Assembly: GCA_038060895.1 (NCBI GenBank)
Contig: JBBTCT010000022.1
Location: forward strand, 160,001-224,000
DNA length: 64,000 nucleotides
Direction: 5' to 3'
Origin: Planctomycetota bacterium
GTDB lineage: Bacteria > Planctomycetota > MHYJ01 > WSZJ01
Of the stretch, positions 1 through 64,000 are shown one piece after another. The stretch's first letter is position 1. The number at the start of each line of letters is the position of its first letter. Position numbers and translations under genes: made by a program. A model generated the notes under the pieces. The model saw only the letters and a program-made list of their open reading frames with translations. It had not been told where the DNA came from and ran no database searches.

Positions 1-135
1 TACCTGTTCGTGGTGTCGCCGTGGCTTGCCGGCGGGACGCTCGCCTTCGCGGTGGTCGTGGCGGTGATTGCCGGGCTTTACCCCGCGTGGCGCGCGGCGC
101 GGCTGGATCCGGTGGCGGCGCTACGGAGCCTGTAA
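1..135 (+). CDS. ABC transporter permease (FtsX/MacB family), C-terminal fragment
   Basis: Frame 1 reads ...VIAGLYPAWRAARLDPVAALRSL*, the typical MacB/FtsX permease C-terminus; truncated by the window edge. Confidence 0.85.
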   Translation, partial: YLFVVSPWLAGGTLAFAVVVAVIAGLYPAWRAARLDPVAALRSL

Positions 136-162
136 GGCAGCGGGCGAGCAGGCGAGCGGGCG

Positions 163-200
163 AAAAAAAAACGGCCTTCCGAATTTCGGAAGCCGTTTTG
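163..200. terminator. Bidirectional rho-independent terminator
   Basis: aaaacggccttccgaa-t-ttcggaagccgtttt hairpin with A and T tails between convergent genes. Confidence 0.6.
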
Positions 201-248
201 TCTTTGCCCGCCCGCCGGCCCGCCCGCCCGCGCGAAGCGCGCCCGCCC

Positions 249-1544
249 TCACATCGTGAACCCCGCCTCCGCGCCCTTCCACCACTCTTCCCACTTCTTG
301 ATGAACGGCGGCCGATCCCCCGGCTCCCCGGGGACGCGCCCCTGGTCCTGCTTCGTGAACGTCTTCAGCAGCTCGTTGGCCGCGTTCGCCATCGCAATGT
401 CGTCTTCCTTGAGCGCGTTGACGAGCGCCGGGATCACCTGCTTCCCGAATCTCCGGATGTCCGCGACGGCTTTCTCGCGTTCTTCGAAAGTTCCTCGCGC
501 ATAGTTCGAGAGGAGCTGCGGCAGGTCGCGGCGCATCGCGCCTTCACTGACGCCCCCGGGCGGTCTCACCGGAGGATTCACAGGAGGGTTCACCGGCGGA
601 TTCCCGGGAGGATTCTCCGTGACCGGCCCGCCGCTCTCGCCCGTGAACTCCGCAACGCTCACCAGCTGCGCCACCTGGCCCTTCGGCTCGTCCACCCACC
701 AGTGCCGGTACTCCATGATCATCGCAGCGCGGCTCGAGGAATCGACGAAGAGCCCCTCGGGAATGCTCGGACCACCATGGACAGCGCGGTCGACGATGAT
801 GCGCGAAGCGTTGGCGATGTCGGGGTCGCTGGCCCACTTGCCGACGAGGCACGGGATGAGCGGCCTACCGTGGCGCAGCAGCTTGGACGCCGTCCGCCAG
901 AACACCTGGTCAACCGGATGGCTCTTCAGGATCGCCAGCGTCGTAATGACCTCGGCGTCGATCGCCGGATCCGCATCCCAGCCCGCGTCCACCGGCGGCT
1001 TCGGCTTCTCCACCGCGGGAGCTCCCTTCGCTTCTTCTTTCTCCGCCTTCGCCGCAGCCGCCGCGAGCTTCTCCTTCTGCGCCTTCTTCTTGTCCTCGGC
1101 GCTCGGCTCCTTCATCAGGAAGACAACAGCCCCGATGATCGCCAGCGCCGCCACGCCGATGCCGCCGAAGATCATCATCTTCTCGCCGCTCTTGTCCTGC
1201 ACCTCAGGCGCCGCCTGCGAAGCCCGCCGGATCGCGCGCGGGTCCGTCGTCGGGTCGAGCGCGCCCATGCCGACCGCCTCGTTGACGATGCGCATCTTCG
1301 CCGACATCCCGCCGCCGCCCCCGCGCGCCGAAGGACTGCGCGAAGAGCGCGTCGTGCCGCCGCGCGAGGACCGGTGCGTGTTGCCCCTCGAAGCCGTCTT
1401 CGCCGGCGCCGCAGCCGCAGGCGCCCCGCCCGGGATCGTCACGATCGTGTTGCACTCGGGGCACTGGAAGCGGTCGCCGGGGTCGTACCCGGAGCCGTCG
1501 TACTCGGCCTTGCAGCCGGGGCAGTTGACCATGCCTTCACTCAT
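249..1544 (-). CDS. Zn-ribbon, single-TM, HEAT-repeat protein
   Basis: N-terminal CPGC...CPEC, TM helix (MMIFGGIGVAALAIIGAVVFL), C-terminal HEAT-like IPALVNALKEDD. Confidence 0.7.
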   Translation of the reverse strand: MSEGMVNCPGCKAEYDGSGYDPGDRFQCPECNTIVTIPGGAPAAAAPAKTASRGNTHRSSRGGTTRSSRSPSARGGGGGMSAKMRIVNEAVGMGALDPTTDPRAIRRASQAAPEVQDKSGEKMMIFGGIGVAALAIIGAVVFLMKEPSAEDKKKAQKEKLAAAAAKAEKEEAKGAPAVEKPKPPVDAGWDADPAIDAEVITTLAILKSHPVDQVFWRTASKLLRHGRPLIPCLVGKWASDPDIANASRIIVDRAVHGGPSIPEGLFVDSSSRAAMIMEYRHWWVDEPKGQVAQLVSVAEFTGESGGPVTENPPGNPPVNPPVNPPVRPPGGVSEGAMRRDLPQLLSNYARGTFEEREKAVADIRRFGKQVIPALVNALKEDDIAMANAANELLKTFTKQDQGRVPGEPGDRPPFIKKWEEWWKGAEAGFTM

Positions 1545-1685
1545 GGGGCAGTCCTCGATGGCGCCGGGACAGCGGCGGACCTGTAAGTTTGCGAAGTAGA
1601 GGGGGAGAGGCGCAAGAAGGAAAGCGATCGGAAGAGGGGGTTAACGTTTTTTATGCGATCGCGACCGGGCATGCCCCGGAAAACG

Positions 1686-1743
1686 GAGAACTTCAACTCT
1701 CGAGTTTCAAGCAATCTTGAAACTTGAAGGTTGAAGTTCTCCG
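1686..1743. repeat. Heptamer-based palindromic intergenic repeat (TTGAAGG/TTGAAAC units)
   Basis: ggagaacttcaact...ttgaaacttgaaggttgaagttctcc; related copy at ~49409-49552. Confidence 0.6.
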
Positions 1744-1753
1744 TTTTCCGTCG

Positions 1754-2734
1754 CTACCTGCCCTCCGCCACCCGCCTCGGCATTTCTTTCCCCATCGCCA
1801 TCTCTTCCCGCGCCGCATCCAGCTCCCCGCGCAGCTTCCCGTTCTCCCTTTCCAGTCGCGCCACCCTCTCCCGGAGCGAATCCAGCATCCCGCCTTCTTC
1901 CCCTTCATCCTCGCCCGGCTCTTTCTCCCCTTCCTTCGGTTCCACTTTCTTCGGCTCTTCCTTCTTCGGCCCCGTCCCTTCTTCCCCTTCCCGCGCCCCC
2001 GGCGGCGGCGTCTCTCCTCCGCCCGTCAAACTCCGCGGCGCCACGCCCTCCGCGATCGCCTTCAGCTCCGGATCCTCCGGCCGCACCTTCAGCCCCCGCT
2101 CCGCCGACCGCTTCGCATCCGCATCCCGCCCCACGCTCCACGCCGCCTGCGCCTTCATCTTCACGACGTGATACCGGTCGGTCTTGGGAAGCGCGTAATC
2201 CGACACGCGCGACAGCTCCGCGAGCGTGCTCTCCATGTCGTTCTTGTCGTAAGCCTCGTACGCGCGGATCGCCGCGCCGAGCGTCGAGTCGGTGAAGTGC
2301 TTGTCGGACATCACCTCGAAGTCGTAGATCTCGATCCACGGCTGCCCCGCGAAGACGGACTTCACTTCTCCCCACACCATCAGCCACGAGTACCGCGGCG
2401 TTCCCAGGAAGTCCGCCAGCCACTCGCGGTTCCGGCGGATGAAGAGGTTCGTGAAGACGTCCTGCCGCTCCTTCGAAATAAAAACCTTCGTCTCCGCCCC
2501 CCACCCCGACACCTGCGCGTGCTGCTCCGCCGTGAACGCCGTGTGCACCGGCGCGTACAGGTCCTCCGTCTTGTTCAGCCGGCACTTGAACGTCACGCGC
2601 GTGTTCTTGAACCCGTTGGGGTTGTTGCGGATCTCGCGAAGCGAGACGTGGGCGAAGTTGCCGTCGCCCGCGGGCGCCGGAACGGCGAACATCAGAAGCG
2701 CGGTTACGGCAATTCCCAGGCGTTGAAGAAGCAT
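1754..2734 (-). CDS. Exported hypothetical protein (OB-fold-like N-terminus, TPR-like middle, coiled coil)
   Basis: Signal peptide; VSLREIRNNPNGFKNTRVTF is OB-fold-like; acidic linker. Confidence 0.6.
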   Translation of the reverse strand: MLLQRLGIAVTALLMFAVPAPAGDGNFAHVSLREIRNNPNGFKNTRVTFKCRLNKTEDLYAPVHTAFTAEQHAQVSGWGAETKVFISKERQDVFTNLFIRRNREWLADFLGTPRYSWLMVWGEVKSVFAGQPWIEIYDFEVMSDKHFTDSTLGAAIRAYEAYDKNDMESTLAELSRVSDYALPKTDRYHVVKMKAQAAWSVGRDADAKRSAERGLKVRPEDPELKAIAEGVAPRSLTGGGETPPPGAREGEEGTGPKKEEPKKVEPKEGEKEPGEDEGEEGGMLDSLRERVARLERENGKLRGELDAAREEMAMGKEMPRRVAEGR

Positions 2735-2844
2735 CGCGTGCTCCGGAAAGTGAGCGCTTGAAACGGCTTGCGAACGACTCTAGTGTGGTGCTTCTCAATG
2801 TCAAGGCCGCTCCATCCTCCACCCCCGAGGGTCGTTTAACAGGC

Positions 2845-3882
2845 ATGCCCCTCCGCCGTCACCGCCGCAACCGCGGCATCGTCCTCCTGCTCGTCATGCT
2901 CATCCTCCTCGTGCTGAGCGTTGTGATGCTGCAGCTCGCCTTCAGCGCCGAGGTCACCATGCGCGCCGCTTCCAATCTCAACCGCGACCTCACAAACCAG
3001 GCGACGCTTCGAAGCGGCCTGCAAATCGCGCGGCTGATGATCAAGGCGGACATCGAGGGGGATCTGGCGGAAGCGCCGACGCCGCCGCTCGATCACCTCG
3101 GGGAGTCACTGATGCAGGACATCGCGCCGTTTGCGATGAACCCGGGCACGGATCCGACTTCGCTGTACCTGAAAATTGAGGACGAGGAGGGGAAGTTCTA
3201 CCTGCCGGCGCTGGTGGACGCGAACGGCGTCGTGGTGCCGGACGAGAAGGACCGGCTGGCGCGGATGCTGGAGTACGCGGCGATCGGGGACGTGGACACG
3301 GCGGACCGGATTGCGGCGGCGATGGACAAGGAGGACAAGAACACGTTCGACAAGGAAGTGCCGAACCGGAAGCTGTACACGCTGAAGGAGCTGCTGGGCG
3401 TGCCCGGGATCACGGACGAGCACTTCTACGGCAAGACGGTGGCGACGGAAAAGCAGTACGGGCTCGCCGACGTGCTGACGCTCTACGGCTCCGGCAAGGT
3501 CAACCTCAACACCGCCCCGAAGCCGGTCCTGATGTCGATGTCCACTTCCATAGGCGTTTCCGACGTGGACGGGATCGTCAACGCGCGCGAGTCGGCGGAC
3601 GAGGAAGGGAACCCGCAGGTGTTCCAGAGCGTGTCGTACGACGAGCTGAGCCGGAGCGGGATGTCCGAAGAGACGCACGCGACGCTCTCAGGGCACGTGA
3701 CGGTGCGATCGAGCTGGTTCCGGGCGAGGATGCTGGCCAGGACCGGCAGCGTGCAGCGTTGGGCGTCCGCGGTCATCCAGCGCATCAATGCGACGACGAA
3801 GCTCGTTCTCTGGGAAGACGATCTGCGGTTTGCGCCGGATCCGGAAGAGCTGAAGGTGCAGGAGGAGGCGCTCACCAAGTAG
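2845..3882 (+). CDS. gspK: Type II secretion minor pseudopilin GspK
   Basis: RG-IVLLLVMLILLVL prepilin site, IEDEEGKFYL, GKVNLNTAPKPVL and VRSSWFR motifs. Confidence 0.85.
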   Translation: MPLRRHRRNRGIVLLLVMLILLVLSVVMLQLAFSAEVTMRAASNLNRDLTNQATLRSGLQIARLMIKADIEGDLAEAPTPPLDHLGESLMQDIAPFAMNPGTDPTSLYLKIEDEEGKFYLPALVDANGVVVPDEKDRLARMLEYAAIGDVDTADRIAAAMDKEDKNTFDKEVPNRKLYTLKELLGVPGITDEHFYGKTVATEKQYGLADVLTLYGSGKVNLNTAPKPVLMSMSTSIGVSDVDGIVNARESADEEGNPQVFQSVSYDELSRSGMSEETHATLSGHVTVRSSWFRARMLARTGSVQRWASAVIQRINATTKLVLWEDDLRFAPDPEELKVQEEALTK

Positions 3883-3965
3883 GGGGCAGGAGGACGTGGG
3901 TAGGACGTAAGAACGGCATAGCCAGCTAGTGGAACGTCAAGCTTGTTTTCGGAGGTCATGAAAGC

Positions 3966-4031
3966 GTGCCTGGTGTCTTGTGCCTTGTGCGAGTTTTCAC
4001 GCGAGGCACCGGGCACGAGACACGAGGCACT
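3966..4031. repeat. Heptamer palindromic intergenic repeat (GGCACGA/GGCACCA units)
   Basis: gtgcctggtgtcttgtgcc...ggcaccgggcacgagacacgaggcac; related copy at 20458-20546. Confidence 0.6.
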
Positions 4032-4187
4032 TCCCGGAAAAGCGAACTACCACAATCAACCCTGACGCTCCACGAGGTCGGCAGGTCGTTCCTACCCCCT
4101 ACCAACCACCCCCTACCCACTACCGTTGACGCGGCTGTCCCGCAATCGGTACACTACTTGGCTCCCCTTACCCCGTCGGGTACGCAA

Positions 4188-4937
4188 ATGCCAAGGCCTC
4201 TCTTCGCCGGAAACTGGAAGCTGAACCTGCTCCGGGCCGGCGCGGTCGAGCTGGCGGCGGCGCTTCGGAAAGGGCTGGAAGGGGAGACGAAGGTGGACGT
4301 GGTGGTATGCCCCCCGTACACGGCGCTGGTTGCGGTGTCGGAAGTCCTGAAGGGGTCGGCGATTGGGGTGGGAGGGCAGGACCTGTCGTGGCAGGACTCG
4401 GGGGCGTTCACCGGGGAGGTGTCGGGGCCGATGCTGGCGGATCTCGGGTGCCGGTGGGTGATCGTGGGGCACTCGGAGCGGAGGCAGTACTTCGGCGACA
4501 CGGACGAGCTGGTGGGAAAGAAGCTGCGCTCGGCGCAGAAGGCGGGGCTGGAGCCGATTGTGTGCGTCGGCGAGCGCCTCGACGAACGCGAGCGGGGCGT
4601 GACGAAGGAGGTCGTCGGGCGGCAGCTGGACGGCGCGCTCGGCGGGCTCTCGAAGGACGAACTGAAAAAACTGACGGTCGCCTACGAGCCGGTGTGGGCG
4701 ATCGGGACGGGTAAGGTCGCGACGCCCGAGCAGGCCCAGGAAGTCCACGCGTTCATCCGCGGACGCCTCCTGGCGCTGTCCGACGCCGCGACGGCAGGGG
4801 AGGTGCGGGTGCTCTACGGGGGAAGCGTGACCCCCGAGAACGTCCGCGGCCTCATGGAAAAGCCGGACGTCAACGGGGCGCTCGTCGGCGGGGCGAGCCT
4901 GAAGGCGGAATCATTTCTCAAGATCGCGAGGGGCTGA
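4188..4937 (+). CDS. tpiA: Triosephosphate isomerase
   Basis: AGNWKLN, IVGHSERR, AYEPVWAIGTG, LYGGSV and GALVGGASL motifs. Confidence 0.98.
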   Translation: MPRPLFAGNWKLNLLRAGAVELAAALRKGLEGETKVDVVVCPPYTALVAVSEVLKGSAIGVGGQDLSWQDSGAFTGEVSGPMLADLGCRWVIVGHSERRQYFGDTDELVGKKLRSAQKAGLEPIVCVGERLDERERGVTKEVVGRQLDGALGGLSKDELKKLTVAYEPVWAIGTGKVATPEQAQEVHAFIRGRLLALSDAATAGEVRVLYGGSVTPENVRGLMEKPDVNGALVGGASLKAESFLKIARG

Positions 4938-4938
4938 C

Positions 4939-5271
4939 ATGGGCGCGCTCGTCATCATCCTGACCGTCGTCTTCGTGCTGTCCTGCCTGGCGGTGACGTT
5001 CCTCGTCCTCATCCAGCCGCCCCATTCCGACGGCGGCTCCGGCCTCGCCGGCGCCTTCATGGGCGCAGGCGGCGACTCGTTCTTCGGCACCAAGGCGATG
5101 ACGATGGCCGGCAAGATGACGATGTTCCTGTCGGTCCTGATCGTGGCGCTGGCCATCACGATCAACAAGATCGACAAGAAGCCGACCGGACCGACGGGCG
5201 GATCACTGCTGAAGGGAAGCGTTCCCGAAGGCACGCCCGAGAAACCGCCCGCCGAAGAGCCCCCGAAGTAG
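4939..5271 (+). CDS. secG: Preprotein translocase subunit SecG
   Basis: Two TM helices, LVLIQ...GLAGAFMG; directly after tpiA. Confidence 0.9.
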   Translation: MGALVIILTVVFVLSCLAVTFLVLIQPPHSDGGSGLAGAFMGAGGDSFFGTKAMTMAGKMTMFLSVLIVALAITINKIDKKPTGPTGGSLLKGSVPEGTPEKPPAEEPPK

Positions 5272-5284
5272 GAGCAAGCCGCCC

Positions 5285-6163
5285 GTGCGCAGCATGACCG
5301 GCCACGGACAGGCCCGCTCTCACGACGCGCAGGACGCCGTCGAGGTCGAGGTCCGCAGCGTCAATCACCGGTACCTCAAAGTCCACGCACATCTGCCCGA
5401 AGCCTACGCGTACCGCGAGGGCGAGATCGAGGAACTGGTGCGCGAGAACGTGAAACGCGGCGCGGTGGACGTGGACATCCGCGTCACGAGCGCGCCGGAC
5501 GAGAACGCCGAGCCCTTCGATGTCGAACTGCTGAAGGTCTACAACAAGAAACTGAAGGCCGTCGGAAAGAAGATCGGCACCGGCTCGAAAGTGTCCCTGG
5601 AGTCGCTGCTCACGCTTCCCGGAGTCATCCGCCGCGACAGCGGCAAGAGCGGCGCGGAGCGCGTCTGGCCGAAAGTGGCGAAGGCCGTGAAGGAAGCGCT
5701 GAAGGACCTCGAAGCGGCGAGGAAGCGTGAAGGCGACCGGCTGAAGAAACCGCTGACGTTGATCCTGCAGGAGATGGCGAGGCTGCTCGAGGAAGTGCGC
5801 GGGCTCGCGCCGGGCGTTGTGGAGCAGTACCGGGACCGGCTGAAGGAGCGGGTCGCGCGCCTTCTGTCGGGGAACGACCCGCCGATCCCGGCGCCGGATC
5901 TGGGAAGGGAGGTCGCGCTCTTCGCGGACCGTTGCGACATCAGCGAAGAGATCGCGCGGCAGGAATCGCACCTGAAGGAGTTCGGGGACCTGATGTCGAA
6001 AGGCGACGACCCCGGCCGGCGTCTTGATTTCATCAGCCAGGAAATGCTGCGCGAAGCGAACACGATGGGTTCGAAAGCGAACGACTCGCGGCTGACGTCG
6101 CGGATCGTGTCGATGAAGGCAGAGATTGAGAAACTGAAAGAGCAGATTCAGAACATTGAATAG
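5285..6163 (+). CDS. yicC: YicC/YloC family endoribonuclease
   Basis: RSMTGHG, RSVNHRYL, GRRLDFISQEMLREANTMGSK, EQIQNIE. Confidence 0.95.
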   Translation: MRSMTGHGQARSHDAQDAVEVEVRSVNHRYLKVHAHLPEAYAYREGEIEELVRENVKRGAVDVDIRVTSAPDENAEPFDVELLKVYNKKLKAVGKKIGTGSKVSLESLLTLPGVIRRDSGKSGAERVWPKVAKAVKEALKDLEAARKREGDRLKKPLTLILQEMARLLEEVRGLAPGVVEQYRDRLKERVARLLSGNDPPIPAPDLGREVALFADRCDISEEIARQESHLKEFGDLMSKGDDPGRRLDFISQEMLREANTMGSKANDSRLTSRIVSMKAEIEKLKEQIQNIE

Positions 6164-6183
6164 TCGGGCTGTTGTCGTTGCCC

Positions 6184-6291
6184 TATCAGCGCGTATCAGC
6201 GCCTGATCGCGTTTTATCTGCGCAACGCCTTTCGTTCGAAGGAACGACGTTGCGCAGATGAAAAAGCGATCAGGCGCTGATACGCGCTGAT
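6184..6291. repeat. Long intergenic inverted repeat (~45 bp arms)
   Basis: tatcagcgcgtatcagcgcctgatcgc...gcgatcaggcgctgatacgcgctgata. Confidence 0.75.
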
Positions 6292-6408
6292 ACGACGAAG
6301 AAGAAGCCGTCCCTTGAGAGACACACTGAGGTGACCCCTGGTACCGATCAAAAGACGGCCCACGACGTCCTCACCGACGCCGCAGGGACTCTGTCCCGGG
6401 AGCGCGGA

Positions 6409-6972
6409 ATGACCGCGGGTCGCCTCATCGTCATTTCGGGCCCTTCAGGCGTCGGCAAGACCACGATCTGCCACGCCCTCCGCGGCCGCGGCCGGATCGT
6501 GCGTTCCGTGTCGGCGACGACGCGCGCCCCGCGGCCCGGCGAAGTGACCGGCCGCGACTATTTCTTCCTGACGCGGGAGGAGTTCATCGCGAAACGCGAC
6601 GCCGGCGGGTTCCTGGAGTGGGCCGAATACGCCGGCAACCTTTACGGCACCCCGAAAGACTTCGTCGAGAACCAGACGAAGGAAGGCAATTTCCCGCTTC
6701 TGGAAATCGAAGTCCAGGGCGTCGTTCAACTGCGCAAGCAGGGCTGGCCGGGCGTGTACGTCTTCATCGCCCCGCCGTCGATCGGCGACCTGCGCAAGAG
6801 GCTGGAAGGGCGCGGCAACATGCCCCAGGAAGTGATCGAGCGCCGCATCAAGGTGGCCGAGGAAGAACTCAAGCACCGGGAGCTCTACGATTTCACGGTC
6901 GTGAACGACACGATCGACCGTGCGCTCGCAGAGGTCCTGGAAGTCCTGGACAAGAAACTCAAGAAGGAGTGA
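6409..6972 (+). CDS. gmk: Guanylate kinase
   Basis: SGPSGVGKT P-loop, SATTRAPRPGEVTGRDYFF, YGTP; the start may be upstream at 6331. Confidence 0.96.
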   Translation: MTAGRLIVISGPSGVGKTTICHALRGRGRIVRSVSATTRAPRPGEVTGRDYFFLTREEFIAKRDAGGFLEWAEYAGNLYGTPKDFVENQTKEGNFPLLEIEVQGVVQLRKQGWPGVYVFIAPPSIGDLRKRLEGRGNMPQEVIERRIKVAEEELKHRELYDFTVVNDTIDRALAEVLEVLDKKLKKE

Positions 6973-6976
6973 CCGC

Positions 6977-7204
6977 ATGATTGCTGCAAAGATGAAGATC
7001 GAAGACGCCATCCGCAAGGCGGGCGGGCGTTTCAAGCTGACCACGCTGATCCAGAAGCGCCTGCAGGAGCTCAACAAGGGAGCGCCGGCGCTGGTGGAGA
7101 TGCCGGGCAAGCCGATGATCGACATCGTGCTTGAGGAGATCCTGACGGACAAGATTGCGCTCGTGACCGAGCAGGAATTGAAAGATCAGCTGCTGCAGGG
7201 GTAG
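6977..7204 (+). CDS. rpoZ: RNA polymerase omega subunit
   Basis: GGRFKLTTLIQKRLQELNKG...IVLEEILTDKI; follows gmk. Confidence 0.9.
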   Translation: MIAAKMKIEDAIRKAGGRFKLTTLIQKRLQELNKGAPALVEMPGKPMIDIVLEEILTDKIALVTEQELKDQLLQG

Positions 7205-7216
7205 ACCTTTTCGGAG

Positions 7217-7303
7217 TTACACGGAGGGCGCAGAGTTCACGGAGGACACGGAGACGAAATTTCATTCTCTGTGACCTCTGTGATCTCCGTGACCTCTGTG
7301 TAA
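7217..7303. repeat. Nonamer palindromic intergenic repeat (CACGGAG/CTCTGTG units)
   Basis: ttacacggagggcgcagagttcacggag...ctctgtgacctctgtgatctccgtgacctctgtgtaa; related copy at 10255-10347. Confidence 0.65.
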
Positions 7304-7325
7304 AAACGGAAAGATCAGCGACTCG

Positions 7326-7895
7326 ATGACCACGAAACGAATTGTTATCGGCGTCTGCGGCGGCATCGCCTGCTACAAGGTGTGCGATGTCGTGTCGCTT
7401 CTCTACCAGCGCGGCTTCGACGTCACCGTCATCATGACCGCCGCGGCTCAGAAGTTCGTGAAGCCGTTCACGTTCCAGACTCTCTCGCACAAGAAGGTCT
7501 ACACCGACCTCTTTGACGAGACCCAGCACGACCCTTCGCATATCTACCTCGCCGACAACGCGGACCTTTTCCTCATCGCGCCCGCGACCGCCGACATCAT
7601 CGCGAAGCTCTCCATCGGCATCGCCGACGACCTCCTCTCCACCTGCGCCCTCGCCCTCAAGGCGCCCCTCATGATCGCGCCTTCCATGAACGACAACATG
7701 TGGAACCACCCGACCGTGAAGGCGAACCTCGCCACCCTCGGCTCGCGCGGCGCTTTCTGCGTCGCCCCCGACGTCGGCTACCTCGCCTGCGACCGCGTCG
7801 GCACCGGGCGGTTGCCGGCGCCCGATGCCATCGTCGCCGCCGTTGAAAAACTGCTCGGGCCCGGACCGGGGCGCGCGTTCCCCGCGGGAAAGTAG
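7326..7895 (+). CDS. coaC: Phosphopantothenoylcysteine decarboxylase (CoaC, HFCD flavoprotein)
   Basis: GGIACYK, IAPATADIIAK, APSMNDNMW, LACDRVGTGRL. Confidence 0.93.
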   Translation: MTTKRIVIGVCGGIACYKVCDVVSLLYQRGFDVTVIMTAAAQKFVKPFTFQTLSHKKVYTDLFDETQHDPSHIYLADNADLFLIAPATADIIAKLSIGIADDLLSTCALALKAPLMIAPSMNDNMWNHPTVKANLATLGSRGAFCVAPDVGYLACDRVGTGRLPAPDAIVAAVEKLLGPGPGRAFPAGK

Positions 7896-7900
7896 TCGCC

Positions 7901-8527
7901 GTGCGCATCCTCATCACCGGCGGCCCGACGCACGAATACCTCGATCCTGTGCGCTGCCTTACGAATCCGTCCACGGGGCGGATGGGAATGGCGCTGGCGC
8001 GGGCTTCCGCGAAGCGCGGCCACTCCACCGTGCTCGTGACCGGGCCCACGATGTTTCCGGACCCGAAGGGCGTGCGCGTGATCCGTGTCGTGAGCGCGCT
8101 CGACATGGATCGGGCGGTGCGGCGCGAGTTCCCGAAGTGCGACGCCGTGATCGGAAGCGCCGCGGTGTCCGATTACCGGCCCGAGGAGGAGGCCGCTTCC
8201 AAGATCAAGAAGGGCCCCGCGACGATGACGTTGCGCCTCGTGAAAAACCCCGACGTCCTCGGCGGCTGCGGCGAGCGCAAGGGGAAGCGGCTGCTGGTCG
8301 GATTCGCGCTGGAAACCGACTGCGGCCTGGAAAACGCGGCGGACAAGATGCGTCGCAAGCACCTCGACCTCGTCGTCCTCAACGGCCCGGAATCCTTCGG
8401 CGCTGACCGCATCGGCCCGACGTTCCTGACGCCGGATGGGAAGCGGAAGGCGTTCGGGGCGATGACGAAGAACCGGCTTTCGGCGCTCATCGTGGAATTT
8501 GTCGAGAAGATCGGGCTGAGTCGCTAG
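7901..8527 (+). CDS. coaB: Phosphopantothenate-cysteine ligase (CoaB)
   Basis: ILITGGPTHEYLDPVR, NPSTGRMG, AAVSDYRP, VGFALET. Confidence 0.93.
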   Translation: MRILITGGPTHEYLDPVRCLTNPSTGRMGMALARASAKRGHSTVLVTGPTMFPDPKGVRVIRVVSALDMDRAVRREFPKCDAVIGSAAVSDYRPEEEAASKIKKGPATMTLRLVKNPDVLGGCGERKGKRLLVGFALETDCGLENAADKMRRKHLDLVVLNGPESFGADRIGPTFLTPDGKRKAFGAMTKNRLSALIVEFVEKIGLSR

Positions 8528-9534
8528 CGCGGCCGGCGTCCCGCCGCTTGCAGTACGGACAGTGCTTCGACTGTGACCCACTCATTCATCGCGCGCCGGC
8601 TGGTCCCGCCCCAGTCGACCCGATCGGCGCCGAGCGTTAAGGCTTGCCCCACTTTGTAGTACCGCTTCTCTGCGGGCCACCCACCGTCTTCCAGCCGCTT
8701 CGACTCGAGCAGGTCCAGCGCCGCCGCGCAGCGCGCGTCCTTCACGAACCCCGCCGCGGCCATGACGCGCAGGCCAGCGAGGATGTCGTAATGCCAGTAA
8801 GAGGGGAAGTGGAGCAGCGAGAATTCAGGGTGAATGGGTTTGCCGGTGGAGCGGCGCTTGAAAAGGTGCCGTGAGAGCAGCACGTCGGAGGCTCGCGCGG
8901 CGGCCAGGCGTGCCGGCTTCGAAGACTTTTTCCGCGCGTAGAGCGCCAGGCCGCGAAGCGGCCAGATGGTCTCGACGAAACTCGACGTGTCTGCGGAAGG
9001 ATTCTTGTCGCAGTTCCAGCCGCCGTCCGGCCACTGCCAGTGGAGGAGCCGTTCGACGAGCCGGGGGACGCGTCCGTCGTCGAGGCCGAGCGCGAGGATC
9101 GCGAACAGCGCGTTGCCCTGTTGCGACGCGCAGCGGCGGTGGCGGCCCTGCATGACCGGGACGCCGTGCTTGCCGTACGCCTGAGAAGAGGACTTCGCTT
9201 CGAACTCCGCGAAATAGAACGGGTCGAGCCAGGCGTCGAGGACCTGGTCGCGGACCGGGAAAAGCGCGCCATCGCCGGGCGGGTACCCGAGTTCGGCGAG
9301 GTGAAGGAGGACCCAATGGGCGCCCTGCCACTTGGCGTAGGGATGTCGCGCAGGCTCGACGCGTCCCTCCCTGTCCCGCGCGGAGAGCAGGGCTCGGACA
9401 CGCGGCGAGCGGCGGATTTCCTCCCGAAGCGCTCGGTTCGTCGGCGAAGTCGCCGATTCTCCGAGGACGCGCACCCGCATTCCCCATCGGACAGACGGTT
9501 CCGCGCTGTCCAGGAGACGATCTACAACCGGCAT
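8524..9534 (-). CDS. Prenyltransferase/squalene-cyclase-repeat-like alpha-alpha barrel protein
   Basis: QWPDGGWNC and DGGWP repeats, FPSYWHYDIL. Confidence 0.65.
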   Translation of the reverse strand: MPVVDRLLDSAEPSVRWGMRVRVLGESATSPTNRALREEIRRSPRVRALLSARDREGRVEPARHPYAKWQGAHWVLLHLAELGYPPGDGALFPVRDQVLDAWLDPFYFAEFEAKSSSQAYGKHGVPVMQGRHRRCASQQGNALFAILALGLDDGRVPRLVERLLHWQWPDGGWNCDKNPSADTSSFVETIWPLRGLALYARKKSSKPARLAAARASDVLLSRHLFKRRSTGKPIHPEFSLLHFPSYWHYDILAGLRVMAAAGFVKDARCAAALDLLESKRLEDGGWPAEKRYYKVGQALTLGADRVDWGGTSRRAMNEWVTVEALSVLQAAGRRPR

Positions 9535-9610
9535 CGCCGTCGCGCCTCGGCGCATCCGATTCGCTCCTCTGGTTCCAGGTCCGGGAGATGACGTTATCAT
9601 CTCGCCGCGT

Positions 9611-10255
9611 ATGGACCCTTCCCTCATCGACCGCTTCTACGCCGCCCTCGCGCTGGACCCGGACCGGATGCGCACGCCGGCCGGGCCGGACGTGCCGCTG
9701 GACATGCTGACGGGGGACAAGGAGCCGCCGCCGTGGGTGAGGTGGAGGGTAGTGCCGGGGCGGCTGGCGGGGGAGACGTTCAGGAAGTGGGAAGAGGAGC
9801 ACGGGGTGCACCTGCCGGAGTCGTTCCGCGAGTGGTTCCTGGCGCGGCACACGCTCACGCTGGACTGCGGCATCCTTCGACTCGCCTGCTCGCCGTCGAA
9901 CAAGCCGTTTGCGGACCTCGACGAACTGCTGGAGTGGGACGAAGAGCCGATCCGGTCGCGACAGATCTTTCCGATCGGCGACGAGTCGCTTTACAACGCA
10001 GGGCCGCTCTGTCTCGACCTGCGCGAAAAGCGCGAAGAACCGCCGGTGGTTTACTGGAACGCGAACGCGGAGGAGATTTCGGCGCCGGTGTTTTCGTCGT
10101 TCCCGAAGCTGCTGGAGCTGACGGCGTTCGCGATGGAGACGGGGCTGAAGCTGTTCAACGATGAAGCGTTGCTGGCACAGTTCCTCGCGCTGGACCCTGA
10201 AGGTGCGGGTGGGCCGGGGAAGGCGTACTGGAGGGACGACGGGCTTCCGGACTGA
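9611..10255 (+). CDS. SMI1/KNR4-like protein
   Basis: WEEEHGVHLPESFREWF, FPIGDE...GPLCLDL...PPVVYW, SSFPKLL. Confidence 0.7.
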   Translation: MDPSLIDRFYAALALDPDRMRTPAGPDVPLDMLTGDKEPPPWVRWRVVPGRLAGETFRKWEEEHGVHLPESFREWFLARHTLTLDCGILRLACSPSNKPFADLDELLEWDEEPIRSRQIFPIGDESLYNAGPLCLDLREKREEPPVVYWNANAEEISAPVFSSFPKLLELTAFAMETGLKLFNDEALLAQFLALDPEGAGGPGKAYWRDDGLPD

Positions 10256-10347
10256 CACGGAGGTCACGAACACCACCGAGGGCACAGAGGAAAGACAAAT
10301 AATTGTTCCTGTCTCGGTGCTCTCTGTGGACCTCGTGCCCTCCGTGT
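10255..10347. repeat. Nonamer palindromic intergenic repeat
   Basis: acacggaggtcacgaacaccaccgagggcacagag...ctcggtgctctctgtggacctcgtgccctccgtgt. Confidence 0.55.
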
Positions 10348-10423
10348 ACCAGCAAATCCGCGTCACTCTCAACTTAACCGCTTTTCCCGAACCTTCCTCC
10401 GCGCCACACGTCAAAATACCCAC

Positions 10424-11236
10424 ATGCCCGCTCGCCCGCCTGCCCGCTTGGCCCTTCTTCTCGCGCTCGCCGCAGCGGTCGCCGCAGGCCCGCCGGGCAC
10501 CGATGACCCCTTCAAAGACGCGGTCACCAGCACTTTCAATCACGTCCGCGCCCACGCGGCCTCCGCTCCTCCGGAGTCGCTCGACCAGGACGACCTGAAG
10601 GCGCTGATCGGGCTGTTGTCGGATCGCGACGTGAGGGTGCGGCAACTCGCGGCCGGCGGGCTGGGACTGCGCGCCGGAGAGGCCGGAGAGCGAGGTGCGA
10701 GGGCGCTCGTCGCAGCCGCAGTCGATCCCTACTCCGGCCTCGATTACCACGCACCGCGAGCGCTGGCGATGTTCGGGACCTCGGCTTATGGGCCTATGCG
10801 CGACACGCTCGCCGGCAAGGACGTGCTCTCCGCCTCGAGGATCTGGCGGCTCTTCCGCTCCCAGGACAAAGGGAAGGACCTCTGCCTCGTCTTCATGTGC
10901 CGCGCGGTGACGGAAGAGAAAGACCCCGCGGTCCGCGCGATGGCCGCGCTTGTCATGCGCCACATCGGGCTCGCGGACCGCGATTCGGTCGCCGCCCTCT
11001 GGACCGTCGCGACCGGCGACGCACCTGCCAGCGTCCGAGCTGCTTCCATCCGCGCCTTCGGACGGCTCGGCGCGATGATGTCCTCGACCGACGAAACCGG
11101 TGCGACGCGCAAGTACCAGAAGGTCGTCGACGCGCTCCCCGCGCTGCGCGAGCTCCAGTCCGACGAGGATCCGGCGGTGAAGGCGGCGGCCATCGAAGCG
11201 ATGGACCTCGTGGAAGGCCGGAGGAGCCCGCGATGA
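10424..11236 (+). CDS. Exported HEAT-repeat protein
   Basis: Signal peptide; DRDVRVRQLAA, DPAVRAMAA and DPAVKAAA repeats; start uncertain. Confidence 0.7.
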   Translation: MPARPPARLALLLALAAAVAAGPPGTDDPFKDAVTSTFNHVRAHAASAPPESLDQDDLKALIGLLSDRDVRVRQLAAGGLGLRAGEAGERGARALVAAAVDPYSGLDYHAPRALAMFGTSAYGPMRDTLAGKDVLSASRIWRLFRSQDKGKDLCLVFMCRAVTEEKDPAVRAMAALVMRHIGLADRDSVAALWTVATGDAPASVRAASIRAFGRLGAMMSSTDETGATRKYQKVVDALPALRELQSDEDPAVKAAAIEAMDLVEGRRSPR

Positions 11237-12114
11237 AAGCGGCCCTCTGCTGTCTGCTCCCCCTGCTCGCGCTTCGCGCCGCGGCCGAGGACGGGCCGTC
11301 GCCGGAAATGGCGGCGATCCAGGCGGAGTTCGACGAGATGACGAAGGGCGGCCAGGGCAAGGCGGAGGCCGCGGACCGCATCGCGCGGATGAACCCGTTT
11401 CCCGGCGAGATCCTCTCGGGGTTCCTGGTCGAGTCCAAAGATCTCCGCTACCGGGAGTGCATCGTCATGGCCTGCGAGTACGCAGGCGCCGCTTCGAAAC
11501 CCGCCGTCCCCGCCCTCGCGCAGGTGATGTTCGTGCCGGATTTCGTGCTTCGGACCGGCGCGCTCGCGGCGCTGCGCGCGTGCGGCCCCGACGCCGCCGC
11601 GGCGATCCCTTCGCTCCTCAAGGTCCTTTCAAGCGACAAGGTCCTGCGCGGCGGCGCCGCGGAGCTCCTGCTCTGCGGCATGGGCGACGCCGGCCGCGAC
11701 GCGCTCAAGGCCGCGATCTCCGATCCCGATCCGGCCGTCGCGGCGAAGGCGATGACCGCCCTTTCCGACGCGCTCAATTTCAACAGGGCCGGCCCCTGGG
11801 CGCTTCTTGCCGAAGTGATCGCCGGCGAGAAGGACGTCTGGAGGCGTCTCTCCGCGGCGAAGAACGCGCGGCTGTGCCGCTACGAGCCGGGTGCCGACGC
11901 GCTTGTTCCCGTCCTCTGCAAGTCGCTCCTCGACGACGAAGATCCCGCCGTCCGGGCGGCCTGCGCCGCTTCGCTCCCCGAGCCCGCGAGCAGGAATCCG
12001 GATCTTCGCGAGATGGCGCTCGAAGCGCTGGAGGCGTCCGTCAAGGAGGACGCGGACGAAGGGGTTCAGGCGGCCTCGGCCGCGGCGGCCCGGCAGCTTC
12101 GCCCGCGGCGGTAG
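11233..12114 (+). CDS. Exported HEAT-repeat protein
   Basis: Start overlaps the previous stop (ATGA); signal peptide; AVPALAQ and DEDPAVRAACA. Confidence 0.7.
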   Translation: MKAALCCLLPLLALRAAAEDGPSPEMAAIQAEFDEMTKGGQGKAEAADRIARMNPFPGEILSGFLVESKDLRYRECIVMACEYAGAASKPAVPALAQVMFVPDFVLRTGALAALRACGPDAAAAIPSLLKVLSSDKVLRGGAAELLLCGMGDAGRDALKAAISDPDPAVAAKAMTALSDALNFNRAGPWALLAEVIAGEKDVWRRLSAAKNARLCRYEPGADALVPVLCKSLLDDEDPAVRAACAASLPEPASRNPDLREMALEALEASVKEDADEGVQAASAAAARQLRPRR

Positions 12115-12178
12115 CGCTGGCCGTCGTGGCCGCCGATCCACTACGCTTGAGCGGACCCTCGACAACGGGAGACGCTCG

Positions 12179-13105
12179 ATGCACTTCAGGATCGCAGGCA
12201 CGCTTTTCTGGTCCATGACCGGCCTCGCCGCGCTGGCGCAGGGTGAAACCGAGGTCCGGATCAAGATGCCGAAGGGCGCGCGCTGGACCGTGGCACAGGT
12301 GCTGGAGGTCCAGAGCGAGAACCTCGATCCGAAGGGAAAGAGCGAAGGGAGGTCGAAGAGCCAGCCCGATTTCCGGCTGGCGGAGAGCTGGGTGGACGAA
12401 TGCGTGGCCGAGGAAGACGCAAAGCCCCTCTCCATCCGGCGAACGGTGGCGTCGTCGCAGGTGTCCGTCCGTTCCGGGAAGCTCCTCGCCACCGGGATGG
12501 ATCAGGCGGTGATCGCGATCGAGCGCAAAGGCGCGGATCTCAAGGTGGTCGCCGGTAACCCGGACGAAAAGTCGCTCGCGGTGCTGCGACTTGGCCCGCC
12601 CGAGGCGGTGGAGTTGCTGTGTCCGGAGAAGGCCGTCAAGACGGGCGCGACCTGGGACGTCCCGCAGGAAGCGGTCCTCCGGCTCCTCGATGCTCTCGGC
12701 GCGTCCATTCCCAGCCTGACGGGGAAGGACGCCGAGAACGCGAAGACGGAATTTGCGCAGGGCATCGGTGGCGGAACGCGGTCATTTGCGGAGGGCGTGG
12801 CTCTTCATGCAAAGGTCGCCTCCGTGCGCGCCGGCGAACTCAAGATCGAGCTGGAGGGAAACCGCGAATTTGAAGGGATGAGCAGCGGCTCGGTGAACGG
12901 CAAGAAGCCCGACGTGAAGAACACGATTGCGATCCGGGGCACGTTCACGGTCAACGCCGAGACGGGCGTTCCGGTGTCGCTGGACCTGACGATCGTGCAG
13001 GTCGAGTACGACGGGAGCCGCGTCGTCGTGGGGGGAAAGGCGCCGGCGATTCCGGGGATCCGGGAGACCTGGCGGCTCAATCGCACGTATACGGTGAAGA
13101 AATAA
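12179..13105 (+). CDS. Exported hypothetical protein
   Basis: RBS ggaga, signal-like N-terminus, beta-rich; codon usage fits the host. Confidence 0.6.
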   Translation: MHFRIAGTLFWSMTGLAALAQGETEVRIKMPKGARWTVAQVLEVQSENLDPKGKSEGRSKSQPDFRLAESWVDECVAEEDAKPLSIRRTVASSQVSVRSGKLLATGMDQAVIAIERKGADLKVVAGNPDEKSLAVLRLGPPEAVELLCPEKAVKTGATWDVPQEAVLRLLDALGASIPSLTGKDAENAKTEFAQGIGGGTRSFAEGVALHAKVASVRAGELKIELEGNREFEGMSSGSVNGKKPDVKNTIAIRGTFTVNAETGVPVSLDLTIVQVEYDGSRVVVGGKAPAIPGIRETWRLNRTYTVKK

Positions 13106-13116
13106 CGCGCCGCGTC

Positions 13117-14922
13117 ATGAGAGCCGCTTCCATTGCTGTGCTGGTCCTGTTCTCGGCAGGTTGCGCCGAGCGCCGCGTCGAAGCGCCGGCGATGCCGGAA
13201 CTCCGGACGGTGGAAACCGCGATCCGGGCGGCGATCACCGGTGTCGGCTCGACCGAGGCCGGACAACCCGGCTACCTCGGCGTCGCCGTCGCTTCCGGCG
13301 ACGACGGTGCGGTCTCGGTGATCGACGTCGCCGCAGGTTCTCCCGCCGCGAAGGCAGGCGTGAAAGCCGGCGACGTCCTGCTCGAGCTCGACGGGCAGAC
13401 GATCGCCGACGGCGAAGATCTCCGCGAACGCTTGCTGGCCTCGACGCCGGGCACCGCGGCGCAAATTCTCATCGAGCGCGACGGCACCGAGCTGACCCTC
13501 TCCGCCGAAATCGGCGCGGTCAGCCGCCCTCTTGCGCTCGCCGCACAGCGCGCCATCCTCGGCATCCAGCTCGGCACTTCCACCGACGGCCGCGGCGCGC
13601 CGATTTCGCGCATCACGAAGGACTCGCCGGCGGAGAAGGCAGGCCTGAAGGTCAAGGACCTGCTGCTCGCAGTCGACGAGCAGCCGGTCAACACGCTTCT
13701 CCAGCTCACCGACTACCTCGCGACGAAGAATCCCGGCGACGCGGTCACGCTCGTGGTCGAACGCGCCGGCAAGCCTGAAGCCATCCGCGCGATCCTCATG
13801 GCCGACCCCGCGGCGGAACCGCGGCTGCCCTCGTACTGGAAGAAGGACCTCTACCGGCTCGCCGTGATCGGTGTCGAATACCCCGATACGAAGCACAACC
13901 CGAAGGTCGCGCTCAAGGACTGGGAGGAACAGTTCTTCAGCACGGGGACGTACGCCGACCGCCGAAGCGCCACCGGCCAGCCCGTCTTCGGCAGCCTGAA
14001 CGACTACTACCGCGAGCAGTCGTGCGGCGCGTTCCGCATCGAAGGAAAAGTGTTCGAGTGGGTCGAGGTCGAAAAGAAACGCACCGACTACGCGCCCGGC
14101 ACCGGAAGCAAGGCGCAGGACGCGTTCTTCACCGAAGTCGTCACGAAACTCGAAGCGCGCGACGGCAAGGACGCCCTCGAAAGCTTCGACGGCATTCTCT
14201 TCATCTATGCCGGCACCTGGCTCCAGACCAACCGCGGCGGCCTCTACTGGCCCCACCGCGGCACCACCACGATCGTCCGGAAGCGCTGGCCTTTCATCAT
14301 CGTCCCCGAAGGTGGCCCGCGCATGACCAACATCAGCGTCGTCGCGCACGAGTTCGGCCACATCCTGGGCCTCCCCGACCTCTACGCCCGCCCCGAAAAT
14401 CCGGGCTCCACCGGCCTCGGCGGCTGGAGCCTCATGTCCAACCAGGTCAGCAACGGCCGCCCGCAGCACATGGACCCGTGGTGCAAGGAGCAGCTCGGCT
14501 GGCTGAAGCCCGCGGTCATCGACCCGCGCGTCCCGCAGCGGTTGGTGCTGTCCCCGGTCGAGGGAAGCGCCACGGAGTGCTTCAAGGTGTTGGTCCGCCC
14601 CGACGGAAGCGAGTACTTCCTCCTCGAGAACCGCAAGAAGCACAAGTTCGACCGCGACCTCGCCGCCGAGGGCCTTTTCATCTGGCGCGTCGTGAAGCGC
14701 CACCCGTCGCTCGTCGTCTCGCACGGCGTCGACGGCCCCGTCGGCCCCGGCGTCTTCCTCCGTTCCGTCCCGTTTCCCAGCGCCTCCAACGACGCCTTCA
14801 CCCCGTATACCACCCCCTCCAGCCGCGCCCAGCTCGGCGGCGGCTGGCCGGTGTCGATCACGAACATCCGCAAGCTCGAGGATGGGAGGACCGAGTTCTT
14901 GATCGGGGTGGAGTACGAATGA
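13117..14922 (+). CDS. Lipoprotein with two PDZ domains and an M6 (immune inhibitor A) metalloprotease domain
   Basis: Lipobox LFSAGC; GYLGV/ILGI and SPAAKAG PDZ motifs; HEFGHILGLPDLY, WSLMS, EYFLLENR. Confidence 0.85.
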   Translation: MRAASIAVLVLFSAGCAERRVEAPAMPELRTVETAIRAAITGVGSTEAGQPGYLGVAVASGDDGAVSVIDVAAGSPAAKAGVKAGDVLLELDGQTIADGEDLRERLLASTPGTAAQILIERDGTELTLSAEIGAVSRPLALAAQRAILGIQLGTSTDGRGAPISRITKDSPAEKAGLKVKDLLLAVDEQPVNTLLQLTDYLATKNPGDAVTLVVERAGKPEAIRAILMADPAAEPRLPSYWKKDLYRLAVIGVEYPDTKHNPKVALKDWEEQFFSTGTYADRRSATGQPVFGSLNDYYREQSCGAFRIEGKVFEWVEVEKKRTDYAPGTGSKAQDAFFTEVVTKLEARDGKDALESFDGILFIYAGTWLQTNRGGLYWPHRGTTTIVRKRWPFIIVPEGGPRMTNISVVAHEFGHILGLPDLYARPENPGSTGLGGWSLMSNQVSNGRPQHMDPWCKEQLGWLKPAVIDPRVPQRLVLSPVEGSATECFKVLVRPDGSEYFLLENRKKHKFDRDLAAEGLFIWRVVKRHPSLVVSHGVDGPVGPGVFLRSVPFPSASNDAFTPYTTPSSRAQLGGGWPVSITNIRKLEDGRTEFLIGVEYE

Positions 14923-15092
14923 CGGATCAACACACCGCCTATACGCAGATGCCGGAGTTCGACGGTATCTACCTCGACGATGCATTCCTCCTGGAGGTCT
15001 GCGACGCGCGGCCGGCCCCCCTGACGCTCGAGGACTGGGAAGCGGAGATGAGGAAGAGAGAGACGTAGCGGCGCCGGGCGGGCCCCCGGGAA

Positions 15093-15605
15093 CTACGCCT
15101 TCCTTTTAGAAGTCGCCTTCTTCGCTCCCGCCTTCCCGGCCCCTTTCTTCCCGCTTTGCGCCTGGAACTTTTCGATGGCCGCGATGTACTTCGCAGCTGG
15201 CACCCGCCGGATCGCTTCCCCGATGACGTCCAGGGCGAGATCCTCCGCCGACTGGAACCGGATGCACGACTTGCCCATGTCGAGCTTCTTGCCGGTCTTC
15301 GCCCATTCCCTCCGGAACCACGCGGCATGCTCCGTGTCTCCGTAGACGCACATCAGGTAGAGCGAGCTGTAGTTCTTCTGCGCCGCGAGCCCCGCGAACG
15401 GCAGCGGCTGCCGGGGGTCGCAGTGATAGCCGGCGGGATAGACGCGGTGCGGAACATACCAGCCGATCATCCCGTACTGGATGCCCTCTTCGTAGTCCTT
15501 GTCGAGATTCGCGTTGACCACTGTGCGCACCGCCTCGATGGCGGCGCGGCGGTCGGCGGGGACGGAAGCGAGGTAGCTGGCGAGGGTGGCGGGTTTGGCG
15601 GGCAT
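15093..15605 (-). CDS. DUF1801 (YdhG-like) protein
   Basis: EEGIQYGMIGWYVP...YPAGYHC, AAQKNYSSLY, KLDMGKSCIRF. Confidence 0.85.
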   Translation of the reverse strand: MPAKPATLASYLASVPADRRAAIEAVRTVVNANLDKDYEEGIQYGMIGWYVPHRVYPAGYHCDPRQPLPFAGLAAQKNYSSLYLMCVYGDTEHAAWFRREWAKTGKKLDMGKSCIRFQSAEDLALDVIGEAIRRVPAAKYIAAIEKFQAQSGKKGAGKAGAKKATSKRKA

Positions 15606-15806
15606 CGGGGGGGATCCCTGTGAATTGGAGGCGGCGATTGTAGCGGCGGCGGTGTCTGTAGCAGGGACACCGCGGACGGGCATATCCCTCGAAGAAATCC
15701 GGATTCCTGCGGATGAAGCGCCGCGGAGGCTGAAACCGGGGGTGCCGAAGGACCGTGAGGAATGCCACGGAACCCGTAGAATCACGTCCATCTTCTGGAG
15801 ATCGCC

Positions 15807-16658
15807 ATGAAACACGCAGCCCTCGTTCTGACACTTCTGTCCGCATCCGTCGGCTTTGCCGAGGACGCCGGGAAAACTGATGAACCCGCGCTGACGATCG
15901 ACATCTGCCACGTCGAGGACGGGGACAAGCCGTGCGAGGCGTACGCGAAGGACAACGTCTGCGGCGCTGAAAAGCACTGGCATTGGGAGATCGAGGGGAA
16001 GGACGTTGCCCCGGAGGAAAAGGTCCGGGCGCGGATCAGAAATCACTCCGATCTTGGAAAGGCCGTCCTCGCAGACAGGATCTCCGAGGGATCCGTGGTG
16101 TTCCGCGTGGACCCGAACTCGCCCTGGTGGCTCGCCCAGATCACGATGAATTGGTGCGCGGAAGCGGGCATCTACCGGATCGAGTGGTGCCGTGTTCCGT
16201 TCCGGGAGCGGAAAGCCGCGGCGGCGGAAGGACGCGCCCTGCCGGCCCTCACGATGGTGAAGGTCTGGCTGCCAAAGGACTCGGGCATCGACCCCGACGC
16301 GCCGCCGATCTACTTCCCGCCCGATGACGAAGGGGACGGAAAGAAGGAAGAGCCGAAGGACGAGCCGTCGGACGCATGGATCGACGTGCGCGTCTTCATC
16401 AAGTACGACGCCGCCAGCGACGCCGTCTCCCGCAAGGTCGCCGGTCGAGAGGTTCTGGCCGACGACGACCTACTCATCGAGACCCTCAAAGCCGTCGTGG
16501 AAAAGGCGAAGAAGGGCGGCCGGAAGAATCCAGCCGTCATCGTCGACGCCGCCCCCGAGACGCCCTTCAAGGCGGTCGCCCACCTGACGGACCTCTGCCG
16601 CGGGCACAAGTTCGATAAGGTCGAGTTCGCAGCGCCGATGCCGGGGGCCCGGAAGTAG
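15807..16658 (+). CDS. Exported protein with tandem ExbD-like domains
   Basis: Signal peptide; VVFRVDPNSPW and VIVDAAPETPFKAV...VEFA resemble the ExbD periplasmic fold. Confidence 0.5.
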   Translation: MKHAALVLTLLSASVGFAEDAGKTDEPALTIDICHVEDGDKPCEAYAKDNVCGAEKHWHWEIEGKDVAPEEKVRARIRNHSDLGKAVLADRISEGSVVFRVDPNSPWWLAQITMNWCAEAGIYRIEWCRVPFRERKAAAAEGRALPALTMVKVWLPKDSGIDPDAPPIYFPPDDEGDGKKEEPKDEPSDAWIDVRVFIKYDAASDAVSRKVAGREVLADDDLLIETLKAVVEKAKKGGRKNPAVIVDAAPETPFKAVAHLTDLCRGHKFDKVEFAAPMPGARK

Positions 16659-16897
16659 CAACCAAGAATTGAAGTAGTAACCAGCTTTCCTGCCTCTCTG
16701 CGGGTGTGGGCTCCGGCTGTTCTTTTCTCGTCGAACACATCGACCGCTTCAGCGCCGAAATTCCCTCCCCTTTTCCCCCTCCTCCTGCCGAAAAAGAGAG
16801 GTCCCGCTGTCACTCCGTGCCGCGGCGGGTCTAGGCCTTTGCCCGCGTGCCCGCTCGCCCGCCTGCTCGCCCGTCCTTTCGTCCTCCCGGAGGATTC

Positions 16898-19264
16898 ATG
16901 GCCAAGACGCCCTCTGCCACGCCGAAGTCCGAACAACTCTGCGAATGGGTCGGCATCGCGATCTTCCTCGCGAGCGCCTTCGCGTGGGTCGCCCTCGCGA
17001 CGCACGATCCCGGCGACTGGGGCGGGATGATGTACCCGCCGAACTCTGAGATCGTGAACAAGGGCTCCAAGGCCGGGGCGGCGTTCGCGTGGTTCATGTT
17101 CCTGCACTTCGGCATCGGCTCGTTCCTCATCGCGGCGCTCAGCTCGGTCTGGGGCGGCGCGATGTTCCTGCGGAAGAAGACCAGCGACCCGTTCTTCAAG
17201 TTCTTCGGCGCGGCGATCGTCGTGCTGTCCACCTCGACGCTGGCGTCGCTCGCGACTCCCGCGATCGCGCAGGGCTCGCGCTGGCACAACACGATGACGT
17301 CGATGGGCGGGCTGTATGGCGAAGCGCTGGCCCGGATCCTGTCGGATAACCTCGGGACGGTCGGGGCGGTGATGGCGGTGCTTTTCGCGCTAGCTTCGTC
17401 GGTGCTGATCGCGACGGACTGGGTGCTTCTCTCCTTCTTCATGCGCTCCTCTGAAGCGCTGGAAGGATCGTTCGACGCGACGTGGGGGAAGGTGGCGTGG
17501 GGCAAGCTGTTCGCCACGGCCCGCGGCCTGCTGAACCGCCGTCCGACGCTCGCCGCCGCGCCGGTGGCGGCGGCTGCGCCGAAGCGCGAGTACAAGCCGG
17601 TGATTGGCGAGGTCGTGCGTGACGAAGCGCCTGTGACGGGCGAGACGGTCGATGTGCCTAAGCCGGAGCCCGTGGTGGCCGCCGCGCCGGCCCCTGCGCC
17701 CGCGCCGGTCGCCAAGGTTGAGCCGAAGCCCGAGCCGAAGCGCAAGGAAGTCATCCACAAGCCGAACCCCGAGCTCCCTCCGATCACGCTCCTCGAAGAC
17801 GTGCCCGTCGAGGAAATCGAGATCGACCAGGAAGGTCGCGTGCAGGCCCTGCAGCGCGCTCTTCGCGACTTCGAGGTCCAGGCCAACGTCGTCAACTACG
17901 AAGCGGGCCCGGTCGTCACGATGTACGAGCTCGAGCTGCTGCCCGGCACGCGCGTCGCCAAGATCATCGGCCTTGCGCCCGACCTGTCGATCCAGCTCGG
18001 CGTCCCCACGCTGCGCATCGTGTACCCGCTTCCCAACAAGACCACGATCGGCATCGAGGTCCCGAACCCGCGTTCCGCCGCCGTCCGGCTGCGCAACCTG
18101 ATCGTCCAGACGGAGGATTCGTGGCGGAAGATGCACCTGCCGCTCTTTTTCGGGCAGGGAGCGACCGGCGCGCCGGTCATCTACGACCTCCAGGACATGC
18201 CGCACCTGCTCGTGGCCGGGACGACGGGGTCCGGCAAGAGCGTCTGCCTGACGACGATGATCCTGTCGATGCTGCTGACGCGCACGTCCGAGGACCTCAA
18301 GCTGATCCTGGTCGACCCGAAGCAGGTCGAAATGGCCGCCTTCAAGGAAATCCCGCACCTGATGGCGCCGGTTGTCACTGACATGCGCCGCGCGCCGATG
18401 GTGCTCGAATGGCTCGTCGCGCAGATGGAAGAGCGGTACAGCCTCTTCGCCAAAGTCGGCGTGAAAAAGATCGAGCAGTTCAACAAGCTGGGCGAGAAGG
18501 CGATCTTCGAGAAGCTGACGATCGAGGGCGAAGAGCCGCCGGACGTGGAGACGCACCTGCCGTACATCGTGGTGATCATCGACGAGCTGGCCGACCTGAT
18601 GATGGTGAGCGCGAAGGAAGTGGAAGCGACGATCCAGCGGCTGTCGCAGAAGTCGCGCGCGGTCGGGATTCACCTGGTGCTCGCGACGCAGCGCCCCTCG
18701 GTGGACGTCATCACGGGCCTCATCAAGTCGAACATGCCCAGCCGCATCGCCTTCAAGGTGGCCGCCAACGTCGACAGCCGGACGATTCTCGACCAGCCGG
18801 GCGCCGAAAAGCTCCTCGGCAAGGGCGACATGCTCCTCATGATCAACGGTTGCCAGCAGCTCATGCGCGCCCAGTGCACCTGGATCCCGGACGAAGAATC
18901 GAAGAGCGTCATCACGTGGCTCCACGAAAAGGGCGGATCCGCGACCTTTGACCCGACCCTGACCCTGGTCGCCGAATCCGCGGGCGACGCCGGCGACGGC
19001 ACGGCGGGCTGCGACGACGAGTTCTTCGAAAGGGCCGCCGAGGTCATCATCGGCGAGCAGCGCGGCAGCGTTTCGCTTCTCCAGCGCAAGCTCGAGATCG
19101 GTTTCAGCCGCGCCGGCAAGCTGATGGACGCGCTCGAAAGGGCCGGCATCGTCGGGCCGCAGGTTGGAGCGAAAGCGCGCGAAGTACGGCTGACGCTGGC
19201 GGCGTGGCAGGCGCGGCATGTGTCCGCGGCGGAGAGGGAGACGGCGGAGGCGGGGACGGCGTAG
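16898..19264 (+). CDS. ftsK: DNA translocase FtsK
   Basis: N-terminal TM helices, IGIEVPN, PHLLVAGTTGSGKS, IDELADLMM, GAEKLLGKGDML, gamma domain SVSLLQRKL. Confidence 0.97.
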   Translation: MAKTPSATPKSEQLCEWVGIAIFLASAFAWVALATHDPGDWGGMMYPPNSEIVNKGSKAGAAFAWFMFLHFGIGSFLIAALSSVWGGAMFLRKKTSDPFFKFFGAAIVVLSTSTLASLATPAIAQGSRWHNTMTSMGGLYGEALARILSDNLGTVGAVMAVLFALASSVLIATDWVLLSFFMRSSEALEGSFDATWGKVAWGKLFATARGLLNRRPTLAAAPVAAAAPKREYKPVIGEVVRDEAPVTGETVDVPKPEPVVAAAPAPAPAPVAKVEPKPEPKRKEVIHKPNPELPPITLLEDVPVEEIEIDQEGRVQALQRALRDFEVQANVVNYEAGPVVTMYELELLPGTRVAKIIGLAPDLSIQLGVPTLRIVYPLPNKTTIGIEVPNPRSAAVRLRNLIVQTEDSWRKMHLPLFFGQGATGAPVIYDLQDMPHLLVAGTTGSGKSVCLTTMILSMLLTRTSEDLKLILVDPKQVEMAAFKEIPHLMAPVVTDMRRAPMVLEWLVAQMEERYSLFAKVGVKKIEQFNKLGEKAIFEKLTIEGEEPPDVETHLPYIVVIIDELADLMMVSAKEVEATIQRLSQKSRAVGIHLVLATQRPSVDVITGLIKSNMPSRIAFKVAANVDSRTILDQPGAEKLLGKGDMLLMINGCQQLMRAQCTWIPDEESKSVITWLHEKGGSATFDPTLTLVAESAGDAGDGTAGCDDEFFERAAEVIIGEQRGSVSLLQRKLEIGFSRAGKLMDALERAGIVGPQVGAKAREVRLTLAAWQARHVSAAERETAEAGTA

Positions 19265-19632
19265 TGAGCAGGGGGTAGTTGGTAGGGGGTAGGAAAGGCA
19301 ACGACACTCGGGGAGGGGCAAGCGCCCTTCCCCGTCTTTGTTGGAGGGAGCCATGGCCAAAGATCGCTGGGAACGCTTCCTGCTCGCGCTGGTCCTGTCC
19401 GCCCTCGTCCTGGGCTCCGCGTTTGCCGCCGTCCGCGCGCGCCAGGACCGGCCCGCCCTCCCGGTCGCTTCTTCGAAACAGCGCGCCTGATTTCAGCGCG
19501 CGGCCACTAAACTGGGCGGGTGAGCCGGTTTCCAGGAAGCCTTCCGCGGGCCGATTCCTCGAAAGGACTCCCGCCCGCCTGACCTTATCTATCCGGGGCC
19601 GGCTTTCCGGCCAGTGCACAAGGAGAGGAATC

Positions 19633-20442
19633 ATGGCTTTCTGCCCGAGTTGCGGTTCGCCGGTCGATGCCGGCTCAACGTCGTGCGCCAAGTGCGGCGG
19701 ACCTTCGGCCGCGAGGCCTGCGGCGCCCGTCTACGTCACCGCACCTTCCCCGCACAGCGGCCAGCCGGGTGGCTTCCAGCCCGCCTACGGCGCCGTGCTC
19801 CCCGACCCCTCGCCGATGGCGCTCATCCTCGCGGCGGCCTCCTGGGTCATTTGCGGGCCGGTCCTCTCCATCCCGGCCGTCTTCATGGCCCGCTCCAACA
19901 TCCGCGGCGTCCGCGAAGGCCGCTTCAATCCCAACTCGCTCTCGATGTCGCAGCTCGCCTTCTGGGTCGCCGCGATCAACGTCGGCGTGGGCCTGATCTC
20001 CATCATCGTCGTTGCCCTGATCTTCGGCGGTGCCATGTTCTTTGCCGCGACCGTCCCCCACACGATGCACAGCCCGGGCGCGCCCTCCCGGATTTCCGGC
20101 TACTCGTCCACCCAGGCTTACGAGTCCATCGAGAAGGACGTCGAAAGCCGCATGGCCGCCCGGCCGGAGTCCGAGCGCAAGCTCTGGCGCCAGACACGCG
20201 ACGACCTCCGCACGATGCGGCGGCAGAGGGGCTCCGGGACGATGCCGGAAGCGAAGGGGTTCGCCGAACTGCTGCGCGCCTCGGATGCGAACGAACCGTT
20301 GTGGGTTGCGCTGACGGCCCTCGAGAGGAAGGCCGCCGTGGAGTCCGGTCGGATCGCGCCGGTGCGTCCGAGGCCCGCGGGGTTTACGCCCGCGGAAGCG
20401 CCGCCGGGCGGGACGACGGAGGAAGAAGACGAGGATGACTAG
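19633..20442 (+). CDS. Zn-ribbon + DUF4190-like membrane protein
   Basis: RBS aggagagg; FCPSCG...CAKCG; two TM helices. Confidence 0.7.
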   Translation: MAFCPSCGSPVDAGSTSCAKCGGPSAARPAAPVYVTAPSPHSGQPGGFQPAYGAVLPDPSPMALILAAASWVICGPVLSIPAVFMARSNIRGVREGRFNPNSLSMSQLAFWVAAINVGVGLISIIVVALIFGGAMFFAATVPHTMHSPGAPSRISGYSSTQAYESIEKDVESRMAARPESERKLWRQTRDDLRTMRRQRGSGTMPEAKGFAELLRASDANEPLWVALTALERKAAVESGRIAPVRPRPAGFTPAEAPPGGTTEEEDEDD

Positions 20443-20457
20443 GGGAAGTTCAAAGGT

Positions 20458-20546
20458 GTGCCTCGTTCCTCGTGCCTGGTGTCTGGAATTGAGCGCGCAC
20501 GCCTGGGAACGAAGCACTAGGCACAAGGCACCAGGCACGAGGCACT
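20458..20546. repeat. Heptamer palindromic intergenic repeat
   Basis: gtgcctcgttcctcgtgcctggtg...ggcacaaggcaccaggcacgaggcac. Confidence 0.6.
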
Positions 20547-20795
20547 TCCCTAACGCACCGCGTCAATTCCACCCCGTTCCCGCGCGGTAACAACCCCGTG
20601 CGGGCGAAGTGTTACCGCCGCGTCCCGTGTTTTCCTCTCGAAACATCCTCCCACCCGTTTCTCCCGCGTAACGATTCGCGCTTCCCGTCGCGCCGTGCGG
20701 ACTTGCGTCGCGCGCGCGGCCGGCCGTGCCGCGGCATCCGCTTTGCGTCTGTGTCGCCGGCTGTCGCGAAAGTGTGTACCCGGAGGGAAACGCCC

Positions 20796-21869
20796 ATGTG
20801 GCGCCAGCTCGGCTTCATCGCCGCGGCCTCGATGTTTTTATTTCAAGGCCTCGCCGAAGCGCAGGAACCTGACGTCCTTACGCTGAAGGCCATCTTCAAG
20901 GCCGACCGCTCCACCGGGAAAGAACTCTCCTTCATCTATATTTCCGGGGACACCCTCTACCCCGACGGCACCAAACTCTTCGTCGGCGTCCAGCCCCCCG
21001 ACGGCTTCAAGTACCTCATGACCGTCTCCTGCTACGTGGACAAGGGCCACTTCCTCGCCGAAATCGGCCCCTGGGAACAGCACTTCCCGCCCGGCAAATA
21101 CCGCGTCGTCGCCGAGTTCCGCTTCGAAGACCAGACCCCCGCCATGCAGTCGAAATTCGGCGACTTCCGCGACACGAAGCAGTGCATCATCGACGACCCC
21201 AAGTTCGCCGCCGAGTACGAACTCCAGAACCCCGCCCGCTACAAGCTCTTCAAGGACTACGTCGCCCGCACCGGCCGCTGCCCGGGCAAAACCGGCTCCG
21301 GCGATACCCACCTCGTGATCGGGTCCGAAGAGGACGCCGACCGCGCCCGCGTGACAGAGAAGGAAACGCTGCGAGGCTACGCCGGCGCGGCCGGGCATCT
21401 CGCCGCAACCCTCGCCGCCCTCCCAGAGGCCGACTTCGCTTCAGCTCTCGCAACCTGGCGCGCCGAGTGGTCCGACTTCGACACCACGATCCGCCGCCAA
21501 CGTTCCGCCGTCGTCTGCTGCAGCTACGCCGAAGCGGCCGCTTCCGTCGAATCCGCGTTCATCAACCTCGACTGGCTAGCGGGGGACGTCGAAGCGCTGT
21601 TCGTTAGGGGCACCAGGCTCCGCAAGGACGTCGAATCGCTGTCGTCGAAAGGCGCTTCGATCGACAAGGACGAACGCCGCCGCCTCGCCAGCCTGAAGAC
21701 CCAGCTCTCCGCCCTCGAAGCGGCCCGCGCTTCCCATGCCCGGACCGTCGCCGAAGCGATCGCCGACGCGCTCTACGGCCCCAAAGGCCTCGAGCCCGCG
21801 CCGGCCCGCGCCCGCAAGCACGTCCAGGAACTGCTGGAGCCGTTCGGAGTCGAACCGCAGACAAAGTAG
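20796..21869 (+). CDS. Exported hypothetical protein
   Basis: RBS ggaggg, signal peptide ending AEA, strong host codon bias. Confidence 0.65.
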   Translation: MWRQLGFIAAASMFLFQGLAEAQEPDVLTLKAIFKADRSTGKELSFIYISGDTLYPDGTKLFVGVQPPDGFKYLMTVSCYVDKGHFLAEIGPWEQHFPPGKYRVVAEFRFEDQTPAMQSKFGDFRDTKQCIIDDPKFAAEYELQNPARYKLFKDYVARTGRCPGKTGSGDTHLVIGSEEDADRARVTEKETLRGYAGAAGHLAATLAALPEADFASALATWRAEWSDFDTTIRRQRSAVVCCSYAEAAASVESAFINLDWLAGDVEALFVRGTRLRKDVESLSSKGASIDKDERRRLASLKTQLSALEAARASHARTVAEAIADALYGPKGLEPAPARARKHVQELLEPFGVEPQTK

Positions 21870-22028
21870 ATAAGAGCCCGCCACCGACAGTTCCCGACCT
21901 CGCGGACGCCGCCACGTGGTGGCGCAGGAAGCACGGTACTCGCGACAGCGCCGTGGTTCCCGGGAGTGTAAGGTGGCGGGCTTTTCTTCGCCACGCCACG
22001 TGCAGCGAAGAAGACGGCCACTTCAAAG

Positions 22029-22102
22029 TGCCCTCGGCTGGATTCGAACCAGCACGAACATGGCTCTCGACCATGCGCCTCTGCCCATTGGGCTACGAGG
22101 GC
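22029..22102 (-). tRNA. trnL: tRNA-Leu(GAG), short variable loop, C33
   Basis: GCCCTCG...CATGG-TCGAGAG-CCATG...GCTGG-TTCGAAT-CCAGC-CGAGGGC-A. Confidence 0.88.
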
Positions 22103-22398
22103 AAATCTGTCCGACGGATCTTCCTTTCATGCCCCGGGCTGTACGCAAATACGAACTATCCGGGGTACCGGCTCGGGCTGTACTTCCGGATCCAGGACCG
22201 GCGTGTAAAGCCAAGCCTGGCTTGGGATTCCGACGGAAAGGAGCTTTCCAAGCTCGATCTTCGGTCGCCGACCACTATCGGGAGGAAGTCTAGGAAGATG
22301 ATCGCCCAAGAGGCCCTCGAGGTTCATCGCTCGCCGAAGTGATTCCGGTACCTCGGCCGAGGATTGCCATCGAGCTCTCGATGAGACGTCACGGGTCG

Positions 22399-24651
22399 CT
22401 AGGAATCGGAAGCCGGGTCTTGGGGCAATTCGGAGGGGTGCTCATCTGCCTGCGGTACTTGGGCAGGAGGCTTTTGCTGTTTCAGCTTCTCGTGACAGAA
22501 AATGAACTGCTCTGCGACCAGAACATCCGGCGAGTCCGACGCATCCGGGAACTCCTTACGGTTCTTGAAATCTCCCGCGCAGTGCGAAACGACCAAACTC
22601 GCGAGCTTGTCGGAGTCCACGAACCACTCAATCTCTTCCATGGTGCGGGCACCGACCTCGCCGACGTGTGCGATTCGAGACTTTGCGTACCAAGCCCGAG
22701 GAGCGACCGCACGCAGGAATCTGATGATCTGTTTCGCATCCTTCGCGAAAAGCTCCAACAGGTACGCCTCAACCGGCGTCTTTCCTTCGTGTCGTCGCCA
22801 GTCACCCAGGGGATTCCGAGCGCCGTGCTCCGCATCGTCGAGAAAGTCGTGGCCGGTTGCCGCCGCCTTCTTGACTCGCTCCACGAATGCTTTTCGAACA
22901 CGCTCGAATGCTGGTTGGTCGAGATCGTCCTTCTCTGCGCGTTCTTCGCGGCCGGAGTACATCGCCCGGATGCACTCCGAAGAAAAGTGGATTGGTTCCG
23001 CGGTCATGACTACTGTCGTGGCGACTCGTTCGCGCTCGTTCATCTCAGGAATTTGCCGAAGTAGATCTGAGACGAGGAACGCAGCTTGGGCTCGCGGCTC
23101 CAGGAATGGAACCGAGGATCGAGGCGCAGGAATTTGTGCGCAGCGCGGAGCCAAAGCGATTGCCAATCGCTCAGCGGCTCGCGGTGGTGCCGTCGCGGCC
23201 GCGAATCGAAGCTTTTCGATTCCCCGAGATGCCTTGAGCGGACTCAAGACGTTCTCGATGGCTTTGACCAAGTCGTCCTCAGTTCCGGTGGCGGCCAACG
23301 AGAATAACTGTCTTATTTCGCGATCCGCGACGTCGCGCAATCCGATCGCATGCGTGAAGTAGCGCTCGCTGTACTCAGGGCTGCAAACCCTTCGATCACT
23401 CCGCCAGCGTTCGAGCCACTCCGCTGGATACTCCGAATGACCGAACACGGCCTCGCTGCGCGGGAACAGTTCGATCAGCAGATTTCGTGCGGCTCGAGAA
23501 ACTACTTCCGGCATCGCTTCCAGAGTTGGATTCAGAAGCTTTGCGATCTCACGTTGTTCCTTCGGCGGTTTGCGATGCTCAGACTCGACGCCGGAAAACT
23601 CGTCAAGGTGGGAGCGCACGATTTCGAATACGTCAGGATGAAAGACTCGGAGGGCTTCCACCAAGAGCAAGTCGGCGAGGTTTACCTCCTCCTTGAGCAT
23701 CGGTAGCGCGAAAGCAACGGCGTTACAGAATCTCTTCGCTCGCCGGGGTGTCGAAAGTTCTACCTCCGCGCCTTCGTGAAAAGCGGACACGAATCGATCG
23801 ACCTCGCTTTGACTAAGTTCAACTCCTGCTTCCTTCAAGACTTGATTGAGCAGAGTGAAGCAAAAACTCCGAAGATCCTCGCTCGCGGCCGCAGGTAGGT
23901 TGAGAGGAAGCTGAACGATCTTCTCCAGAAATGCCCTTCCGCTGGCCGAGTCTCCGCCATAGGTTGCACCTAGCGCATTCGCAACAATCGTGTCGTCGAA
24001 AGCGAGGACATAAACGACATTCGGAAGATCAGCGCATGCCTTGACCAAGCGAAACAGCAGGTGGATCTCGTGGTTGTCCAGGCGGTCGATGTCATCGATC
24101 AGGACGACAACTCTCTTGTCGCTGGCTGCAAGAGCTTCAACGAGTCGCTCTCTCGACTGGTCGATCGTTGGTTGGCCCAGCTCAGCCGCCAACCCCGTCA
24201 CTTCCTTTGCGACTTGAGCGACTGGTCCAGGAATCACTCCAACAACTGGAGCTCCAAACCTACCCCAGCGACCGAGCCTTTCACAGATCTGCTCGATCAC
24301 GCCCTGTAGCTTCTTCCCCAAACTGGACGCCAATGAGTGAAAGAAGCCGAACAACATTCCGGTTTCATCGGTAAATCGCCATGGGTTGAACGAAACCAGC
24401 GAGATTCCCGCATCCTTTTGGAGATCTTCGCGAATGAAATTGAGAACGCTGGTTTTCCCGTCTCCCCAGGGTCCATGGATGCCAATAATCCAATTGCTAC
24501 CGCGCGACAGAGAACGAATTGTCTTACAGATTCCATCCGCAAACGGACGTCTGTTCAGTTGATCTTCCGCTTGGCCGCTGATCGCGGTATCCGTTAGGAA
24601 TCGGCCAGGCTCGTCAGCGTTATTCACGTGTGTTCCCTGAGAAGTGAGCAT
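22399..24651 (-). CDS. KAP family P-loop NTPase
   Basis: DQLNR, IGIHGPWGDGKT (Walker A), VVVLIDDIDRL (Walker B), FLEKIVQLP, TPRRAKR; start uncertain. Confidence 0.9.
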   Translation of the reverse strand: MLTSQGTHVNNADEPGRFLTDTAISGQAEDQLNRRPFADGICKTIRSLSRGSNWIIGIHGPWGDGKTSVLNFIREDLQKDAGISLVSFNPWRFTDETGMLFGFFHSLASSLGKKLQGVIEQICERLGRWGRFGAPVVGVIPGPVAQVAKEVTGLAAELGQPTIDQSRERLVEALAASDKRVVVLIDDIDRLDNHEIHLLFRLVKACADLPNVVYVLAFDDTIVANALGATYGGDSASGRAFLEKIVQLPLNLPAAASEDLRSFCFTLLNQVLKEAGVELSQSEVDRFVSAFHEGAEVELSTPRRAKRFCNAVAFALPMLKEEVNLADLLLVEALRVFHPDVFEIVRSHLDEFSGVESEHRKPPKEQREIAKLLNPTLEAMPEVVSRAARNLLIELFPRSEAVFGHSEYPAEWLERWRSDRRVCSPEYSERYFTHAIGLRDVADREIRQLFSLAATGTEDDLVKAIENVLSPLKASRGIEKLRFAAATAPPRAAERLAIALAPRCAQIPAPRSSVPFLEPRAQAAFLVSDLLRQIPEMNERERVATTVVMTAEPIHFSSECIRAMYSGREERAEKDDLDQPAFERVRKAFVERVKKAAATGHDFLDDAEHGARNPLGDWRRHEGKTPVEAYLLELFAKDAKQIIRFLRAVAPRAWYAKSRIAHVGEVGARTMEEIEWFVDSDKLASLVVSHCAGDFKNRKEFPDASDSPDVLVAEQFIFCHEKLKQQKPPAQVPQADEHPSELPQDPASDS

Positions 24652-24974
24652 TTGTTCACGGGCGAATAATGTCAGATCGGCTGGGCCTGAACTCCGCGGT
24701 CCTGCCGTGTGGCTGGACATGCACGACATTCGGGAGAATCTAGAATTCCTGTACTAAAGTTGTCATCTGTTGTCCCTGGGAGTGAAGAGGGGCGCGCCTG
24801 GCTCGCGCCCCTCCCGAAAGTGTTCCGGCTAGAAGTGGAAGAATCTCAGTATCGAGGCAATCCACAGTGCCTCGCTGGCCTTTTCAATCAGACAGCAAAA
24901 GTGATAAAGCGCACGCCATAACCACAGCCATCTCTGCTTATCCACCTGTTCCATCTCACTTCCTTTCAAAAGCA

Positions 24975-25376
24975 CTAGAGAATTGGAGCCGCACATTGCG
25001 GATTTCCATTTGGGGCGGTCCGGCCAGGACAGAGTCTCCCCTCACCACCTTTATCGCTCGAGACGGCCTGAGGGTTCGCAGTAGTTCCGGAGTCCGGCGG
25101 CGCGACGAGTGTGAGCTTGAGAAGGGGGATTGGTGCCGCGCCGGCGGCCGCGAGGACGTTTCGTAGGTCAGCATCCCCCACGCCGATCTTTCGCGCCACG
25201 TCGACGAGCTTGTCTACGTTGTCGAGGCGTTTCGCATCAAGCTCAGCCTGGAGAAGATCGTCCTCGATCCGGCGTCGTCGACTGGGACTGACGCGTTGGA
25301 CGATGGCACTCACCGCGTCCACGATGACGCGGAGCACGCCAGCGACTCCGAAGACGTCCTTGGTTCCCGGGCCCAT
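24975..25376 (-). CDS. Hypothetical protein
   Basis: RBS ggaggg upstream of ATG; helical N-terminal half. Confidence 0.45.
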   Translation of the reverse strand: MGPGTKDVFGVAGVLRVIVDAVSAIVQRVSPSRRRRIEDDLLQAELDAKRLDNVDKLVDVARKIGVGDADLRNVLAAAGAAPIPLLKLTLVAPPDSGTTANPQAVSSDKGGEGRLCPGRTAPNGNPQCAAPIL

Positions 25377-25836
25377 CAGATTTCCCTCCGGTTGTGATCC
25401 TGCTTCCTCTTCTTTGCAGGAAAGCCGACCTTGAAAGCAACGTCTTTTTCGATCTCCTCAAGTGTGTCCGCGCCGGAGGTGCTCGGGAAAATCTACGCTA
25501 CCGTTACGCTACCCTTCGCCCGTTCGAACCCCTGGAAAGCAAAGGGCGAACGAACGCGCGAGAGGCATGAGGTACGAGACCTGCTTCGCACATGAGCCGT
25601 TCTCGCACGAGGGAGAGGCTAAGTGCAAATTTGACGCAGGAGCATTCCGCTCGATAATTTCACAACTACATACGGCACAGTGCTTTACAGAGAATCAGAA
25701 AATTCGGATTCACGTGTCGTCTCTTGGTGTGATCGACTCCGTTGCTGCTCTCGTACGCCGCGCGCAGCAGGGTCTTAGACTTAGCCACGATCGAGCCCGA
25801 ACCGATCCACAACCAGGATCGATTAGACTCCGCACC

Positions 25837-27234
25837 GTGCTGCTCACCATCACCACTTCCAGTTCCCCCGCCACCGATCTGGGATTCCTTCTCCACAAGA
25901 ATCCAGCCCGCGCGCAATCCTTCGACCTCTCCTTCGGCAAAGCCCACGTTTTCTACCCCGAAGCGACGGAGCAGCGCTGCACGGCGGCGCTCTTGCTCGA
26001 GATCGACCCGATCGGCCTCGTGCGGGGAAAGCCGGGCAGTAGCGAAGGACAGTCACTCGACCAGTACGTGAATGACCGGCCCTACGTCGCTTCCTCGTTC
26101 CTGAGCGTGGCGATCTCGCAGATCTTCGGCTCGGCGCTTGCCGGGCGCAGCAAAGAGCGGCCCGAACTGGCGACGAAGCCGATGCAGCTCAAGGCAACGC
26201 TCTCGGTCATCCCATGCCGCGGTGGGGAGCCCTTTCTGCGGTCGCTCTTCGAGCCGCTCGGATATCGGGTCAGCGTCGAGTCGCACCCACTCGACGCGAC
26301 CTATCCCGACTGGGGCGACAGCGCGTACTTCACGCTCCACCTCCAGGGAACGTGCATGCTTCACGAGCTCCTGAGCCACCTTTACGTGCTGGTCCCGGTG
26401 ATGGACAACTCAAAGCACTACTGGGTCGGCGAGGACGAGGTCGAAAAACTGCTTCGTCACGGCGAGGGCTGGCTGGCCGGGCATCCGGAGAAGGACGCGA
26501 TCGCCCGCCGCTACCTCAAGCACCGACGGGACCTGTACCGCGACGCGTTGTCCCGGCTGGTCGAGGACGATCTCGATGAGCTGGAGTCAATGCGTGAGGG
26601 CCAGGCAAAGCAGGAAGCGGGGCTGGAAGAGAAGATCCGGCTTCACGACCTGCGGATGGGTGCGGTCGTCGCCGTCCTGCGCGAAATCGGCGCGAAGAGC
26701 GTCATGGACCTCGGCTGCGGCGAGGGCCGGCTGCTCCGCGACCTGTTGGCCGACAAGTCCTTCGAGCGCGTGCTCGGGATGGACGTGTCGCATCGCGCGC
26801 TCGAATTCGCGAGCGACAAGCTCAAGCTGGAGCGGATGCCGGAAATCCAGAAGTCGCGCCTGCAGCTCATCCAGGGATCGCTGACGTATCGCGACAAGCG
26901 TCTCGAGGGCTTTGACGCAGCGGCGCTGATCGAGGTGGTCGAACATCTCGACCCGGGTCGCCTTGACGCGTTCGAGCGCGTTCTGTTCGAGCACGCGAAG
27001 CCCAAGTTCGTGGTCCTCACGACTCCGAACTCAGACTACAACGTGAAGTTCGAGACGCTCCCGGCGGGCCAATTTCGACATAAGGACCACCGGTTCGAAT
27101 GGTCGCGTGCCGAATTTCGGGCGTGGGCGGAACGCGTCGCCGGCCGTGCCGGCTATCGAGTCCGGTATCTCCCCGTGGGCCCCGAGGACGCCGATGTCGG
27201 CGCACCCACCCAGATGGCGGTGTTCTCGCGGTGA
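25837..27234 (+). CDS. hen1: 3'-terminal RNA ribose 2'-O-methyltransferase Hen1
   Basis: LLTITT...PATDLGFLLHKNP, QYVNDRPYVASS, DNSKHYWV, DLGCGEG, IEVVEHLD, FRHKDHRFEW. Confidence 0.95.
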   Translation: MLLTITTSSSPATDLGFLLHKNPARAQSFDLSFGKAHVFYPEATEQRCTAALLLEIDPIGLVRGKPGSSEGQSLDQYVNDRPYVASSFLSVAISQIFGSALAGRSKERPELATKPMQLKATLSVIPCRGGEPFLRSLFEPLGYRVSVESHPLDATYPDWGDSAYFTLHLQGTCMLHELLSHLYVLVPVMDNSKHYWVGEDEVEKLLRHGEGWLAGHPEKDAIARRYLKHRRDLYRDALSRLVEDDLDELESMREGQAKQEAGLEEKIRLHDLRMGAVVAVLREIGAKSVMDLGCGEGRLLRDLLADKSFERVLGMDVSHRALEFASDKLKLERMPEIQKSRLQLIQGSLTYRDKRLEGFDAAALIEVVEHLDPGRLDAFERVLFEHAKPKFVVLTTPNSDYNVKFETLPAGQFRHKDHRFEWSRAEFRAWAERVAGRAGYRVRYLPVGPEDADVGAPTQMAVFSR

Positions 27235-29792
27235 AACTGAAAATCCCGGAGCTCTCGCTCGTCGTCCTCATCGGCCCCTCGGGCAGCGGAAAGTCCACGT
27301 TTGGGCGGAAGCACTTTCTCCCGACGGAGATCATTTCCTCGGACTTCTGCCGCGGCTTGGTGTCGGACGATGAGAACAATCAGGCCGCGACGAACGCGGC
27401 CTTTGAGGTGCTGCACTTCGTCGCGGGAAAGCGCTTGGCCGCAGGCAAGCTCACGGTCATCGACGCGACGAACGTCCAGGCCGAGGCCCGCAAGCCCCTC
27501 GTCGCGCTGGCCCGGGATTACCACTGCCTGCCGGTCGCAATCGTCCTGAACCTGCCTGAACGCATGTGTCAGGACCGCAACCGCGGCCGAAGCGAGCGCA
27601 CCTTCGGCCCCCACGTCATCCGGCAGCAGTCCCAGCAACTTCGCAACTCGCTCCGCAGTCTTCAGACGGAAGGCTTCAGGCACGTCCACGTACTCGCAAG
27701 CCCCGAGGAGATCGACGCGGCCACCATCGAGCGTGAGCCGCTCTGGAACAACCGCAAGAGTGAGCACGGCCCGTTCGACATCATCGGCGACGTTCACGGC
27801 TGCTTCGACGAAACGAAGGCGCTGCTGGAGCGTCTCGGGTATGTCGTCGAGGTCACGACCGCTGGCGAGCGCGCGATTACCGCGAGGCCCCCCGGGAATC
27901 GCAAAGCCGTCTTCGTCGGCGATCTCGTCGACCGCGGACCGAACACGCCCGACGTGCTGCGCCTGGTCATGGGCATGGTGGAAGCCGGGACTGCGCTGTG
28001 TGTCCCGGGAAACCACGACGTTAAACTTCTGCGGAAACTGCGCGGCAAGGACGTGCAGATCACGCATGGACTCGCCGAGTCCCTCGCCCAACTCGAGCAT
28101 GAAACGGCGGCGTTTCGCGAGAAGACGACCGCCTTCATCGATGACCTGGTGTCCCACTACGTGCTCGACGACAACAAACTGGTCGTAGCGCATGCCGGGA
28201 TGAAGGAGACCATGCAGGGCCGAGGCTCCGGCAAGGTGCGGGAGTTCGCGCTGTACGGCGAGACGACAGGGGAGACCGACGAGTTCGGCCTGCCCGTCCG
28301 TTACAACTGGGCCGCGGAGTATCGCGGGCCGTCGATAGTCGTCTACGGGCACACGCCGGTGCCGGCGCCTGAGTGGCTCAACAACACGATCAACATCGAC
28401 ACTGGCTGCGTCTTCGGCGGAAAGCTTACCGCGCTTCGCTACCCGGAGAAGGAGCTCGTTTCCATCCCCGCCGGCGCCATGTACGCGAAGCCGGCGAAGC
28501 CCTTTCAACCGGCGGAATCCCAGGCTCCTTCGCTCTCCGCGCAGCAGGCCCACGATGACTTGCTCGACCTCGCGGACGTGATCGGGAAGCGGATCGTCAC
28601 GACCCGCCTCCACCACAACGTCACGATTCGCGAAGAGAACGCGATCGCCGCACTCGAGGTCATGAGCCGCTTTGCCGCGAACCCGAAGTGGTTGATCTAC
28701 CTCCCGCCCACCATGTCGCCGCCGGAGACGTCGCAGGAAGGAAGTCTCCTGGAGCATCCGGCGCAGGCCTTCGCGTACTTCCGTCACGAAGGAATCCCAC
28801 GGGTCGTGTGCGAAGAAAAGCACATGGGATCACGGGTCGTCGTAGTGATTTGCCGCAACGAGGACGCAGCGCGTCGCCGGTTCGGCATCGTTGGTGAAAG
28901 CGGCATCTGCGTGACCCGCACCGGGCGCCGCTTCTTCGACGATGTCGCGTTTGAGAAAGAGCTTCTGGCGCATCTGCGGGAAGCGCTGGACCGCTCAGAG
29001 TTCTGGAAGGACTTCGACACGGACTGGGTCTGCCTCGATTGCGAACTGATGCCGTGGTCGGCGAAGGCCCAGGAATTGGTGAAGCGCCAGTACGCGGCCG
29101 TCGGGGCGGCGTCAGGGGCGGCGCTGAAGGACTCAGTCGAGACCTTGAAAACCGCAGCAGCGCGGGGCGTGGACGTCGCTTCGCTGCTTGAACGCTCGAT
29201 CGAACGCGCCTCCCTCGCCGAGAAGTACGTCACCGCCTATCGCGGGTACTGCTGGCCGGTCAAGTCACTGGCAGACATCAAGCTTGCACCGTTCCACGTG
29301 CTGGCCACCGAGGGGAAAACGTACTTCGACAAGAATCACCTCTGGCACATGAGCGCCATCTCCCGGTTCTGCAAGGGAAGCCCGATCCTCGTTGAGACTC
29401 GTTTCATCGAGGTCAGTGTCACGGATGAGGCCAGCGAACAGGCGGGAATCCGCTGGTGGGAGGAGCTGACTTCGCGCGGCGGAGAGGGAATGGTCGTGAA
29501 GCCCCTTGACTTCGTGGCGCAGGGGAGGAAGGGAGTCGCCCAGCCGGCCGTAAAGTGCCGCGGTCCCGAGTACCTGCGCATCATCTACGGCCCGGACTAC
29601 TCGATCCCCGCGAACCTGAGTCGGCTCCGCTCCCGCGGCCTCGGCGCAAAGCGCTCTCTAGCGATGAGGGAGTTCGCCCTCGGAGTCGAGGGCCTTGAGC
29701 GATTCGTCCGCAACGAGCCGCTTCGGTGAGTGCACGAGTGCGTATTCGGTGTGCTCGCGCTGGAAAGCGAGCCGGTCGACCCGCGGCTGTAG
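27231..29792 (+). CDS. pnkp: Polynucleotide kinase-phosphatase-ligase Pnkp, interrupted by an in-frame TGA at 29727-29729
   Basis: GPSGSGKST kinase; IIGDVHG/GDLVDRG/GNHD phosphatase; EEKHMGSR, EGMVVKP and KCRG ligase motifs; conserved tail VHECVFGVLALESEPVDPRL continues in frame after the TGA. Confidence 0.93.
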
Positions 29793-30422
29793 TGCTTCGC
29801 AGAAACGGGAAGTTCACATCGTGCCGAAAAACATCGGACGGTATGTCCGAGCTAAAACATCGGGGCCGAGATCTATCCATTCTGTTAGTCCCCGGGAATC
29901 TCAACGGCAATCGCCCGTTGCTCGTCGTCATCTTCTTTCCGCAGCAGCCCCCATGCCATTCGCGCGATCCGAAAGAACTCTGGCAAGGGCTGAGTGCCGG
30001 CCCAAGAGGCCAGCGGCACACGCCTGACACCGCCACCTGACTTCCGGACCTGAGCGTCGATGTGGGCACTCGCCAGAGGCCGCTCCGCAAGCGGAACGAG
30101 CCGAAGTCGGTCACGAAATCTCCGAATCACGGTGTCGAGGCTCGTGGAATGCAGACTGCGATACGAGTCCGTCCCGCTCGGCCACTTGAGAACGAAGAAC
30201 AGGTACCCCGTAGCTTTGTTGGGGACCCTTCGGTTTCGAGAAACGACCCGATAAACGCGCATGAACCGGAAGTCTACGAAATCGATGAATGTCTCCGTGC
30301 GGAAAGCGTTGACGCATGTGAAGCCCCGAACAGCCCGCCGCGTCACCGCGCTTGATTCGGGGCGACCCTCGGGACTAGCCTCCTGCTTTGGGACGCGTTC
30401 GCATCAGAAGGGTTACGATTTC

Positions 30423-30650
30423 ATGAGCGAAGGTGACGAGTACCTGCGGATGTACCCGCGCCTCGAAAAGTGGGTCCATCGGTGTGTAGGGTGCCAGCAT
30501 CGCGGGTACAAGCCCGAGCTGCCCGCCCACATTCCCCCGGGGGGCGCCGCGAAGAACATCCGTTCGCTCTTTGACGAACTCAGCCTCAACGGCGACGGAC
30601 TTTGCCAACAGTGCGCGAGAAACGTCGGGCGTGGGAACGCGGGTGCCTAA
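30423..30650 (+). CDS. Small putative Zn-binding protein
   Basis: 75 aa with CVGC...CQQC. Confidence 0.55.
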   Translation: MSEGDEYLRMYPRLEKWVHRCVGCQHRGYKPELPAHIPPGGAAKNIRSLFDELSLNGDGLCQQCARNVGRGNAGA

Positions 30651-30699
30651 ACTGGTGACCTAGGCCAGCTGGAGTCCAAAGAGTGCTTGATCCAAGAAG

Positions 30700-30843
30700 A
30701 TGTCACTCCGAAATCGCTCGGCTGAAGAAGCTGATGCGATCAGGGGACGATGAGCAGATCCGAATCAGCAACATCGCCGCGACCTACCGGATGGCTGGGA
30801 ACCGCAGGCGCGCGTTCGAGTGGTGGAAGCGCGCCGCCAGATG
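30700..30843 (+). pseudogene. Sel1/TPR-like gene remnant
   Basis: Reads EIARLKKLMRSGDDEQIRISNIAATYRMAGNRRRAFEWWKRAAR*; short and apparently frameshifted at the 5' end. Confidence 0.4.
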
Positions 30844-31018
30844 AACACGGATGCGCGATGACTGGCCCGCTTCCTCAAAGGCAATTGCCACGGGGTCCGG
30901 CAGATCTTCACCTACTTTAACGAGCGGAGGCCTTGGTTCACCCGATCAGGACCTGAACCAGTTGATGCGACTCCTGTGACAGTGGCAGAATACGACTTCG
31001 CATCTCTGGGGAGGGTCG

Positions 31019-31429
31019 ATGTCAATCACACTGCTGATTCGGGACGAGTCCGCGACGGGCGAAAGCTACCAGGAACTCCCCATCGAGTTCGAGACGGAGC
31101 GCATCACCGTGCGGGACCTGATCCGGGAGCGGGTGAGGCAGGAGGTGTCCTCGTTCAATCAGAAGCAGGGAGACCTGCACTTTCGCGGCCTGGTGCAACC
31201 GACCGACACCGAGCGGGTGCTGAACGGGCGGCGAACCGAGTATCGGCTGAAGGCTCCGCGTTCGATTGACTGGGAGGAGCAGTTCAGTCGCGCGATCGAG
31301 GCTTTCGGCCGGAGCGGGTTCTTTCTGCTCGTGGGCGAAAAGCAGGTCGAGAGCCTTGATCAAGAGCTCCTGATCGAGCCAGACACCCGGGTCAGCTTCG
31401 TGAAGCTCGTCCCGCTCGTGGGAGGCTAG
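31019..31429 (+). CDS. Ubiquitin-like (beta-grasp) protein with C-terminal GG
   Basis: RBS ggaggg; ITVRDLIRERV, FFLLVGEKQV, DTRVSFVKLVPLVGG* resembles the MoaD/ThiS/Ubl C-terminus. Confidence 0.7.
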   Translation: MSITLLIRDESATGESYQELPIEFETERITVRDLIRERVRQEVSSFNQKQGDLHFRGLVQPTDTERVLNGRRTEYRLKAPRSIDWEEQFSRAIEAFGRSGFFLLVGEKQVESLDQELLIEPDTRVSFVKLVPLVGG

Positions 31430-31431
31430 GC

Positions 31432-34400
31432 GTGGCCAAGGAGTCGTTCTTCCACCGGTTCTCCGCGCCTTCGGGCGATCCGTTGGCCACGGAACACGAA
31501 GCGGTAGCCCTGTACGTCACGCAAGCGCTTGCCAGCCTGGGGAAGGAATCCTACTGGAAGGACCTGGACCTCAAGGCCATTCCCGCCGGCCAGGTCATTC
31601 TCGCGGCAAAACCGGAGCAGGCGCGCCGCTTTCTCCTTGCGGCCGTGGCACAGTCGGTGCACTGGGAACGCGAAATTGAGCAGGTCCGCGCCCAGGCCAA
31701 GAACGTTCACGAACAGATGAACGCTCATCACCTGCCCGGCTGGCTCGAAGCCTACGGACCTCAGCGGCAGACCATGCAGGTAGCGCAGGCGTTGCTGCGC
31801 CGTTCCCTGCCGCTGAAGAAGGACGACATTCGCTCGCTCCTCGCGTGGTGCATCTCCGGCAAGGACGGAATCAGCTTCATGCTCCCGATTGGATTCGTCA
31901 CGCGCGCGATCGAGCGCTACATCGCCGAAGAGAGCCTGGACCAGGAGATTCGCGCGCAATTGGAGGACTTCGGGAAGCGTCTCCGCGCTTCGCACGACAA
32001 GGATTCGAAGCGCTTCGCGACGGCGGTCGAGCAAATGTGTGCGGGCGAAGGCTCATTGGCGGAGACGCCCGTTCCCACGACCCGCACTCCGGCGCCGCGC
32101 CCTTCGCAGGCCGGAAATCCAACGATTCTCGTCGCGCTGAAGCAGAAGCTGGGAGTTGCCGGGACCACTCCTGAAGTCCCCCACAGCGAAACGGGGGCCG
32201 ATCGCTTTTCACTGCGCGCGGACTCGCCCTTAGGACCCGAACACGAAAAGCTCAACGCCGTGATGACCGAGGTCGTTGGCACGACGAACTACTACAGCCC
32301 GGATTTCAGGAAGCTCGCGTCAGGACGCGCCGTGCTCGACACCAGTCGACCCGAACGCGGCCGGATGCTCTTGGCTGGAGCCGAGCGTCGCATCGGCGTC
32401 CTCCTTGCTCCGGCGGCCGCGTTGAACGAGCCTGCCGTCTGGCAATCGCGCTATGCGGCCGCCGCCACAGTTTCTGCCCTGCGGCACTCTCCCGTGGACC
32501 TCGATCGCGCGCAGCTGTTCGATTTTCTTCTCTACCTGTCCGCGCTTCAGGGACGCGAGATTCTGAACTGGGCGGAAGACTTCCCACGATTCCTGACGCA
32601 GTTGGAGAGCGAGTCGGCGAGGGATCCGCTGACCGAGGGCGAAAGATACGTGCTCTTCCTCTGGCGTGCATGCCTCATGTCGGGGCCCCCGCTCGGGACG
32701 TCGTCTCAGGAAATTGCGAAGCTCACGGCCCTCATTGGCGATGGCGCGATGTTCTTTCTCGTTCCGGGCGAAGCCTGGAGCGACGCTTTGAACACCTCGC
32801 TGACGGAATTGCCGGCGCGTGGACGCGCCGCATGGAAGGATCTCCTCGTGCACGCTTTGACGGCCACCGCGTCCAGACCTTCCGAAAAGTGGTTGAAGAC
32901 GGGGCGAAAGCTGATCGAAGGGGTCGGAGCCGAAACTGCGCGCGACTTTCTCTCAGCCTGGCTCGCACTCGTCCAGAAGGGCCAGACTATCAGGAAGCCG
33001 GGCGCGGGAGACGTCATCCACGAAGAGAACGCGACCTGCCTGCGCGGCTTGCTGTGGCTTGTCCCGCTTCTTCTTCGCCGGGACGACCTGGCGCGGACTG
33101 TCTCCTCCGTCGCGCTTTCCGCATATCGAAAGATCCCGGGCGTCGGTCCCCGCGCAGTAAAAGTGGGAAACGCCGCTGTTTACGCCCTTTCCGAGCTCGG
33201 CTCGACGGACGCCGTCGGGCAGCTCGCCATGCTAAAGGTGCGTGTGAAGTTCGGAACCGCACAAAAGGAGATCGAGAAAGCCTTCGATGCTTCGGCACAA
33301 GCGCTCGGCTTGCCACGTGATCAGATTGAAGAAATGGGAGTTCCGTCCTACGGGCTTGAAGAAGTGGGGCGGCTCAAGGAATCGATCGGGCAGTACCAGG
33401 CCGAGCTCCTGGTGACGGGGAGCGACGCCGAGCTGAAGTGGTCGGACGCAGCTGGAAAGGCGCTCAAATCAGTGCCCGCTGCATTGAAGAAAGAGCACGG
33501 GGAAGAGTTAAAGGAACTTCAGCAGTCGCTGAAAGACATCCAGGCAATGCTGCCGGCTCAGCGCGACCGGATCGACGCTCTCTTTCTCTCGCAGAAATCA
33601 TGGCCGCTCGGGGCATGGCGCGAACGCTATCTGGACCACCCGCTGGTCGGCTCGATCTCGCGGCGCCTCATCTGGTGCGTCGACGGCGCGCCCGCACTGT
33701 TCCTGGACGGAACTGCATCCGATGTTCACGGGAAGTCATTCCGCGCTTCGGAAGGGGCGACGATCACCCTTTGGCACCCCGTCGGCCGGAGTGTCGTCGA
33801 GATAACGTCCTGGAGGCGCCGCCTCGAGTCGCTCGGAGTCACTCAGCCCTTCAAGCAGGCCCATCGCGAGATCTACCTGCTGACCGACGCGGAGCTGCGC
33901 ACGAGGACCTATTCCAATCGCTTCGCGGCCCACATCCTCCGGCAGCACCAGTTCAACGCTCTCTGTGCGGCTCGCGGCTGGAAGAACAAGCTGCGCCTCA
34001 TGGTGGACGACACTTACCCACCTGCGACTCGCGACCTGCCCCAGTGGGGGTTGCGAGTGGAGTTCTGGATCGAAGGCGTCGGCACCGAGTACGGCGGGGA
34101 CACGAACGAGTCCGGGGTCTACCTGCGCGTCGCCACGGATCAAGTGCGCTTCTACCGCAGAGAAACCGCCGAGAGCCGCGCCCATGCTGGCGGCGGCGGC
34201 TATGCAGCGAACGCCGGCGGGCCGGCGCACGGCAATGACATCGAACCACTGACTCTCGACCTCATTCCGCCGCTGGTCTTTTCAGAGAGCATGCGCGATG
34301 TTGACTTGTTTGTCGGCGTCGGCTCCGTCGGAAACGACCCCACCTGGCAGGATGGCGGTCCTCAGGGTGCCTTCCGCGCCTACTGGCAGAGTTACTCGTT

Positions 34401-34746
34401 TGGCGAGCTCTCCGCGAGCGCGGCGACGCGGCGGGAGGTGCTTCAGCGTCTCGTCCCGCGCCTCAAGATCGCCGACCGATGCTCCTTCGCGGACCGCTTC
34501 CTCATCGTGCGTGGTGAGAAGCGCACGTACAAAATCCACCTGGGCTCGGGAAACATCCTGATGGAACCGAATGACCAGTACCTCTGCATTGTTCCGGACC
34601 AGCGAGCTCGCTCGGCCGAAGAGAGCCTGTACCTCCCATTCGAGGGTGATTCCGTGCTCTCCATCATCATTAGCAAGGCGCTCCTTCTCGCCGCTGACTC
34701 GAAGATCAAGGATCCCACGATCGTGACGCAGATCGAGAAGGTCTGA
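31432..34746 (+). CDS. DUF4132 domain protein
   Basis: YLDHPLVG...RRLIW, ITLWHPV, QPFKQAHRE, FSESMRDVDLFV, YKIHLGSGN. Confidence 0.88.
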   Translation: MAKESFFHRFSAPSGDPLATEHEAVALYVTQALASLGKESYWKDLDLKAIPAGQVILAAKPEQARRFLLAAVAQSVHWEREIEQVRAQAKNVHEQMNAHHLPGWLEAYGPQRQTMQVAQALLRRSLPLKKDDIRSLLAWCISGKDGISFMLPIGFVTRAIERYIAEESLDQEIRAQLEDFGKRLRASHDKDSKRFATAVEQMCAGEGSLAETPVPTTRTPAPRPSQAGNPTILVALKQKLGVAGTTPEVPHSETGADRFSLRADSPLGPEHEKLNAVMTEVVGTTNYYSPDFRKLASGRAVLDTSRPERGRMLLAGAERRIGVLLAPAAALNEPAVWQSRYAAAATVSALRHSPVDLDRAQLFDFLLYLSALQGREILNWAEDFPRFLTQLESESARDPLTEGERYVLFLWRACLMSGPPLGTSSQEIAKLTALIGDGAMFFLVPGEAWSDALNTSLTELPARGRAAWKDLLVHALTATASRPSEKWLKTGRKLIEGVGAETARDFLSAWLALVQKGQTIRKPGAGDVIHEENATCLRGLLWLVPLLLRRDDLARTVSSVALSAYRKIPGVGPRAVKVGNAAVYALSELGSTDAVGQLAMLKVRVKFGTAQKEIEKAFDASAQALGLPRDQIEEMGVPSYGLEEVGRLKESIGQYQAELLVTGSDAELKWSDAAGKALKSVPAALKKEHGEELKELQQSLKDIQAMLPAQRDRIDALFLSQKSWPLGAWRERYLDHPLVGSISRRLIWCVDGAPALFLDGTASDVHGKSFRASEGATITLWHPVGRSVVEITSWRRRLESLGVTQPFKQAHREIYLLTDAELRTRTYSNRFAAHILRQHQFNALCAARGWKNKLRLMVDDTYPPATRDLPQWGLRVEFWIEGVGTEYGGDTNESGVYLRVATDQVRFYRRETAESRAHAGGGGYAANAGGPAHGNDIEPLTLDLIPPLVFSESMRDVDLFVGVGSVGNDPTWQDGGPQGAFRAYWQSYSFGELSASAATRREVLQRLVPRLKIADRCSFADRFLIVRGEKRTYKIHLGSGNILMEPNDQYLCIVPDQRARSAEESLYLPFEGDSVLSIIISKALLLAADSKIKDPTIVTQIEKV

Positions 34747-35134
34747 GAGGCCCCGGACCCTGCGCGCTTAAGGCAGTCTCGGAATCTCGCCGTGCCGGAC
34801 GGAAGTAACTGCATCGGATAACCGAGCCCAGACCGGCGAGTTCTTCGTTGCTTGAAAAGGGCTCCCCGATCAGAACTCGAACTGATTGCGCGAGCATTTC
34901 GCGATGATGGCGCTTCATGCATCGAAGCTGTCAAGGCGCCGCGTCCACGGGACAGGGCCTACTCGTGCGCTCAGCGGAAAGTTCGGATTTCATCCAGACT
35001 GGTGACCAGACTGGATACGAATACGAACTATGGCCGAGATGGCGAAGGGCCTCCAGTTCAGCTAACTGAAGCCAGCGGCGGAAGTTGCATCAATTTCTGC
35101 CTGCGACAGCTGATAGTTCGTATTTCATCCAAAG

Positions 35135-35207
35135 TGCCCCCCGCAGGATTCGAACCTGCACAAGACCGGTTTTGAATCGGTCGCCTCTGCCGTTGGGCTA
35201 CGAGGGC
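35135..35207 (-). tRNA. trnL: tRNA-Leu(CAA), short variable loop
   Basis: Loop TTCAAAA; T-loop TTCGAAT; G7:G66 mismatch. Confidence 0.82.
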
Positions 35208-35219
35208 CTGCGAATCAAA

Positions 35220-35290
35220 AGCTCCCGATGGGAATCGAACCCACACCCTCCTGCTTACGAGGCAGGTGCTCTCCTTTGAGCTACAAGAGC
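35220..35290 (-). tRNA. trnT: tRNA-Thr(CGT)
   Basis: CCTGC-CTCGTAA-GCAGG. Confidence 0.85.
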
Positions 35291-35293
35291 GGA

Positions 35294-35364
35294 TGCGCTC
35301 GTCAGGACTCGAACCTGCATCGGCCGGTTATCGACCGGCTGCTCTACCGCTGAGCTACGGGCGC
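35294..35364 (-). tRNA. trnI: tRNA-Ile(GAT), C33
   Basis: GCCGG-TCGATAA-CCGGC. Confidence 0.85.
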
Positions 35365-35367
35365 GCA

Positions 35368-35438
35368 AGCCTCTCGAGGGGGACGATCCCTCTTCTCCTG
35401 CCTGGGAAGCAGGCGTTCCACCGTTAAACCAGAGAGGC
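35368..35438 (-). tRNA. trnG: tRNA-Gly(CCC), aberrant T-loop
   Basis: CCTGC-TTCCCAG-GCAGG; T-loop ATCGTCC; U73. Confidence 0.75.
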
Positions 35439-35442
35439 GAAG

Positions 35443-35514
35443 TGCTCTCGGCAGGAATCGAACCTGCGGTCTTCAGCATGTCGGGCTGCCGCTCTTCCGC
35501 TGAGCTACGAGAGC
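35443..35514 (-). tRNA. trnV: tRNA-Val(GAC), C33
   Basis: CAGC-CCGACAT-GCTG. Confidence 0.85.
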
Positions 35515-35581
35515 CGTTCGACTCGCTTCGCTCGCTCACGGCGGAGCAGACGAGTTCGGTCGAATCGCGGGCAAAACCAGA

Positions 35582-35652
35582 TGGTCCCAGGAGGAGTTGA
35601 ACCTCCGTCGCCGGTATGTGAGACCGGCATTCTCCCGTTGAACTACGGGACC
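35582..35652 (-). tRNA. trnV: tRNA-Val(CAC)
   Basis: CCGGT-CTCACAT-ACCGG. Confidence 0.87.
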
Positions 35653-35654
35653 GA

Positions 35655-35727
35655 TGCTCGGGGGAGGATTCGAACCTCCACTGACCAGCTTCTGAGACTG
35701 GTGCCTCTGCCGTTGGGCTACGCGAGC
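35655..35727 (-). tRNA. trnL: tRNA-Leu(CAG), short variable loop
   Basis: CCAGT-CTCAGAA-GCTGG. Confidence 0.83.
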
Positions 35728-35856
35728 GTTGTGGTTGTCGCTGGGGACGACTGGATGTGGGCGGCCGTGCGGCGGAGGCGAAGGGTGCCCCGGCGCGCGC
35801 CTGGTTCATCAGCACTCTTGCGCCCGCAGCCTCCGACGCCGGGCGCCCACGTCCAG

Positions 35857-35932
35857 TCGGGATGGCTGGATTTGAACCAGCGATCTCCTCGTCCCGAACG
35901 AGGCGTGTTGAGCCAGGCTTCACTACATCCCG
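35857..35932 (-). tRNA. trnP: tRNA-Pro(CGG)
   Basis: C1:G72, CCTCG-TTCGGGA-CGAGG. Confidence 0.9.
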
Positions 35933-35934
35933 GA

Positions 35935-36006
35935 AGCGACTGGTGGGACTCGAACCCACGTCGACCACCATGGCAAGGTGGCGCTCAGCCTCTGAGCCAC
36001 AGCCGC
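35935..36006 (-). tRNA. trnG: tRNA-Gly(GCC)
   Basis: CCACC-TTGCCAT-GGTGG, U73. Confidence 0.9.
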
Positions 36007-36020
36007 GTTTTGATTCAAGA

Positions 36021-36093
36021 AGCCCTCGGCGGGGATCGAACCCGCATCAGCTTGTTTGGAAGACAGGCGCCTTCGCCGTTCGGCCACGAGAGC
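36021..36093 (-). tRNA. trnG: tRNA-Gly(TCC)
   Basis: Loop CTTCCAA, U73. Confidence 0.85.
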
Positions 36094-36107
36094 GGAATTG
36101 TTGTAAG

Positions 36108-36185
36108 TGGGCCCTCGACGGGAGTCGAACCCGTCGTCTCCCTTCCTCATACGGAAGGGTGTCTCGCCGCTCGACTACGAGGACC
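36108..36185 (-). tRNA. Non-canonical tRNA-like RNA with enlarged anticodon arm (possible His(ATG))
   Basis: GGTCCTCG/CGAGGGCC 8-bp acceptor, normal T-arm ACGGG-TTCGACT-CCCGT, anticodon arm CCCTTCC-GTATGA-GGAAGGG. Confidence 0.65.
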
Positions 36186-36189
36186 GTTA

Positions 36190-36273
36190 TGGGTGCGGCA
36201 GGAGTTGAACCTGCTGAGCCCGCGAGGGCTGCTGGGTTACGGCCAGCTCAGTTTTCCGATTCCGTACACACCC
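36190..36273 (-). tRNA. trnY: tRNA-Tyr(GTA), C33, long variable arm
   Basis: GCTGG-CCGTAAC-CCAGC. Confidence 0.87.
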
Positions 36274-36394
36274 TGAGTTCGCGCGACGGGTCGGCGAGTC
36301 GCGCAATTGACGGTGGGCGCTTCGACTCGTGTCCGGGCGCTTCGCGCCCGGCACTCGCTCAGGGCATTCGCCTCGCCAGAGCCACCGTTCGCGG

Positions 36395-36457
36395 TCGGCT
36401 CCGCCATGAGCGAGCCCCCGTGAGAGGCGCGGTGCGCCTCTCACGGTGCGAGTCGAA
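36395..36457. repeat. REP-like element (TTCGACTC...CTCGCTCA family), copy 1
   Basis: tcggctccgccatgagcgagcccccgtgagaggcgcg...gcgagtcgaa; near-identical copy at 37276-37339. Confidence 0.75.
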
Positions 36458-36529
36458 TGGAAGCGGCAGGGTTCGCACCTGCGTCGGCTCGTTTAGGAAA
36501 CGAGGGCCTGTCTACTCGGCCACACTTCC
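36458..36529 (-). tRNA. trnR: tRNA-Arg(CCT), G55 T-loop
   Basis: CTCGT-TTCCTAA-ACGAG; T-loop TGCGAAC. Confidence 0.8.
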
Positions 36530-36531
36530 GA

Positions 36532-36602
36532 TGGGGACGGAGGGAGTTGAACCCGCATCACGAGGTTCGTAGTCTCGTGTCCTTCCGTTGGACGACGTCC
36601 CC
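36532..36602 (-). tRNA. trnR: tRNA-Arg(ACG)
   Basis: Loop CTACGAA. Confidence 0.82.
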
Positions 36603-36608
36603 GACTCA

Positions 36609-36681
36609 TGGTGAAGGGTGGGATCGAACCACCACATCCTGGTCTTCAGCCAGGCGCTCAGACCCTCTGAGCTACTTCACC
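36609..36681 (-). tRNA. trnF: tRNA-Phe(GAA)
   Basis: CCTGG-CTGAAGA-CCAGG. Confidence 0.9.
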
Positions 36682-36686
36682 GCAAA

Positions 36687-36757
36687 TAGGCGCGGCGGGA
36701 ATCGAACCCGCTCTTTCAGGTTGAAGGCCTGGGTGCCTGCCATTAGCTGACGCGCCC
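36687..36757 (-). tRNA. trnE: tRNA-Glu(TTC), C33
   Basis: CAGG-CCTTCAA-CCTG. Confidence 0.78.
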
Positions 36758-36768
36758 GCACGATTGGA

Positions 36769-36841
36769 TGGGAGCGGAGGGATTCGAACCCTTCCTCGTC
36801 CGGGTTAAAAATCCGGTGCTCAGCCACTGAGCGACGCGCCC
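36769..36841 (-). tRNA. trnK: tRNA-Lys(TTT)
   Basis: Loop TTTTTAA. Confidence 0.83.
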
Positions 36842-36849
36842 TTGCGCAA

Positions 36850-36921
36850 TAGAGTCGGTGGGACTTGAACCCACATAGGCCTGCTTAAGAGGCAGGAGCT
36901 CGGCCGTTGAGCGACGACTCT
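36850..36921 (-). tRNA. trnK: tRNA-Lys(CTT)
   Basis: CCTGC-CTCTTAA-GCAGG. Confidence 0.88.
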
Positions 36922-36925
36922 GTAA

Positions 36926-36998
36926 TAGGGATGGAGGGATTCGAACCCTCGTCTCCAGGCTGAGAACCTGGCCGCCTTGGCCACTGGCCGACATCCCC
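36926..36998 (-). tRNA. trnE: tRNA-Glu(CTC)
   Basis: CCAGG-TTCTCAG-CCTGG. Confidence 0.85.
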
Positions 36999-37009
36999 GG
37001 GCGTAGAAA

Positions 37010-37080
37010 CAGGGGGGGCTGGATTCGAACCAGCAGAACGAGTGTCAGAGGCTCGGGGGTTACCGTTACCCGACCCCCCT
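37010..37080 (-). tRNA. trnQ: tRNA-Gln(CTG)
   Basis: Loop CTCTGAC, G73. Confidence 0.82.
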
Positions 37081-37087
37081 CTTTTGA

Positions 37088-37158
37088 CAGAGGCGGAAGG
37101 AATCGCACCCTCATCACCGGACTTGGAAACCGGAGTCCTGCTGTTGGACGACGCCTCT
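37088..37158 (-). tRNA. trnW: tRNA-Trp(CCA), G55 T-loop
   Basis: Loop TTCCAAG, A1:U72, G73; T-loop TGCGATT. Confidence 0.82.
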
Positions 37159-37163
37159 ACGAA

Positions 37164-37235
37164 TGGAAGTGGTGGGAATCGAACCCACAGTCTCCTGCTT
37201 GCGGAGCAGGCGCCTTCCCGTTGGGCTACACCCCC
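37164..37235 (-). tRNA. trnA: tRNA-Ala(CGC), C33
   Basis: G3:U70; CCTGC-TCCGCAA-GCAGG. Confidence 0.87.
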
Positions 37236-37275
37236 GAATGCAAGTCCTTCAACTGGTCAAAGCCTCCGTCCCGTC

Positions 37276-37339
37276 TCGGCTCCGCCATGAGCGAGCCCCC
37301 GTGAGAGGCGCGAAGCGCCTCACATGGGGGCGAGTCGAA
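37276..37339. repeat. REP-like element, copy 2
   Basis: Near-identical to 36395-36457; also abuts a tRNA 3' end. Confidence 0.75.
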
Positions 37340-37411
37340 TGGAAGCGGCGGGAATCGAACCCGCATGGGCCTGTCTGCCGGACAGGTGCCTTCCCGTTAG
37401 GCAACGCCCCC
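37340..37411 (-). tRNA. trnA: tRNA-Ala(GGC), C33
   Basis: G3:U70; CCTGT-CCGGCAG-ACAGG. Confidence 0.87.
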
Positions 37412-37433
37412 GACGTTTTCGTCGTTTTCCATT

Positions 37434-37550
37434 CCCGTGCGCGAGGATGTCGTGCGGCGCAGCGAGGAGGTGCGTCGGGCCCGCGCCGGCCATTTGGCGC
37501 GGAGTCCGGCGCGCTTCCTCGCGAAGCCGCACGACATCCTCGCGCACGGG
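37434..37550. repeat. Long hairpin at the 3' end of tRNA-Ser(GCT)
   Basis: cccgtgcgcgaggatgtcgtgcggc...gccgcacgacatcctcgcgcacggg. Confidence 0.85.
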
Positions 37551-37638
37551 GAGTGGGGTTTTCTACCCCCGGGGGCCGCCTTGAGGGCGGCCCGCCTCGT
37601 TAGCAATGAGGTGCTTTAAGCCGCTCAGCCACCTCCCC
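37547..37638 (-). tRNA. trnS: tRNA-Ser(GCT), degenerate T-arm
   Basis: Loop TTGCTAA, long variable arm, T-loop lacks TTC. Confidence 0.7.
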
Positions 37639-37666
37639 GGATTTGCGCGATGGGATCGCGCATTGA

Positions 37667-37755
37667 AGGAAGGTGAAGGATTCGAACCTTCGTCCCCCTC
37701 GCGGGGGCTCCTGTTTTCGAGACAGGCGCGATAAGCCGGACTCTGCCAACCTTCC
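37667..37755 (-). tRNA. trnS: tRNA-Ser(CGA)
   Basis: CCTGT-CTCGAAA-ACAGG, long variable arm. Confidence 0.9.
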
Positions 37756-37760
37756 GTGGA

Positions 37761-37833
37761 CAGGGGCACCAGGATTCGAACCTGGATCAACCTCCTTAAC
37801 AGGGAGGTGACTTACCGGTTAGCCCACACCCCT
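37761..37833 (-). tRNA. trnN: tRNA-Asn(GTT)
   Basis: CCTCC-CTGTTAA-GGAGG, G73. Confidence 0.87.
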
Positions 37834-37853
37834 AACTTGCACGGGCCTTTCCG

Positions 37854-37954
37854 CTCGTGCCGCGTGCGGCGGAGCGAATCTGGACGCCGCGCCCGCGCCG
37901 GACTTTCGGCGCGGCGTGCGGCGTCCGGATTCGCGGAGCCGCATGCGGCACGAG
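37854..37954. repeat. Long hairpin at the 3' end of tRNA-Asp
   Basis: ctcgtgccgcgtgcggc..gcgaatctggacgccgc / gcggcgtccggattcgc..gccgcatgcggcacgag. Confidence 0.85.
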
Positions 37955-38024
37955 GGCGACGGGATTTGAACCCGTGATCTCCGCCGTGACAGGGCGGTGT
38001 CTTGAGCCTCTGGACGACGCCCCC
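37951..38024 (-). tRNA. trnD: tRNA-Asp(GTC)
   Basis: CCGCC-CTGTCAC-GGCGG, G73. Confidence 0.92.
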
Positions 38025-38028
38025 AGAA

Positions 38029-38100
38029 TCGCGCCTGCAGGAATCGAACCTGCCTGCTCCTGGTTCCAGGCCAGGCGCGCAGCCACTGCGCCAAGACGCG
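38029..38100 (-). tRNA. trnP: tRNA-Pro(TGG), C33, A37
   Basis: C1:G72, A73; CCTGG-CCTGGAA-CCAGG. Confidence 0.85.
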
Positions 38101-38129
38101 AGGAATTGCTTTTTTGCCGGGCCGTTCCA

Positions 38130-38217
38130 TTTGCGGAGGGGTGGGAGTCGAAGGAACGCGGAGTCGCGCGGCCGTTCGTGCGACTCCGCGTTCCTTCGAC
38201 TCCCACCCCTCCGCAAA
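38130..38217. repeat. Long near-perfect hairpin at the 3' end of tRNA-Cys
   Basis: tttgcggaggggtgggagtcgaaggaacgcggagtcgc...gcgactccgcgttccttcgactcccacccctccgcaaa. Confidence 0.9.
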
Positions 38218-38290
38218 GCGCGGAAGTGGATTCGAACCACTGCGCACCGGTTTTGCGGACCGAGCCGTTGAGCCACTCCGGCATCCGCGC
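38217..38290 (-). tRNA. trnC: tRNA-Cys(GCA), C33
   Basis: CGGT-CCGCAAA-ACCG, U73. Confidence 0.85.
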
Positions 38291-38296
38291 GCTTGA

Positions 38297-38367
38297 TAGC
38301 GGGAAGGGGAATCGCACCCCTGTGTGCGGCTTATGAGACCGCCGATCAGCTACTGATCCATCCCGCA
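38297..38367 (-). tRNA. trnM: tRNA-Met(CAT), initiator-like (unpaired 1:72), G55 T-loop
   Basis: GCGGT-CTCATAA-GCCGC; T1:T72. Confidence 0.78.
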
Positions 38368-38455
38368 GGGATTTGAGGTGGGAGGTTGTTGATTTGCGAG
38401 GCGAGACGAACGGCCGCCTCGCCTCGCACATCAACAACCTCCCACCTCAAATCCC
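38368..38455. repeat. Long hairpin abutting the 5' end of tRNA-Met
   Basis: gggatttgaggtgggaggttgttgat...atcaacaacctcccacctcaaatccc. Confidence 0.9.
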
Positions 38456-38567
38456 CGGTACGGCAATGACCGCACGAACAGGGGAGAAAAGAACCGGCCC
38501 GGGCGCGTCGCCGTGAGGGGGGGAGGGGCGGACGTCGGGGGAGGGCCATTGTTGCCCGGGCCGGGGA

Positions 38568-38640
38568 TGTGTCCGGCAGGAGTCGCACCTGCAACCTCCA
38601 GATTCGGAGACTGGGGCTCTTCTGGTTGAGCTACAGACAC
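38568..38640 (-). tRNA. trnR: tRNA-Arg(CCG), A37, G55 T-loop
   Basis: Loop CTCCGAA; T-loop TGCGACT. Confidence 0.82.
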
Positions 38641-38667
38641 AGGGAAGAAGGGTCGTTTTGCCGTTCG

Positions 38668-38793
38668 CCAATTCGCGCTTCGGGATGATGAAGCGACGGG
38701 GTCGGGGCGAGCGGCCACACTTGAAGGCAAGCTGACCAGAGATTGTGAGCGAGCTCCGACTCCGTCGCTTCATCATCCCGAGGCGCGAATTGG
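38668..38793. repeat. Long hairpin (41-bp stem) at the 3' end of tRNA-Gln(TTG)
   Basis: ccaattcgcgcttcgggatgatgaagcgacggggtcggggc...gctccgactccgtcgcttcatcatcccgaggcgcgaattgg. Confidence 0.9.
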
Positions 38794-38860
38794 GGCGGCA
38801 CGACTCGAACGTGCACGGCGAGGTTCAAGGGCTCGCGGCCTACCTTTAGCTGACGCCCCA
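38790..38860 (-). tRNA. trnQ: tRNA-Gln(TTG), C33
   Basis: U1:A72, TGGGG start; loop CCTTGAA. Confidence 0.82.
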
Positions 38861-38878
38861 GAAGTTTCGTTGCCGTCC

Positions 38879-38994
38879 TGAATGCAGGGGTGTGATCGAT
38901 CGATTGGCTTGTCGTTCGGCCCGGGCGGAGCCGGCCGTATGGCGGAGGTCGGGACGAACGACGAGCCAATCGATCGATCACACCCCTGCATTCA
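38879..38994. repeat. Long hairpin (~40-bp stem) at the 3' end of the CTC tRNA
   Basis: tgaatgcaggggtgtgatcgatcgattggcttgtcgttcg...cgaacgacgagccaatcgatcgatcacacccctgcattca. Confidence 0.9.
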
Positions 38995-39067
38995 TCGGGG
39001 TTGAAGGAGTTGAACCTTCATCTGCGCATTGAGGGGGCGCCGTCCTCAGCCATTAGACGAAACCCCA
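38995..39067 (-). tRNA. tRNA with CTC anticodon (Glu) on a Gln-like acceptor, C33
   Basis: TGGGGTT/AACCCCG acceptor; GCGCC-CCCTCAA-TGCGC. Confidence 0.7.
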
Positions 39068-39089
39068 GGAAGGCGAGGGCAGCAGAGAT

Positions 39090-39230
39090 TCAGAAAAACC
39101 GGCTCCCGATTCCCGGGTTGGGAATGGGATGACATGGAACCGGAAGCCGGTTCGGGAAGATCCGCCGGTTATCAAAGATCACTTCGCGCTGCGTCGGTTG
39201 ACCGCAACTTGCGCTTCCATCTCCTGGCAT
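39090..39230 (-). CDS. Putative leader peptide (46 aa) of the tRNA array
   Basis: AGGAGG RBS 6 nt before ATG; the ORF runs through the boxA-like site and the terminator. Confidence 0.45.
   Translation of the reverse strand: MPGDGSASCGQPTQREVIFDNRRIFPNRLPVPCHPIPNPGIGSRFF
39094..39152 (-). terminator. Intrinsic terminator/attenuator hairpin
   Basis: AACCGGCTTCCGGTTCC...GGAATCGGGAGCCGGTTTTT; the G-U pairs fit the minus-strand RNA. Confidence 0.6.
39168..39182 (-). promoter_or_regulatory. boxA-like antitermination element
   Basis: GTGATCTTTGATAAC resembles the rrn boxA (CTTTGAAAAC/CTTTAACAA). Confidence 0.55.
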
Positions 39231-39245
39231 GACGTTCCTCCTGCA

Positions 39246-39316
39246 AGGGACCGGTCGGGGTTGCACCGACGTCTCCCGGGCCACAGCCGGGCGGTCTGCT
39301 GTTGAGCTACAGTCCC
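39246..39316 (-). tRNA. trnH: tRNA-His(GTG)-like, lacking G-1:C73
   Basis: CCCGG-CTGTGGC-CCGGG; C at -1, U73; T-loop TGCAACC. Confidence 0.7.
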
Positions 39317-39338
39317 GTGGCGGCGCCGGTCTGGAAGG

Positions 39339-39365
39339 TTGATGAGTGAAGCGGCGAAAAGGTTC
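39339..39365 (-). promoter_or_regulatory. Candidate ECF-sigma promoter for the array
   Basis: GAACC-N16-CATCAA just upstream of the first tRNA. Confidence 0.35.
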
Positions 39366-39381
39366 GCGCGTGTGGAAAACG

Positions 39382-39415
39382 AAAACGCCGCCGAGTGATC
39401 GGCGGCGTTCTGTTT
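39382..39415. terminator. Rho-independent terminator
   Basis: aaaacgccgccga-gtga-tcggcggcgttctgttt. Confidence 0.7.
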
Positions 39416-39435
39416 GATCCTGGTCTGGCCGGCGG

Positions 39436-39663
39436 CTACATGCACTCGTTGCCCATTCCGACGTCTTCCGAACCGGCGCCGGATTCCGAGTCCATGCCGC
39501 CTTCGGTCGCGTCGCCGCCGGAGTGATCGTCCGTGCCGGGGAGCGGGCCGTCGCCGGTGCCGCCACCGTCGTAACCCGGCGCGGGCGGGGGAGGGCAGGC
39601 GAACGTCAGGACCGGGCTGGACAGGACTGCGAGGGTCACGAGCGCGATGATGAAGAGTTTCAT
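39436..39663 (-). CDS. Small exported acidic Gly/Pro-rich peptide
   Basis: RBS aaggag; signal peptide MKLFIIALVTLAVLSSPVLTFA; followed by a terminator. Confidence 0.65.
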   Translation of the reverse strand: MKLFIIALVTLAVLSSPVLTFACPPPPAPGYDGGGTGDGPLPGTDDHSGGDATEGGMDSESGAGSEDVGMGNECM

Positions 39664-39919
39664 GGTTATCTCCTTGATTTCTTTGTTTGAAGGCGTTTGT
39701 TTGTTTCGTACGACGGAAGTATGTATAGCAACGGGGGTGCCACTCGTTCCGCCTGCCGCCAACATCGACATAAAGCGTGTATTAGTAGTGTCTTGCGAGC
39801 GAATCACGATTTCCATGGCGCTCGAATTGAGCCATTAGCGTACGAAAACAAGACGATAACGCCGTACGCGAGTATGGGATTCGATCCCAAGCGGGTGCCA
39901 GCCTCTGCCAGCCACGCGC

Positions 39920-39975
39920 TTGACAGTTGCCGCCTTATGTCATATATTTCTGTATAGACAGAACAATCAGAAACG
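39920..39975 (+). promoter_or_regulatory. Sigma70-type promoter with palindromic operator
   Basis: TTGACA -35, AT-rich -10, ttctgtatagacagaa palindrome; similar site near 40538. Confidence 0.55.
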
Positions 39976-39987
39976 GAGGTCTCCCCC

Positions 39988-40512
39988 ATGAATCTCACCA
40001 CCACCGAAAAGAAGTTCATCCTCCACTGGGGCGAAATGGGAACCCGCTGGGGGATCAACCGCACCGTCGCCCAGGTCCACGCCCTTCTCTACATCTCGGG
40101 CCGCCCCGTCCCCGCCGATGAAATCGCCGAGACGCTCTCCGTCGCGCGCTCCAACGTCTCCACCTCGCTCCGCGAACTCCAGGGCTGGGGCCTCGCCAAG
40201 GTGACCCACGTCCTCGGCGACCGCAGGGATCACTTCGAGACCTTCCAGGACGTCTGGGCCATGTTCAAGCTCGTGGCGCAGGAGCGGAAGCGCCGCGAGA
40301 TTGACCCGACGCTGGCGATGCTGAAAGAGGCGATCGAGCAGGCGAACAAGGATGGCGAGAAGGCGGCCAGGGAGAGACTCGAGCACATGCTGGAGTTCTT
40401 CGAGACGCTGACGGCCACCTTCGACGAGTTCGTGAAGATGTCGCCGGGGGCGCTTCGGAAGGTCGTGAAGTATGGCGGGAAGCTGCAGAAGCTGCTGGGG
40501 GTCGGGACTTAG
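39988..40512 (+). CDS. GbsR/MarR family transcriptional regulator
   Basis: FILHWGEMGTRWGINRTVAQVHALLY, RSNVSTSLREL, GDRRDHF. Confidence 0.92.
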   Translation: MNLTTTEKKFILHWGEMGTRWGINRTVAQVHALLYISGRPVPADEIAETLSVARSNVSTSLRELQGWGLAKVTHVLGDRRDHFETFQDVWAMFKLVAQERKRREIDPTLAMLKEAIEQANKDGEKAARERLEHMLEFFETLTATFDEFVKMSPGALRKVVKYGGKLQKLLGVGT

Positions 40513-40564
40513 GCCGGTCTTTTTTTTCGCGCTGAACATTTCAAAACTTACAGAAAGAACGGTT

Positions 40565-41803
40565 ATGACAGCCCACAGGCGATCTGCGTGGTTCTTCACC
40601 GAAGCGGCTCCGGCCCCCAGGGCCTGGGTCTGCTACGACGCGGAGTGCGCCCTGTGCACCGCCGGCGCCCGCCGCTTCGCCCCCCTCCTCGCCCGCCGCG
40701 GCATCGAAACCGTGCCGCTTCAGGCCGAGTGGGTCCGCGCGCGCCTCGGCCTGCGCCCCGACCAGATGGCGTTCATTGCTGCCGACGGGCAGACGTTCGG
40801 CGGGGCGGAAGCCGTGGCGCGCGTCTGCCGCGAGATCGGGTGGGCGTGGCCCGCGTGGGCGGCGAGCCGCGTGCCCGGAGTCGGCGCCCTCATGCGCGCC
40901 GGGTATCGCTGGGTCTCCGCGCGCCGGCATTGCGCGGGCGGGGCGTGCCGGATCGAGAAGCGGTCCGACGCCGTGACGTGGGAGCCGCTGGTGGTCCTGC
41001 CCGCGGCGGTGTTCGCGCTTCGCGAAGCGCTTCCCGCGTGGCTGTGGATGTGGGCGCTGTGCGCGGCGTTCTTCGCGGGATTCAAGTGGGTGACGCTCCG
41101 GAAAGCGCCGCCCGCCCGGCTCGGTGCGAGTCTCGCGTACGTCTTCACGTGGCCCGGCATGGACGCGAAGCGCTTCCTCCACGGCCGCGCGAAATCCGCG
41201 CCACGCACTTCCGAGTGGGCCGCGGCCGCGGTCAAGGTCGCCGTCGGTGTGGCGCTGTTCTTCTGCGTCCCTCGCTTCGTCGCCGACCCGCTCCTCGCCG
41301 CGTGGATCGCCATGGCCGGCCTGATCTTCGCCGTCCACTGCGGCGCCTTTCACCTCGCCAGCTGCGCCTGGCGCGCCGCCGGCCGCGACGCCGACCCCGT
41401 CATGAACGCGCCGCTCCTCGCCACGTCCCCCTCCGGTTTCTGGAGCGGCCGCTGGAACCGCGGCTTCAGCGACCTCGCCCGCGACCTCGTCGTGCGGCCC
41501 CTCCGCCGCGCCCCCGGCCTCGCGCTCTTCACCGTCTTCGCCCTCAGCGGCCTCGTCCACGAACTCGTCATCAGCGTCCCCGCCCGCGGCGGCTGGGGCC
41601 TGCCCACCGCGTACTTCGTCCTGCAAGGCGCCGCCGTCGCGCTCGAGCGCAGCCGGCTGGGGAAGCGGCTCGGTCTCGATCGCGGCCTGACCGGAAGGCT
41701 CTTCGCGTGGACCGTCGTCGCAGGCCCCGCGTTCTTCCTCTTCCACCCCCCGTTCGTGCACGGCGTCGTGCTGCCGATGCTTCGAGCGGCGGGGGTGAAG
41801 TGA
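40565..41803 (+). CDS. DCC1/DUF393 thiol-disulfide oxidoreductase fused to MBOAT acyltransferase
   Basis: YDAECALC; GYRWVSARRHC; FWSGRWN and SGLVHE MBOAT motifs. Confidence 0.85.
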   Translation: MTAHRRSAWFFTEAAPAPRAWVCYDAECALCTAGARRFAPLLARRGIETVPLQAEWVRARLGLRPDQMAFIAADGQTFGGAEAVARVCREIGWAWPAWAASRVPGVGALMRAGYRWVSARRHCAGGACRIEKRSDAVTWEPLVVLPAAVFALREALPAWLWMWALCAAFFAGFKWVTLRKAPPARLGASLAYVFTWPGMDAKRFLHGRAKSAPRTSEWAAAAVKVAVGVALFFCVPRFVADPLLAAWIAMAGLIFAVHCGAFHLASCAWRAAGRDADPVMNAPLLATSPSGFWSGRWNRGFSDLARDLVVRPLRRAPGLALFTVFALSGLVHELVISVPARGGWGLPTAYFVLQGAAVALERSRLGKRLGLDRGLTGRLFAWTVVAGPAFFLFHPPFVHGVVLPMLRAAGVK

Positions 41804-41816
41804 AAGGGGGATCAAG

Positions 41817-42221
41817 GTGGAAGTACTTTTCGCTGCGTTCGCCGGGATGCTGCTGGCGCCGATGCTGTTTCAGCCTCTCGTGGTGCTGTGGTGTCTGAGC
41901 CGGGTGACCGGTCCCGTTCGGCCGGAACCCAGCGCGGACCTGAGACAGGGGCTGTTGGCCTTCTGGGTACTAGTGACCGTCGCCCAAGTCGGTGGATGCG
42001 CTCTCATGCTCTGGCTCATGAATCGCAGAGCTTTGTGCGACGTCCTGACGCCTCTCGCGGCCGCCTTCTTCGGCTGGGGACTTTGGCCCGCGCGCCCTGT
42101 CGTGCTGCTCCGAATTCTGCCGACCCTTAGTCGACCGATCCGCTTCGTGGTTGTCGCAGGAGAGACGCTGATGACTGCCATTTACGGGGCCTGCACTGTT
42201 GCCTTGATTCGCAATTGGTAG
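41817..42221 (+). CDS. Membrane protein
   Basis: Four hydrophobic segments; operonic spacing. Confidence 0.5.
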   Translation: MEVLFAAFAGMLLAPMLFQPLVVLWCLSRVTGPVRPEPSADLRQGLLAFWVLVTVAQVGGCALMLWLMNRRALCDVLTPLAAAFFGWGLWPARPVVLLRILPTLSRPIRFVVVAGETLMTAIYGACTVALIRNW

Positions 42222-42232
42222 GAGGGACCACG

Positions 42233-42640
42233 ATGACTCTCATCACCGCTATCCGGCTGGCCGGCCTGCTCCAGCTCGCGCTCATCCCGGTGAACTTCGT
42301 CGCTCCCTACAAGCTCCGCTACGCCGCGAGCCTCGCCGGCGCGACGCCGGTCGTGCGCAACATCTTCTACGTGCACGCGGGCTACATCGTCTTCGTACTC
42401 GCCGGCCTCGGCGCGCTTTGCCTCGGCGCGGCGGACTTCCTGGGAAGCGGCGCCCCGCTCGCCCGCTGGACCTGCGGTTACCTCGCCGCGTTCTGGGGAA
42501 TCCGCGTCCTCGTGCAGATCTTCTACTACGACCGTGAAGAACGCCGGCGCAACCGCGCGCTCGACGTCGCGTTCCTCACGTTGTTTGGGTTCCTGGCGGC
42601 GGTGTTCGCCGCGGCGGCGAGCACAGGAGGCCTGCGATGA
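42233..42640 (+). CDS. Four-TM membrane protein
   Basis: RBS ggaggg; IFYVHAGYIV, FWGIRVLVQIFYY. Confidence 0.75.
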   Translation: MTLITAIRLAGLLQLALIPVNFVAPYKLRYAASLAGATPVVRNIFYVHAGYIVFVLAGLGALCLGAADFLGSGAPLARWTCGYLAAFWGIRVLVQIFYYDREERRRNRALDVAFLTLFGFLAAVFAAAASTGGLR

Positions 42641-42762
42641 TCGTCTTCTTCTTGCACCCACTGACGCACGTGCTGGGCGTAACCCTGATAGCGATCTCAC
42701 TCGGAGCTCTCGCGATCCTCGTCGTGACGTACCACGCGCGGCGCTACGGGTACTGGAGGTGA
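42637..42762 (+). CDS. Small membrane protein (41 aa; below the ORF-track cutoff)
   Basis: MIVFFLHPLTHVLGVTLIAISLGALAILVVTYHARRYGYWR; ATGA overlap, RBS aggagg. Confidence 0.55.
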   Translation: MIVFFLHPLTHVLGVTLIAISLGALAILVVTYHARRYGYWR

Positions 42763-42764
42763 CC

Positions 42765-43199
42765 ATGCTTCCCGAACTCATGCCGAGGTGCCTTCTGATG
42801 GCCGGTCTTGGACACTTCCTCGTCCTCGCCGCAAGCTTCCAGGTCCCTGCGCGTCTGGGCTGGAAGGAAGAACTCGCGCGCCTCCGCCCCCTGAACCGCA
42901 AGCTGATGTGGATCTACGGCGGATTTACCGTCCTCACGATCGTCGCGTTCGGCTTCCTGACGCTCTTCCTCCGCGACGAAATGCTCCTCGGCGACAAGGC
43001 CGCGGTCGCGCTCGCGGCGTTCATCGGCGTGTACTGGGCCGCGCGCATCGGCGTCGACGTGTTCTATTTCAGTCACGACGACTGGCCGAAGGGGCGCCAG
43101 TTCGTGGTCGGGCATGCGCTGCTGATGATGCTGTTCGCGTTTCTGGCGGTGACGTACTTCGGGCTCGTCGTGTGGCAGCTCTCGGGGGGCGCGCGATGA
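42765..43199 (+). CDS. Four-TM membrane protein, paralog of 42233-42640
   Basis: VPARLGWKEELARL...LMWIYGGF, YWAARIGVDVFYF. Confidence 0.75.
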   Translation: MLPELMPRCLLMAGLGHFLVLAASFQVPARLGWKEELARLRPLNRKLMWIYGGFTVLTIVAFGFLTLFLRDEMLLGDKAAVALAAFIGVYWAARIGVDVFYFSHDDWPKGRQFVVGHALLMMLFAFLAVTYFGLVVWQLSGGAR

Positions 43200-44044
43200 G
43201 AACGGACTTCGATGAGCAGTGCACCGTCGGTTGCACCGCCTTCATCGGCCTGGGGATTCTCTGCATTTCGGGACTCGCCCTGGCGAGCTCGGCCATCGAA
43301 TTCAGCATCGTCGTGATCGCCGTCGCGGTCTTCGGGCTTTTCATTGGCCTTGCGATCACCTTGATCGCAGTGGACAGCCCGCGCCCGGCTATCAATTTCA
43401 GGTCGAAGCGAAACGCCTTGCCCGCGCCGGCAAGCCCGGCCTCCCTTCGCCTCGAGCCTGTCCCGCATGCGGAACCCATCTGGACCCGCGGAGGCCCGGC
43501 GATGCGCGCCCACGTCGAGGCCCGCACGCGAATCGAGACGATCTTCCTCGCACTCATGGCCTCCGTGGCCGTCCAGGCGATTGCAATGACTGCGCTCTTC
43601 GCGCGCAGCGACGAGAATCCCACGATGGCCGCTCTGGGCGCAGTCGCATTCCTTCCCGTCGCCCTGGCGACGCTGACCGCCTCGCGCCGCGATGGAGGCG
43701 ACTGCGCGGTGACCACCGCGACCCTGGTCGCCGTGCTCGGCGGCGGTTCCAACATCGGACTCTCCATCACCGTCTGGTTCGCCGCGCCCCCTTTCGGCCA
43801 GCTCGACCCCACGCTGTTCACGGAACATCCCGGCCGCGACTTCCTCTGGAGTCCCTTCGCAGGCGCCGGGGGACCCTGGTTCCTCTCCGGCCTCGCCACA
43901 CTTCTCGTCGCCCGCGCTTCACGCCCCGGTGGATGGCCGGGGAGTTCCATCCATTCGCGCGAAGCGGCGGCGTGGTGGATGAACGGCGTGCCGGTCATCA
44001 GCCTGCTGGCCTACGGATTCGCGATGCAGATGGCACGCCGCTGA
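43196..44044 (+). CDS. Membrane protein
   Basis: ATGA overlap; multiple TM segments. Confidence 0.5.
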   Translation: MRTDFDEQCTVGCTAFIGLGILCISGLALASSAIEFSIVVIAVAVFGLFIGLAITLIAVDSPRPAINFRSKRNALPAPASPASLRLEPVPHAEPIWTRGGPAMRAHVEARTRIETIFLALMASVAVQAIAMTALFARSDENPTMAALGAVAFLPVALATLTASRRDGGDCAVTTATLVAVLGGGSNIGLSITVWFAAPPFGQLDPTLFTEHPGRDFLWSPFAGAGGPWFLSGLATLLVARASRPGGWPGSSIHSREAAAWWMNGVPVISLLAYGFAMQMARR

Positions 44045-44100
44045 TCGTCGGCGCCCGGCGTTTCTGGTCCGACCCAATCGCTGCCCTTACGATCTCGACG

Positions 44101-45633
44101 ATGCACTCCGAGCTCGCCTACCTCTTTCGCCATGCCCTCCTGCGCGACGCGGCCTACCAGCTGCAGCTCCCCGGGGACCGCGCGCGGCTGCACGGGCTGG
44201 CGTTCGCGGTGATCGAGAAAGTGTGCGGCGGTCGCCCGCCGGAGCCGCCGGCTCTCGGGCACGCGGAGAGTCCGCCCGAACGTCCTCATCCGACGGACGG
44301 ATTTGCGGAAGCGCTCGCGGAGCATGCCGGGCTCTCCGACGGAAGCCTGAGTCCGGCGGGGATCCTGCGAGTGCGCCGGCTTTACCTGCGCCGCGCGGCG
44401 GAGTTCGCGGCGAAACGTTTCCGCCCAGGCGCGGCCGTCCGCCTGTGGGAGCAATTCGCAGGACTCTCGGAAGAGCGCGAGAAAGCGGCCGCGCTCCTGC
44501 AGGCGGGCCGGCTCGCGATCCAGGATGGCCGGACAGGGTCGGTGGAAGCGCACCTTTCGACGGCACTCGAGCTCTTTCGAAAGAGTGGCGAAGCGCGCGG
44601 CGAGGGCGCGGCGCTGGGTTACTTGTCGAGCGTCTTCGGCGAAAACGGCCAGGTCGAGAAGGCGGAGCGCATGGCGGAAGACGCGCTGCGCGTGCAGCGG
44701 GCGGCCGGGGACCGGAAGGCCGAAGGGTCCACGCTGGGGAACCTGGCGACGCTTCTGATGCGGACGGGCCGGACCGGGCCGGCGGAACGGGTGTATCGGG
44801 AGGCGCTGGACCTCCACCGTGAAACCGGGAATCGGCATCAGGAGGCGATCGCTCTGACGAACCTGGCCAGTCTCCAAAGGGACATGGGGCAATTCCGGGA
44901 AGCCGAGCCCGCATATCAGGAAGCGTTGAAGATCAATCGGAGTCTCGGCAATCGGCGCTCCGAGGGGATGGCACTTGCGAACCTGGCGATGCTCTTCGAC
45001 TTGACGGGAAGGCGCTCGCAGGCGCTGGACGGCTTCGAGCGCGCCCTCGCCATCGCCCGGGAGGTCGGGAGCAGGCTGCTGGAGGCCAGCGTCCTGGGCA
45101 ACCTCAGCAACATCTTCCTGGACACAGGCCCCCCAGGCCAGGCGGCGGACCTGCTGGCGCGCTCGCTGTCGATCGCTCGCGAGATCGGAAACAGGCACAC
45201 GGAAGCTCTTCTCCTCGCGAACCTCGCCCGTCTGCACCTGCGCGAGGGGCGGCTCGGCGAAGCCGGGCAGGGATTCGCGGAAGCGATGGCGATTCTTCGC
45301 GACATGGGAGACACGAGATCCGTGGGGATCATGGAAGCAAACCTGGCCGGCCTGCACGAGCGCGCGGGACGGATCGAGGAGGCCGAGGCCTCGCTCGGCA
45401 GGGCCCGGGAGCTGCTCCGGCAGGTCGGCGATCTGCAGACGGAGGCCAGCGTGCTGTGCGCGAGCGCCATTCTGCAGGTCCAGCGGGGGAGGCGCGACGC
45501 CGCGCTTCCCGACTGGCAGGAAGGTGCCCGCAGGCTGCGCGACTGCGGCGATGTCCAGGAACTGGAGCGCCAGATGTCCGCGATGAAGGAGGCATGCGGG
45601 AAGGCCGGCGTGCCTGCGCTTCCGGACGAATGA
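44101..45633 (+). CDS. TPR protein with N-terminal FRHALLRDAAY motif
   Basis: Repeated GNRRSEG-xLxNLA MalT-like TPR units. Confidence 0.85.
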   Translation: MHSELAYLFRHALLRDAAYQLQLPGDRARLHGLAFAVIEKVCGGRPPEPPALGHAESPPERPHPTDGFAEALAEHAGLSDGSLSPAGILRVRRLYLRRAAEFAAKRFRPGAAVRLWEQFAGLSEEREKAAALLQAGRLAIQDGRTGSVEAHLSTALELFRKSGEARGEGAALGYLSSVFGENGQVEKAERMAEDALRVQRAAGDRKAEGSTLGNLATLLMRTGRTGPAERVYREALDLHRETGNRHQEAIALTNLASLQRDMGQFREAEPAYQEALKINRSLGNRRSEGMALANLAMLFDLTGRRSQALDGFERALAIAREVGSRLLEASVLGNLSNIFLDTGPPGQAADLLARSLSIAREIGNRHTEALLLANLARLHLREGRLGEAGQGFAEAMAILRDMGDTRSVGIMEANLAGLHERAGRIEEAEASLGRARELLRQVGDLQTEASVLCASAILQVQRGRRDAALPDWQEGARRLRDCGDVQELERQMSAMKEACGKAGVPALPDE

Positions 45634-45772
45634 CAGGCGGCGTCCTTCGCTTCAGCGCTGCCTCGCGCGCGTGAGGAGCGCGCAAGGCATTTCAAACCGG
45701 CTGCGGCACGCCAGCGCGGGTAGGCCGCACCGCGCAGGAAGGCATGACGAAAGAGAGATGCGGAATCGGCGT

Positions 45773-47209
45773 TCACGCGGGGCTTGTCCGGAACTCGGAT
45801 ATCCCTGCCTTCGCGCACGCTTCCCGCATCCGCTCCAGCTCAGGCTCGAGCGCCGACGGTCCTTGGGGACCCATGAGGCGAAAGCCCTCGAGCCAGGTAC
45901 GCCGCGAGTCGTCGATTCGACCCTGCTGCAGCAGGAGCAGGCCCAGGTCGCAGAGGTGGGCGGCCTCGAAGTGCGCGTTGTGGACCTCGCGGTCGATCAC
46001 CAACGCCTCCATGAAGAGGCGCCCGGAAGAATCCAGACGACCCGTCAGCTGGTGGAGGGTTGCGAGATTTCCCAGTGTGATGCCTTCGGAACGCCGGTTC
46101 CCGGTCTCCTGATGAATTGCCAGTGCTTCCTCGCCCGTCCGTTCCGACTCGCCGAACCGGCCCAGCGTCGCCAGAAAGCTTCCGAAATTCGTCAGGATTC
46201 CGCCTTCGGATCGTCGGTCGCCTACTTCCCGGAGGATATGCAGGGCCTCAAGGAGCGAGCTCTCAGCGCGTCGCATCTCCCCGGTCTGCGCCAGGACGTT
46301 CGCATAATTCCCAAGCGTGAGCCCTTCAGAACTGCGGTTCCTGACTTCTCGGTGAATGGCGAGAGCCTCTTCCTGCAACGTCAGTGCTTCCTGAGTCCGT
46401 CCCCCCAGCCGCGCGATGGTGGCGAGATTGCTCAGCCCGACGCCCTCCGCGCGACGATCGCCGGCGGCGAGGTGAAGAGAGAGGGCGCGCCGGAAAAGGC
46501 GTTCCGCCTCCTCGAGTCGTCCTGTCTCGCGATAGAGCCGGCCGAGATTCGCCAGGGCGTTTCCCTCCAATCGCGGGTCAGGATTGTCGCCGAGGAGCTT
46601 GAGAATCTCCTGATGAAGCTGCTCAGCGTCGGTCACCCGACCCGACTCGTGCCGCACCATCGCGAGACCGCTCAGCGAGAGGATTTCACGACGCCGGTCC
46701 CCGTTCCGGCGGTGGATGAGAAGCGCCTGCTCATAGGACGGGGCGGCGCGAATGGGATGGCCTGCACGAAGGGCCACGTCGCCCGCCTTGCGGAACGACT
46801 CGCCTCTCTCGGCCCCGGTTGTCAGAGAAGCGTACTTGAGCCACTGGGCCTCCGCTTCGAGATACTGAAATCGTTTTTCGGCGAACCCTGCGGAGCGGCG
46901 CACGTATCGCCGCTCTTCTGCCCGCGCGTTTCGCCCGGGAGCCAGTTCGGGATCGGTGTCGCCTTCAGACTGTGCGAGACGGGCGTGCTCGGACAGCTCC
47001 GAAGCGAACTGGTCGGCTGGATGCGGCTCCGGAAGAGGCTCGGAACCGTCCAGCGACGGCAGGAGCGGGGGAGGTCCGCCGGCCAGGCCTTCGATCGCCG
47101 CGAATGCCAGCGCATGCAGCCTCGTGCGGTCGCCGGGGAGCTGGAGCTGGTACGCCGCATCGCGCAGCAATGCGTGACGAAACAGGTACGCAGTTTCTCC
47201 TGTGATCAC
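45773..47209 (-). CDS. TPR protein, paralog of 44101-45633
   Basis: Same AYLFRHALLRDAAYQLQLPGDR start, TPR units and EACxKAG end. Confidence 0.85.
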   Translation of the reverse strand: MITGETAYLFRHALLRDAAYQLQLPGDRTRLHALAFAAIEGLAGGPPPLLPSLDGSEPLPEPHPADQFASELSEHARLAQSEGDTDPELAPGRNARAEERRYVRRSAGFAEKRFQYLEAEAQWLKYASLTTGAERGESFRKAGDVALRAGHPIRAAPSYEQALLIHRRNGDRRREILSLSGLAMVRHESGRVTDAEQLHQEILKLLGDNPDPRLEGNALANLGRLYRETGRLEEAERLFRRALSLHLAAGDRRAEGVGLSNLATIARLGGRTQEALTLQEEALAIHREVRNRSSEGLTLGNYANVLAQTGEMRRAESSLLEALHILREVGDRRSEGGILTNFGSFLATLGRFGESERTGEEALAIHQETGNRRSEGITLGNLATLHQLTGRLDSSGRLFMEALVIDREVHNAHFEAAHLCDLGLLLLQQGRIDDSRRTWLEGFRLMGPQGPSALEPELERMREACAKAGISEFRTSPA

Positions 47210-47453
47210 GTCCGAATCCTAACAGGGCCCGGCGCGAAGATTGTCGAAGCGGCACCGGTTGTGAAAGCCGAGGCGGCGCCCGCCCACGGGTCGCATGGCC
47301 CGCTGCTGAAATCCGCTGACGCCTTGGCGGTTCGATAGTCTGCACCGGCGCGGCGGAATTCCTGGCGGGTGGGACGCCGCTCGCGCGGTGTAATCTGGGA
47401 GGCCCGAGGGACGGGCTTGCATCCCCATTGTCCGCGGAACCGAGGAGATCGAC

Positions 47454-47936
47454 ATGCTCCTGCCCCTGATCGTGCTCGGTCTCATCCTCATGGCGACGCC
47501 CCTGTTCCAGGTGGTGCTCGCGCTTGTCTGCGCGGCCATGTACTGGAACCCGGCCCAGCCCCAGAAGATCGGTGAGGCGCCCGCGAGAGAGCCGGGCCCG
47601 AGGAGCCCCTGGTACAAGGACACGACGGAGTGGGAAACCCGGCGAAGGATGCTCCTCTGGTGGGTGGTTACGTTCATCGTTTTCGGCGGCGCGGCGGCAA
47701 GCGTCCTGCGCATGGCCAACGATGGGAGCCTGAAGGAACCGTTGGACCTGGCCGCGTTCGTCGTGGGCCACGCATTCTGGTTCGCCCGGCCGCTCATTCT
47801 CTTCCGGCTGATGATGGCCCCCGACGCAGGCTTGCGGCGCCGCGTCCTCTCCCTGGAGCTGGCGTTCACCGCGCTCTACACGCCGGCATGCCTCTTCCCG
47901 CTGCTCGCCTTCTTCGACATCGGTCCCTGGAAATAG
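47454..47936 (+). CDS. Membrane protein
   Basis: RBS gaggag; four hydrophobic segments. Confidence 0.6.
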   Translation: MLLPLIVLGLILMATPLFQVVLALVCAAMYWNPAQPQKIGEAPAREPGPRSPWYKDTTEWETRRRMLLWWVVTFIVFGGAAASVLRMANDGSLKEPLDLAAFVVGHAFWFARPLILFRLMMAPDAGLRRRVLSLELAFTALYTPACLFPLLAFFDIGPWK

Positions 47937-48065
47937 CCTCACGTCTGCAGGGTCAGCCAGCATCAAGCCAGGTCGAGGGACTTGGACGGCTCGACCGTTC
48001 CTACGGAACCTTGACCCCGACGTGCGTCCTGCGAAGCTCGCGGGCCGCTTCAAAGGAGGAACGAC

Positions 48066-49382
48066 ATGGCCGACACGCTGCCCGACCCGAATTCTGACCT
48101 CGCCGCCCTTCGCAACGTCCCGTACATGGGCGTGATCTACGTCGTGGCCGAAGCGGTGAAGCTCGGTTTCCGCAACGGCCACCCGGAGTGGTGCAACCTG
48201 GGGCAGGGGCAGCCTGAGATCGGGGAGATGGCGGGGGCGCCGAAGCGGATTTGCGACGTGCATCTTGAGCCGGCGGATCATGCCTATGGGCCGCTGGAGG
48301 GAACGCCCGAGCTTCGCGAAGCGGTCGCTTCGCACATCAACCGGCTGTACCGCAAAGGGAAGAAGCCGTACTCCGCGAAGAACATTGCGATCGCGCAGGG
48401 CGGGCGGCTGGCGCTGACGCGGGCGATGGCGGCGCTGGGAAGCGGCACGGTCGGGTATCAGCTTCCGGACTACACGGCGTACGAGGACATGTTCAACATG
48501 CACCTTGCGCGGCTGGGGCCGATTCCGATCCGGACGCGGGAAGCGGACGGGTTTGTGCTGACGGCGGAGACGCTGGAAAGGGAAGTCGCAGACCGGGATC
48601 TCGGCGCGGTCGTGATTTCAAACCCGTGCAACCCGACGGGGAACGTGATCCAGGGCGAAGAGCTGTCGCGGATGGTGGCGCTCGCGGGCGAGCGGCGGGT
48701 GACGCTGCTGATGGACGAGTTCTACTCGCACTTCATTTATACGGCAGACGGCAAGCCCGGCGCACGGCCCGTGAGTTCCGCAGCGTTCGTCGACGATCCC
48801 GACCGCGATCCCGTGCTGATCTTCGACGGCCTCACGAAATCGTTCCGCTACCCGGGCTGGCGCATCGGCTGGGTCGCCGGCCCGCCCGCGATGGTCGAGT
48901 CGATGGCCCGCACTGCGAGCGCCATCGACGGCGGCCCGTCGCGCATCGCCCAGCGCGCGGCCCTCATGGCGCTCGAGCCGAAGCGCGCCGACCAGGAGAC
49001 GACGGCGCTCCGGAAAGTGTTCTGCGAGAAGCGGAATCTCATGGTGAAGCGGCTCAAAGCGATGGGAGTGCGCTTCGCCGCGGAGCCGCGCGGGACGTTT
49101 TACTGCTGGTGCTCGCTCGACCGGCTCAAGCCTCCCTTCAACGACGCGATGACGTTTTTCCGCAAGGCTCTGGAGCGGAAAGTGATGACGGTGCCGGGGG
49201 AGTTCTTCGACGTGAACCCCGGCAAGTACCGGCGGAACCCGTCGCCGTACAAGCAGTGGATGAGATTCTCGTTTGGGCCGCCGATGGAGAACGTCGAGAT
49301 GGGATTGGGGCGGATAGAGGAGATGCTGGGCGCTCGCGGCAAGGAAGGGCGTGTTCGTGGGAAGAGGGCGTTGGCGAAGTGA
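48066..49382 (+). CDS. PLP-dependent aminotransferase class I/II
   Basis: NLGQGQPE, SNPCNPTG, MDEFY, GLTKSFRYPGWRIGW, RFSFG. Confidence 0.93.
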   Translation: MADTLPDPNSDLAALRNVPYMGVIYVVAEAVKLGFRNGHPEWCNLGQGQPEIGEMAGAPKRICDVHLEPADHAYGPLEGTPELREAVASHINRLYRKGKKPYSAKNIAIAQGGRLALTRAMAALGSGTVGYQLPDYTAYEDMFNMHLARLGPIPIRTREADGFVLTAETLEREVADRDLGAVVISNPCNPTGNVIQGEELSRMVALAGERRVTLLMDEFYSHFIYTADGKPGARPVSSAAFVDDPDRDPVLIFDGLTKSFRYPGWRIGWVAGPPAMVESMARTASAIDGGPSRIAQRAALMALEPKRADQETTALRKVFCEKRNLMVKRLKAMGVRFAAEPRGTFYCWCSLDRLKPPFNDAMTFFRKALERKVMTVPGEFFDVNPGKYRRNPSPYKQWMRFSFGPPMENVEMGLGRIEEMLGARGKEGRVRGKRALAK

Positions 49383-49408
49383 GAGTGCTGGTGCCCGGAA
49401 ACAGATAA

Positions 49409-49552
49409 CTTCAAATTTCAACATTCAATTTTCAAGCAACGGGAAAACTGCAAGACGACAACCGCAAGGCCCGCTCCGCCAGCGGTTCTTGAAGTTGAAA
49501 GTTGAAGTTCTCCGTTTGCTTGAAACTTGAAAGTTGAAGGTTGAAGTTCTCC
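49409..49552. repeat. Heptamer palindromic intergenic repeat
   Basis: ttcaaatttcaacattcaa...ttgaagttgaaagttgaagttctcc..ttgaaacttgaaagttgaaggttgaagttctcc. Confidence 0.6.
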
Positions 49553-49601
49553 CTTTCCCGCCGTCCCGCGCGCCCCGTCATTCCTGATACCCTTCGCTCC
49601 C

Positions 49602-51695
49602 ATGCCCCGCCTCTCCTTCCGCATCGCCGTCCTCTGCTTCCTCACCGCGGCCTTCCTGTTCGCGTGGGGCGTCCTCACCCACTCCTTCCCGCCGGTGCTC
49701 GGCCAGTCGCTCATGACCGCGATGGGCGCCGGCGTGGGCGCCGTGCTCCTCTGGATCTACGTTCGCCCTCCGCTGCCGAAGCCCGGCTTCGGCCCCGCCG
49801 CGATCGCGCTCATGGCCGCTTCACAGGTCGCCTACTACCTCCTCGTCTGGACGGACGCGAAGCAGCAGGGCGACCTCTGGCGGATCTGGTGGGGCGCGGC
49901 GGTGCCCTCGCTGGTCGCCGCGCACCTGCGGGTCATGCGGATGCTGGAAATCGACTGGACCACGCGCTTCGGCAAGATCACCGCGGCCGGGATCTGCCTG
50001 CACGGGCTGTCGTGGGTTTTGCTGGTGTTGCGGAAGGACATGATGGCGGATCCGCCGAAGTGGTACTTGGCGATCATGGCGGCGTTCGGGGGGACGTCGG
50101 TGGTCTGTTCGCTGATGGTGTATTACCGGTATCGCAAGGCGCACGCCGGGCTGCTCTCGGTTTTTCCTCTCTGGGCGCGGTGGACGGCGTTCGGGATCTC
50201 GCAGGTCGTGCTGGTGCTCGCGGGGTTTTACATCGGGCGGATCACGGGCGGGGACGAAGCAGTGTTCGAAGCGTTTCCCTCCGCGCTCGCGGGTATGTCG
50301 CCCGAGGAAATCGAATTGTCCGTCCGCGCCGACGCGGCGCGGCTCAAGACCGTGACGGCCGGCATCGACGAGGTCTCAGCGCGCTTCCCCGGCCTGCGCG
50401 CGAGACTCGAAGGCGCGATGAAGGCGGAACGGCGCGAGTACCTCAAGGCGCCCGAGGACGACGATCTGCGCGCGACGTACATGACGTTCCTCACGTACCG
50501 GTCGGCGCTTCTCCGGCACGTCGCGATCTACTCCGGCTTCGAGGCCGTGCGCGACCCGGCGCTGAAGGCACGCTGCTTCCTGGTCGCCTATGCGGCCGCG
50601 ACGGCGCTTTTCGAATCGTCGGGCCGGCTCGTCGTCACGTTCCAGACGTGGAGCATCGCTCGCAGCAAGCTGAACGAGCCCGACTCGCGCTGGGGGATTT
50701 CGTCGGGGATATTCGACCGGATTGCCGCGAGCGTCGGCTCCGACTCGAACGTGGAGCGCTTCGAGGAGATGGCGGCCTACTACGAAGGGCGCAAGTCGCT
50801 CTGGCGGGAGGACGGAGTCTTTCCGCCGGAGGAGATGGACTGGTTCGAGCAGCGGATTTCGAAGGGGATCGAGGCGGCCCGGGCGCTGGACGTGCACTCG
50901 CACCGGAACTGGCTGAGGCGGGTGGTTTCGAAAGTGAGGAGCGACGCGTATTCACCGGTGTACGTCGTGCAGTCGCAGCTGTCGCAGTGGATCGGGGACA
51001 CGCGCGTGGTCGCGCGGCCGCCGCTGATTCGCGCGAAGCAGATCGGTGAGTTGCGCGCGAAGATGCAGCCCGGGGACATCATCCTGGAGCGGCGGAACTT
51101 TTTCCTCTCGAACGCGTTCCTGCCGGGGTTCTGGCCGCACGCGGTCATGTATGTCGGGAACGAAGAGGAGCTGAAGGCGATGGGGCTGCTCGAGAATGCG
51201 GACGTGAAGGCGAAGCTCGAGGCGTGGCGCAAGCCGTGCGAGGACGGGAACCGCCATGCGGTGATCGAGGCGGTGAGCGAAGGCGTGATCTTCAATTCGC
51301 TCGAGCACTCGATGCATGCGGACTTCGTCGCCGTGCTGCGGCCGCGCGTCTCGAAGGAACTGAAGGCCGCGGCGATCGCGCGGGCGTTCGCGCACGAGGG
51401 AAAGCCGTACGACTACGAATTCGACTTCAAGACGACCGACAAGCTCGTCTGCACCGAGCTCGTCTATCGCTCCTACGAGGGCACGGTGCACTTCATGCTG
51501 CAGCACGTCATGGGGCGCGACACGCTTCCCGCCGTCGAGATCGCGCGCAAGTTCCGCGAGGAACGCGGCGCCTCAGGGCAGGAACTGGATTTTGTCGCGT
51601 TCCTCGACGGCCGGCCGTCCGAAGGCGAAGCGGTGTTCGCGAGTGAAGAGGAATTCTGTAAGTCTGTGGATCGACCGCGGGAGTTTCACGAATAG
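49602..51695 (+). CDS. Multi-TM protein with C-terminal YiiX/YebB-like permuted papain (NlpC/P60) domain
   Basis: QPGDIIL, PGFWPHAVMYVG, VIEAVSEGV, GKPYDYEFDF, KLVCTELV. Confidence 0.85.
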   Translation: MPRLSFRIAVLCFLTAAFLFAWGVLTHSFPPVLGQSLMTAMGAGVGAVLLWIYVRPPLPKPGFGPAAIALMAASQVAYYLLVWTDAKQQGDLWRIWWGAAVPSLVAAHLRVMRMLEIDWTTRFGKITAAGICLHGLSWVLLVLRKDMMADPPKWYLAIMAAFGGTSVVCSLMVYYRYRKAHAGLLSVFPLWARWTAFGISQVVLVLAGFYIGRITGGDEAVFEAFPSALAGMSPEEIELSVRADAARLKTVTAGIDEVSARFPGLRARLEGAMKAERREYLKAPEDDDLRATYMTFLTYRSALLRHVAIYSGFEAVRDPALKARCFLVAYAAATALFESSGRLVVTFQTWSIARSKLNEPDSRWGISSGIFDRIAASVGSDSNVERFEEMAAYYEGRKSLWREDGVFPPEEMDWFEQRISKGIEAARALDVHSHRNWLRRVVSKVRSDAYSPVYVVQSQLSQWIGDTRVVARPPLIRAKQIGELRAKMQPGDIILERRNFFLSNAFLPGFWPHAVMYVGNEEELKAMGLLENADVKAKLEAWRKPCEDGNRHAVIEAVSEGVIFNSLEHSMHADFVAVLRPRVSKELKAAAIARAFAHEGKPYDYEFDFKTTDKLVCTELVYRSYEGTVHFMLQHVMGRDTLPAVEIARKFREERGASGQELDFVAFLDGRPSEGEAVFASEEEFCKSVDRPREFHE

Positions 51696-51737
51696 GCCCT
51701 TCGACCAGGACAGGCTCGCAGAGGCTTCGGTCGAAGA

Positions 51738-53372
51738 TCAGCGCTCGATGACACCACCGTCGTCGGCCTGTGTTTTCCCGGAGACACTGGTCCCCGTGAG
51801 CTTGACGTGTCCTGCTTCGACCGCCCGCACGTCTCCCGTCACGTCGCACTCGACGAGTTCGATCCGCGAACACGTTCGCGCCACGACGAGGCACGTGATT
51901 TTGCAGCGCACCAGCCGGATGACACTGTCGTCGTGCGCGCCGACGTAGCCGCCCTTGCCGTCCACCGTTGAATCCTCGAGCTCGATCCGCCCTTTGCCGA
52001 AGGTCATTGCTTCGCCGATCGTCGATTTGCGCAGTCGGACCACGGCGTCGTCGGAAGCGTAGATGTTCCAGGCTCCGACGGTGGCGTTGCGGAAGACGAG
52101 CGCGCGGTCCGGCGCAGGGACGCGCCACTCGGCCATCGCGCGGCCGTTCTGGAGGTCGTCGATCGTCAACGCCGTCTTGTGGCCGAAGAGCAGCCCCACG
52201 GCCATCGGGTTGCAGTCCTCGACGGAACCGGCCGCGTCAGGGAGCGACAGCAGCGTCCACTTCACTCCTTTGCTTCGCTCGACCGAAACGTTCAGCCCGT
52301 GGCCGCTCTTCCAATTGGCACCGACGTCGGGGCCGGGGAAGCGCATCGCGCCCGTGAGATTCGCGCCGAACGTGTGCCAGAGGATGACGTTCTCGCAGTC
52401 AGAGACTTCCACCGTGCCGCCCGGTGCGATCACGAACTCCCCGGGGTTCTTCGTCTTTGAGAGCAGGATCTTCGCCTTCGGAGGCACGTCGCCCGTGAAG
52501 CCGCCGATGCACTCGACGCCGGTCATTGCGACCGTCTGCGCACCGTCGAGTTTGAGACCGGCGGGGAAATGAGTGAAGACGAGCGCGTCGTGGAACGAAA
52601 GACGCGCTTCGCCGGAAAGCCGCACGTCGCGCTCGTGCTGAAAGCGCTGCAGGATGTCGACCACGCCGCCGCGGAACTCTGCGATGCCGCCCTGGAGGGA
52701 GATCTCGCCGCCCGCCACGAATCGTGGCGCGGTGACGGTGAGCTTGCCCGGCTTTTTCACGGTGATGCGGCCGGTGTGTTTCCGGCTGGTCGCGACCAGT
52801 TGCTCGGTCTCGACGACCCACTCGCCCGTGGTTTCGTCGATCGGTGCGCGCACGACGCGGACTTCGTCCACACGCAGTTCGTTCCGGCCTTTTGCATTCC
52901 CGACGATCGCCGCCGCGTCGAGCATGACCCACCCCGTGCCCAGCCGCGCGGAGTCGAGGCGTTCCTTCTTCACCGCCGAGTCCGCGTTCAACGCAAACTT
53001 CCCCGCCTCGAGCGTCACGTCCGTCCAGGCGCCGCCGACGAGGCGGAACGGCTGGTTCCACGTCGCGCCGTCGCGGTCCTTCAGGACCACCACCCACGTC
53101 CCCGTCTCGTCCGAGCGGATCCGGAGGCGCAGCTCCTTCAACTCCGTCAGCAGCGCGTAGTTCGCCAGCGGCGCCATCTTCGACCGCTCGTAGCCAAGGA
53201 CCAGGTGACCGCCCTCCGCCTTCAACTCGGCCTCGGCGGGCTTGTCGCCTCCCGGAAGCGCCGTCTGGAAGCCGTCCGCGGAGTCGCAGGCGAGGATTTC
53301 CTCGTCGTCCCCGGCGAAGGCCAGGCGGGACAGGAGCACCAGCGAGGCGACAAGGGAAGCGCGCATCATCAC
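51738..53372 (-). CDS. Exported protein (carbohydrate-binding-like N-terminus, beta-helix-like C-terminus)
   Basis: Signal peptide; repetitive beta-strand pattern. Confidence 0.55.
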   Translation of the reverse strand: MMMRASLVASLVLLSRLAFAGDDEEILACDSADGFQTALPGGDKPAEAELKAEGGHLVLGYERSKMAPLANYALLTELKELRLRIRSDETGTWVVVLKDRDGATWNQPFRLVGGAWTDVTLEAGKFALNADSAVKKERLDSARLGTGWVMLDAAAIVGNAKGRNELRVDEVRVVRAPIDETTGEWVVETEQLVATSRKHTGRITVKKPGKLTVTAPRFVAGGEISLQGGIAEFRGGVVDILQRFQHERDVRLSGEARLSFHDALVFTHFPAGLKLDGAQTVAMTGVECIGGFTGDVPPKAKILLSKTKNPGEFVIAPGGTVEVSDCENVILWHTFGANLTGAMRFPGPDVGANWKSGHGLNVSVERSKGVKWTLLSLPDAAGSVEDCNPMAVGLLFGHKTALTIDDLQNGRAMAEWRVPAPDRALVFRNATVGAWNIYASDDAVVRLRKSTIGEAMTFGKGRIELEDSTVDGKGGYVGAHDDSVIRLVRCKITCLVVARTCSRIELVECDVTGDVRAVEAGHVKLTGTSVSGKTQADDGGVIER

Positions 53373-53400
53373 CGCTTACAGCCGAATGAGGACCCGGGTT

Positions 53401-53742
53401 TCATGCCTTACGCCGCCCTTCCCACGCCGCAAGGACCTTCTTCGGCGCGATCGCTCGCCAGGCCTGCTCGAGCAGGTGCGCGTAGTGCGCCTTGCCGATT
53501 CTCGAGAACTGCACGATCAATGCGCTTCCGCCGAATGCGCTCTGGAAGGTCACCGGCTCCGAGTCGGCCAGCGTCGCGGTCCGGTCAGCGCCGAGGCGCA
53601 GAAGCGCGCCCTTCCGTCCTCCCGGATGGATCGTCGCAAAGATCTTCTTCCGTACGCGGAAGTCGGCAACCTCAAAGTGCGACGACTCGACTGCTTCCGG
53701 GAACGAAAGCGCGAGCTTGCGCACGGCGTCTTCGGTGATCAC
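53401..53742 (-). CDS. MmcQ/YjbR family protein
   Basis: VRKLALSFPEAVESSHF...FRVRKKIFAT...AWRAIAPK. Confidence 0.88.
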   Translation of the reverse strand: MITEDAVRKLALSFPEAVESSHFEVADFRVRKKIFATIHPGGRKGALLRLGADRTATLADSEPVTFQSAFGGSALIVQFSRIGKAHYAHLLEQAWRAIAPKKVLAAWEGRRKA

Positions 53743-53745
53743 GCG

Positions 53746-54633
53746 TCAAATGTACACTGGATCCGCATGAGACAGATCATCACGCTCGGCGGCGGCGGCT
53801 TCAGCATGGAGCCGGACAACCCGCGGCTCGACGACTACATCCTCCGGAGCACGGGTCGCAAGCGCGGTAGTCAGCCCGTCGCTCGAGAACAGCTGTCCGT
53901 CGACCTGGAGTTGCTTCAGCATCACGATTCCGAGCACTGCCGAGACGATGCCGAACACCGTTCCGCCGCCGCCGAAGAACATGACACTCCAAAATGAGGG
54001 AGCAGAATTGACGGCATGGGGCGCAGGCTGCCCGCGGAGCCTGACGGTTATTGCGAGAGTTACCATGACGACGCCGATCGCAAAGAGCGGCACCATCGTG
54101 CTGAGCAGGCACTTCAGCGCGTACTCAATCGGATCCATGACGAAGAATGGATTCCCCTCCAGGCTTGCGAGTCTCGCAACTAGAGCCTGGAAGAGCGTGG
54201 CGATCGACATGAACACGCCGACGCTGAGGCAGAGGGACGCCGGGACCCCCGAGCCGCAGGACAGAACGACTGGGATCCATGCGAGTGACGTCAGAGTGCC
54301 CACCAGCATGGGACCGAAGAGAAGGGAATAAGCGACCAGGTAACGAACGATTCCGCGCGGCTGCCACTTCATGATGTCAATGTCCCGCCAGAGCTTCTCG
54401 GCATCCTCGAGGTCCCCGTTGGCAATAAGCACCGAATTCAGAGCGCCGACGGACGTGCCTGCGATGTACCGGAAATCTGACAGTCCCCTTTCACGGAGAG
54501 CTTTCCAGGCGCCGATCTGGTATCCGCCTTTGAATCCTCCGCCGCAGAGAACGAGTCCGATTCTTCGGCCGGCAAACTTCCCATGGGCATCGACAGCCAC
54601 AACGTAACCCTCCCACGAAGTATCCTTCCCCAT
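53746..54633 (-). pseudogene. Truncated patatin-like phospholipase with TM insert
   Basis: GLVLCGGGFKG and GTSVG present; no catalytic DGG; runs into the antisense of the pepE fragment. Confidence 0.65.
53767..53865 (+). pseudogene. 5' fragment of peptidase E (S51 family)
   Basis: MRQIITLGGGGFSMEPDNPRLDDYIL, after which the resemblance ends abruptly. Confidence 0.7.
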
Positions 54634-54742
54634 TCTCGCATCGGTGGGGGGGGCGGGCGAAGGATCCCGCCTGGACACTACGGGCCGAGAACGACCTTCG
54701 GCCTTGCGACCACCCCCGCACCAGCGTAAGCTCTTCCCCCCC

Positions 54743-56110
54743 ATGCCCACCGGCAACGTTCACTTCATTTCGCTCGGCTGCCCGAAAAACCTCGTGGACA
54801 GCGAGGTGCTCCTCGGCCGGCTCGTCCTAGACGACTTCGCCGTGTGCGAGAAGGCGGAGGACGCGGACATCATCGTCGTGAACACCTGCGGTTTCCTCGA
54901 GGCGTCGCGGCAGGAGTCGATCGGGGTGATCCGGGAAGCGTGCGAGCACAAGAAGAGCGGCGGCGCTTCGGGCGTGGTCGTCGCGGGGTGCCTGGCGCAG
55001 CGGGACAAGGACTCGCTCGTCGCGCTTCTGCCGGATGTGGACGCGTTCCTGGGGATCATGGGCGAGGACAAGATCGCTGAGCTCTGCGAGCAATTGACGC
55101 AGCGCGTCAAGTCGAAGCGGAAGAGGTCGCCTGCGAAGTACCAGGTCGAGCGCAACGACCGCGAGTGCCAGGCGGACGTCGGGCGGCTGCGCCTCACGCC
55201 GCGGCACACGGCGTACGTGAAGATCAGCGAGGGGTGCGACAACGTGTGCACCTTCTGCATCATCCCGAAGATCCGCGGGCGGCACCGTTCAAAGCCGGTG
55301 GAGATGGTCGTCAAGGAGGTCCGCGAGCTTGCGGCGGACGGTGCGAAGGAGATCAACCTGATCGCGCAGGACACGACGAGCTACGGCAAGGATCTCTACG
55401 AGAGTTTCGAGCTGCCCCGGCTCCTGCGCGAGGTCGCCGCGGTCCCGGGCGTGCGCTGGGTGCGCCTCATGTACGCGTACCCGTCGTATTTCACCGACGA
55501 GATGATCGACGCGCTCGCCAGCACGCCCAACGTCGTCCGTTACGTCGATATGCCGCTTCAGCACATCTCCGACCCGATGCTGAAAGCGATGAAGCGCAAC
55601 ATCACGAAGGCCGAGACGCTCGACCTGATCCGCCGCCTGCGCGAGCGCGTTCCCGGCCTCGTGCTGCGGACGACGTTCATCGTCGGGTTTCCCGGCGAGA
55701 CGGACGGGGACTTCGAGGAACTGCTGGCGTTTGTGAAAGAAGCGAAGTTCGACCGGGCGGGGGCGTTCAAGTACTCGCCGGAGAAGGGGACGCCGGCCGG
55801 GCGGTATGAGGACCAGGTCGCCGAGGACGTGAAGGAGAAGCGCTTCGACCGCCTCATGCGCGCGCAGCAGGCGGTTGCGTTCGACCGGCAGAGGAATTGG
55901 CTGGGGAAAGAGATCGAGGTGATCGTCGAGTCGCGCCAGGGCCGGCGCACGGTCGGGAGGACGGCGGGGGACGCGCCCGACATCGACGGCGTGATCTACC
56001 TGACGGGGAAGGATCTGCCGATCGGGGAGATCATCACGGTGAAAGTCACTCGCGCGGAGGGCTACGACCTCCACGGGACGGCAAGCGTCGCCGAGAGCGC
56101 GTTGCGATAG
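54743..56110 (+). CDS. rimO: Ribosomal protein S12 methylthiotransferase RimO
   Basis: SLGCPKNLVDSE, VNTCGF, EGCDNVCTFC, YVDMPLQH, APDIDG TRAM domain. Confidence 0.97.
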   Translation: MPTGNVHFISLGCPKNLVDSEVLLGRLVLDDFAVCEKAEDADIIVVNTCGFLEASRQESIGVIREACEHKKSGGASGVVVAGCLAQRDKDSLVALLPDVDAFLGIMGEDKIAELCEQLTQRVKSKRKRSPAKYQVERNDRECQADVGRLRLTPRHTAYVKISEGCDNVCTFCIIPKIRGRHRSKPVEMVVKEVRELAADGAKEINLIAQDTTSYGKDLYESFELPRLLREVAAVPGVRWVRLMYAYPSYFTDEMIDALASTPNVVRYVDMPLQHISDPMLKAMKRNITKAETLDLIRRLRERVPGLVLRTTFIVGFPGETDGDFEELLAFVKEAKFDRAGAFKYSPEKGTPAGRYEDQVAEDVKEKRFDRLMRAQQAVAFDRQRNWLGKEIEVIVESRQGRRTVGRTAGDAPDIDGVIYLTGKDLPIGEIITVKVTRAEGYDLHGTASVAESALR

Positions 56111-56161
56111 AACAGACGGCGCCGGGGTCTTCACGGAAGTCCTCCCACGAAAGGAACGCCC

Positions 56162-56809
56162 ATGTCCCTGCCACGCATGCTGCTGACCCTCCTGGCGCTC
56201 TTCGCTTTCTCCGCGGTTTGCCGAGCCGAGGATGCGGCCGCGGAGAAGAAAAAGGCCGAAGCGGCCGCGAAGGAGAAGAAGAAAAACGACGCGGAGCTCG
56301 CGAAGCTCGACGCGCAGATCAAGAAGACGCCGGACGATCCGGCCCCCCACACCCGGCGCGCTCAGCTGCTCATGAAGATGGAGCGCTGGAACGACGGATA
56401 CGACGCCGCGCAGAAATCGATGCAGTGCTCCATCAAGGCCGGGGACAACCTCGCTTCGATTGCGCTGGAGAGCATCGAGCTCGAAGGCGGATTCCGCGTC
56501 GACGTGGTCTTCAACATGGGCTCGAGGGAGCGCAAGCCGCCCGAGATGGGAATCGTCCGGCCGCTGACGTTCCGGGTCATCCAGAAGGCGGAGCCGGCCA
56601 TGAAGGAGTCCAAGGACATGCTTCTGGAGTCGATCGACTTCGAGCTCGGCTACATGGGCACGAAGGCCGAGACCGCGGCGTTCGGGATCACCGATGGGAG
56701 GGAGCACAAGAACCTCGGCATGCAGAAGGTCGACATGTCGTACGGGGAGATCCGCACGGGCCTCATCGACCTGGTCCGGCGGCGGCACCCGCCTGAAGAG
56801 ACGAAGTAG
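56162..56809 (+). CDS. Exported TPR-containing hypothetical protein
   Basis: RBS aagga; signal peptide; IKKTPDDPAPHTRRAQLL TPR-like. Confidence 0.6.
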   Translation: MSLPRMLLTLLALFAFSAVCRAEDAAAEKKKAEAAAKEKKKNDAELAKLDAQIKKTPDDPAPHTRRAQLLMKMERWNDGYDAAQKSMQCSIKAGDNLASIALESIELEGGFRVDVVFNMGSRERKPPEMGIVRPLTFRVIQKAEPAMKESKDMLLESIDFELGYMGTKAETAAFGITDGREHKNLGMQKVDMSYGEIRTGLIDLVRRRHPPEETK

Positions 56810-56835
56810 CCGCGCGACGGGAGTAGAATCAGGGC

Positions 56836-57162
56836 ATGAGTCCCGTTGCCATCCTGCGCCGGCGCTGTCCGCGGTGCCGCCGCGGAAAGATTTTCGCGGG
56901 CGTCCTCCGGATGCATGCGCGGTGCCCGGAATGCGACCTCGGGTACTTCCCGGAGCCGGGGTACTACCTCGGCGCGATCTATTTCAGCTACGCGCTGAGC
57001 ATTCTCATCGGCGCGCCCTTCGCGATAGGGCTCTTCCTGGCCGGCCTCACCTACTGGCAGGCCATCGCGGGAACCGGCGCGCTCTTCTGCCTTCTCTGGC
57101 TCCCGATCTTCCAGTACTCGCGCGTCCTCTGGCTCCACTTCGACAACGCGCTGACCGGGTAG
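56836..57162 (+). CDS. DUF983 family protein
   Basis: RCPRCRRGKIF...CPEC...EPGYYLGAIY, two TM helices. Confidence 0.85.
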   Translation: MSPVAILRRRCPRCRRGKIFAGVLRMHARCPECDLGYFPEPGYYLGAIYFSYALSILIGAPFAIGLFLAGLTYWQAIAGTGALFCLLWLPIFQYSRVLWLHFDNALTG

Positions 57163-57339
57163 CGAGGATCCGTCCGGGCGCCCTGCGCGCGCTCTCTGGC
57201 ACAGCGGTTGCAATCCGTCCCGAGTGAAACGCGGAAACCGCAAAACACCGGTGGTTCGCCGAGGGACAGGGGCACTTTTACCGGGGTGCGCCCTCGGCCC
57301 GGCAAGTCCTACCTGACTCATTTTGAAAAGGAGATCGCC

Positions 57340-57942
57340 ATGAAGCTGAGAATCGCATTGAGCGCCGCCGCCGTCGCGGCATTGACCGTCAGCATCCTCC
57401 TGCCGCTTCGGTCAGAGGACAAGGCCGCCGGATCGAGCCCGAAGACAGGGAAGGAAGCGCCCGAGTGGATGCAGACCGGGCCGGAACACGCGCAGCTCGT
57501 CTCGCGCGCGGGCACCTACGACGTCACGGTGCACTGCCTGGCGAGCGCGACAACGCCCGAGAGCGACAGCGTCGGCAATGCCGAGCTCGAAGTCATCCTG
57601 GACGGCCGCTTCCTGCAGCAGTCCTTCGAGGGCGAGTACAACGGCCAGAAGTTCAAGGGCCTCGAGATCAGCGGCTACGACCGCGTCTCGGGGAAGTACA
57701 CGAGTTTCTGGTTCGACTCGCTCGCCACGGCGAGCATGTCGTTCACCGGCGAGGGCAAGAACGACGGGAAATTCGTCGAGTACAAGGGCCAGGGGATCGA
57801 CCCTGAGACGAAAAAGGTCGTCCACACCCGGAGCGTGCTGAAAGAGAAGAGCGCCGACGAGTTCACGATCGAGATGTACTGCGACCGGGAAGGTTCCGAG
57901 AAGAAGACGATGGAAATGACCTACAAGCGCCACAAGCCGTAG
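57340..57942 (+). CDS. DUF1579 family protein
   Basis: TGPEHAQL, LDGRFLQQ, GYDRVSGKYTSFWFDS, MEMTYKR. Confidence 0.85.
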   Translation: MKLRIALSAAAVAALTVSILLPLRSEDKAAGSSPKTGKEAPEWMQTGPEHAQLVSRAGTYDVTVHCLASATTPESDSVGNAELEVILDGRFLQQSFEGEYNGQKFKGLEISGYDRVSGKYTSFWFDSLATASMSFTGEGKNDGKFVEYKGQGIDPETKKVVHTRSVLKEKSADEFTIEMYCDREGSEKKTMEMTYKRHKP

Positions 57943-57958
57943 TCGATACCGATCCAGG

Positions 57959-59362
57959 TCAGGCCACGGGACCGCTCCCGTGGCCTGGCCGCGTTTCCAC
58001 GGCGCCGTTGCGGTTCGCGAGGTCTTTGAGCGACACCGCCGCCAGCGCATCGGTCGCGCGCGCTTCGGCCTGGTCCACCAGCTGGTAAACGGCGGCCGCT
58101 TCCGTCCCGTTCGGAAGCGTGTACGCGTCGCCGGCGGTCCTCATCGCGTGCAGGACGTCGCGCGCCGAGAGCTTTGAGGGGTCGCGCGCCGGCATGTACC
58201 CCGGGTCCTTGTTCCCGCCCAGGCCGACTTCACGGAGTATCCCCTTCTCTGCAAGCTGATAGAGGATGTCGTGCACGACGCGCACGGGCGCGTTCATGCC
58301 GGCCGCGATGACTTCGGCCGTGGGCGGCGGCGCGCCGATTTCGAAGGGCCTGACGGTCTGGATCGCGATCACGAGGGACAGCCTGTCGCGGTCGGCGGTG
58401 CTGATCTTCACGGCATCGATCTCGCGCTTGTACGTGTCCACGTGCTGCGCGGCGAAGGCGACTTCGGCGCCGAAGAGGACGACGACCCAGGAGAGGTAAA
58501 TCCAGAGAAGAAAGACCGGAACCGAGCCGAGCGACCCGTAAAACGCGTACGACGTCACGATCTTCGTGTTGTACCAGACGTAGGCGCTCTTCATGCCTTC
58601 CCAGCACGTCCCCGCCACCAGCGCGCCCGTCAGCGCCGCCCGGAACTGGACCTTGGTGTTGGGCATGATGAGGTAGATGCCCGTGAAGAGTCCCCAGGCG
58701 AAGAGGAACGGCGCGAGGGTCAGCGTGAAGACGCCGAAGAACGGGACGTGTTCGGTCAGCCAGGTATAGAGACCGTTGCTCTGCACGAACGTCGTCGCGG
58801 CGACGGAAGCGACGAGGAGGATCGGGCTCAGGGTGAGGATCGTCCAGTACACCATGAAGCGCCGGAGGAACGGCCGGTGAGTCTTGACGCCCCAGATCTT
58901 GTTGAAGGTCTTCTCGATCGTCTGCATGAGCGAGAGGGCGGTGTAGAGCAGCGCGAGGAACCCGACGACGCCGATGGCGGCCGCGTTGATGTTCGCGACG
59001 AAGGAGTCGATCGTAGTGACGACCTTGTCGCCGACCTCAGGAGTGATGTAGCGGAGCAGGTAGTCTTTCGCCTTGCCTGAAACTCCCGACAGCCCCCCGA
59101 ATCCCTTGAACATCGAGAGCACGACGGCGAGAAGGGGCACGAGTGCGAAGATCAGCTGGTAGGTCAGCGCCGCGGAGAGGAGGAAGACGTCGCTTCGCAT
59201 CGAGCCTTCGACCGTGAGCGTGCCCATCCGCAGCATGTGGTACCCGAAGCGGCGGATGCGGCTCTCGGGTTTGTGGAGCCAGATGTCGCGCTTGAAGAAG
59301 TCCTCGATCTGCTTCCAGCGCAGGGCCAGTCGCTCGCCGAGGCTCGCGGTTTCGTTGGGCAC
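57959..59362 (-). CDS. YihY/BrkB family membrane protein with C-terminal Rrf2-like HTH
   Basis: SAALTYQLIFALVP, IEKTFNKIW, MPNTKV, YGSLGSVPVFLLWIYLSW; start uncertain. Confidence 0.9.
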   Translation of the reverse strand: MPNETASLGERLALRWKQIEDFFKRDIWLHKPESRIRRFGYHMLRMGTLTVEGSMRSDVFLLSAALTYQLIFALVPLLAVVLSMFKGFGGLSGVSGKAKDYLLRYITPEVGDKVVTTIDSFVANINAAAIGVVGFLALLYTALSLMQTIEKTFNKIWGVKTHRPFLRRFMVYWTILTLSPILLVASVAATTFVQSNGLYTWLTEHVPFFGVFTLTLAPFLFAWGLFTGIYLIMPNTKVQFRAALTGALVAGTCWEGMKSAYVWYNTKIVTSYAFYGSLGSVPVFLLWIYLSWVVVLFGAEVAFAAQHVDTYKREIDAVKISTADRDRLSLVIAIQTVRPFEIGAPPPTAEVIAAGMNAPVRVVHDILYQLAEKGILREVGLGGNKDPGYMPARDPSKLSARDVLHAMRTAGDAYTLPNGTEAAAVYQLVDQAEARATDALAAVSLKDLANRNGAVETRPGHGSGPVA

Positions 59363-59481
59363 GGGCGGGAGTCTATCACGGGGAACCCGGGTCCTCTTCG
59401 ACGGGCCGGGCCGGCGGTGGTAGCGTCTGGCGACCCCGAGTGAGGAGGACTTTCGCCATGGCAGCCGCTGCGCGAGGGGTC

Positions 59482-60633
59482 GTGGGCCTGAGGATCGGGA
59501 TCCCGCTGGAGACATCGCCCGACGAGCGCCGGGTGGCGATCGTCCCGGAGACGGTGCGCAAGCTTGCGGCGAAGAAGCTGGAGTTCGTCGTGCAGGCGGG
59601 GGCGGGGGAGGGGTCGTTCCTGCCGGACGCGGAGTATGTGACGGCGGGGGCGAAGATCGCTGCGACCGCGGAAGAGCTGTATGGCGCTGTTGATGCCGTC
59701 GCGAAGGTCAACGAACCTTCAGTCGAAGAAGTCGCGAAGCTGCGCGAAGGGACGGCGCTGGTGTCGCTGCTCTACCCGCTCTCCAATCTCCCGCTCGTGA
59801 AGCTCCTGAACGACCGGAAGATCACGGCGATCTCGCTCGACATGATTCCGCGGACGACGCTCGCGCAGTCGATGGACGTGCTGAGCTCGCAGGCGAACAT
59901 CGCGGGGTACTGGGCGGTGGTCGCCGCGGCGACGCGGCTGCCGAAGTACTTCCCGATGCTGATGACGGCGGCGGGGACGCTGATGCCCGCCAAGGTGCTG
60001 GTCATGGGCGTGGGCGTCGCGGGGCTTCAGGCGATCGGGACGGCGCGGCGGCTGGGCGCGGTCGTTGAAGCGACGGACGTGCGGCCCGAGACGAAGGAGC
60101 AGGTCGAGTCGCTGGGAGGGAAGTTCCTGCAGGTGCAGGGTGTCGAGGTGAAGCAGGCGCAGGGCGGTTACGCGCAGGAGCAGTCGGAGGAGTTCAAGAA
60201 GAAGCAGGCGGAACTCATCAGCGCGGCGATCGGGAAGGCGGACGTCGTCATCACCACGGCGCTCATCCCCGGCCGCAAGGCGCCGATCCTCGTCACGGAG
60301 GAACACGTCCGCTCGATGAAGCCGGGGTCCGTCATCGTCGACCTGGCCGCGAGGCAGGGTGGAAACGTCGCCGGCTGCGAACCCGGGCGGGACGTCGTGA
60401 AAAACGGCGTGCTCATCATGGGCCCCACGAACGCCCCTTCCAATCTCGCCCAGCACGCGAGCCTTACGTTCTCGCGCAACATCGAGAAGCTGCTGCTGCA
60501 CATCACGGCGGACGGGGCGTGGAAGCTGAACCTGAACGAGGAAATCACGAAGGGATGCGTCATCACACGGGAGGGACAGGTGGCCAACGCGAAGGTGCTG
60601 GAGGCCGTTACGAAAGCGGGAGGCGCGCCATGA
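59482..60633 (+). CDS. pntA: NAD(P) transhydrogenase alpha subunit, part 1
   Basis: ERRVAIVPE, QSMDVLSS, GVGVAGLQAI, ITTALIPG; start uncertain. Confidence 0.95.
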   Translation: MGLRIGIPLETSPDERRVAIVPETVRKLAAKKLEFVVQAGAGEGSFLPDAEYVTAGAKIAATAEELYGAVDAVAKVNEPSVEEVAKLREGTALVSLLYPLSNLPLVKLLNDRKITAISLDMIPRTTLAQSMDVLSSQANIAGYWAVVAAATRLPKYFPMLMTAAGTLMPAKVLVMGVGVAGLQAIGTARRLGAVVEATDVRPETKEQVESLGGKFLQVQGVEVKQAQGGYAQEQSEEFKKKQAELISAAIGKADVVITTALIPGRKAPILVTEEHVRSMKPGSVIVDLAARQGGNVAGCEPGRDVVKNGVLIMGPTNAPSNLAQHASLTFSRNIEKLLLHITADGAWKLNLNEEITKGCVITREGQVANAKVLEAVTKAGGAP

Positions 60634-60923
60634 CCGAGCCGATCCTGTCGGGGCTGTTCGTGTTTATGCTCGCGGCCTTCATGGGGTACGCGGTGATCTC
60701 GAAGGTCCCCGCGCTTCTTCACACGCCGCTCATGTCGTTCACCAACGCGATCTCCGGCATCTCGCTCGTGGCGTCGCTCGTCGCGGCGGGAAGCGACTGG
60801 GGCCTGGCCGCGCGCATCCTCGGCGTCGTCGCCGTCACGGCCGCGACGATCAACGTCGTCGGCGGCTTCTTGATCACCGACCGGATGCTGAAAATGTTCC
60901 GCAAGAAGCCGGGGGCGAAGTGA
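60630..60923 (+). CDS. pntA: NAD(P) transhydrogenase alpha subunit, part 2
   Basis: LHTPLMSFTNAISG, NVVGGFLITDRMLKMF. Confidence 0.95.
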   Translation: MTEPILSGLFVFMLAAFMGYAVISKVPALLHTPLMSFTNAISGISLVASLVAAGSDWGLAARILGVVAVTAATINVVGGFLITDRMLKMFRKKPGAK

Positions 60924-62383
60924 CGCCAGCTCTTCTCGCGGCGGGAACGGCCGGCATGGAAGGGCGGCAGCTCTTCACGGCCGCGGCGTACCTCGCGGCG
61001 AGCTTCCTCTTCATTTACGGCATCGTCTGCCTGACGCATCCCGACCGCGCGCGCCGCGGGAACACGATGGCGGCGTTGGGGATGCTGCTGGCGGTCGCGG
61101 GGACGCTGGTGGTGCAGGGCCTCAGCTACGAATGGATCGCCGGCGGGATCCTGCTCGGCTCGGCCATCGGGGTGCCGATGGGGCTGAAGATCCCGATGAC
61201 GAAGATGCCGGAGCGGATCGCGCTTTCGCACGCGTTCGGCGGGCTCGCGGTCGCCCTGGTGGGCGTCATCTACTACATCCACGAAAGCGGATTCGCGGCG
61301 CACGGCCGTGTGGACAGGTTTCACATGGGCGCGGTCGGCTTCGAAGTGCTGATGGGGGCGATCACCTTTACGGGGTCGCTGATGGCGTTCGGGAAGCTGC
61401 AGGGTTTTCTCCCCGGCAAGCCGACCGTGTTCCCGATGCAGAACGCGATCACCGTCGGGGCGCTTCTCGCAGCTGCGGGAATGGTCGTGTTCCTCGTCGC
61501 GCGGCCCGCCTCGATCTCCATCGGCGCCGCCGACGCCGTCTTCTACCTCACGCTCGGCGTCGCCTTCCTCCTCGGCGTGCTTCTCGTTCTCCCCATCGGC
61601 GGCGCCGACATGCCCGTCGTCATCTGTCTCCTGAATTCCTACGCAGGGCTCGCCGCTTCCGCCTCCGGCTTCGCCCTCGACAACAAGGTCCTCATCATCT
61701 GCGGCGCCCTCGACGGCGGCTCCGGCTTCATTCTCGCCATGGTCATGAGCAATGCGATGAACCGCTCGTTCGCCAACGTGCTGTTCGGGGCGTTCGGAAG
61801 CGACGCGGGCCCCGCGAAGTCTTCGGCGGGCGGAACAGCGGCGAACGTCAACGAGGCGTCCGTCGAGGAAGCGTCGGAGCTGCTCAGGAGCGCGGGGTCG
61901 CTCATCATCGTCCCCGGCTACGGCATGGCCGTCGCGCAGGCCCAGCACGCGGTCCGCGAAATCGCTTCGCTCCTCGAGAAAACCGGCGCGCGCGTCCGCT
62001 ACGCGATCCACCCGGTCGCAGGCCGCATGCCGGGCCACATGAACGTCCTCCTCGCCGAAGCGAACGTCCCCTACGACCAGCTCTACGACCTCGACCAGAT
62101 CAACGACGATTTCGTGAACACCGACGTCGTCCTCGTCGTCGGCGCCAACGACGTCGTCAATCCCGCCGCGAAAACGTCGCCGGGCAGCCCGATCTTCGGC
62201 ATGCCCGTCTTCAACTGCGAGCAGTCGAAAGCCGTCATCGTCCTCAAGCGTTCCATGAACCCGGGCTTCGCCGGCATCGAGAACGAACTCTTCATCCACC
62301 CGCGCACGGTCATGGTCTTCGGCGACGCCAAACAGACGCTCCAGAAAGTGGCCACCGAGCTGAAATCCACGGCGGGGCATTGA
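60920..62383 (+). CDS. pntB: NAD(P) transhydrogenase beta subunit
   Basis: IGGADMPVV, VPGYGMAVAQAQ, IHPVAGRMPGHMN, GANDVVNP. Confidence 0.97.
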   Translation: MTPALLAAGTAGMEGRQLFTAAAYLAASFLFIYGIVCLTHPDRARRGNTMAALGMLLAVAGTLVVQGLSYEWIAGGILLGSAIGVPMGLKIPMTKMPERIALSHAFGGLAVALVGVIYYIHESGFAAHGRVDRFHMGAVGFEVLMGAITFTGSLMAFGKLQGFLPGKPTVFPMQNAITVGALLAAAGMVVFLVARPASISIGAADAVFYLTLGVAFLLGVLLVLPIGGADMPVVICLLNSYAGLAASASGFALDNKVLIICGALDGGSGFILAMVMSNAMNRSFANVLFGAFGSDAGPAKSSAGGTAANVNEASVEEASELLRSAGSLIIVPGYGMAVAQAQHAVREIASLLEKTGARVRYAIHPVAGRMPGHMNVLLAEANVPYDQLYDLDQINDDFVNTDVVLVVGANDVVNPAAKTSPGSPIFGMPVFNCEQSKAVIVLKRSMNPGFAGIENELFIHPRTVMVFGDAKQTLQKVATELKSTAGH

Positions 62384-62522
62384 GAGCGCGAGAAACAATC
62401 GAGCGCCGTCGGCAGTCGGACCTCGCTGCCCGGCGTCGGTACTGCTCGACTCCGCGCAGCGAGCCCCGACCGCGCGCCATCGCTCGCTTGTTTCTCACGC
62501 TCAGTGGGCCCCGTCGAGCCGC

Positions 62523-63389
62523 TTACGGCAGCCGCCACACGTCGAGCACGGTGAGGTCGTCCGAAGGTGGCGCGATCCCCCGGTGGTGCAGAACCGCGTT
62601 GACGACTTCCTGCGCCATCCCGCCGGCGTCCTTCCGGCCGCCGCGCATGATCGCCTTGAAGAGCTGGCCGTCGCCGAACTCGTTCGCGTTGACGTCCATG
62701 GCCTCGTTGACGCCGTCCGTGTGGAACAGAAGGTGCTCGCCCGGCGCGAGGGGAATCTCGCGCTCGACCAGCGCGCGTTCGAAGGCGCTTCCCCGCACGA
62801 GCCCGATCGCGGGGCCGTTGACCAGGACGGTTTCGACCAGCGGGCGCTTCTGGAGCGTCGTCCAGAGCAGGGGAGGATTGTGGCCGCAGTTGACGACGGA
62901 AACCGAACCCCGCTTCGGGTCGAGGATCCCGTAGGCCAGCGTCAGGAAGATCCCGGCCGGGAGGTCGGGAGCGATCCGCTCGCAGGCTTCGAGGACCGTC
63001 GCCCGCGGCGACGCCATCGCGGGCGCCAGCCCGTGAAACACCGTCCGGACCATGACCATGATCATCGCCGCCGAAACGCTCTTGCCGGAGACGTCGGCCA
63101 CGACGATTCCGAAGCGGCCGCCGCGGAGAGGCAGGACGTCGTAGTAGTCGCCGCCGACGTGGGTGGCGGGGAGGTACCGGGCGGCGAGGTCGAATCCGGG
63201 CACCGCGGGGAGCTGGCCCGGGAGGAGCCTGGACTGGATGAGGCGGGCGCGGTCGAGTTCGCTGGCCAGCATCGGGTCGGACTCGATCGGCTCCGCGAAC
63301 GTGCTCGGGAAGTCCGGGGGCGGCGTGAGGTCGCCGACGGCGCCGGAGTTGGAAGCGGCTCGGGAGGGGCGCTTTGGATCCTGTTTCAC
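62523..63389 (-). CDS. PP2C/SpoIIE family protein phosphatase
   Basis: VGGDYYD, VADVSGK, NCGHNPP, HTDGVNEA, SDDLT. Confidence 0.92.
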   Translation of the reverse strand: MKQDPKRPSRAASNSGAVGDLTPPPDFPSTFAEPIESDPMLASELDRARLIQSRLLPGQLPAVPGFDLAARYLPATHVGGDYYDVLPLRGGRFGIVVADVSGKSVSAAMIMVMVRTVFHGLAPAMASPRATVLEACERIAPDLPAGIFLTLAYGILDPKRGSVSVVNCGHNPPLLWTTLQKRPLVETVLVNGPAIGLVRGSAFERALVEREIPLAPGEHLLFHTDGVNEAMDVNANEFGDGQLFKAIMRGGRKDAGGMAQEVVNAVLHHRGIAPPSDDLTVLDVWRLP

Positions 63390-63608
63390 GTGGAGAGGTC
63401 CGAAAGAGGCCTTCGGGCGGCAAGGCGCGCGAGGGGGAGGGGCCGGATGTTCAGGACTGGACGGGGAAGTGGGGGTGTTTTGTGATCAATAAGGATTTTA
63501 CTATTTTTAAGCATATCACAGGATGCTATTTGAAGGAATTGCCGGTGTTCCTGTTCCACCTCTTCTCGTGCCAAACCGACCCCCTGCCGCAGGTTATATT
63601 GTCTGCCC

Positions 63609-64000
63609 ATGCCCCCCCGTCCCGACGACCTGAAACAGGACCGCCTTGTCGCTTCCTTCCCCCGCGATAACAAGGGCCGCCCCGTCATCGGCGACGTCTC
63701 CCTCCTGCGCAGGATCGGCGTCGGCGGCATGGGAAGCGTCTACCTCGGCCGCCAGGGCGCCCTCCGGCGCGAAGTCGCCGTCAAAATCCTGCCCTTCACC
63801 CTCGTCGAGGCCGACCCCGGCCTTGCGCGCCGCTTCGCCTCCGAAGCGCGCCTCGCGGCCAAACTTGAAAGCGACCACGTGGTGCGCGTCTACGGCGCGG
63901 GCATCCAGCACCGGACGCACTTCTTCGTCATGCAGTACGTCCCCGGCGAGAGCGCGGGGCAGTACCTGAAGCGGTCGCTGGAGGAGGAGGAGTTCATTCC
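63609..64000 (+). CDS. Ser/Thr protein kinase, N-terminal part
   Basis: IGVGGMGSVYLG...EVAVKIL...RRFASEARLAA...VVRVY...FVMQY; runs off the window. Confidence 0.92.
   Translation, partial: MPPRPDDLKQDRLVASFPRDNKGRPVIGDVSLLRRIGVGGMGSVYLGRQGALRREVAVKILPFTLVEADPGLARRFASEARLAAKLESDHVVRVYGAGIQHRTHFFVMQYVPGESAGQYLKRSLEEEEFI

Follow-up and report, generated by a model that had tools for sequence, protein, structure and literature searches.

Long tRNA arrays (L-arrays) are runs of at least 20 co-oriented tRNA genes with short spacers that add to a dispersed housekeeping tRNA set, and their distribution is patchy, which points to horizontal spread. The account by Santamaria-Gomez et al. (2021, PMC8421152) names Planctomycetes among the phyla with L-arrays and reports that rtcB, an RNA-processing gene, lies near some of them. 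In the same account, the Anabaena L-array and rtcB share their regulation, and the induction of hen1-pnkP under translational stress comes late. Arrays of about 30 or more clustered tRNAs for 19-20 amino acids are described from Mycobacterium genomes, plasmids and phages; their tRNAs diverge from the chromosomal isoacceptors and are discussed in that description as a possible anti-defence device (PMC12803027). The jumbo phage XacN1 is reported to carry 56 tRNAs together with PNKP and Hen1 homologues (PMC5852040).

We found an L-array in a planctomycete chromosome, in the stretch of 64,000 nt that was analysed here (the window). By ARAGORN, the window contains 35 tRNA genes, every one on the minus strand. 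Thirty-four of them are co-oriented within 4.2 kb, with anticodons that span all 20 amino acids, and a Leu(GAG) gene lies apart from them with hen1 and pnkp in between. A sequence-only reading of this DNA had described the same arrangement, and both ARAGORN and Pfam agree with it.

35134-39316, minus strand: long tRNA array of 34 genes, in transcription order His ... Thr, Leu(CAA) (ARAGORN, Rfam, orthologous arrays in 7/7 congeners, compensatory changes)
22028-22102, minus strand: tRNA-Leu(GAG), class I, 75 nt, isolated from the other 34 genes (ARAGORN, Rfam)
35134-35207, minus strand: tRNA-Leu(CAA), class I, 74 nt, with no long variable arm and a phage-type D-arm
35655-35727, minus strand: tRNA-Leu(CAG), class I, 73 nt (ARAGORN)
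36109-36184, minus strand: tRNA-like gene whose anticodon loop is irregular and 8 nt long, with conserved acceptor, D and T arms (labelled ???(tatg) by ARAGORN)

The isolated Leu(GAG) and 31 of the 34 array genes exceed the Rfam tRNA gathering score. Ser(GCT) (37546-37639) falls below it with 25.2 bits, the sole Rfam match of Tyr (36190-36273) is to the tRNA-Sec model (26.7 bits), and the Rfam scan gave no match for the tRNA-like gene. This last gene has homologues in the same slot in four congeners (G001, G003, G004 and G005), and their anticodon arms differ from one another. The array as a whole is of a kind already described, Planctomycetes included.

We then compared the array across the genus. 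It is found in all eight genomes, this one and seven congeners (G001-G007), and the same flanking genes bracket it in 7/7 congeners. Its gene order is nearly identical in the eight species, although the proteins encoded on its flanks have no more than 60-77% identity. Judging from its presence in every genome at one chromosomal site, the array is inherited vertically inside the genus. A DNA search of 33 genomes from other families of the same class returned no similar array. In 33 anticodon families compared across the genus, 5075 of 5161 stem cells (98.3%) are paired, and 134 of 722 predicted pairs have changed on both sides; on the strength of these compensatory changes, the cloverleaf of the array tRNAs is evidently kept by selection.

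The closest parallel, the L-array (trn operon) on plasmid delta of Anabaena (Nostoc sp. PCC 7120), a silent array that translational stress induces through promoter repeats, shares with the window array a long co-oriented supernumerary set beside dispersed housekeeping tRNAs, as well as class I Leu tRNAs with the same D-arm. However, the window array is chromosomal and sits at one fixed site genus-wide rather than being sprinkled, and its gene order shows no synteny with the Anabaena one. It also differs in having no HNH endonuclease gene among the ORFs scanned on both sides, no promoter direct repeats in common with repair genes, and long spacers filled by long hairpins. The Mycobacterium arrays are similar in forming a clustered, divergent and near-complete set, but most of them sit on plasmids, phages or mobile elements, and they are not constant from strain to strain.

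The leader, the spacers and the trailer of the array have the following features.

39436-39663, minus strand: small ORF upstream of the array, 75 aa, with a signal-peptide-like N-terminus and an AAGGAG ribosome-binding site (read from the sequence)
39374-39409, minus strand: intrinsic-terminator-like hairpin and T run, 57 nt upstream of tRNA-His
38102-38216, minus strand: example of a long spacer hairpin, with 37 uninterrupted pairs (ViennaRNA)
38861-38994, 38642-38789, 38368-38564, 37835-37949, 37412-37545 and 36274-36457, minus strand: further long spacer hairpins (ViennaRNA)
34965-35133, minus strand: conserved trailer element of about 165 nt, beginning 8 nt past Leu(CAA) and holding inverted copies of the box repeat listed below

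The region of the 75-aa ORF is conserved in G002 and G005. The spacer hairpins, which gave sub-threshold Rfam matches to miRNA precursors, vary across the genus. The trailer element matches no Rfam family; its homologues follow Leu(GAG) in G004 and G007 and in a degenerate form in G002, and are absent after this gene in G003 and G005. The sequence-only reading had called the array regulated. The array leader and the region upstream of hen1 have no motif in common beyond chance, which lends that claim no support, and RNA-library contigs, at a depth of 2-3, are indistinguishable from DNA carry-over.

The same reading had taken the array for a spare set, and the separate housekeeping set that this presupposes does exist. 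The rest of the 5.4-Mb assembly (86.5% complete) contributes about 42 credible tRNA genes with 39 anticodons. They are all dispersed, so the clustering in the window is not a matter of chance. Identity between array tRNAs and housekeeping genes with the same anticodon is 49-78%, and the housekeeping Leu genes are of class II (82-87 nt). For Asn(GTT), Arg(CCG), Ala(GGC) and Val(CAC), the only genes recovered from this 86.5%-complete assembly are those of the array. Since a housekeeping Asn gene is present on other contigs in 6/7 congeners, its lack here fits the incompleteness of the assembly. The array may nevertheless not be purely spare, as Arg(CCG), Ala(GGC) and Val(CAC) are found only there. 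These four array-only anticodons, together with the retention of the array in all eight species with compensatory changes, could also mean that the array belongs to the essential decoding set, is constitutively expressed and holds some anticodons exclusively. We consider this improbable, given the housekeeping Asn gene of the congeners and the duplication of housekeeping anticodons by the remaining 30 array anticodons. The array tRNAs also differ somewhat more between species (median identity 0.89, n=196) than do four housekeeping genes set against them (89-100%). We regard a functional spare tRNA set as likely.

The Leu tRNAs bear on where the set came from. All three in this genome are 73-75 nt long (73-78 nt genus-wide) and lack a long variable arm, as do those of the Anabaena L-array and of many phage tRNA clusters. 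The Leu(GAG) gene is 86.7% identical to that of G006. The Anabaena pCC7120delta array has four Leu genes of 75-78 nt with a D-arm common to the window Leu tRNAs, and its Leu(CAA) is 71% identical to the one in the window. The D-arm motif was found on at least 124 IMG/VR contigs. In 80 IMG/VR loci that were fetched, 82 of 83 motif-bearing tRNAs are Leu genes of 73-79 nt, which are often clustered, with as many as 23 tRNAs together. Phage T4 employs its tRNAs with Pnk and Rnl1 against PrrC. Phage tRNA clusters with repair enzymes resemble the present locus in combining, on one replicon, a large or full tRNA complement, RNA end-healing and sealing enzymes and phage-type Leu tRNAs; the window, in contrast, belongs to a bacterial chromosome and is free of phage genes. 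No close relative of the array turned up in the phage and plasmid collections searched, where similarity stayed at the level of single tRNAs, and a single-protein search of IMG/VR yielded only two partial Pnkp relatives. The phage-type Leu tRNAs suggest a foreign origin of the array. Taken with the three genes of 34 under the Rfam threshold and with the variable hairpins that have invaded the spacers, they might even mark it as what is left of a decaying tRNA cluster from a phage or plasmid, without a function today. This is very improbable in view of the paired and covarying stems, of the single site and near-constant gene order among species with such divergent flanking proteins, and of the lack of a close array relative in those collections.

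Genomic islands beside tRNA genes are known by downstream cargo, direct repeats, deviant GC, empty sites in relatives and defence genes. A block of this kind separates Leu(GAG) from the rest of the array.

22160-35019, no strand assigned: cargo block, 12.9 kb, between Leu(GAG) and Leu(CAA)
22148-22159, plus strand: 12-nt direct repeat (box), left copy
35020-35031, plus strand: 12-nt direct repeat (box), right copy, inside the trailer
22399-24729, minus strand: KAP-family P-loop NTPase, PifA-like (Pfam KAP_NTPase, E 6.9e-46; PADLOC PifA, E 1e-84)
25837-27234, plus strand: hen1, RNA 3'-terminal 2'-O-methyltransferase and Pnkp partner (Pfam Hen1_L, E 4e-115, and methyltransferase domains)
27231-29729, plus strand: pnkp, 5'-kinase, 2',3'-phosphatase and ligase (Pfam AAA_33, Metallophos, PNKP_ligase)
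31019-34746, plus strand: 136-aa ORF followed by a gene for a 1104-aa DUF4132 and DUF7737 protein (Pfam)

The block is missing at the corresponding position in 7/7 congeners. In six of these seven, G002-G006 among them, Leu(GAG) directly follows Leu(CAA), which indicates that the array originally ended with Leu(GAG), a gene that the insertion then cut off. The box is exact, and its only three copies in the 5.4-Mb assembly are all at the two junctions of the block. The GC content dips over the block, from about 0.66 to 0.565-0.58 between 22 and 26 kb. The PADLOC match to PifA is full-length (positions 7-671 of 720), and the product is predicted to be a PifA-like, abortive-infection type defence protein. 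Thus, the locus shares with tRNA-targeted genomic islands the cargo 3' of a tRNA gene, the flanking direct repeats, the GC shift, an empty site (in G003) and a defence gene. It differs in that the target comprises the last array genes and the conserved 165-nt trailer, and in that no integrase or transposase domain was found among the 11 block ORFs scanned. The block would have inserted into the trailer just downstream of the terminal class I tRNA-Leu gene, splitting Leu(GAG) from the other 34 genes, and would be a mosaic cargo of the PifA-like NTPase, hen1-pnkp and the DUF4132 gene. The cargo at this site changes with the species: a 761-aa uncharacterised protein, an ECF sigma fusion with DUF1428, a CheR-TPR protein, or an oxidoreductase with hen1-pnkp, and the G004 cargo is bracketed by the same box repeats. 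The end of the array is most likely a hot spot for insertions, where the cargo differs from species to species or is absent.

The two repair genes in the block overlap by a GTGA start/stop, and comparison with L001 places the hen1 start at a GTG. The three domains of Pnkp align to the solved domains of Clostridium thermocellum (4gp6, 4j6o and 4drf), with the ligase motif KHMGSR conserved, and Hen1 has the Pnkp-binding region and the methyltransferase domain. These features, shared with the known Pnkp-Hen1 RNA repair system, bear out the presence of hen1-pnkp as first read and indicate an intact, canonical RNA repair operon. Hen1 and Pnkp are neighbours in 72 of 80 Pnkp loci. The proteins are thus ordinary, and only the placement inside a tRNA array is unusual.

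The sequence-only reading had joined array and operon into a replace-and-repair module. Spare tRNAs would replace cleaved ones, while Pnkp would reseal and Hen1 methylate the junction, the whole being directed against anticodon nucleases or translational stress, selected and co-regulated. The functional spare tRNA set stands as likely, in that the tRNAs are separate and maintained, but a conserved tie to hen1-pnkp finds no support in the relatives. Pnkp was detected in two of the eight genus genomes, which are 81-94% complete so that it could be missed in some, against eight of eight for the array. None of the 79 other Pnkp loci has more than two tRNAs, leaving an array at 1/80 loci overall, and a DUF4132 homologue is likewise close to Pnkp in 1/80. 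Searches of about 10 kb around seven other planctomycete arrays gave neither Hen1 nor Pnkp (tblastn) and, in 109 ORFs, neither RtcB nor RNA-ligase domains (Pfam). RtcB itself is encoded in 8/8 genus genomes, in this one on contig C31, unlinked to the array.

In both genomes with Pnkp, this one and G006, hen1-pnkp lies beside the array, in a position that differs relative to Leu(GAG); the DUF4132 gene pair is absent from G006. Their adjacency in two different arrangements speaks for a module, and it could reflect selection rather than only a shared target site. Hen1 and Pnkp are under strong purifying selection between the two genomes (92-93% amino-acid identity, 92% for Hen1, against 38-75% for flanking ORFs), and a PifA-like defence gene shares the block with them. 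The Anabaena co-regulation with rtcB and late hen1-pnkP induction (as reported in PMC8421152) and the tRNAs and PNKP/Hen1 homologues of XacN1 (as reported in PMC5852040) are also consistent with a module. It also counts against the inserted-cargo reading given below that four-fold sites of hen1-pnkp are more alike between the two genomes (0.66 and 0.70, n=242 and 465) than those of six flanking ORFs (0.40-0.72, weighted mean about 0.55, n=586), a hint that the operon was transferred inside the genus and landed beside the array more than once. However, hen1-pnkp, on the plus strand, runs opposite to the minus-strand array and lies 5.4 kb from it, their upstream regions share no motif as noted, the operon lies in a repeat-flanked insertion, and the cargo of other species at this site has no RNA connection. 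With the distribution of Pnkp and of arrays described above, this leaves a selected module unlikely, if less so than the other two alternatives.

We consider it reasonably probable that the locus is a spare phage-type L-array at one genus-wide site in which hen1-pnkp is inserted cargo. The linkage of the two would then mainly reflect the sites at which mobile DNA inserts. To judge by the Anabaena L-array and by phage tRNA clusters, the array most likely supplies tRNAs unlike the housekeeping ones, with which translation could go on when those are depleted, cleaved or limiting. A synergy of the spare tRNAs with RNA repair, if there is any, would be a lineage-specific bonus.

In the window ARAGORN predicted 35 minus-strand tRNA genes, at two places:

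35134-39316 (-), tRNA array of 34 genes with anticodons for all 20 amino acids
22028-22102 (-), isolated tRNA-Leu(GAG)

The sequence-only reading had described such an array and an isolated Leu(GAG) gene with hen1-pnkp lying between them, and this arrangement was confirmed by ARAGORN and Pfam. The Rfam tRNA gathering score was exceeded by 31 of the 34 array genes and by the isolated Leu(GAG). The exceptions are Ser(GCT), which stays below it at 25.2 bits, Tyr, whose only Rfam match is tRNA-Sec (26.7 bits), and an odd gene at 36109-36184. The acceptor, D and T arms of this tRNA-like gene, which is on the minus strand and flanked by Gly(TCC) and Tyr, are conserved in five species. Each species has its own long, irregular anticodon arm, and ARAGORN labels the gene ???, Gln or Asn.

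The genome also has a separate housekeeping tRNA set, as had been assumed. ARAGORN made 85 predictions in the whole assembly (5.42 Mb, 47 contigs, 86.5% complete), in which the window is C22:160001-224000, namely the 34 array genes, the isolated Leu gene and 50 others, eight of which were left out as doubtful (85-97 nt or odd). The remaining 42 dispersed genes carry 39 anticodons and include class-II Leu genes of 82-87 nt. Array tRNAs and housekeeping genes with the same anticodon share 49-78% identity. In this 86.5% complete assembly, Asn(GTT), Arg(CCG), Ala(GGC) and Val(CAC) were detected in the array only. In six of the seven congeners a pattern search located a further tRNA-Asn copy, identical and on a different contig, so the Asn gap fits incompleteness.

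The distribution of the array was also investigated. A DNA search of 41 genomes gave strong multi-segment matches in all seven other species of the genus; in the 33 genomes from other families, no match was larger than a single tRNA. The fetched congener arrays comprise 16-36 genes, some being interrupted by contig ends. Their gene order is nearly unchanged, and their flanks are homologues of window regions 19.6-22.0 kb and 39.9-41.8 kb. Leu(GAG) directly follows Leu(CAA) in six congeners (G001-G006); on the contig of the seventh (G007), Leu(GAG) is present and Leu(CAA) was not seen. Among 33 anticodon families with four or more sequences (five smaller families were excluded), both sides had changed in 134 of 722 predicted pairs and 5075 of 5161 cells were paired, counts that are biased toward pairing by the prediction of the stems from the same alignments. 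For the array tRNAs of the source genome (G000), the median identity to orthologues is 0.89 (n = 196); four housekeeping tRNA genes show 89-100% identity across species. Judged by its conserved order, its paired and covarying stems and its low identity to housekeeping tRNAs, the array is a distinct tRNA set that has been maintained. It is a further L-array (long supernumerary tRNA array), a kind already known, and is probably functional.

Nearly all array spacers longer than 100 nt (window 35728-39245) fold as long near-perfect hairpins with up to 37 uninterrupted pairs, for example 38102-38216, 38368-38564 and 38861-38994. Of the spacers in the eight arrays, 136 measure less than 60 nt and 94 measure 60-400 nt; 67 of the latter fold at -0.5 kcal/nt or stronger. 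The hairpin-bearing spacers differ between species, as though hairpins came and went. The hairpins are candidate sites of RNase III processing, or candidate small palindromic mobile elements. Contigs assembled from the short reads of one sequencing run (X1) end at these hairpins.

The three Leu tRNAs of the array are 73-75 nt long in G000 (73-78 nt genus-wide), too short to hold a long variable arm. The Anabaena pCC7120delta array, with 24 ARAGORN genes, likewise has four Leu genes of 75-78 nt whose D-arm is as in the planctomycete array, and its Leu(CAA) is 71% identical to that of the G000 array. When array-array identity was set against array-housekeeping identity in the Anabaena comparison, the result was mixed and showed no trend (18 pairs). 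PMC8421152, in which L-arrays are defined, lists Planctomycetes among the phyla having them and reports 23 of 26 Anabaena array tRNAs as charged.

The D-arm motif of these short Leu tRNAs is found in at least 124 IMG/VR contigs. At the 80 IMG/VR loci fetched, 82 of the 83 motif-bearing tRNAs are Leu genes of 73-79 nt, and these genes often stand in clusters holding up to 23 tRNAs per 4 kb. The phage (INPHARED) and plasmid (PLSDB) collections contained no close relative of the whole array, the matches covering at most 3% of the query. A search of an open-access literature library returned no description of short Leu tRNAs in phages or arrays. Short class-I Leu tRNAs are a simple marker linking bacterial L-arrays with phage tRNA sets, and they raise the question of charging by LeuRS. 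The Leu motif occurs in 49 of 401 Planctomycetota genomes, against two control matches. Lone class-I Leu(TAA) genes of 73-76 nt exist in many Planctomycetota genomes and are the sole tRNA at 24 of 46 fetched loci.

Three further unusual tRNA genes lie elsewhere in the G000 assembly. Two adjacent class-II genes at C22:273515-273721 (L119), outside the window, have unexpected anticodons, one combining a Ser-like body with CCA (Trp) and the other a Leu-like body with TGG (Pro). This pair, for which no orthologue turned up in the seven congeners, may represent mistranslating tRNAs or prediction artefacts. An orphan 73-nt tRNA at C9:99057-99129 (L120) is called Pro(TGG), and its acceptor and D arm are similar to those of the array class-I Leu genes.

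The following genes lie between the isolated Leu(GAG) and the array:

22399-24729 (-), PifA-like KAP NTPase (Pfam; PADLOC E 1e-84)
25837-27234 (+), hen1 (Pfam Hen1), with a GTG start at 25837
27231-29729 (+), pnkp (Pfam), with a GTG start at 27231 and a GTGA overlap with the hen1 stop
31432-34746 (+), DUF4132/DUF7737 protein of 1104 aa (Pfam)

A 136-aa ORF stops 3 nt ahead of the DUF4132/DUF7737 gene. Pnkp aligns in all three domains with solved domains from C. thermocellum, and its ligase has retained the KHMGSR motif. It is possible that the array and hen1-pnkp form a selected repair-and-replace module; the sequence-only reading had proposed a regulated one, directed against anticodon nucleases or translation stress. 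The comparative data do not support this. Among the best 80 GTDB Pnkp loci, an array is present only at L001, a Planctomycetota MAG equal to the congener G006 with a 93% identical Pnkp; the other 79 have at most two tRNAs in the stretch examined. Hen1 accompanies Pnkp at 72 of the 80 loci. A conserved partnership of KAP or DUF4132 with hen1-pnkp was rejected, each being near Pnkp at one of the 80 loci only. Within the genus, Pnkp is found in G000 and G006 only (eight genomes, 81-94% complete). Outside the genus, seven of the 46 fetched loci contain clusters of ten or more tRNAs. At these seven, tblastn detected no Hen1, Pnkp, KAP or DUF4132, and none of their 109 ORFs has an RtcB, RNA-ligase or Pnkp domain. 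A single-protein search of IMG/VR, which finds close relatives only, returned two partial Pnkp relatives with the phosphatase domain only. RtcB is encoded in all eight genus genomes, in G000 on another contig away from the array.

In five congeners (G003:C12, G004:C19, G006:C160, G001:C250 and G002:C21), the RtcB matches either are split or fall in open frames of 637-1027 aa, a pattern suggestive of inteins. For the G000 gene (C31:80353-81651) the frame is 499 aa long.

The sequences ahead of the array and of hen1 gave no sign of shared regulation. Two features precede the array:

39663-39436 (-), small ORF of 75 aa, signal-peptide-like at its start and rich in Gly, Asp and Pro in its tail, preceded by a strong ribosome-binding site
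39409-39374 (-), terminator-like hairpin after the small ORF, directly upstream of the array

The small-ORF region is conserved in G002 and G005, and the hairpin lies 57 nt ahead of tRNA-His. The sequences ahead of hen1, the KAP gene and the DUF4132 gene were compared with the leader of the array and with the stretch that precedes the small ORF. The longest common words were 8-9 nt, no better than in shuffles, and a shared motif was rejected. A sigma-70 scan gave three sites in 18.9 kb versus 2.6 expected, and the 57-nt leader contained none of them. Identical contigs over parts of the array, leader, hen1, pnkp, KAP gene and DUF4132 gene are present in two runs of RNA libraries from one sample; their depth is 2-3 and they are scattered like the contigs of the low-depth DNA run, a pattern that speaks neither for expression nor for silence.

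Most probably, hen1-pnkp and its neighbours are cargo that landed at an insertion hot spot, and for this reason the synteny of one genome should not be taken as a functional module. The stretch of 13 kb that separates Leu(GAG) from Leu(CAA) in G000 does not occupy that position in any congener. G006 carries hen1-pnkp immediately past Leu(GAG) and lacks the DUF4132/DUF7737 gene. The content downstream of the terminal Leu genes differs in each species:

Cargo at the array end of five congeners
G002: 761-aa unknown protein
G003: none
G004: ECF sigma fusion and DUF1428
G005: CheR-TPR
G006: oxidoreductase genes and hen1-pnkp

The hen1-pnkp genes of G000 and G006 are 88.6% identical over 3998 nt, and the similarity extends only about 20 nt beyond the gene pair. 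Of all congeners, G006 is the most distant, with 60% identity in a 697-aa flanking protein versus 75-77% for the others. Identity at four-fold sites is 0.66 and 0.70 for hen1-pnkp (an antisense ORF inside hen1 was removed) and 0.40-0.72, about 0.55, for six short flanking ORFs, some of which are possibly in the wrong frame. These sequence comparisons suggest a transfer of hen1-pnkp within the genus. A single-gene tree rooted only at the midpoint does not separate one gain followed by losses from two gains.

A 12-nt word has three copies in the assembly, all at the two block junctions, and two of them form a direct repeat:

22148-22159 and 35020-35031, 12-nt direct repeat

GC dips to 0.565-0.58 at 22-26 kb. 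These 12-nt boxes occur in a trailer of about 165 nt that is separated by 8 nt from the preceding tRNA gene, Leu(CAA) in G000 and Leu(GAG) in G004 and G007; G002 has a degenerate version, and the empty site of G003 lacks it. The G004 cargo is likewise bracketed by box repeats. The trailer (34965-35133, minus strand, in the window; 15219-15385 in the fetched locus L093 and 5082-5250 in L101) has long blocks of 100% identity in three species, a conservation above that of the tRNAs, and carries inverted and direct box repeats, which also bracket cargo. It matches no Rfam family; a role as a recombination site or as a small RNA is possible. A scan of 11 ORFs of the block detected no integrase.

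It is conceivable, though we regard it as quite unlikely, that the array end is a dedicated capture site, where the terminal class-I Leu genes and the box trailer would recruit cassettes in an integron-like manner through a recombinase encoded elsewhere. Hen1-pnkp would then have landed independently in two lineages, and the genus would be assembling a co-selected 'tRNA protection island'. If so, the phage-type spare tRNAs would stand beside genes for RNA repair and abortive infection and be selected together with them.

L-arrays are a known kind, and a poorly understood one. The array in this genus shows that an L-array can persist at a single chromosomal site over long periods with its tRNA structure under selection, and such persistence argues for a real cellular role and against passing mobile DNA.

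What the first reader, a model, noticed from the sequence alone, without database searches (positions are those of the whole stretch)
22029..39067. Eleven tRNAs replace the near-invariant U33 with C
Seen loops: Leu TCGAGAG, Ile TCGATAA, Val CCGACAT, Tyr CCGTAAC, Glu CCTTCAA, Ala TCCGCAA, Ala CCGGCAG, Pro CCTGGAA, Cys CCGCAAA, Gln CCTTGAA and CTC-tRNA CCCTCAA (11 of 35). Their stems are mostly intact and identity elements are kept (Ala G3:U70, Cys U73, Pro C1:G72). Known: U33 forms the anticodon U-turn. Inference: the same change in 11 unrelated genes is unlikely to be drift. Options are evasion of anticodon nucleases, altered decoding, or activation by C-to-U editing.
Basis: partly seen in the sequence, partly recalled or inferred. 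Interest (0 to 1): 0.8.

Follow-up and report, generated by a model that had tools for sequence, protein, structure and literature searches.

The report
Spare tRNA array rich in C33
A planctomycete chromosome carries a second, full set of 35 tRNA genes, a third of which have C instead of the near-universal U before the anticodon; these genes look functional, and the organism's essential valine tRNA has the same C.

Summary
ARAGORN finds 35 tRNA genes on the minus strand. Exactly the 11 listed have C33, against 1 of 50 elsewhere in the genome (Fisher p=1.6e-4). Infernal aligns these Cs to the consensus U33.

The genes form a chromosomal long tRNA array (L-array) covering all 20 amino acids. All 8 genomes of one uncultured Planctomycetota genus have it at the same locus. 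They are not decaying. C33 is shared by 49 of 62 orthologues in the other seven genomes, and 88% of stem changes in C33 tRNAs keep pairing. Position 33 flips only between U and C, at about the rate of stem positions.

Four other arrays have C33 in 3 of 86 tRNAs, against 66 of 243 in this genus. The single-copy housekeeping tRNA-Val(GAC) has C33 in 23 of 23 relatives of the class where I found it, so this lineage decodes with a C33 tRNA routinely.

Best reading: position 33 is constrained only to a pyrimidine in a functional accessory set. Nuclease evasion remains possible. A Pnkp/Hen1 RNA-repair cassette sits in or next to the array in the only two genomes that have it. Neither evasion nor editing could be tested.

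The parts
35134..39316 (-). Long tRNA array (L-array): 34 tRNA genes in 4183 bp, all in one orientation, from His-GTG (39316) to Leu-CAA (35134).
   Evidence: ARAGORN. Rfam RF00005 hits: 30 of the 34 here in the whole-window scan (31 of all 35) and 3 more. Orthologous arrays in 7 same-genus genomes.
22028..22102 (-). tRNA-Leu(GAG), C33 (loop TCGAGAG). It is a detached array member. In the other genomes it lies next to Leu-CAA or, in G001, two genes before it.
   Evidence: Rfam 51.7 bits.
35294..35364 (-). tRNA-Ile(GAT), C33. C33 in 8 of 8 genomes despite different anticodon stems.
35442..35514 (-). tRNA-Val(GAC), C33. C33 in 7 of 7 genomes.
36190..36273 (-). tRNA-Tyr(GTA), C33, with a long variable arm. 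C33 in 7 of 7 genomes.
36687..36757 (-). tRNA-Glu(TTC), C33. C33 in 6 of 7 genomes.
37164..37235 (-). tRNA-Ala(CGC), C33, G3:U70 kept. C33 in 6 of 7 genomes.
37340..37411 (-). tRNA-Ala(GGC), C33, G3:U70 kept. C33 in 5 of 5 genomes.
38028..38101 (-). tRNA-Pro(TGG), C33. C33 in 5 of 5 genomes.
38217..38290 (-). tRNA-Cys(GCA), C33, U73. C33 in 5 of 7 genomes.
38790..38860 (-). tRNA-Gln(TTG), C33 in this genome only (1 of 6 genomes). This is a recent U-to-C change.
38995..39067 (-). Second tRNA-Glu(CTC), C33. C33 in 4 of 6 genomes.
22399..24729 (-). PifA-like KAP-family P-loop NTPase (776 aa). Part of a 13-kb segment lying between Leu-CAA and Leu-GAG.
   Evidence: Pfam KAP_NTPase 6.9e-46. PADLOC PifA 1e-84.
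25462..27234 (+). Bacterial Hen1, an RNA 3'-terminal 2'-O-methyltransferase (RNA repair).
   Evidence: Pfam Hen1_L 4e-115. NCBIfam TIGR04074 equivalog, 729.7 bits against a cut-off of 340.
27099..29729 (+). Bacterial Pnkp: polynucleotide kinase-phosphatase with ligase domain (RNA repair).
   Evidence: Pfam PNKP_ligase 2.6e-168. NCBIfam TIGR04075 equivalog, 1388.9 bits against a cut-off of 750. Found in only 2 of 8 genus genomes, next to the array in both.
31432..34746 (+). DUF4132/DUF7737 protein (1104 aa) in the same inserted segment. Function unknown.
39988..40512 (+). MarR-family regulator gene, transcribed away from the array's first gene. Conserved neighbour of the array in the seven other genus genomes.
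   Evidence: Pfam MarR_2. Synteny. Sigma-70-like promoter at 39920-39948 on the plus strand.
36109..36184 (-). tRNA-like gene with an oversized anticodon loop (8 nt by ARAGORN, 9 nt by Infernal). Its orthologues have different loops.
   Evidence: 36.7 bits.

Best explanation
The 35 genes are a chromosomal long tRNA array (L-array). It is a supernumerary second tRNA set covering all 20 amino acids, inherited vertically at one locus in a genus of uncultured Planctomycetota. The genes are kept functional by purifying selection.

In this set, position 33 is constrained only to be a pyrimidine. U and C interchange over evolutionary time. In some tRNAs (Ile-GAT, Val-GAC, Tyr-GTA, Ala-GGC) C33 is fixed across the genus.

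This is tolerated because the lineage's translation apparatus already works with a C33 elongator: the single-copy housekeeping tRNA-Val(GAC) has C33 throughout the class and in other planctomycete families.

Inferred working: the array is transcribed as a precursor starting upstream of tRNA-His and is processed. The host synthetases charge the tRNAs, since most identity elements are kept. The tRNAs then decode mainly G/C-ending codons. The C33 members decode with an anticodon loop that lacks the U33 N3-H contact but still turns.

Shown here: the sequences, their conservation, the covariation and the lineage context. Inferred: expression, charging, decoding, and the absence of a special selected role for C33.
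For: (1) The array fits the published definition: 34 genes in 4183 bp, one orientation. Of the 34 three-letter anticodons, 30 also occur in a tRNA elsewhere in the genome. Array tRNAs are only 49-78% identical to those counterparts.
(2) All 8 genomes of the genus have the array between the same flanking genes. I found no comparable match in 33 other genomes of the order or class, nor in the phage or plasmid collections.
(3) The genes look functional. Anticodons show 0 changes over 99 sites. T54, T55, C56 and A58 show 0.06 changes per site or fewer. Among stem-pair cells that changed between orthologues, 113 of 129 keep pairing in C33 tRNAs and 219 of 262 in U33 tRNAs. Discriminator bases mostly match the housekeeping tRNAs, and Ala keeps G3:U70.
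(4) Position 33 shows 10 changes over 33 orthologue groups (0.30 per site), with no transversions. Compare 0.67 at position 32, 1.0 in the variable loop and 0.27-0.38 in stems.
(5) Housekeeping tRNA-Val(GAC) has the loop TCGACAC in 23 of 23 genomes of the class where it was found, with covarying stems. A phylum-wide pattern that allows either pyrimidine at 32 and 33 gave 16 matches in 15 of 151 genomes, all with C33.
(6) Literature: natural C33 in yeast tRNA-Leu(GAG) has a minimal effect on function (PMC13492127, abstract and passages).
Against: The C33 share in this genus's arrays (66 of 243) is far above that of four other arrays (3 of 86). Being an accessory array does not by itself explain it.

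C33 is only 31% in G000 at a site where the neighbouring position 32 is about 60% C. U is therefore still preferred in most members, and which tRNAs carry C33 is not explained.

The strict conservation of C33 in tRNA-Val(GAC) suggests that C33 can be positively maintained, not merely tolerated.

The RNA-repair cassette beside the array hints at tRNA damage as a selective force.

Some array tRNAs lack expected identity features: His has U73 and no encoded G-1, and the Leu tRNAs have no long variable arm. Charging is therefore not assured for all of them.

Expression evidence is weak: two exact contigs in one metatranscriptome library, which may contain DNA.
Confidence: 0.5

Rival explanations
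1. Nuclease hardening. The array is a spare tRNA set whose anticodon loops have been selected to escape ribotoxins that cut or recognise the anticodon loop. C33 is part of that change, and G55 in the T loop may be too. The set would keep translation going when housekeeping tRNAs are cleaved, with help from the Pnkp/Hen1 repair cassette where present.
For: The array is a full 20-amino-acid set, very different in sequence from the housekeeping tRNAs. Of 30 same-anticodon pairs, 9 differ at position 33 and 14 at position 32.

Pnkp is found in only 2 of 8 genus genomes. In both it lies inside or within 200 bp of the array. It is 93-94% identical between them, while flanking genes are 61-73% identical. 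A PifA-like defence gene lies in the same insert.

Published precedents: phage tRNAs carrying loop or stem substitutions that block host tRNases (PMC10264068, section read; PMC12409363, passages). The Anabaena array is proposed to act with the RtcB ligase when toxin RNases are induced (PMC8421152, passages).
Against: No nuclease that depends on U33 is known to me or was found in the papers read. U33C left gamma-toxin cleavage unchanged (PMC2275089, passages). The validated escape mutations lie at positions 39 and 41, not 33.

Only a third of the members carry C33, and 8 or 9 of the loops are identical to the housekeeping loops.

The essential housekeeping tRNA-Val(GAC) also has C33, which needs no evasion story.

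The array is chromosomal and vertically inherited, not carried by a phage. The repair cassette is not found in 6 of 8 genomes (completeness 81-94%), so its position may reflect an insertion hot spot.
Confidence: 0.22
2. Altered decoding or modification. C33 is selected in particular tRNAs because it tunes the anticodon loop. It could restrict wobble, slow decoding, or remove a determinant for a modification enzyme.
For: C33 is strictly conserved in housekeeping tRNA-Val(GAC) over many families, although a C-to-U transition would be easy. C33 is also stable in array Ile-GAT, Val-GAC, Tyr-GTA and Ala-GGC across the whole genus, while their stems changed. From recall, not from a call: bacterial tRNA-guanine transglycosylase uses U33-G34-U35, so Tyr-GTA with C33 would escape queuosine.
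Against: The C33 tRNAs share no common anticodon or codon class. G34 anticodons split 6 with C33 and 6 with U33, and both frequent and rare codons are involved. Recent single-genome flips (Gln-TTG here, Leu-CAG in G001, Lys-TTT in G004, Gln-CTG in G006) look unsystematic. In yeast the effect of C33 was minor.
Confidence: 0.15
3. C-to-U editing. The genes encode C33, but a deaminase restores U33 in the mature tRNA, so that C33 is silent or works as a switch.
For: Nothing direct. Editing would reconcile C33 genes with the usual need for U33, and a lineage-wide enzyme could also serve tRNA-Val(GAC).
Against: If editing made C33 equivalent to U33, tRNA-Val(GAC) should have drifted to U33 in some lineages. 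Instead 23 of 23 and 16 of 16 are C. I know of no tRNA editing at position 33. The RNA contigs available do not cover any C33 loop, so there is no observation either way.
Confidence: 0.05
4. Decay. The array genes are drifting pseudogenes, and C33 is one symptom.
For: Several non-canonical traits occur together: C33, G55, short tRNA-Leu, tRNA-His without G-1:C73, and one gene with an oversized loop. L-arrays elsewhere are often poorly expressed, and 3 of 26 Anabaena array genes behaved as pseudogenes.
Against: Anticodons and the T-loop core are unchanged across 8 genomes. Between 84% and 88% of stem changes keep pairing, many of them double compensatory changes. G55 always pairs with a D-loop change. 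All 11 C33 genes pass the Rfam threshold.
Confidence: 0.04

Closest known systems
[quoted passage not shown]
   Same: At least 20 densely packed tRNA genes in one orientation. They add redundant isodecoders rather than new anticodons, and their distribution among relatives is patchy. Planctomycetes are listed among the phyla with L-arrays.
   Different: 27% of members have C33, against 0 of 24 in the Anabaena array and 2 of 23 in a Mycolicibacterium plasmid array. The array sits on the chromosome at a conserved locus with no homing endonuclease or integrase seen. It also has the A18/G55 pairing and tRNA-Leu without the long arm.
Phage tRNA sets proposed or shown to resist host tRNases (mycobacteriophage cluster C1, T5; PMC10264068, PMC12409363)
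   Same: A near-complete tRNA set whose anticodon arms differ from the host's own tRNAs. In T4-type systems it is linked with RNA repair enzymes.
   Different: Not on a phage. No cognate nuclease is known. The change is at position 33, which is not among the published escape positions. The one phage array tabulated here with any C33 had it in 1 of 29 tRNAs (Myrna, Val-GAC).
Natural C33 tRNAs: eukaryotic initiator tRNA-Met and yeast tRNA-Leu(GAG) (PMC5041475, PMC13492127)
   Same: C replaces U33 in a working tRNA. In yeast tRNA-Leu(GAG) the replacement has little measurable cost.
   Different: Those are single eukaryotic cases. Here it is 11 bacterial elongators of 9 amino-acid specificities, plus an essential tRNA-Val(GAC) conserved over many families.
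Bacterial Pnkp/Hen1 RNA repair system
   Same: Both proteins match the NCBIfam equivalog models far above cut-off and are adjacent.
   Different: Here the cassette lies inside a tRNA array (G000) or directly after it (G006). I saw this association in none of the papers I read; I ran no search aimed at it.

Membership tests
tRNA (Rfam RF00005), canonical bacterial elongator | Cloverleaf scoring above the family's gathering score | tested here: met
   31 of 35 in the whole-window scan. Tyr, the odd-loop gene and Gln-TTG reach 36.7-38.4 bits with laxer filters. Ser-GCT at 37546 was not retested.
tRNA (Rfam RF00005), canonical bacterial elongator | U at position 33 | tested here: not met
   C33 in 11 of 35.
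tRNA (Rfam RF00005), canonical bacterial elongator | G18-G19 in the D loop and T54-U55-C56 in the T loop | tested here: inconclusive
   Met in 29 of 35. Five tRNAs (Arg-CCT, Trp, Met, Arg-CCG, His) have G55 together with AG instead of GG in the D loop, and Ser-GCT has an aberrant T loop (A55). Gly-CCC has A54.
tRNA (Rfam RF00005), canonical bacterial elongator | Long variable arm in tRNA-Leu (bacterial class II tRNA) | tested here: not met
   The three array tRNA-Leu genes are 73-75 nt with 4-5-nt variable loops. The housekeeping tRNA-Leu genes are 82-87 nt.
tRNA (Rfam RF00005), canonical bacterial elongator | Expressed, aminoacylated and used on the ribosome | not testable with these tools
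   Only two exact contigs in one metatranscriptome library, over U33 genes and spacers.
L-array / tRNA array unit | At least 20 tRNA genes at a density of 2 or more per kb (definition in the abstract of PMC4758250, seen in the search listing), in one orientation | tested here: met
   34 genes in 4183 bp (8 per kb), all on the minus strand.
L-array / tRNA array unit | Supernumerary: adds isodecoders to a housekeeping set that is already complete | tested here: met
   30 of the 34 three-letter anticodons also occur outside the array. Outside tRNAs were found for 19 amino acids; Asn was not found, and the assembly is 86.5% complete.
L-array / tRNA array unit | Patchy distribution pointing to horizontal acquisition | tested here: inconclusive
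   Present in 8 of 8 genomes of the genus. Not found by DNA similarity in 33 other genomes of the order or class. No donor found in phages, plasmids, viral contigs or metagenome contigs.
Nuclease-resistant (phage-type) tRNAs | Encoded by a phage or other mobile element that meets the nuclease | tested here: not met
   Flanks are housekeeping genes (TIM, CoaBC, FtsK, PntB and others). Same locus in all genus genomes.
Nuclease-resistant (phage-type) tRNAs | Substitution at the recognition or cleavage site of a known cognate tRNase, and shown resistance | not testable with these tools
   No cognate nuclease identified. This needs cleavage assays.
Pnkp/Hen1 RNA repair | Adjacent genes matching the Pnkp and Hen1 equivalog models above their cut-offs | tested here: met
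   TIGR04075 scores 1388.9 bits (cut-off 750) and TIGR04074 scores 729.7 bits (cut-off 340). The genes abut at 27099-27234.
tRNA pseudogenes | Loss of pairing and of conserved core positions among orthologues | tested here: not met
   113 of 129 changed stem cells keep pairing in C33 tRNAs. Anticodon, T54, C56 and A58 are essentially unchanged.
C-to-U edited tRNAs | RNA reads U where the gene has C | tested here: inconclusive
   The RNA-library contigs cover 35516-35820 and 36813-36974 only, and no C33 loop lies there.

The most novel reading that the evidence does not exclude
The array is a nuclease-hardened reserve translation set. C33 in the anticodon loop and the A18/G55 swap in the elbow are selected escapes from ribotoxins that read U33 or the T loop. 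The horizontally moving Pnkp/Hen1 cassette homes to the array because the two work together to restore the tRNA pool after attack. The fixed C33 of housekeeping tRNA-Val(GAC) would then be an old, lineage-wide scar of the same conflict.
Probability: 0.2. Interest if true: 0.8.

Novelty: new variant of a known kind. Interest (0 to 1): 0.55.

Why it matters
U33 is treated as an invariant of elongator tRNAs. A standard review says exceptions occur 'only in exceptional cases' (PMC5041475, passage).

Here a bacterial lineage keeps C33 in about a quarter of a conserved accessory tRNA set and in an essential valine tRNA, with clear signs of purifying selection. That gives natural, matched U33/C33 pairs, such as Gln-TTG, Leu-GAG and Cys-GCA between sister genomes. 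These pairs could test how much the U-turn uridine really matters in bacteria.

It also raises the question of whether such changes protect tRNAs from anticodon-loop nucleases. The repeated placement of an RNA-repair cassette at the array is a second testable lead on what L-arrays are for.

Tried and rejected
- **Paper search** for 'tRNA array' plus 'C33' returned one unrelated paper. A search for C33 plus tRNAVal found nothing on bacteria.
- **Search for a donor or more distant relatives of the array.** BLAST against phages and plasmids gave only single-tRNA-sized matches. Exact or degenerate patterns from array tRNA-Arg(CCG), His and Tyr gave 0 matches in viral contigs (2 scans) and metagenome contigs (2 scans).
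- **The MarR neighbour as a marker for arrays elsewhere.** Its 22 homologues outside the genus have no array. 21 loci hold no tRNA and one holds 3 scattered ones.
- **Scan of 56 class genomes with RF00005** to spot other arrays.
- **RNA evidence and editing.** One metatranscriptome library holds two exact contigs on the array, but none over a C33 loop. DNA carry-over cannot be excluded. No conclusion on editing or expression level.
- **Promoter scan.** No sigma-70-like site upstream of tRNA-His on the array strand. The scan may not suit this phylum.
- **Looked for a rule behind which tRNAs have C33.** I checked the first anticodon base, codon frequency class and synthetase class by inspection. 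None was evident.
- **First phylum pattern** was too loose and also hit coding DNA. It was replaced by the stricter pattern.
- **A strand error** in the repeat finder was corrected.

Full report
**What is there.** ARAGORN finds 35 tRNA genes in the window, all on the minus strand. 34 lie within 35134-39316 (4183 bp) and one, Leu-GAG, lies at 22028-22102. Infernal independently aligns the C of Val-GAC and Ile-GAT to the consensus U33 column. All 11 C33 genes exceed the Rfam tRNA threshold. In the rest of the 5.4-Mb assembly, ARAGORN tRNAs, of which 49 have U33 and one has C33. Fisher exact gives p=1.6e-4.

**Context.** Titles of related records call these organisms uncultured Planctomycetota or Planctomycetia MAGs. 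The array lies in a contig of about 400 kb or more, among ordinary chromosomal genes: triosephosphate isomerase, YicC, CoaBC, FtsK, a MiaB-type enzyme and PntB. Together the 35 genes cover all 20 amino acids, mostly with G34 or C34 anticodons. 30 of the 34 three-letter anticodons also occur in a tRNA elsewhere in the genome. The array copies are only 49-78% identical to those counterparts. This matches the published definition of a tRNA array unit or L-array. Planctomycetes are among the phyla in which L-arrays were reported (PMC4758250, abstract in search listing; PMC8421152, passages).

**Relatives.** The array DNA matches all seven other genomes of the genus in many blocks of 67-97% identity. 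In 33 further genomes of the order and class it gives only single-tRNA-sized weak hits. The locus is the same throughout: a MarR-family gene and a DCC1/MBOAT gene on the His side, and in G001 the same 423-aa ORF and FtsK on the Leu side. No related array turned up in the phage or plasmid collections, in viral contigs or in metagenome contigs.

**C33 is inherited, not scattered.** In the seven other genomes ARAGORN finds 208 array tRNAs, 55 of them with C33. Counts for the 11 genes, with G000 included:

| tRNA | Genomes with C33 |
|---|---|
| Ile-GAT | 8 of 8 |
| Val-GAC | 7 of 7 |
| Tyr-GTA | 7 of 7 |
| Ala-GGC | 5 of 5 |
| Pro-TGG | 5 of 5 |
| Ala-CGC | 6 of 7 |
| Glu-TTC | 6 of 7 |
| Leu-GAG | 6 of 8 |
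| Cys-GCA | 5 of 7 |
| second Glu-CTC | 4 of 6 |
| Gln-TTG | 1 of 6 |

That is 49 of 62 orthologues outside G000. Other lineage-specific C33s occur: Lys-TTT and Ser-GGA in G004, Leu-CAG in G001, and Gln-CTG and Arg-TCT in G006.

**The genes are under purifying selection.** I built a tree from the concatenated orthologues with position 33 masked. It puts G006 and G007 against a crown of six. On that tree the anticodon positions never change, and T54, T55, C56 and A58 change at 0.06 per site or less. Stems change at 0.27-0.38 per site. Where stem pairs changed, pairing is kept in 113 of 129 cells in the C33 tRNAs (70 of them double, compensatory changes) and in 219 of 262 cells in the U33 tRNAs. 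For example, Ile-GAT has four different anticodon stems among eight genomes, all followed by C33. Decay is not a tenable reading.

**How position 33 behaves.** It changes 10 times over 33 orthologue groups (0.30 per site), and every change is a U/C transition. This is slower than position 32 (0.67), the variable loop (1.0) or T-loop position 59 (1.45), and about equal to stem positions. By inspection, four changes that can be polarised go from U to C: Gln-TTG in G000, Leu-CAG in G001, Lys-TTT in G004 and Gln-CTG in G006. One goes from C to U (Glu-CTC in G001). U33 sites are more than twice as numerous, so the per-site rates are similar. The site thus behaves as constrained to pyrimidine, with slow turnover between the two. 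That is enough to produce the pattern without directional selection, but it does not exclude selection.

**The lineage already uses C33.** The one C33 tRNA outside the array is the housekeeping tRNA-Val(GAC), with loop TCGACAC. I searched its region in 40 relatives and ran ARAGORN on the 30 loci returned. tRNA-Val(GAC) was found in 23 genomes from many families, and all 23 have the same C33 loop, on four covarying stems. Val-TAC and Val-CAC in the same loci have U33. A stricter phylum-wide pattern allowed either pyrimidine at positions 32 and 33. It matched 16 places in 15 of 151 genomes, and all 16 have C33. The pattern is narrow, so it says nothing about Val tRNAs with other stems. An essential elongator with C33 has therefore been kept for a long time in this group. 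The ribosome and valyl-tRNA synthetase there evidently work with it. The lack of any reversion suggests C33 is maintained in that tRNA, not just tolerated.

**Is C33 a general trait of arrays? No.**

| Array | tRNAs with C33 |
|---|---|
| Mycobacterium phage Myrna | 1 of 29 (Val-GAC) |
| Streptomyces phage Quantum | 0 of 10 |
| Mycolicibacterium plasmid array | 2 of 23 (Val-TAC, Met) |
| Anabaena delta-plasmid array | 0 of 24 |
| These four pooled | 3 of 86 |
| This genus | 66 of 243 |

The Fisher p of 4e-7 overstates the contrast because the genus arrays are kin. Two of the three outside cases are again valine tRNAs.

**What the literature adds.**
- A review states that non-U33 elongators occur only in exceptional cases, namely eukaryotic initiators and Candida tRNA-Ser (PMC5041475, passage).
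- Yeast tRNA-Leu(GAG) naturally has C33 with a minimal effect on function (PMC13492127, abstract and passages).
- U33C did not alter cleavage of an anticodon stem-loop by gamma-toxin (PMC2275089, passages).
- Phage tRNAs are proposed, and for T5 tRNA-Lys shown, to escape host tRNases through substitutions near the cleavage site, at positions 39 and 41 in the tested case (PMC10264068, results section; PMC12409363, passages).
- The Anabaena L-array is silent until translation is impaired. 23 of its 26 tRNAs are charged in vivo, and the authors propose that array tRNAs and the RtcB ligase together maintain the tRNA pool (PMC8421152, passages).
- None of these papers mentions position 33 in arrays. 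The term searches inside PMC8421152 and PMC10264068 gave 0 hits.

**The repair cassette.** In G000 a 13-kb, lower-GC segment separates Leu-CAA from Leu-GAG. In six of the other genomes these two genes are neighbours; in G001 they are two genes apart. The segment holds a PifA-like KAP NTPase (PADLOC PifA 1e-84), bona fide Hen1 and Pnkp (both NCBIfam equivalogs far above cut-off) and a DUF4132/DUF7737 protein. Pnkp was found in only 2 of 8 genus genomes, G000 and G006; the other six are 81-94% complete. In G006 it starts about 190 bp after the last array gene. It is 93-94% identical to the G000 protein, while flanking proteins are 61-73% identical. The cassette has therefore moved recently and landed at the array twice, at slightly different points. 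This may reflect a functional link with tRNA damage, or simply insertion next to tRNA-Leu genes. I cannot tell which.

**Weighing.**
- The best-supported account is that these are working accessory tRNAs in which position 33 needs only to be a pyrimidine, in a lineage whose translation system is demonstrably at ease with C33. I give this about 0.5.
- Nuclease hardening (about 0.2) has circumstantial support from the repair cassette and the published phage precedents. It lacks a nuclease that cares about U33, and it does not explain C33 in the housekeeping valine tRNA.
- A tRNA-specific decoding or modification role (about 0.15) is suggested by the strict conservation in Val-GAC and in four array tRNAs.
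- Editing (about 0.05) is disfavoured, because a silent C33 should sometimes have reverted to U.
- Decay (about 0.04) is contradicted by the covariation.

**Limits.**
- All genomes are MAGs of 81-94% completeness.
- The eight arrays are kin, so the counts are not independent.
- ARAGORN's 50 non-array calls include about eight doubtful long ones.
- Expression rests on two exact contigs in one metatranscriptome library, covering 35516-35820 and 36813-36974. Neither covers a C33 loop, and DNA carry-over cannot be excluded.
- Supplementary files of the cited papers were closed.

Noticed in passing
window 36458-36529 (Arg-CCT), 37086-37159 (Trp), 38297-38367 (Met), 38565-38641 (Arg-CCG), 39246-39316 (His): These five array tRNAs have G instead of U at T-loop position 55 (TGCGA/TGCAA), together with AG instead of GG in the D loop. 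This looks like an A18:G55 swap of the G18:psi55 tertiary pair. Across the 8 arrays: G55 with AG 32, G55 with GG 4, U55 with GG 206, U55 with AG 0. It looks like tertiary covariation in working tRNAs.
   Followed up: partly
G000 contig C7:152758-152831 and loci L058-L086: Housekeeping tRNA-Val(GAC) has C33 (loop TCGACAC) in 23 of 23 genomes of the class where it was found, and in all 16 pattern matches across 15 of 151 phylum genomes. This is a conserved C33 elongator in an essential role.
   Followed up: partly
window 22028-22102, 35134-35207, 35655-35727: All three array tRNA-Leu genes are 73-75 nt and lack the long variable arm of bacterial tRNA-Leu. They keep A73 and a Leu-like D arm (3-bp stem...GGCAGA loop). 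Their orthologues are 73-78 nt.
   Followed up: no
window 39246-39316: Array tRNA-His has U73 and no encoded G-1 (the preceding base is C). The housekeeping tRNA-His has C73. U73 is conserved in all 7 orthologues aligned.
   Followed up: no
window 36109-36184: A tRNA-like gene between Gly-TCC and Tyr has an oversized anticodon loop. In four other genomes its counterpart is called with different 'anticodons' (GTT, TTG, none) at about 72-74% identity.
   Followed up: no
window 37434-37550, 37854-37954, 38130-38217, 38368-38455, 38668-38793, 38879-38994: Six long inverted repeats (arms of 37-45 nt, 86-98% complementary) fill spacers between tRNA genes. Another spacer stretch has related copies on other contigs (C19 of G000, C17 of G002), which suggests small palindromic repeat elements.
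   Followed up: no
window 22399-34746; G006 contig C89 about 23.8-27.7 kb (L020, L089): A Pnkp/Hen1 RNA-repair cassette (with a PifA-like NTPase in G000) lies inside or directly after the array in the only two genus genomes that have it. It is 93-94% identical between them, against 61-73% for neighbouring genes, so it was moved recently. The G006 copy shows one in-frame TGA.
   Followed up: partly
window 39988-40512; loci L027-L040, L048: The MarR-family protein next to the array has 60-67% identical homologues in Acidobacteriota and other phyla. That is high for such distant groups. None of them is next to a tRNA array.
   Followed up: partly
G000 contig C9:99057-99129: A 73-nt tRNA called Pro(TGG) outside the array has the same Leu-type D loop (CAATCGGCAGA) as the short array tRNA-Leu genes, plus A73. 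It may be a stray relative of the array set.
   Followed up: no

Follow-up and report, generated by a model that had tools for sequence, protein, structure and literature searches.

Long single-copy palindromes bordering tRNA genes and further stable-RNA genes in one planctomycete genus

The window, by which we mean the whole 64,000-nucleotide stretch of planctomycete DNA analysed here, carries a supernumerary tRNA array with six long hairpins at the ends of its genes (Table 1). tRNA array units comprise about 20 or more tRNA genes; here 34 are packed into 4.2 kb, many and dense and beyond the ordinary set, so that the locus can be classed as such a unit. The Rfam tRNA model recovers 30 of the 34 array genes at gathering score, together with a Leu-gag gene outside the array, and the Rfam scan of the window gave nothing except tRNAs at that score. 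Elsewhere in the genome there are 51 dispersed tRNA calls, which have 28 anticodons in common with the array and, according to the genome-wide calls, cover most of the array anticodons. Identity between array tRNAs and the corresponding housekeeping tRNAs is 49-78%. CCA follows none of the 34 array genes, the next base being T in 29 of them. We found no promoter-like site inside the array, nor on either strand of positions 34900-39600. The same interval contains eight terminator-like sites, none of which coincides with any of the six hairpins; on this ground, and with tails that are A-rich in the sense of the tRNAs, we rejected a reading of the hairpins as intrinsic terminators.

Table 1 Features of the tRNA array, its hairpins and its surroundings (positions are those of the window)
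Feature	Position	Strand	Description
Hen1	25462-27234	plus	Pfam Hen1_L 4e-115; context only, outside the hairpin class
Pnkp	27099-29729	plus	Pfam PNKP_ligase 2.6e-168; context only, outside the hairpin class
Supernumerary tRNA array	35134..39316	minus	34 tRNA genes, no encoded CCA (ARAGORN)
Seventh long, less perfect hairpin	35752..35855	.	begins directly after tRNA-Pro-cgg (gap fold)
Composite structured spacer, Arg-cct to Tyr	36274..36457	minus	several shorter hairpins
H1 tail	37412-37433		22 nt, up to tRNA-Ala-ggc
Hairpin H1	37434..37550	.	arms 45 nt, 87%; 5 nt inside 3' end of tRNA-Ser-gct
H2 tail	37835-37853		19 nt, up to tRNA-Asn
Hairpin H2	37854..37954	.	arms 37 nt, 86%; 5 nt inside 3' end of tRNA-Asp
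H3 tail	38102-38129		28 nt, up to tRNA-Pro
Hairpin H3	38130..38217	.	arms 41 nt, 98%; 1 nt in common with 3' end of tRNA-Cys
H3 loop			12 nt, in tRNA sense ACGAACGGCCGC
Hairpin H4	38368..38455	.	arms 41 nt, 95%; adjoins 5' end of tRNA-Met (38367)
Rest of Arg-ccg to Met gap	38456..38564	minus	second, looser stem and distal flank of H4
H5 tail	38642-38667		26 nt, with AACGGC
Hairpin H5	38668..38793	.	arms 41 nt, 93%; 4 nt (CCAA) inside 3' end of tRNA-Gln-ttg
H6 tail	38861-38878		18 nt
Hairpin H6	38879..38994	.	arms 45 nt, 96%; begins directly after tRNA-Glu-ctc

An inverted-repeat search, from which the hairpin coordinates are taken (the tRNA ends being those of ARAGORN), recovered the same six inverted repeats that an earlier note on this DNA had described, with arms of 37-45 nt that are 86-98% complementary. 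Each is present once in the 5.4-Mb genome, the remaining matches being its own other strand, in agreement with the claim that the hairpins are unique. High-copy REP or MITE families without preference for tRNAs, which the note had held up as the contrary outcome, are thus not what we find; the hairpins are single-copy and strongly associated with tRNAs. When folded on both strands, as had been proposed, all six were more stable than shuffled sequences (z between -11.2 and -17.4), and in each of the 12 folds (six hairpins on both strands) 0 of 200 shuffles were equally stable. DNA contigs from runs of two other studies cover the hairpin arms and loops with 0 differences; the hairpins are therefore not an assembly artefact. 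(A separate observation is that those DNA contigs end within the palindromes, which is typical of de Bruijn assembly.)

Other claims of the earlier note survived in part. Five hairpins do lie at tRNA 3' ends and one at the 5' end of tRNA-Met, but the overlap is 0-5 nt rather than 1-4 nt. The statement that the six have no obvious sequence in common is too strong, in that H3 and H4 have an identical 12-nt apical loop in opposite orientation, and H1 and H2 a common GC-rich apical mini-stem. The plus-strand fold is indeed the stronger one in five of the six (the exception being 38368-38455), and three positions of H5 that are G-T on the plus strand are A-C on the minus strand, but this asymmetry is weak beyond the array. 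Two further features of the array deserve mention. The seventh hairpin has related sequence at the same junction in three relatives (G001, G003 and G005). A portion of the Arg-cct to Tyr spacer is found again at 37236-37339 and immediately 3' of the tmRNA gene; the spacer matches G000:C19:25457-25628, adjoining the tmRNA at C19:25598-25981, G000 being the genome of the window.

A scan of G000 for hairpins with arms of at least 30 nt returned 232, of which 23 lie between -10 and +3 nt from a tRNA end. Random placement, repeated 2000 times, gave 0.09 on average and never more than 3. Eighteen of the 23 tRNA-abutting hairpins lie beside dispersed housekeeping tRNAs, at one end of the gene or the other. 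The genome has no second copy of 20 of the 23, and among the 209 remaining hairpins the same is true of 38. At 17 of the 23 the hairpin reaches into the tRNA by 1-8 nt, and at 7 of these by 4 nt or more. (These 17 hairpins inside tRNA ends provide the factual basis for the idea, also raised in the earlier note, of hairpins competing with acceptor stems.) Unique hairpins were found, moreover, 3 nt from the 5' end of the SRP RNA, 6 nt inside the 5' end of the RNase P RNA and over the 3' end of a sub-threshold 6S candidate. Altogether, 28 of 62 unique long hairpins are located at stable-RNA flanks, and by a rough estimate such flanks make up a few percent of intergenic DNA. Thus, tolerance of palindromes at these sites does not on its own explain the enrichment. 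Another 171 long hairpins are not unique, having matches elsewhere in the genome and mostly belonging to repeated families.

Motifs recur among these otherwise unique sequences. The identical 12-nt loop occurs at seven loci in G000, six of which adjoin tRNAs. At all eight independent loci the way it faces depends on which side of the gene it is; a single orthologue is flipped. AACGGC is common to apex and tail, and in the distal flank it points outward at 8 of the 23 tRNA-abutting hairpins and inward at none. GAGGGG is found in the outer arm of 6 of the 28 stable-RNA hairpins as compared to 2 of 205 others (1.2 being expected from shuffles), and GAWTT in that of 7 of the 28 (0.8 expected). A motif of this kind should not persist in neutral palindromes, and may point to a recognition site or to a mobile ancestor that the hairpins share. 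Among simple duplication or inversion schemes we found none that yields the tail and loop motif.

Arrays with hairpins of this kind are present in all eight genomes of the genus, at differing junctions. The eight arrays contain 231 inter-tRNA junctions whose lengths are bimodal, with 129 of 35 nt or less, 15 of 36-89 nt and 87 of 90 nt or more. Of these 87 long gaps, 76 reach a folding energy of -0.45 kcal/mol per nt or better, compared to 19 of 87 shuffles. Which junctions are filled varies by species, and where a hairpin is lacking the junction is a short pyrimidine spacer. For example, the Cys to Pro junction that holds H3 is 115 nt long in G000 and an empty 8-9 nt in G002 and G004; the H5 junction is 5-8 nt in G003 and G002; and G005, G004, G001 and G003 lack a hairpin at the H6 junction, which there spans 14-66 nt. 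By comparison, related gap sequence occupies the H2 junction in G002 and G003, and H4 has orthologues in G002, G003, G004 and G005. Relatives also have recognisable families of gap hairpins at different junctions, and the arrays of G004, G003 and G001 contain unstructured C-rich spacers of 47-66 nt. Housekeeping loci show the same variation: the SRP-Ser-Ser-Arg locus has five hairpins in G000, four in G004, two short ones in G006 and none in G007, and the hairpin at the 5' end of RNase P RNA, whose orthologues have arms of 37-61 nt, is found in five of the eight genomes of the genus, whereas none of 22 genomes of other families has it. A 16-mer comprising the 12-nt loop and its closing GC pairs matched at least 120 metagenome stretches. 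Flanking arms of at least 25 nt were present at 0 of the 80 loci listed, which indicates that the matches are due to chance and says little about the true spread. A full-text search of the literature turned up nothing on palindromes next to genes for tRNAs or other stable RNAs. Long single-copy palindromes at stable-RNA ends appear to be a class restricted to the genus, and one for which we found no published precedent.

How the arms change between species was most readily seen in H4. The earlier note had suggested looking for covariation in relatives, and across the five H4 orthologues both sides had changed in 16 of 38 pairs, one-sided variation occurring in none; 96.8% of the cells of the alignment are paired, and 0 of 500 shuffles reached the double-sided pattern. 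In G003 the H4 loop is inverted relative to G000, G002, G004 and G005, with point differences. Read in tRNA sense, the arm mismatches of the 23 tRNA-abutting hairpins in G000 comprise 14 A-C, 8 G-U and 20 others, so that G-U is not enriched, and those of 30 array hairpins in relatives comprise 27 A-C, 13 G-U and 52 others. G outnumbers C in the 5' arm of 27 of the 28 stable-RNA hairpins and of 31 of the 34 other unique hairpins, as against 82 of the 171 from repeated families. An excess of T over A in the 5' arm, predicted by the published template-switch asymmetry, was not seen (15 of 28). As described in one study, template switching makes and repairs perfect stems, inverts loops and prefers G-C over C-G pairs (PMC8794818); two others describe homogenised arms, inverted spacers and expanded inverted repeats (PMC8604942, PMC13100816). 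Taken together, the double-sided changes, the mismatches in which G-U is not favoured, the flipped loop and the variable presence fit template switching at the level of DNA. Of the alternatives listed in the earlier note, that of folding as single-stranded DNA comes nearest, in the form of DNA-level maintenance, as judged by the mismatch spectrum, the double-sided changes and the flipped loop.

Repair genes were surveyed in 41 genomes. SbcD, a hairpin nuclease subunit, was over cut-off in none of the eight genus genomes and in 4 of the 41 overall, three of the four belonging to sister families of the same order. It is also absent from most other genomes of the class, which have no hairpin at RNase P. 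Matches to xseA were present in 39 of the 41 genomes, including all eight of the genus, two of these being below cut-off. We therefore rejected a genus-specific loss of SbcD or xseA as the cause, since the distribution of neither gene accounts for the restriction to the genus. The lack of SbcD over cut-off in the genus may provide a permissive background for palindromes.

The explanation that we favour, to which we would assign about an even chance, is that the hairpins are self-correcting palindromes in the transcribed and discarded flanks of stable-RNA genes, that they serve at most as generic structured spacers, and that their symmetry comes from DNA-level template switching. It starts from what is observed of the hairpins, namely their anatomy, copy number, association with stable-RNA ends, substitution pattern and turnover; transcription, processing and the template-switch mechanism we infer. 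Hairpins with arms of about 36-70 nt would occupy 5' leaders, 3' trailers and inter-tRNA spacers, and those of the array would be transcribed together with the tRNAs from the minus strand. They would then be removed as the tRNA ends form, by RNase P on the 5' side and, because no CCA is encoded, by an endonuclease cutting past the discriminator on the 3' side. The 3' cut is assumed, since the canonical RNase Z did not exceed its cut-off (TIGR02651, best match 69 bits against 293, in a genome that is 86.5% complete). As far as sequence can tell, the filling of gaps, the promoter-less array and the missing CCA are consistent with, and lend support to, such co-transcription and release at tRNA maturation. 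Because they would be cut away when the tRNA ends form, hairpins could be tolerated right up to the mature ends and even a few bases into them. Template switching from arm to arm during replication, rather than selection on an RNA helix, would preserve the near-perfect symmetry; it would homogenise the arms, could flip the loop and would lengthen the arms until constrained sequence halts it. A hairpin might arrive as a unit with its tail or grow in place. Single hairpins are gained and lost fast between species; at any one site they would be dispensable, and a role, if there is one, would be generic, that of a self-contained structured spacer with no tie to Hen1.

An explanation to which we give a smaller, though still appreciable, chance is that selection maintains the hairpins as cis-acting RNA modules within the precursors of stable RNAs, where they sequester leader, trailer and spacer RNA. 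Such modules might block mispairing with the tRNA, exonuclease entry or Rho loading on a 4-kb untranslated transcript, and might perhaps be entry sites for RNase III. The specific association with the mature ends of tRNAs, RNase P RNA and SRP RNA is what one would expect of them, as are the 5' hairpins of dispersed genes, placed downstream of a promoter-like -35/-10 pair and ahead of the mature 5' end (for example that of tRNA-Cys on C12, flanks judged by eye) and the sites that are kept despite sequence change (H4 in five genomes, the RNase P 5' hairpin in five of eight). RNase III is present, at 223.7 bits and over cut-off, and the stems of 37-45 bp might be cut by it. The G-rich 5' arm would mean that no C-rich single strand is exposed while a hairpin is transcribed, which might bear on Rho; as a general rule the anti-Rho idea is weakened because of the unstructured C-rich spacers of 47-66 nt in G004, G003 and G001. 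Presence, however, varies at every locus examined, housekeeping loci included, and more than half of all junctions (129 of 231), at 35 nt or less, have no hairpin. Moreover, being perfect brings an RNA stem of about 40 bp no advantage, yet G-U is rarer than A-C or transversion mismatches, and the loop is the reverse complement on opposite sides of the gene and so could not be read by one RNA-binding factor. A stable 5' leader structure near the cleavage site has also been reported to influence the kinetics of RNase P (PMC10731613). A bolder version, which we regard as rather improbable, holds that stable-RNA genes (those for tRNAs, RNase P RNA and SRP RNA, and probably 6S and tmRNA) are deliberately capped by hairpin modules, that the apical loop and the distal AACGGC are read by a dedicated factor, that maturation frees perfect dsRNA hairpins of 90-130 nt as a new class of by-product or signal, and that the palindromes are built where replication meets heavy transcription.

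Equally improbable in our estimation is a diverged mobile palindromic element, MITE-like and consisting of a hairpin with a tail of about 20 nt, that inserts preferentially at stable-RNA gene ends. Filled and empty sites are clean, the tail belonging to the inserted DNA (Cys to Pro, 115 versus 8-9 nt), the common apical loop, the outward AACGGC tail and the degenerate outer-arm motifs GAGGGG and GAWTT recur, relatives have gap-hairpin families at different junctions, and the genome holds 171 non-unique long hairpins. The termini, which a transposase would need to recognise, are nevertheless the variable part, 20 of the 23 hairpins are single-copy, the IS200/RAYT-type Y1 transposase (PF01797) has 0 matches in G000 at 86.5% completeness, comparison of filled with empty junctions shows no sign of a target-site duplication, and a DNA transposon has no obvious way of locating a mature RNA end. 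We consider still less probable that the palindromes work as DNA or from the antisense strand, as cruciforms that buffer supercoiling or bind protein near heavily transcribed genes, or as antisense RNA. The antisense fold is the stronger in five of six hairpins, and the motif points outward from the gene on both sides, as a double-stranded DNA site would. In arrays A-C exceeds G-U in the sense strand, by 6 to 1 in the five hairpins scanned in G000 and by 27 to 13 in relatives, although the latter figure overstates the bias because orthologues are not independent. Dispersed hairpins, by contrast, have no strand bias (8 A-C versus 7 G-U), neither strand of 34900-39600 has a promoter-like site, and no candidate binding protein was identified. 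Very unlikely, finally, is the idea that tRNA processing frees discrete, perfect dsRNA hairpins that act in trans and are possibly methylated at their 3' ends by Hen1. Hen1 and Pnkp are encoded 5-10 kb from the hairpins, the anatomy is like that of a tRNA with a hairpin directly behind it, and a second genome with Pnkp also has it beside the array. The Hen1 link suggested in the earlier note is not supported, however, in that hairpins occur in eight of eight genus arrays and Pnkp was found in two of eight genomes, and in that hairpins of the same kind lie at housekeeping tRNAs, RNase P RNA and SRP RNA distant from Hen1. In addition, the arm sequences are unconstrained and replaced between species, and they have no other match in the genome that could be a target; bacterial Hen1 and Pnkp, moreover, form an RNA repair pair.

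If the hairpins are, as we favour, palindromes maintained by template switching, then the genus is a natural experiment in which template switching builds, repairs, flips and extends perfect hairpins, with dozens of independent loci and eight species for comparison, and the process extends as far as the points at which essential RNAs are cut. RNase P and the 3' endonuclease would have to handle a 40-bp helix stacked on the acceptor stem, which is the more striking since the gene for RNase P RNA itself bears such a hairpin. For annotators of tRNA arrays there is a caution here, in that structure and covariation are in this case no proof of a functional RNA. Should the loop and tail motif mark a recognition system instead, they would represent a new kind of stable-RNA gene architecture.

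Several known systems resemble the hairpins in part. REP/BIME, ERIC, Correia/NEMIS and MITE-like elements are intergenic, hairpin-forming, about 100-150 bp long, likely co-transcribed with neighbouring genes and variably present. The six hairpins are like them in size, intergenic position, variable presence and likely co-transcription, and the same genome holds many repeated families; unlike them they are single-copy, with variable termini, no RAYT-type transposase found, and a location at stable-RNA ends rather than at random intergenic sites. Copy number rules out reading the six as a high-copy REP or MITE family. Integron attC sites are likewise palindromes of about 60-140 bp that are conserved in structure and variable in sequence, punctuate an array of short cassettes and fold better on one strand. 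They carry extrahelical bases in their stems, whereas the stems here are long and perfect and occur also at dispersed single genes; an attC reading was rejected, as none of the six end pairs fits RYYYAAC ... GTTRRRY when inspected by eye. In murine gammaherpesvirus 68, tRNA-linked pre-miRNA hairpins with short, imperfect stems are freed by tRNase Z and enter the Dicer pathway. As in these TMER transcripts, a hairpin directly follows a tRNA-like unit and would be set free by processing of the tRNA 3' end, five of the six here starting 0-5 nt from a tRNA 3' end; the present stems, by contrast, are perfect over about 40 bp and are found also on the 5' side and at RNase P and SRP RNA, in a genome in which the RNase Z equivalog was not found.

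The array itself has counterparts too. Planctomycetes are among the phyla with tRNA arrays in a prokaryotic survey (Tran et al. 2016, PMC4758250), and arrays are also described for mycobacteria (PMC12803027). What the window has in common with the array units of PMC4758250 is a dense supernumerary array, diverged from the housekeeping tRNAs, beside a complete dispersed set. What sets it apart is the long palindromes at about one third of the junctions: the words hairpin, palindrom-, inverted repeat, intergenic and spacer are all absent from the main text of that survey. For the palindromes, a counterpart is the quasipalindrome maintained by template switching, which they resemble in their double-sided changes, homogenised arms, inverted loop, lengthened stems and excess of G in the 5' arm. 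The template-switch studies deal with short stems in rRNA, microRNA loci, yeast genes and promoters. The hairpins described here differ from those cases in having no T over A asymmetry, and in having arms of 36-70 nt that lie at the ends of stable RNAs in one genus.

A repeat search of the window returned six inverted repeats with coordinates identical to those of the earlier note, which had proposed six hairpins at tRNA ends. The arms of these hairpins (H1 to H6) are 37–45 nt long, 86–98% complementary and 6–44 nt apart. On both strands they fold with z scores of −11.2 to −17.4, and in each of the 12 folds all 200 dinucleotide shuffles were less stable. Their placement was borne out as well: five of the six start 0–5 nt inside or at a tRNA 3′ end, the last base of H4 directly precedes tRNA-Met, and in every case the far side of the hairpin is separated from the next tRNA by a spacer of 18–28 nt. 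In five of the six the plus strand folds more stably than the minus strand. The reported plus-strand excess of G-T mismatches is present in the window array but does not extend to the dispersed hairpins described below (8 A-C versus 7 G-U). The arms and loops recur with no differences in DNA runs that come from two further, independent studies, and thus the hairpins are not assembly artefacts. (Note that in run X5 one low-depth contig joins 38376 to 38888, with 511 bases missing that include tRNA-Arg-ccg, tRNA-Gln-ttg and their hairpins; the join may come from a variant strain, from a relative or from an artefact of the assembly graph at the palindromes.)

Coordinates of the hairpins, genes and elements discussed in the text (window positions unless a contig of the same genome, G000, is named)
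Feature	Position	Strand	Remarks
H1	37434-37550		
H2	37854-37954		
H3	38130-38217		
H4	38368-38455		
H5	38668-38793		
H6	38879-38994		
tRNA array	35134-39316	minus	34 tRNA genes (ARAGORN)
Candidate island	22028-34746		KAP P-loop NTPase, Hen1, Pnkp, small ORFs, 1104-aa DUF4132/DUF7737 protein
KAP P-loop NTPase	22399-24729	minus	
tRNA-like gene	36109-36184	minus	four-base anticodon (tatg), no amino acid (ARAGORN)
46-codon ORF	39090-39230	minus	in the gap from tRNA-His to tRNA-Glu-ctc, same strand as the tRNAs
Stem within the 46-codon ORF	~39096-39153		followed by a T run
Element 3′ of tRNA-Ala-ggc	37236-37339		
Element 3′ of tRNA-Arg-cct	36274-36457		
Element 3′ of tmRNA	G000:C19:25457-25628		
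Hairpin with the 12-nt loop	G000:C7:244918-245047		arms of 59 nt

Thirty of the 34 array tRNAs reach the Rfam gathering score, as does tRNA-Leu-gag outside the array, and Rfam found no family besides tRNA in the whole window. The genome to which the window belongs (5.4 Mb in 47 contigs, 86.5% complete) has 85 ARAGORN tRNA calls, 34 in the array and 51 dispersed. The two sets have 28 anticodons in common, and array tRNAs are only 49–78% identical to the housekeeping gene of the same anticodon. CCA follows none of the 34 array genes, one dispersed gene apparently ends in CCA, and the base 3′ of the discriminator is T in most array and housekeeping genes. The same array, with largely the same tRNA order, is found in all seven other genomes of the genus. 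(At the position of the tRNA-like gene with the four-base anticodon, relatives carry Asn-gtt in G004, Gln-ttg in G005 and G001, and an unassigned call in G003.) The 46-codon ORF is preceded by a strong Shine-Dalgarno sequence, GGAGGAACGTC, then begins with ATG and traverses a stem; its C-terminal half and the stem are also present between His and Glu in G004, G005, G003 and G001. The ORF could be a leader peptide or attenuator ahead of the remaining array, and it is probably what had been called the leader terminator.

An inverted-repeat scan of the genome (arms of at least 30 nt; a simple heuristic that missed H2) yielded 232 long hairpins, 174 of which match other sequence in the genome, most of them falling into repeated families. 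The largest families have 34, 30, 21, 15 and 13 members and no G-rich 5′ arm; the repeated-family hairpins look like ordinary elements of the MITE or REP type. The distance to a tRNA end is between −10 and +3 nt for 23 hairpins; in 2000 random placements such cases averaged 0.09 and never exceeded 3. Five of these 23 belong to the array, and the remaining 18 adjoin 15 dispersed housekeeping tRNAs, some of which have a hairpin on each side and the others on one side only, 5′ or 3′. Moreover, 20 of the 23 are single-copy, compared to 38 of the 209 others. An Rfam run around 34 of those 38 placed one unique hairpin beside the SRP RNA, 3 nt away from its 5′ end. The RNase P RNA has two: one shares 6 nt with its 5′ end, and the other lies 24 nt beyond the 3′ end, past a small terminator-like stem. 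Yet another runs into the 3′ end of a putative 6S RNA, whose score of 38.6 bits is under the cut-off of 46.4. The sequence flanking the tmRNA gene on its 3′ side is similar to one of the structured array spacers. According to a crude gene caller, the 34 other unique hairpins are mostly intergenic and often a few tens of bases from ORF ends. The scan and the Rfam results at other stable-RNA genes thus make the six hairpins part of a genome-wide habit: they are local cases of long, single-copy palindromes that closely adjoin the ends of stable-RNA genes. (A repeated element lies 3′ of tRNA-Ala-ggc, tRNA-Arg-cct and tmRNA, three genes with CCA-like acceptor ends; it starts with TTCGACTCGC, contains a 13-bp hairpin and continues with GCTCGCTCATGGCGGAGCC, and pieces of it are present elsewhere in genomes of the genus.)

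The stems had originally been described as having no obvious sequence in common, yet H3 and H4 have the same 12-nt apical loop. This identical loop occurs on unrelated arms at seven loci of the genome, six of which, H3 and H4 included, abut tRNAs. Read outward from the gene it has the same orientation at all eight independent loci of the genus, with one flipped orthologue in G003. The seventh copy, on contig C7, is the sole one with no known RNA gene beside it. Rfam gave no match up to 600 nt away; an unannotated stable RNA may lie next to this hairpin. In the distal flank, 8 of the 23 tRNA-abutting hairpins have an outward-directed AACGGC and none an inward-directed one; on the 5′ side this motif is identical to the GCCGTT box that hairpin-less tRNA genes carry downstream of the −10 and ahead of the mature end. 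Among the 28 hairpins that abut tRNA or other stable-RNA genes, the outer arms carry GAGGGG in six (1.2 in shuffles) and GAWTT in seven (0.8 in shuffles). G exceeds C in the 5′ arm of 27 of these 28 and of 31 of the 34 other unique hairpins, but in only 82 of 171 family hairpins.

Across the eight arrays of the genus, 231 inter-tRNA junctions (tRNA ends as given by ARAGORN; all eight genomes are incomplete MAGs) divide into 129 of at most 35 nt, 15 intermediate and 87 of at least 90 nt. The long gaps have a mean MFE of −0.577 kcal/mol per nt compared to −0.396 in shuffles, and −0.45 kcal/mol per nt is reached by 76 of the 87 versus 19 of 87 shuffles. Which junctions are long depends on the species: Cys to Pro measures 115 nt in G000 and 124 nt in G005 but 8–9 nt in G002 and G004, whereas Met to Cys measures 6 nt in G000 and 100–131 nt in G006, G002 and G005. 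Unfilled junctions are short pyrimidine spacers, and in filled ones hairpin and tail are both additional DNA. (At the junction of H6, Glu-ctc to Gln-ttg, the gaps L020, L025 and L027 of G004, G003 and G001 are unstructured, C-rich, G-poor spacers of 47–66 nt made of short GCCAGCCTTC-like tandem units.) The 5′ hairpin of the RNase P RNA is present in five of the eight genomes of the genus and in none of 22 genomes that belong to the same order and class but to different families. It lies between the mature 5′ end and a conserved −10-like box, which would be a promoter −10; in G005 the gene begins ~10 nt past this box. The SRP-Ser-Ser-Arg housekeeping locus has five hairpins in G000, four in G004 (one on the opposite side of tRNA-Ser-cga), two short ones in G006 and none of at least 24 nt in G007. 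These varying counts at the two loci indicate that the presence of a hairpin at a single site is not conserved.

The five orthologues of H4 align without gaps. Seventeen of their 38 pairs are invariant, 16 are changed on both sides, with transversion swaps among them, no variable pair is one-sided, and 96.8% of cells are paired; none of 500 shuffles reaches any of the five measures, although the compared orthologues are not mutually independent. In the tRNA sense, arm mismatches are 8 G-U, 14 A-C and 20 other in the 23 hairpins of G000, and 13 G-U, 27 A-C and 52 other in 30 array hairpins of relatives. A selected RNA helix should show mostly G-U, which is not the case here. In the G003 orthologue of H4 the loop is inverted, and the arms of the RNase P hairpin orthologues measure 37, 49, 49, 50 and 61 nt. 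Moreover, 17 of the 23 hairpins reach 1–8 nt into the tRNA, seven of them by at least 4 nt, where chance predicts well under one case. Replication template switching is described (PMC8794818, PMC8604942, PMC13100816) as changing both sides of a stem at once, homogenising the arms, inverting loops, lengthening stems and enriching G on the 5′ side. (The asymmetry described in PMC8794818 also predicts T>A in the 5′ arm, which is found in only 15 of 28, so that this prediction is unmet.)

We give roughly even odds to the reading that the hairpins are neutral, self-correcting palindromes in the flanks of stable-RNA genes. It builds on what was demonstrated, namely position, copy number, association, substitution pattern and turnover. 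The array would be made as a single long minus-strand transcript (promoter-like sites were absent from 34900–39600), and the hairpins would be cut away as RNase P and a 3′ endonuclease form the tRNA ends. Such removal at maturation would let palindromes persist and grow until they reach sequence that the cell cannot spare, with template switching preserving their perfection. RNase III is present in the genome and could cut such stems. In this genome, which is 86.5% complete, no match to a canonical RNase Z exceeded the cut-off (69 bits at best); this contrasts with the near-total lack of encoded CCA and the T after the discriminator in its tRNAs. SbcD is over the cut-off in none of the eight genomes and xseA is present. 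The apparent absence of SbcD may help long palindromes survive but does not account for a genus-only distribution, since most of the class also lacks it.

The neutral reading is held no higher because the hairpins are more enriched at stable-RNA ends than tolerance alone would predict, because loop and tail motif are kept while the arms drift, and because the hairpins are restricted to the genus. A selected role as structured spacers is possible, at perhaps one chance in four. We consider it unlikely that the hairpins are a diverged mobile family seeking stable-RNA ends. A role at the DNA level appears improbable, and it is very doubtful that they serve as trans-acting small RNAs. The proposed link to Hen1 is not supported, as hairpins occur with or without Hen1 and Pnkp and also far from them. 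Hen1 and Pnkp are themselves well supported. Together with the KAP NTPase and the DUF4132 protein they occupy a 13-kb stretch between tRNA-Leu-gag and the remaining array. In relatives Leu-gag is at the end of the array, adjoining Leu-caa; G+C is lower at 22–26 kb (0.57), and the stretch looks like an inserted island. Pnkp is found in two of the eight genomes of the genus, array-adjacent in both, and a functional tie between the RNA repair pair and the spare tRNA set is plausible.

We found no prior description of palindromes at stable-RNA ends in the full-text literature outside subscription journals. A term search of the main text of the survey by Tran et al. (PMC4758250) found neither hairpin, palindrom-, inverted repeat, intergenic nor spacer. 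The array itself is a supernumerary tRNA array of the kind covered by that survey, which names Planctomycetes among the array-bearing phyla.
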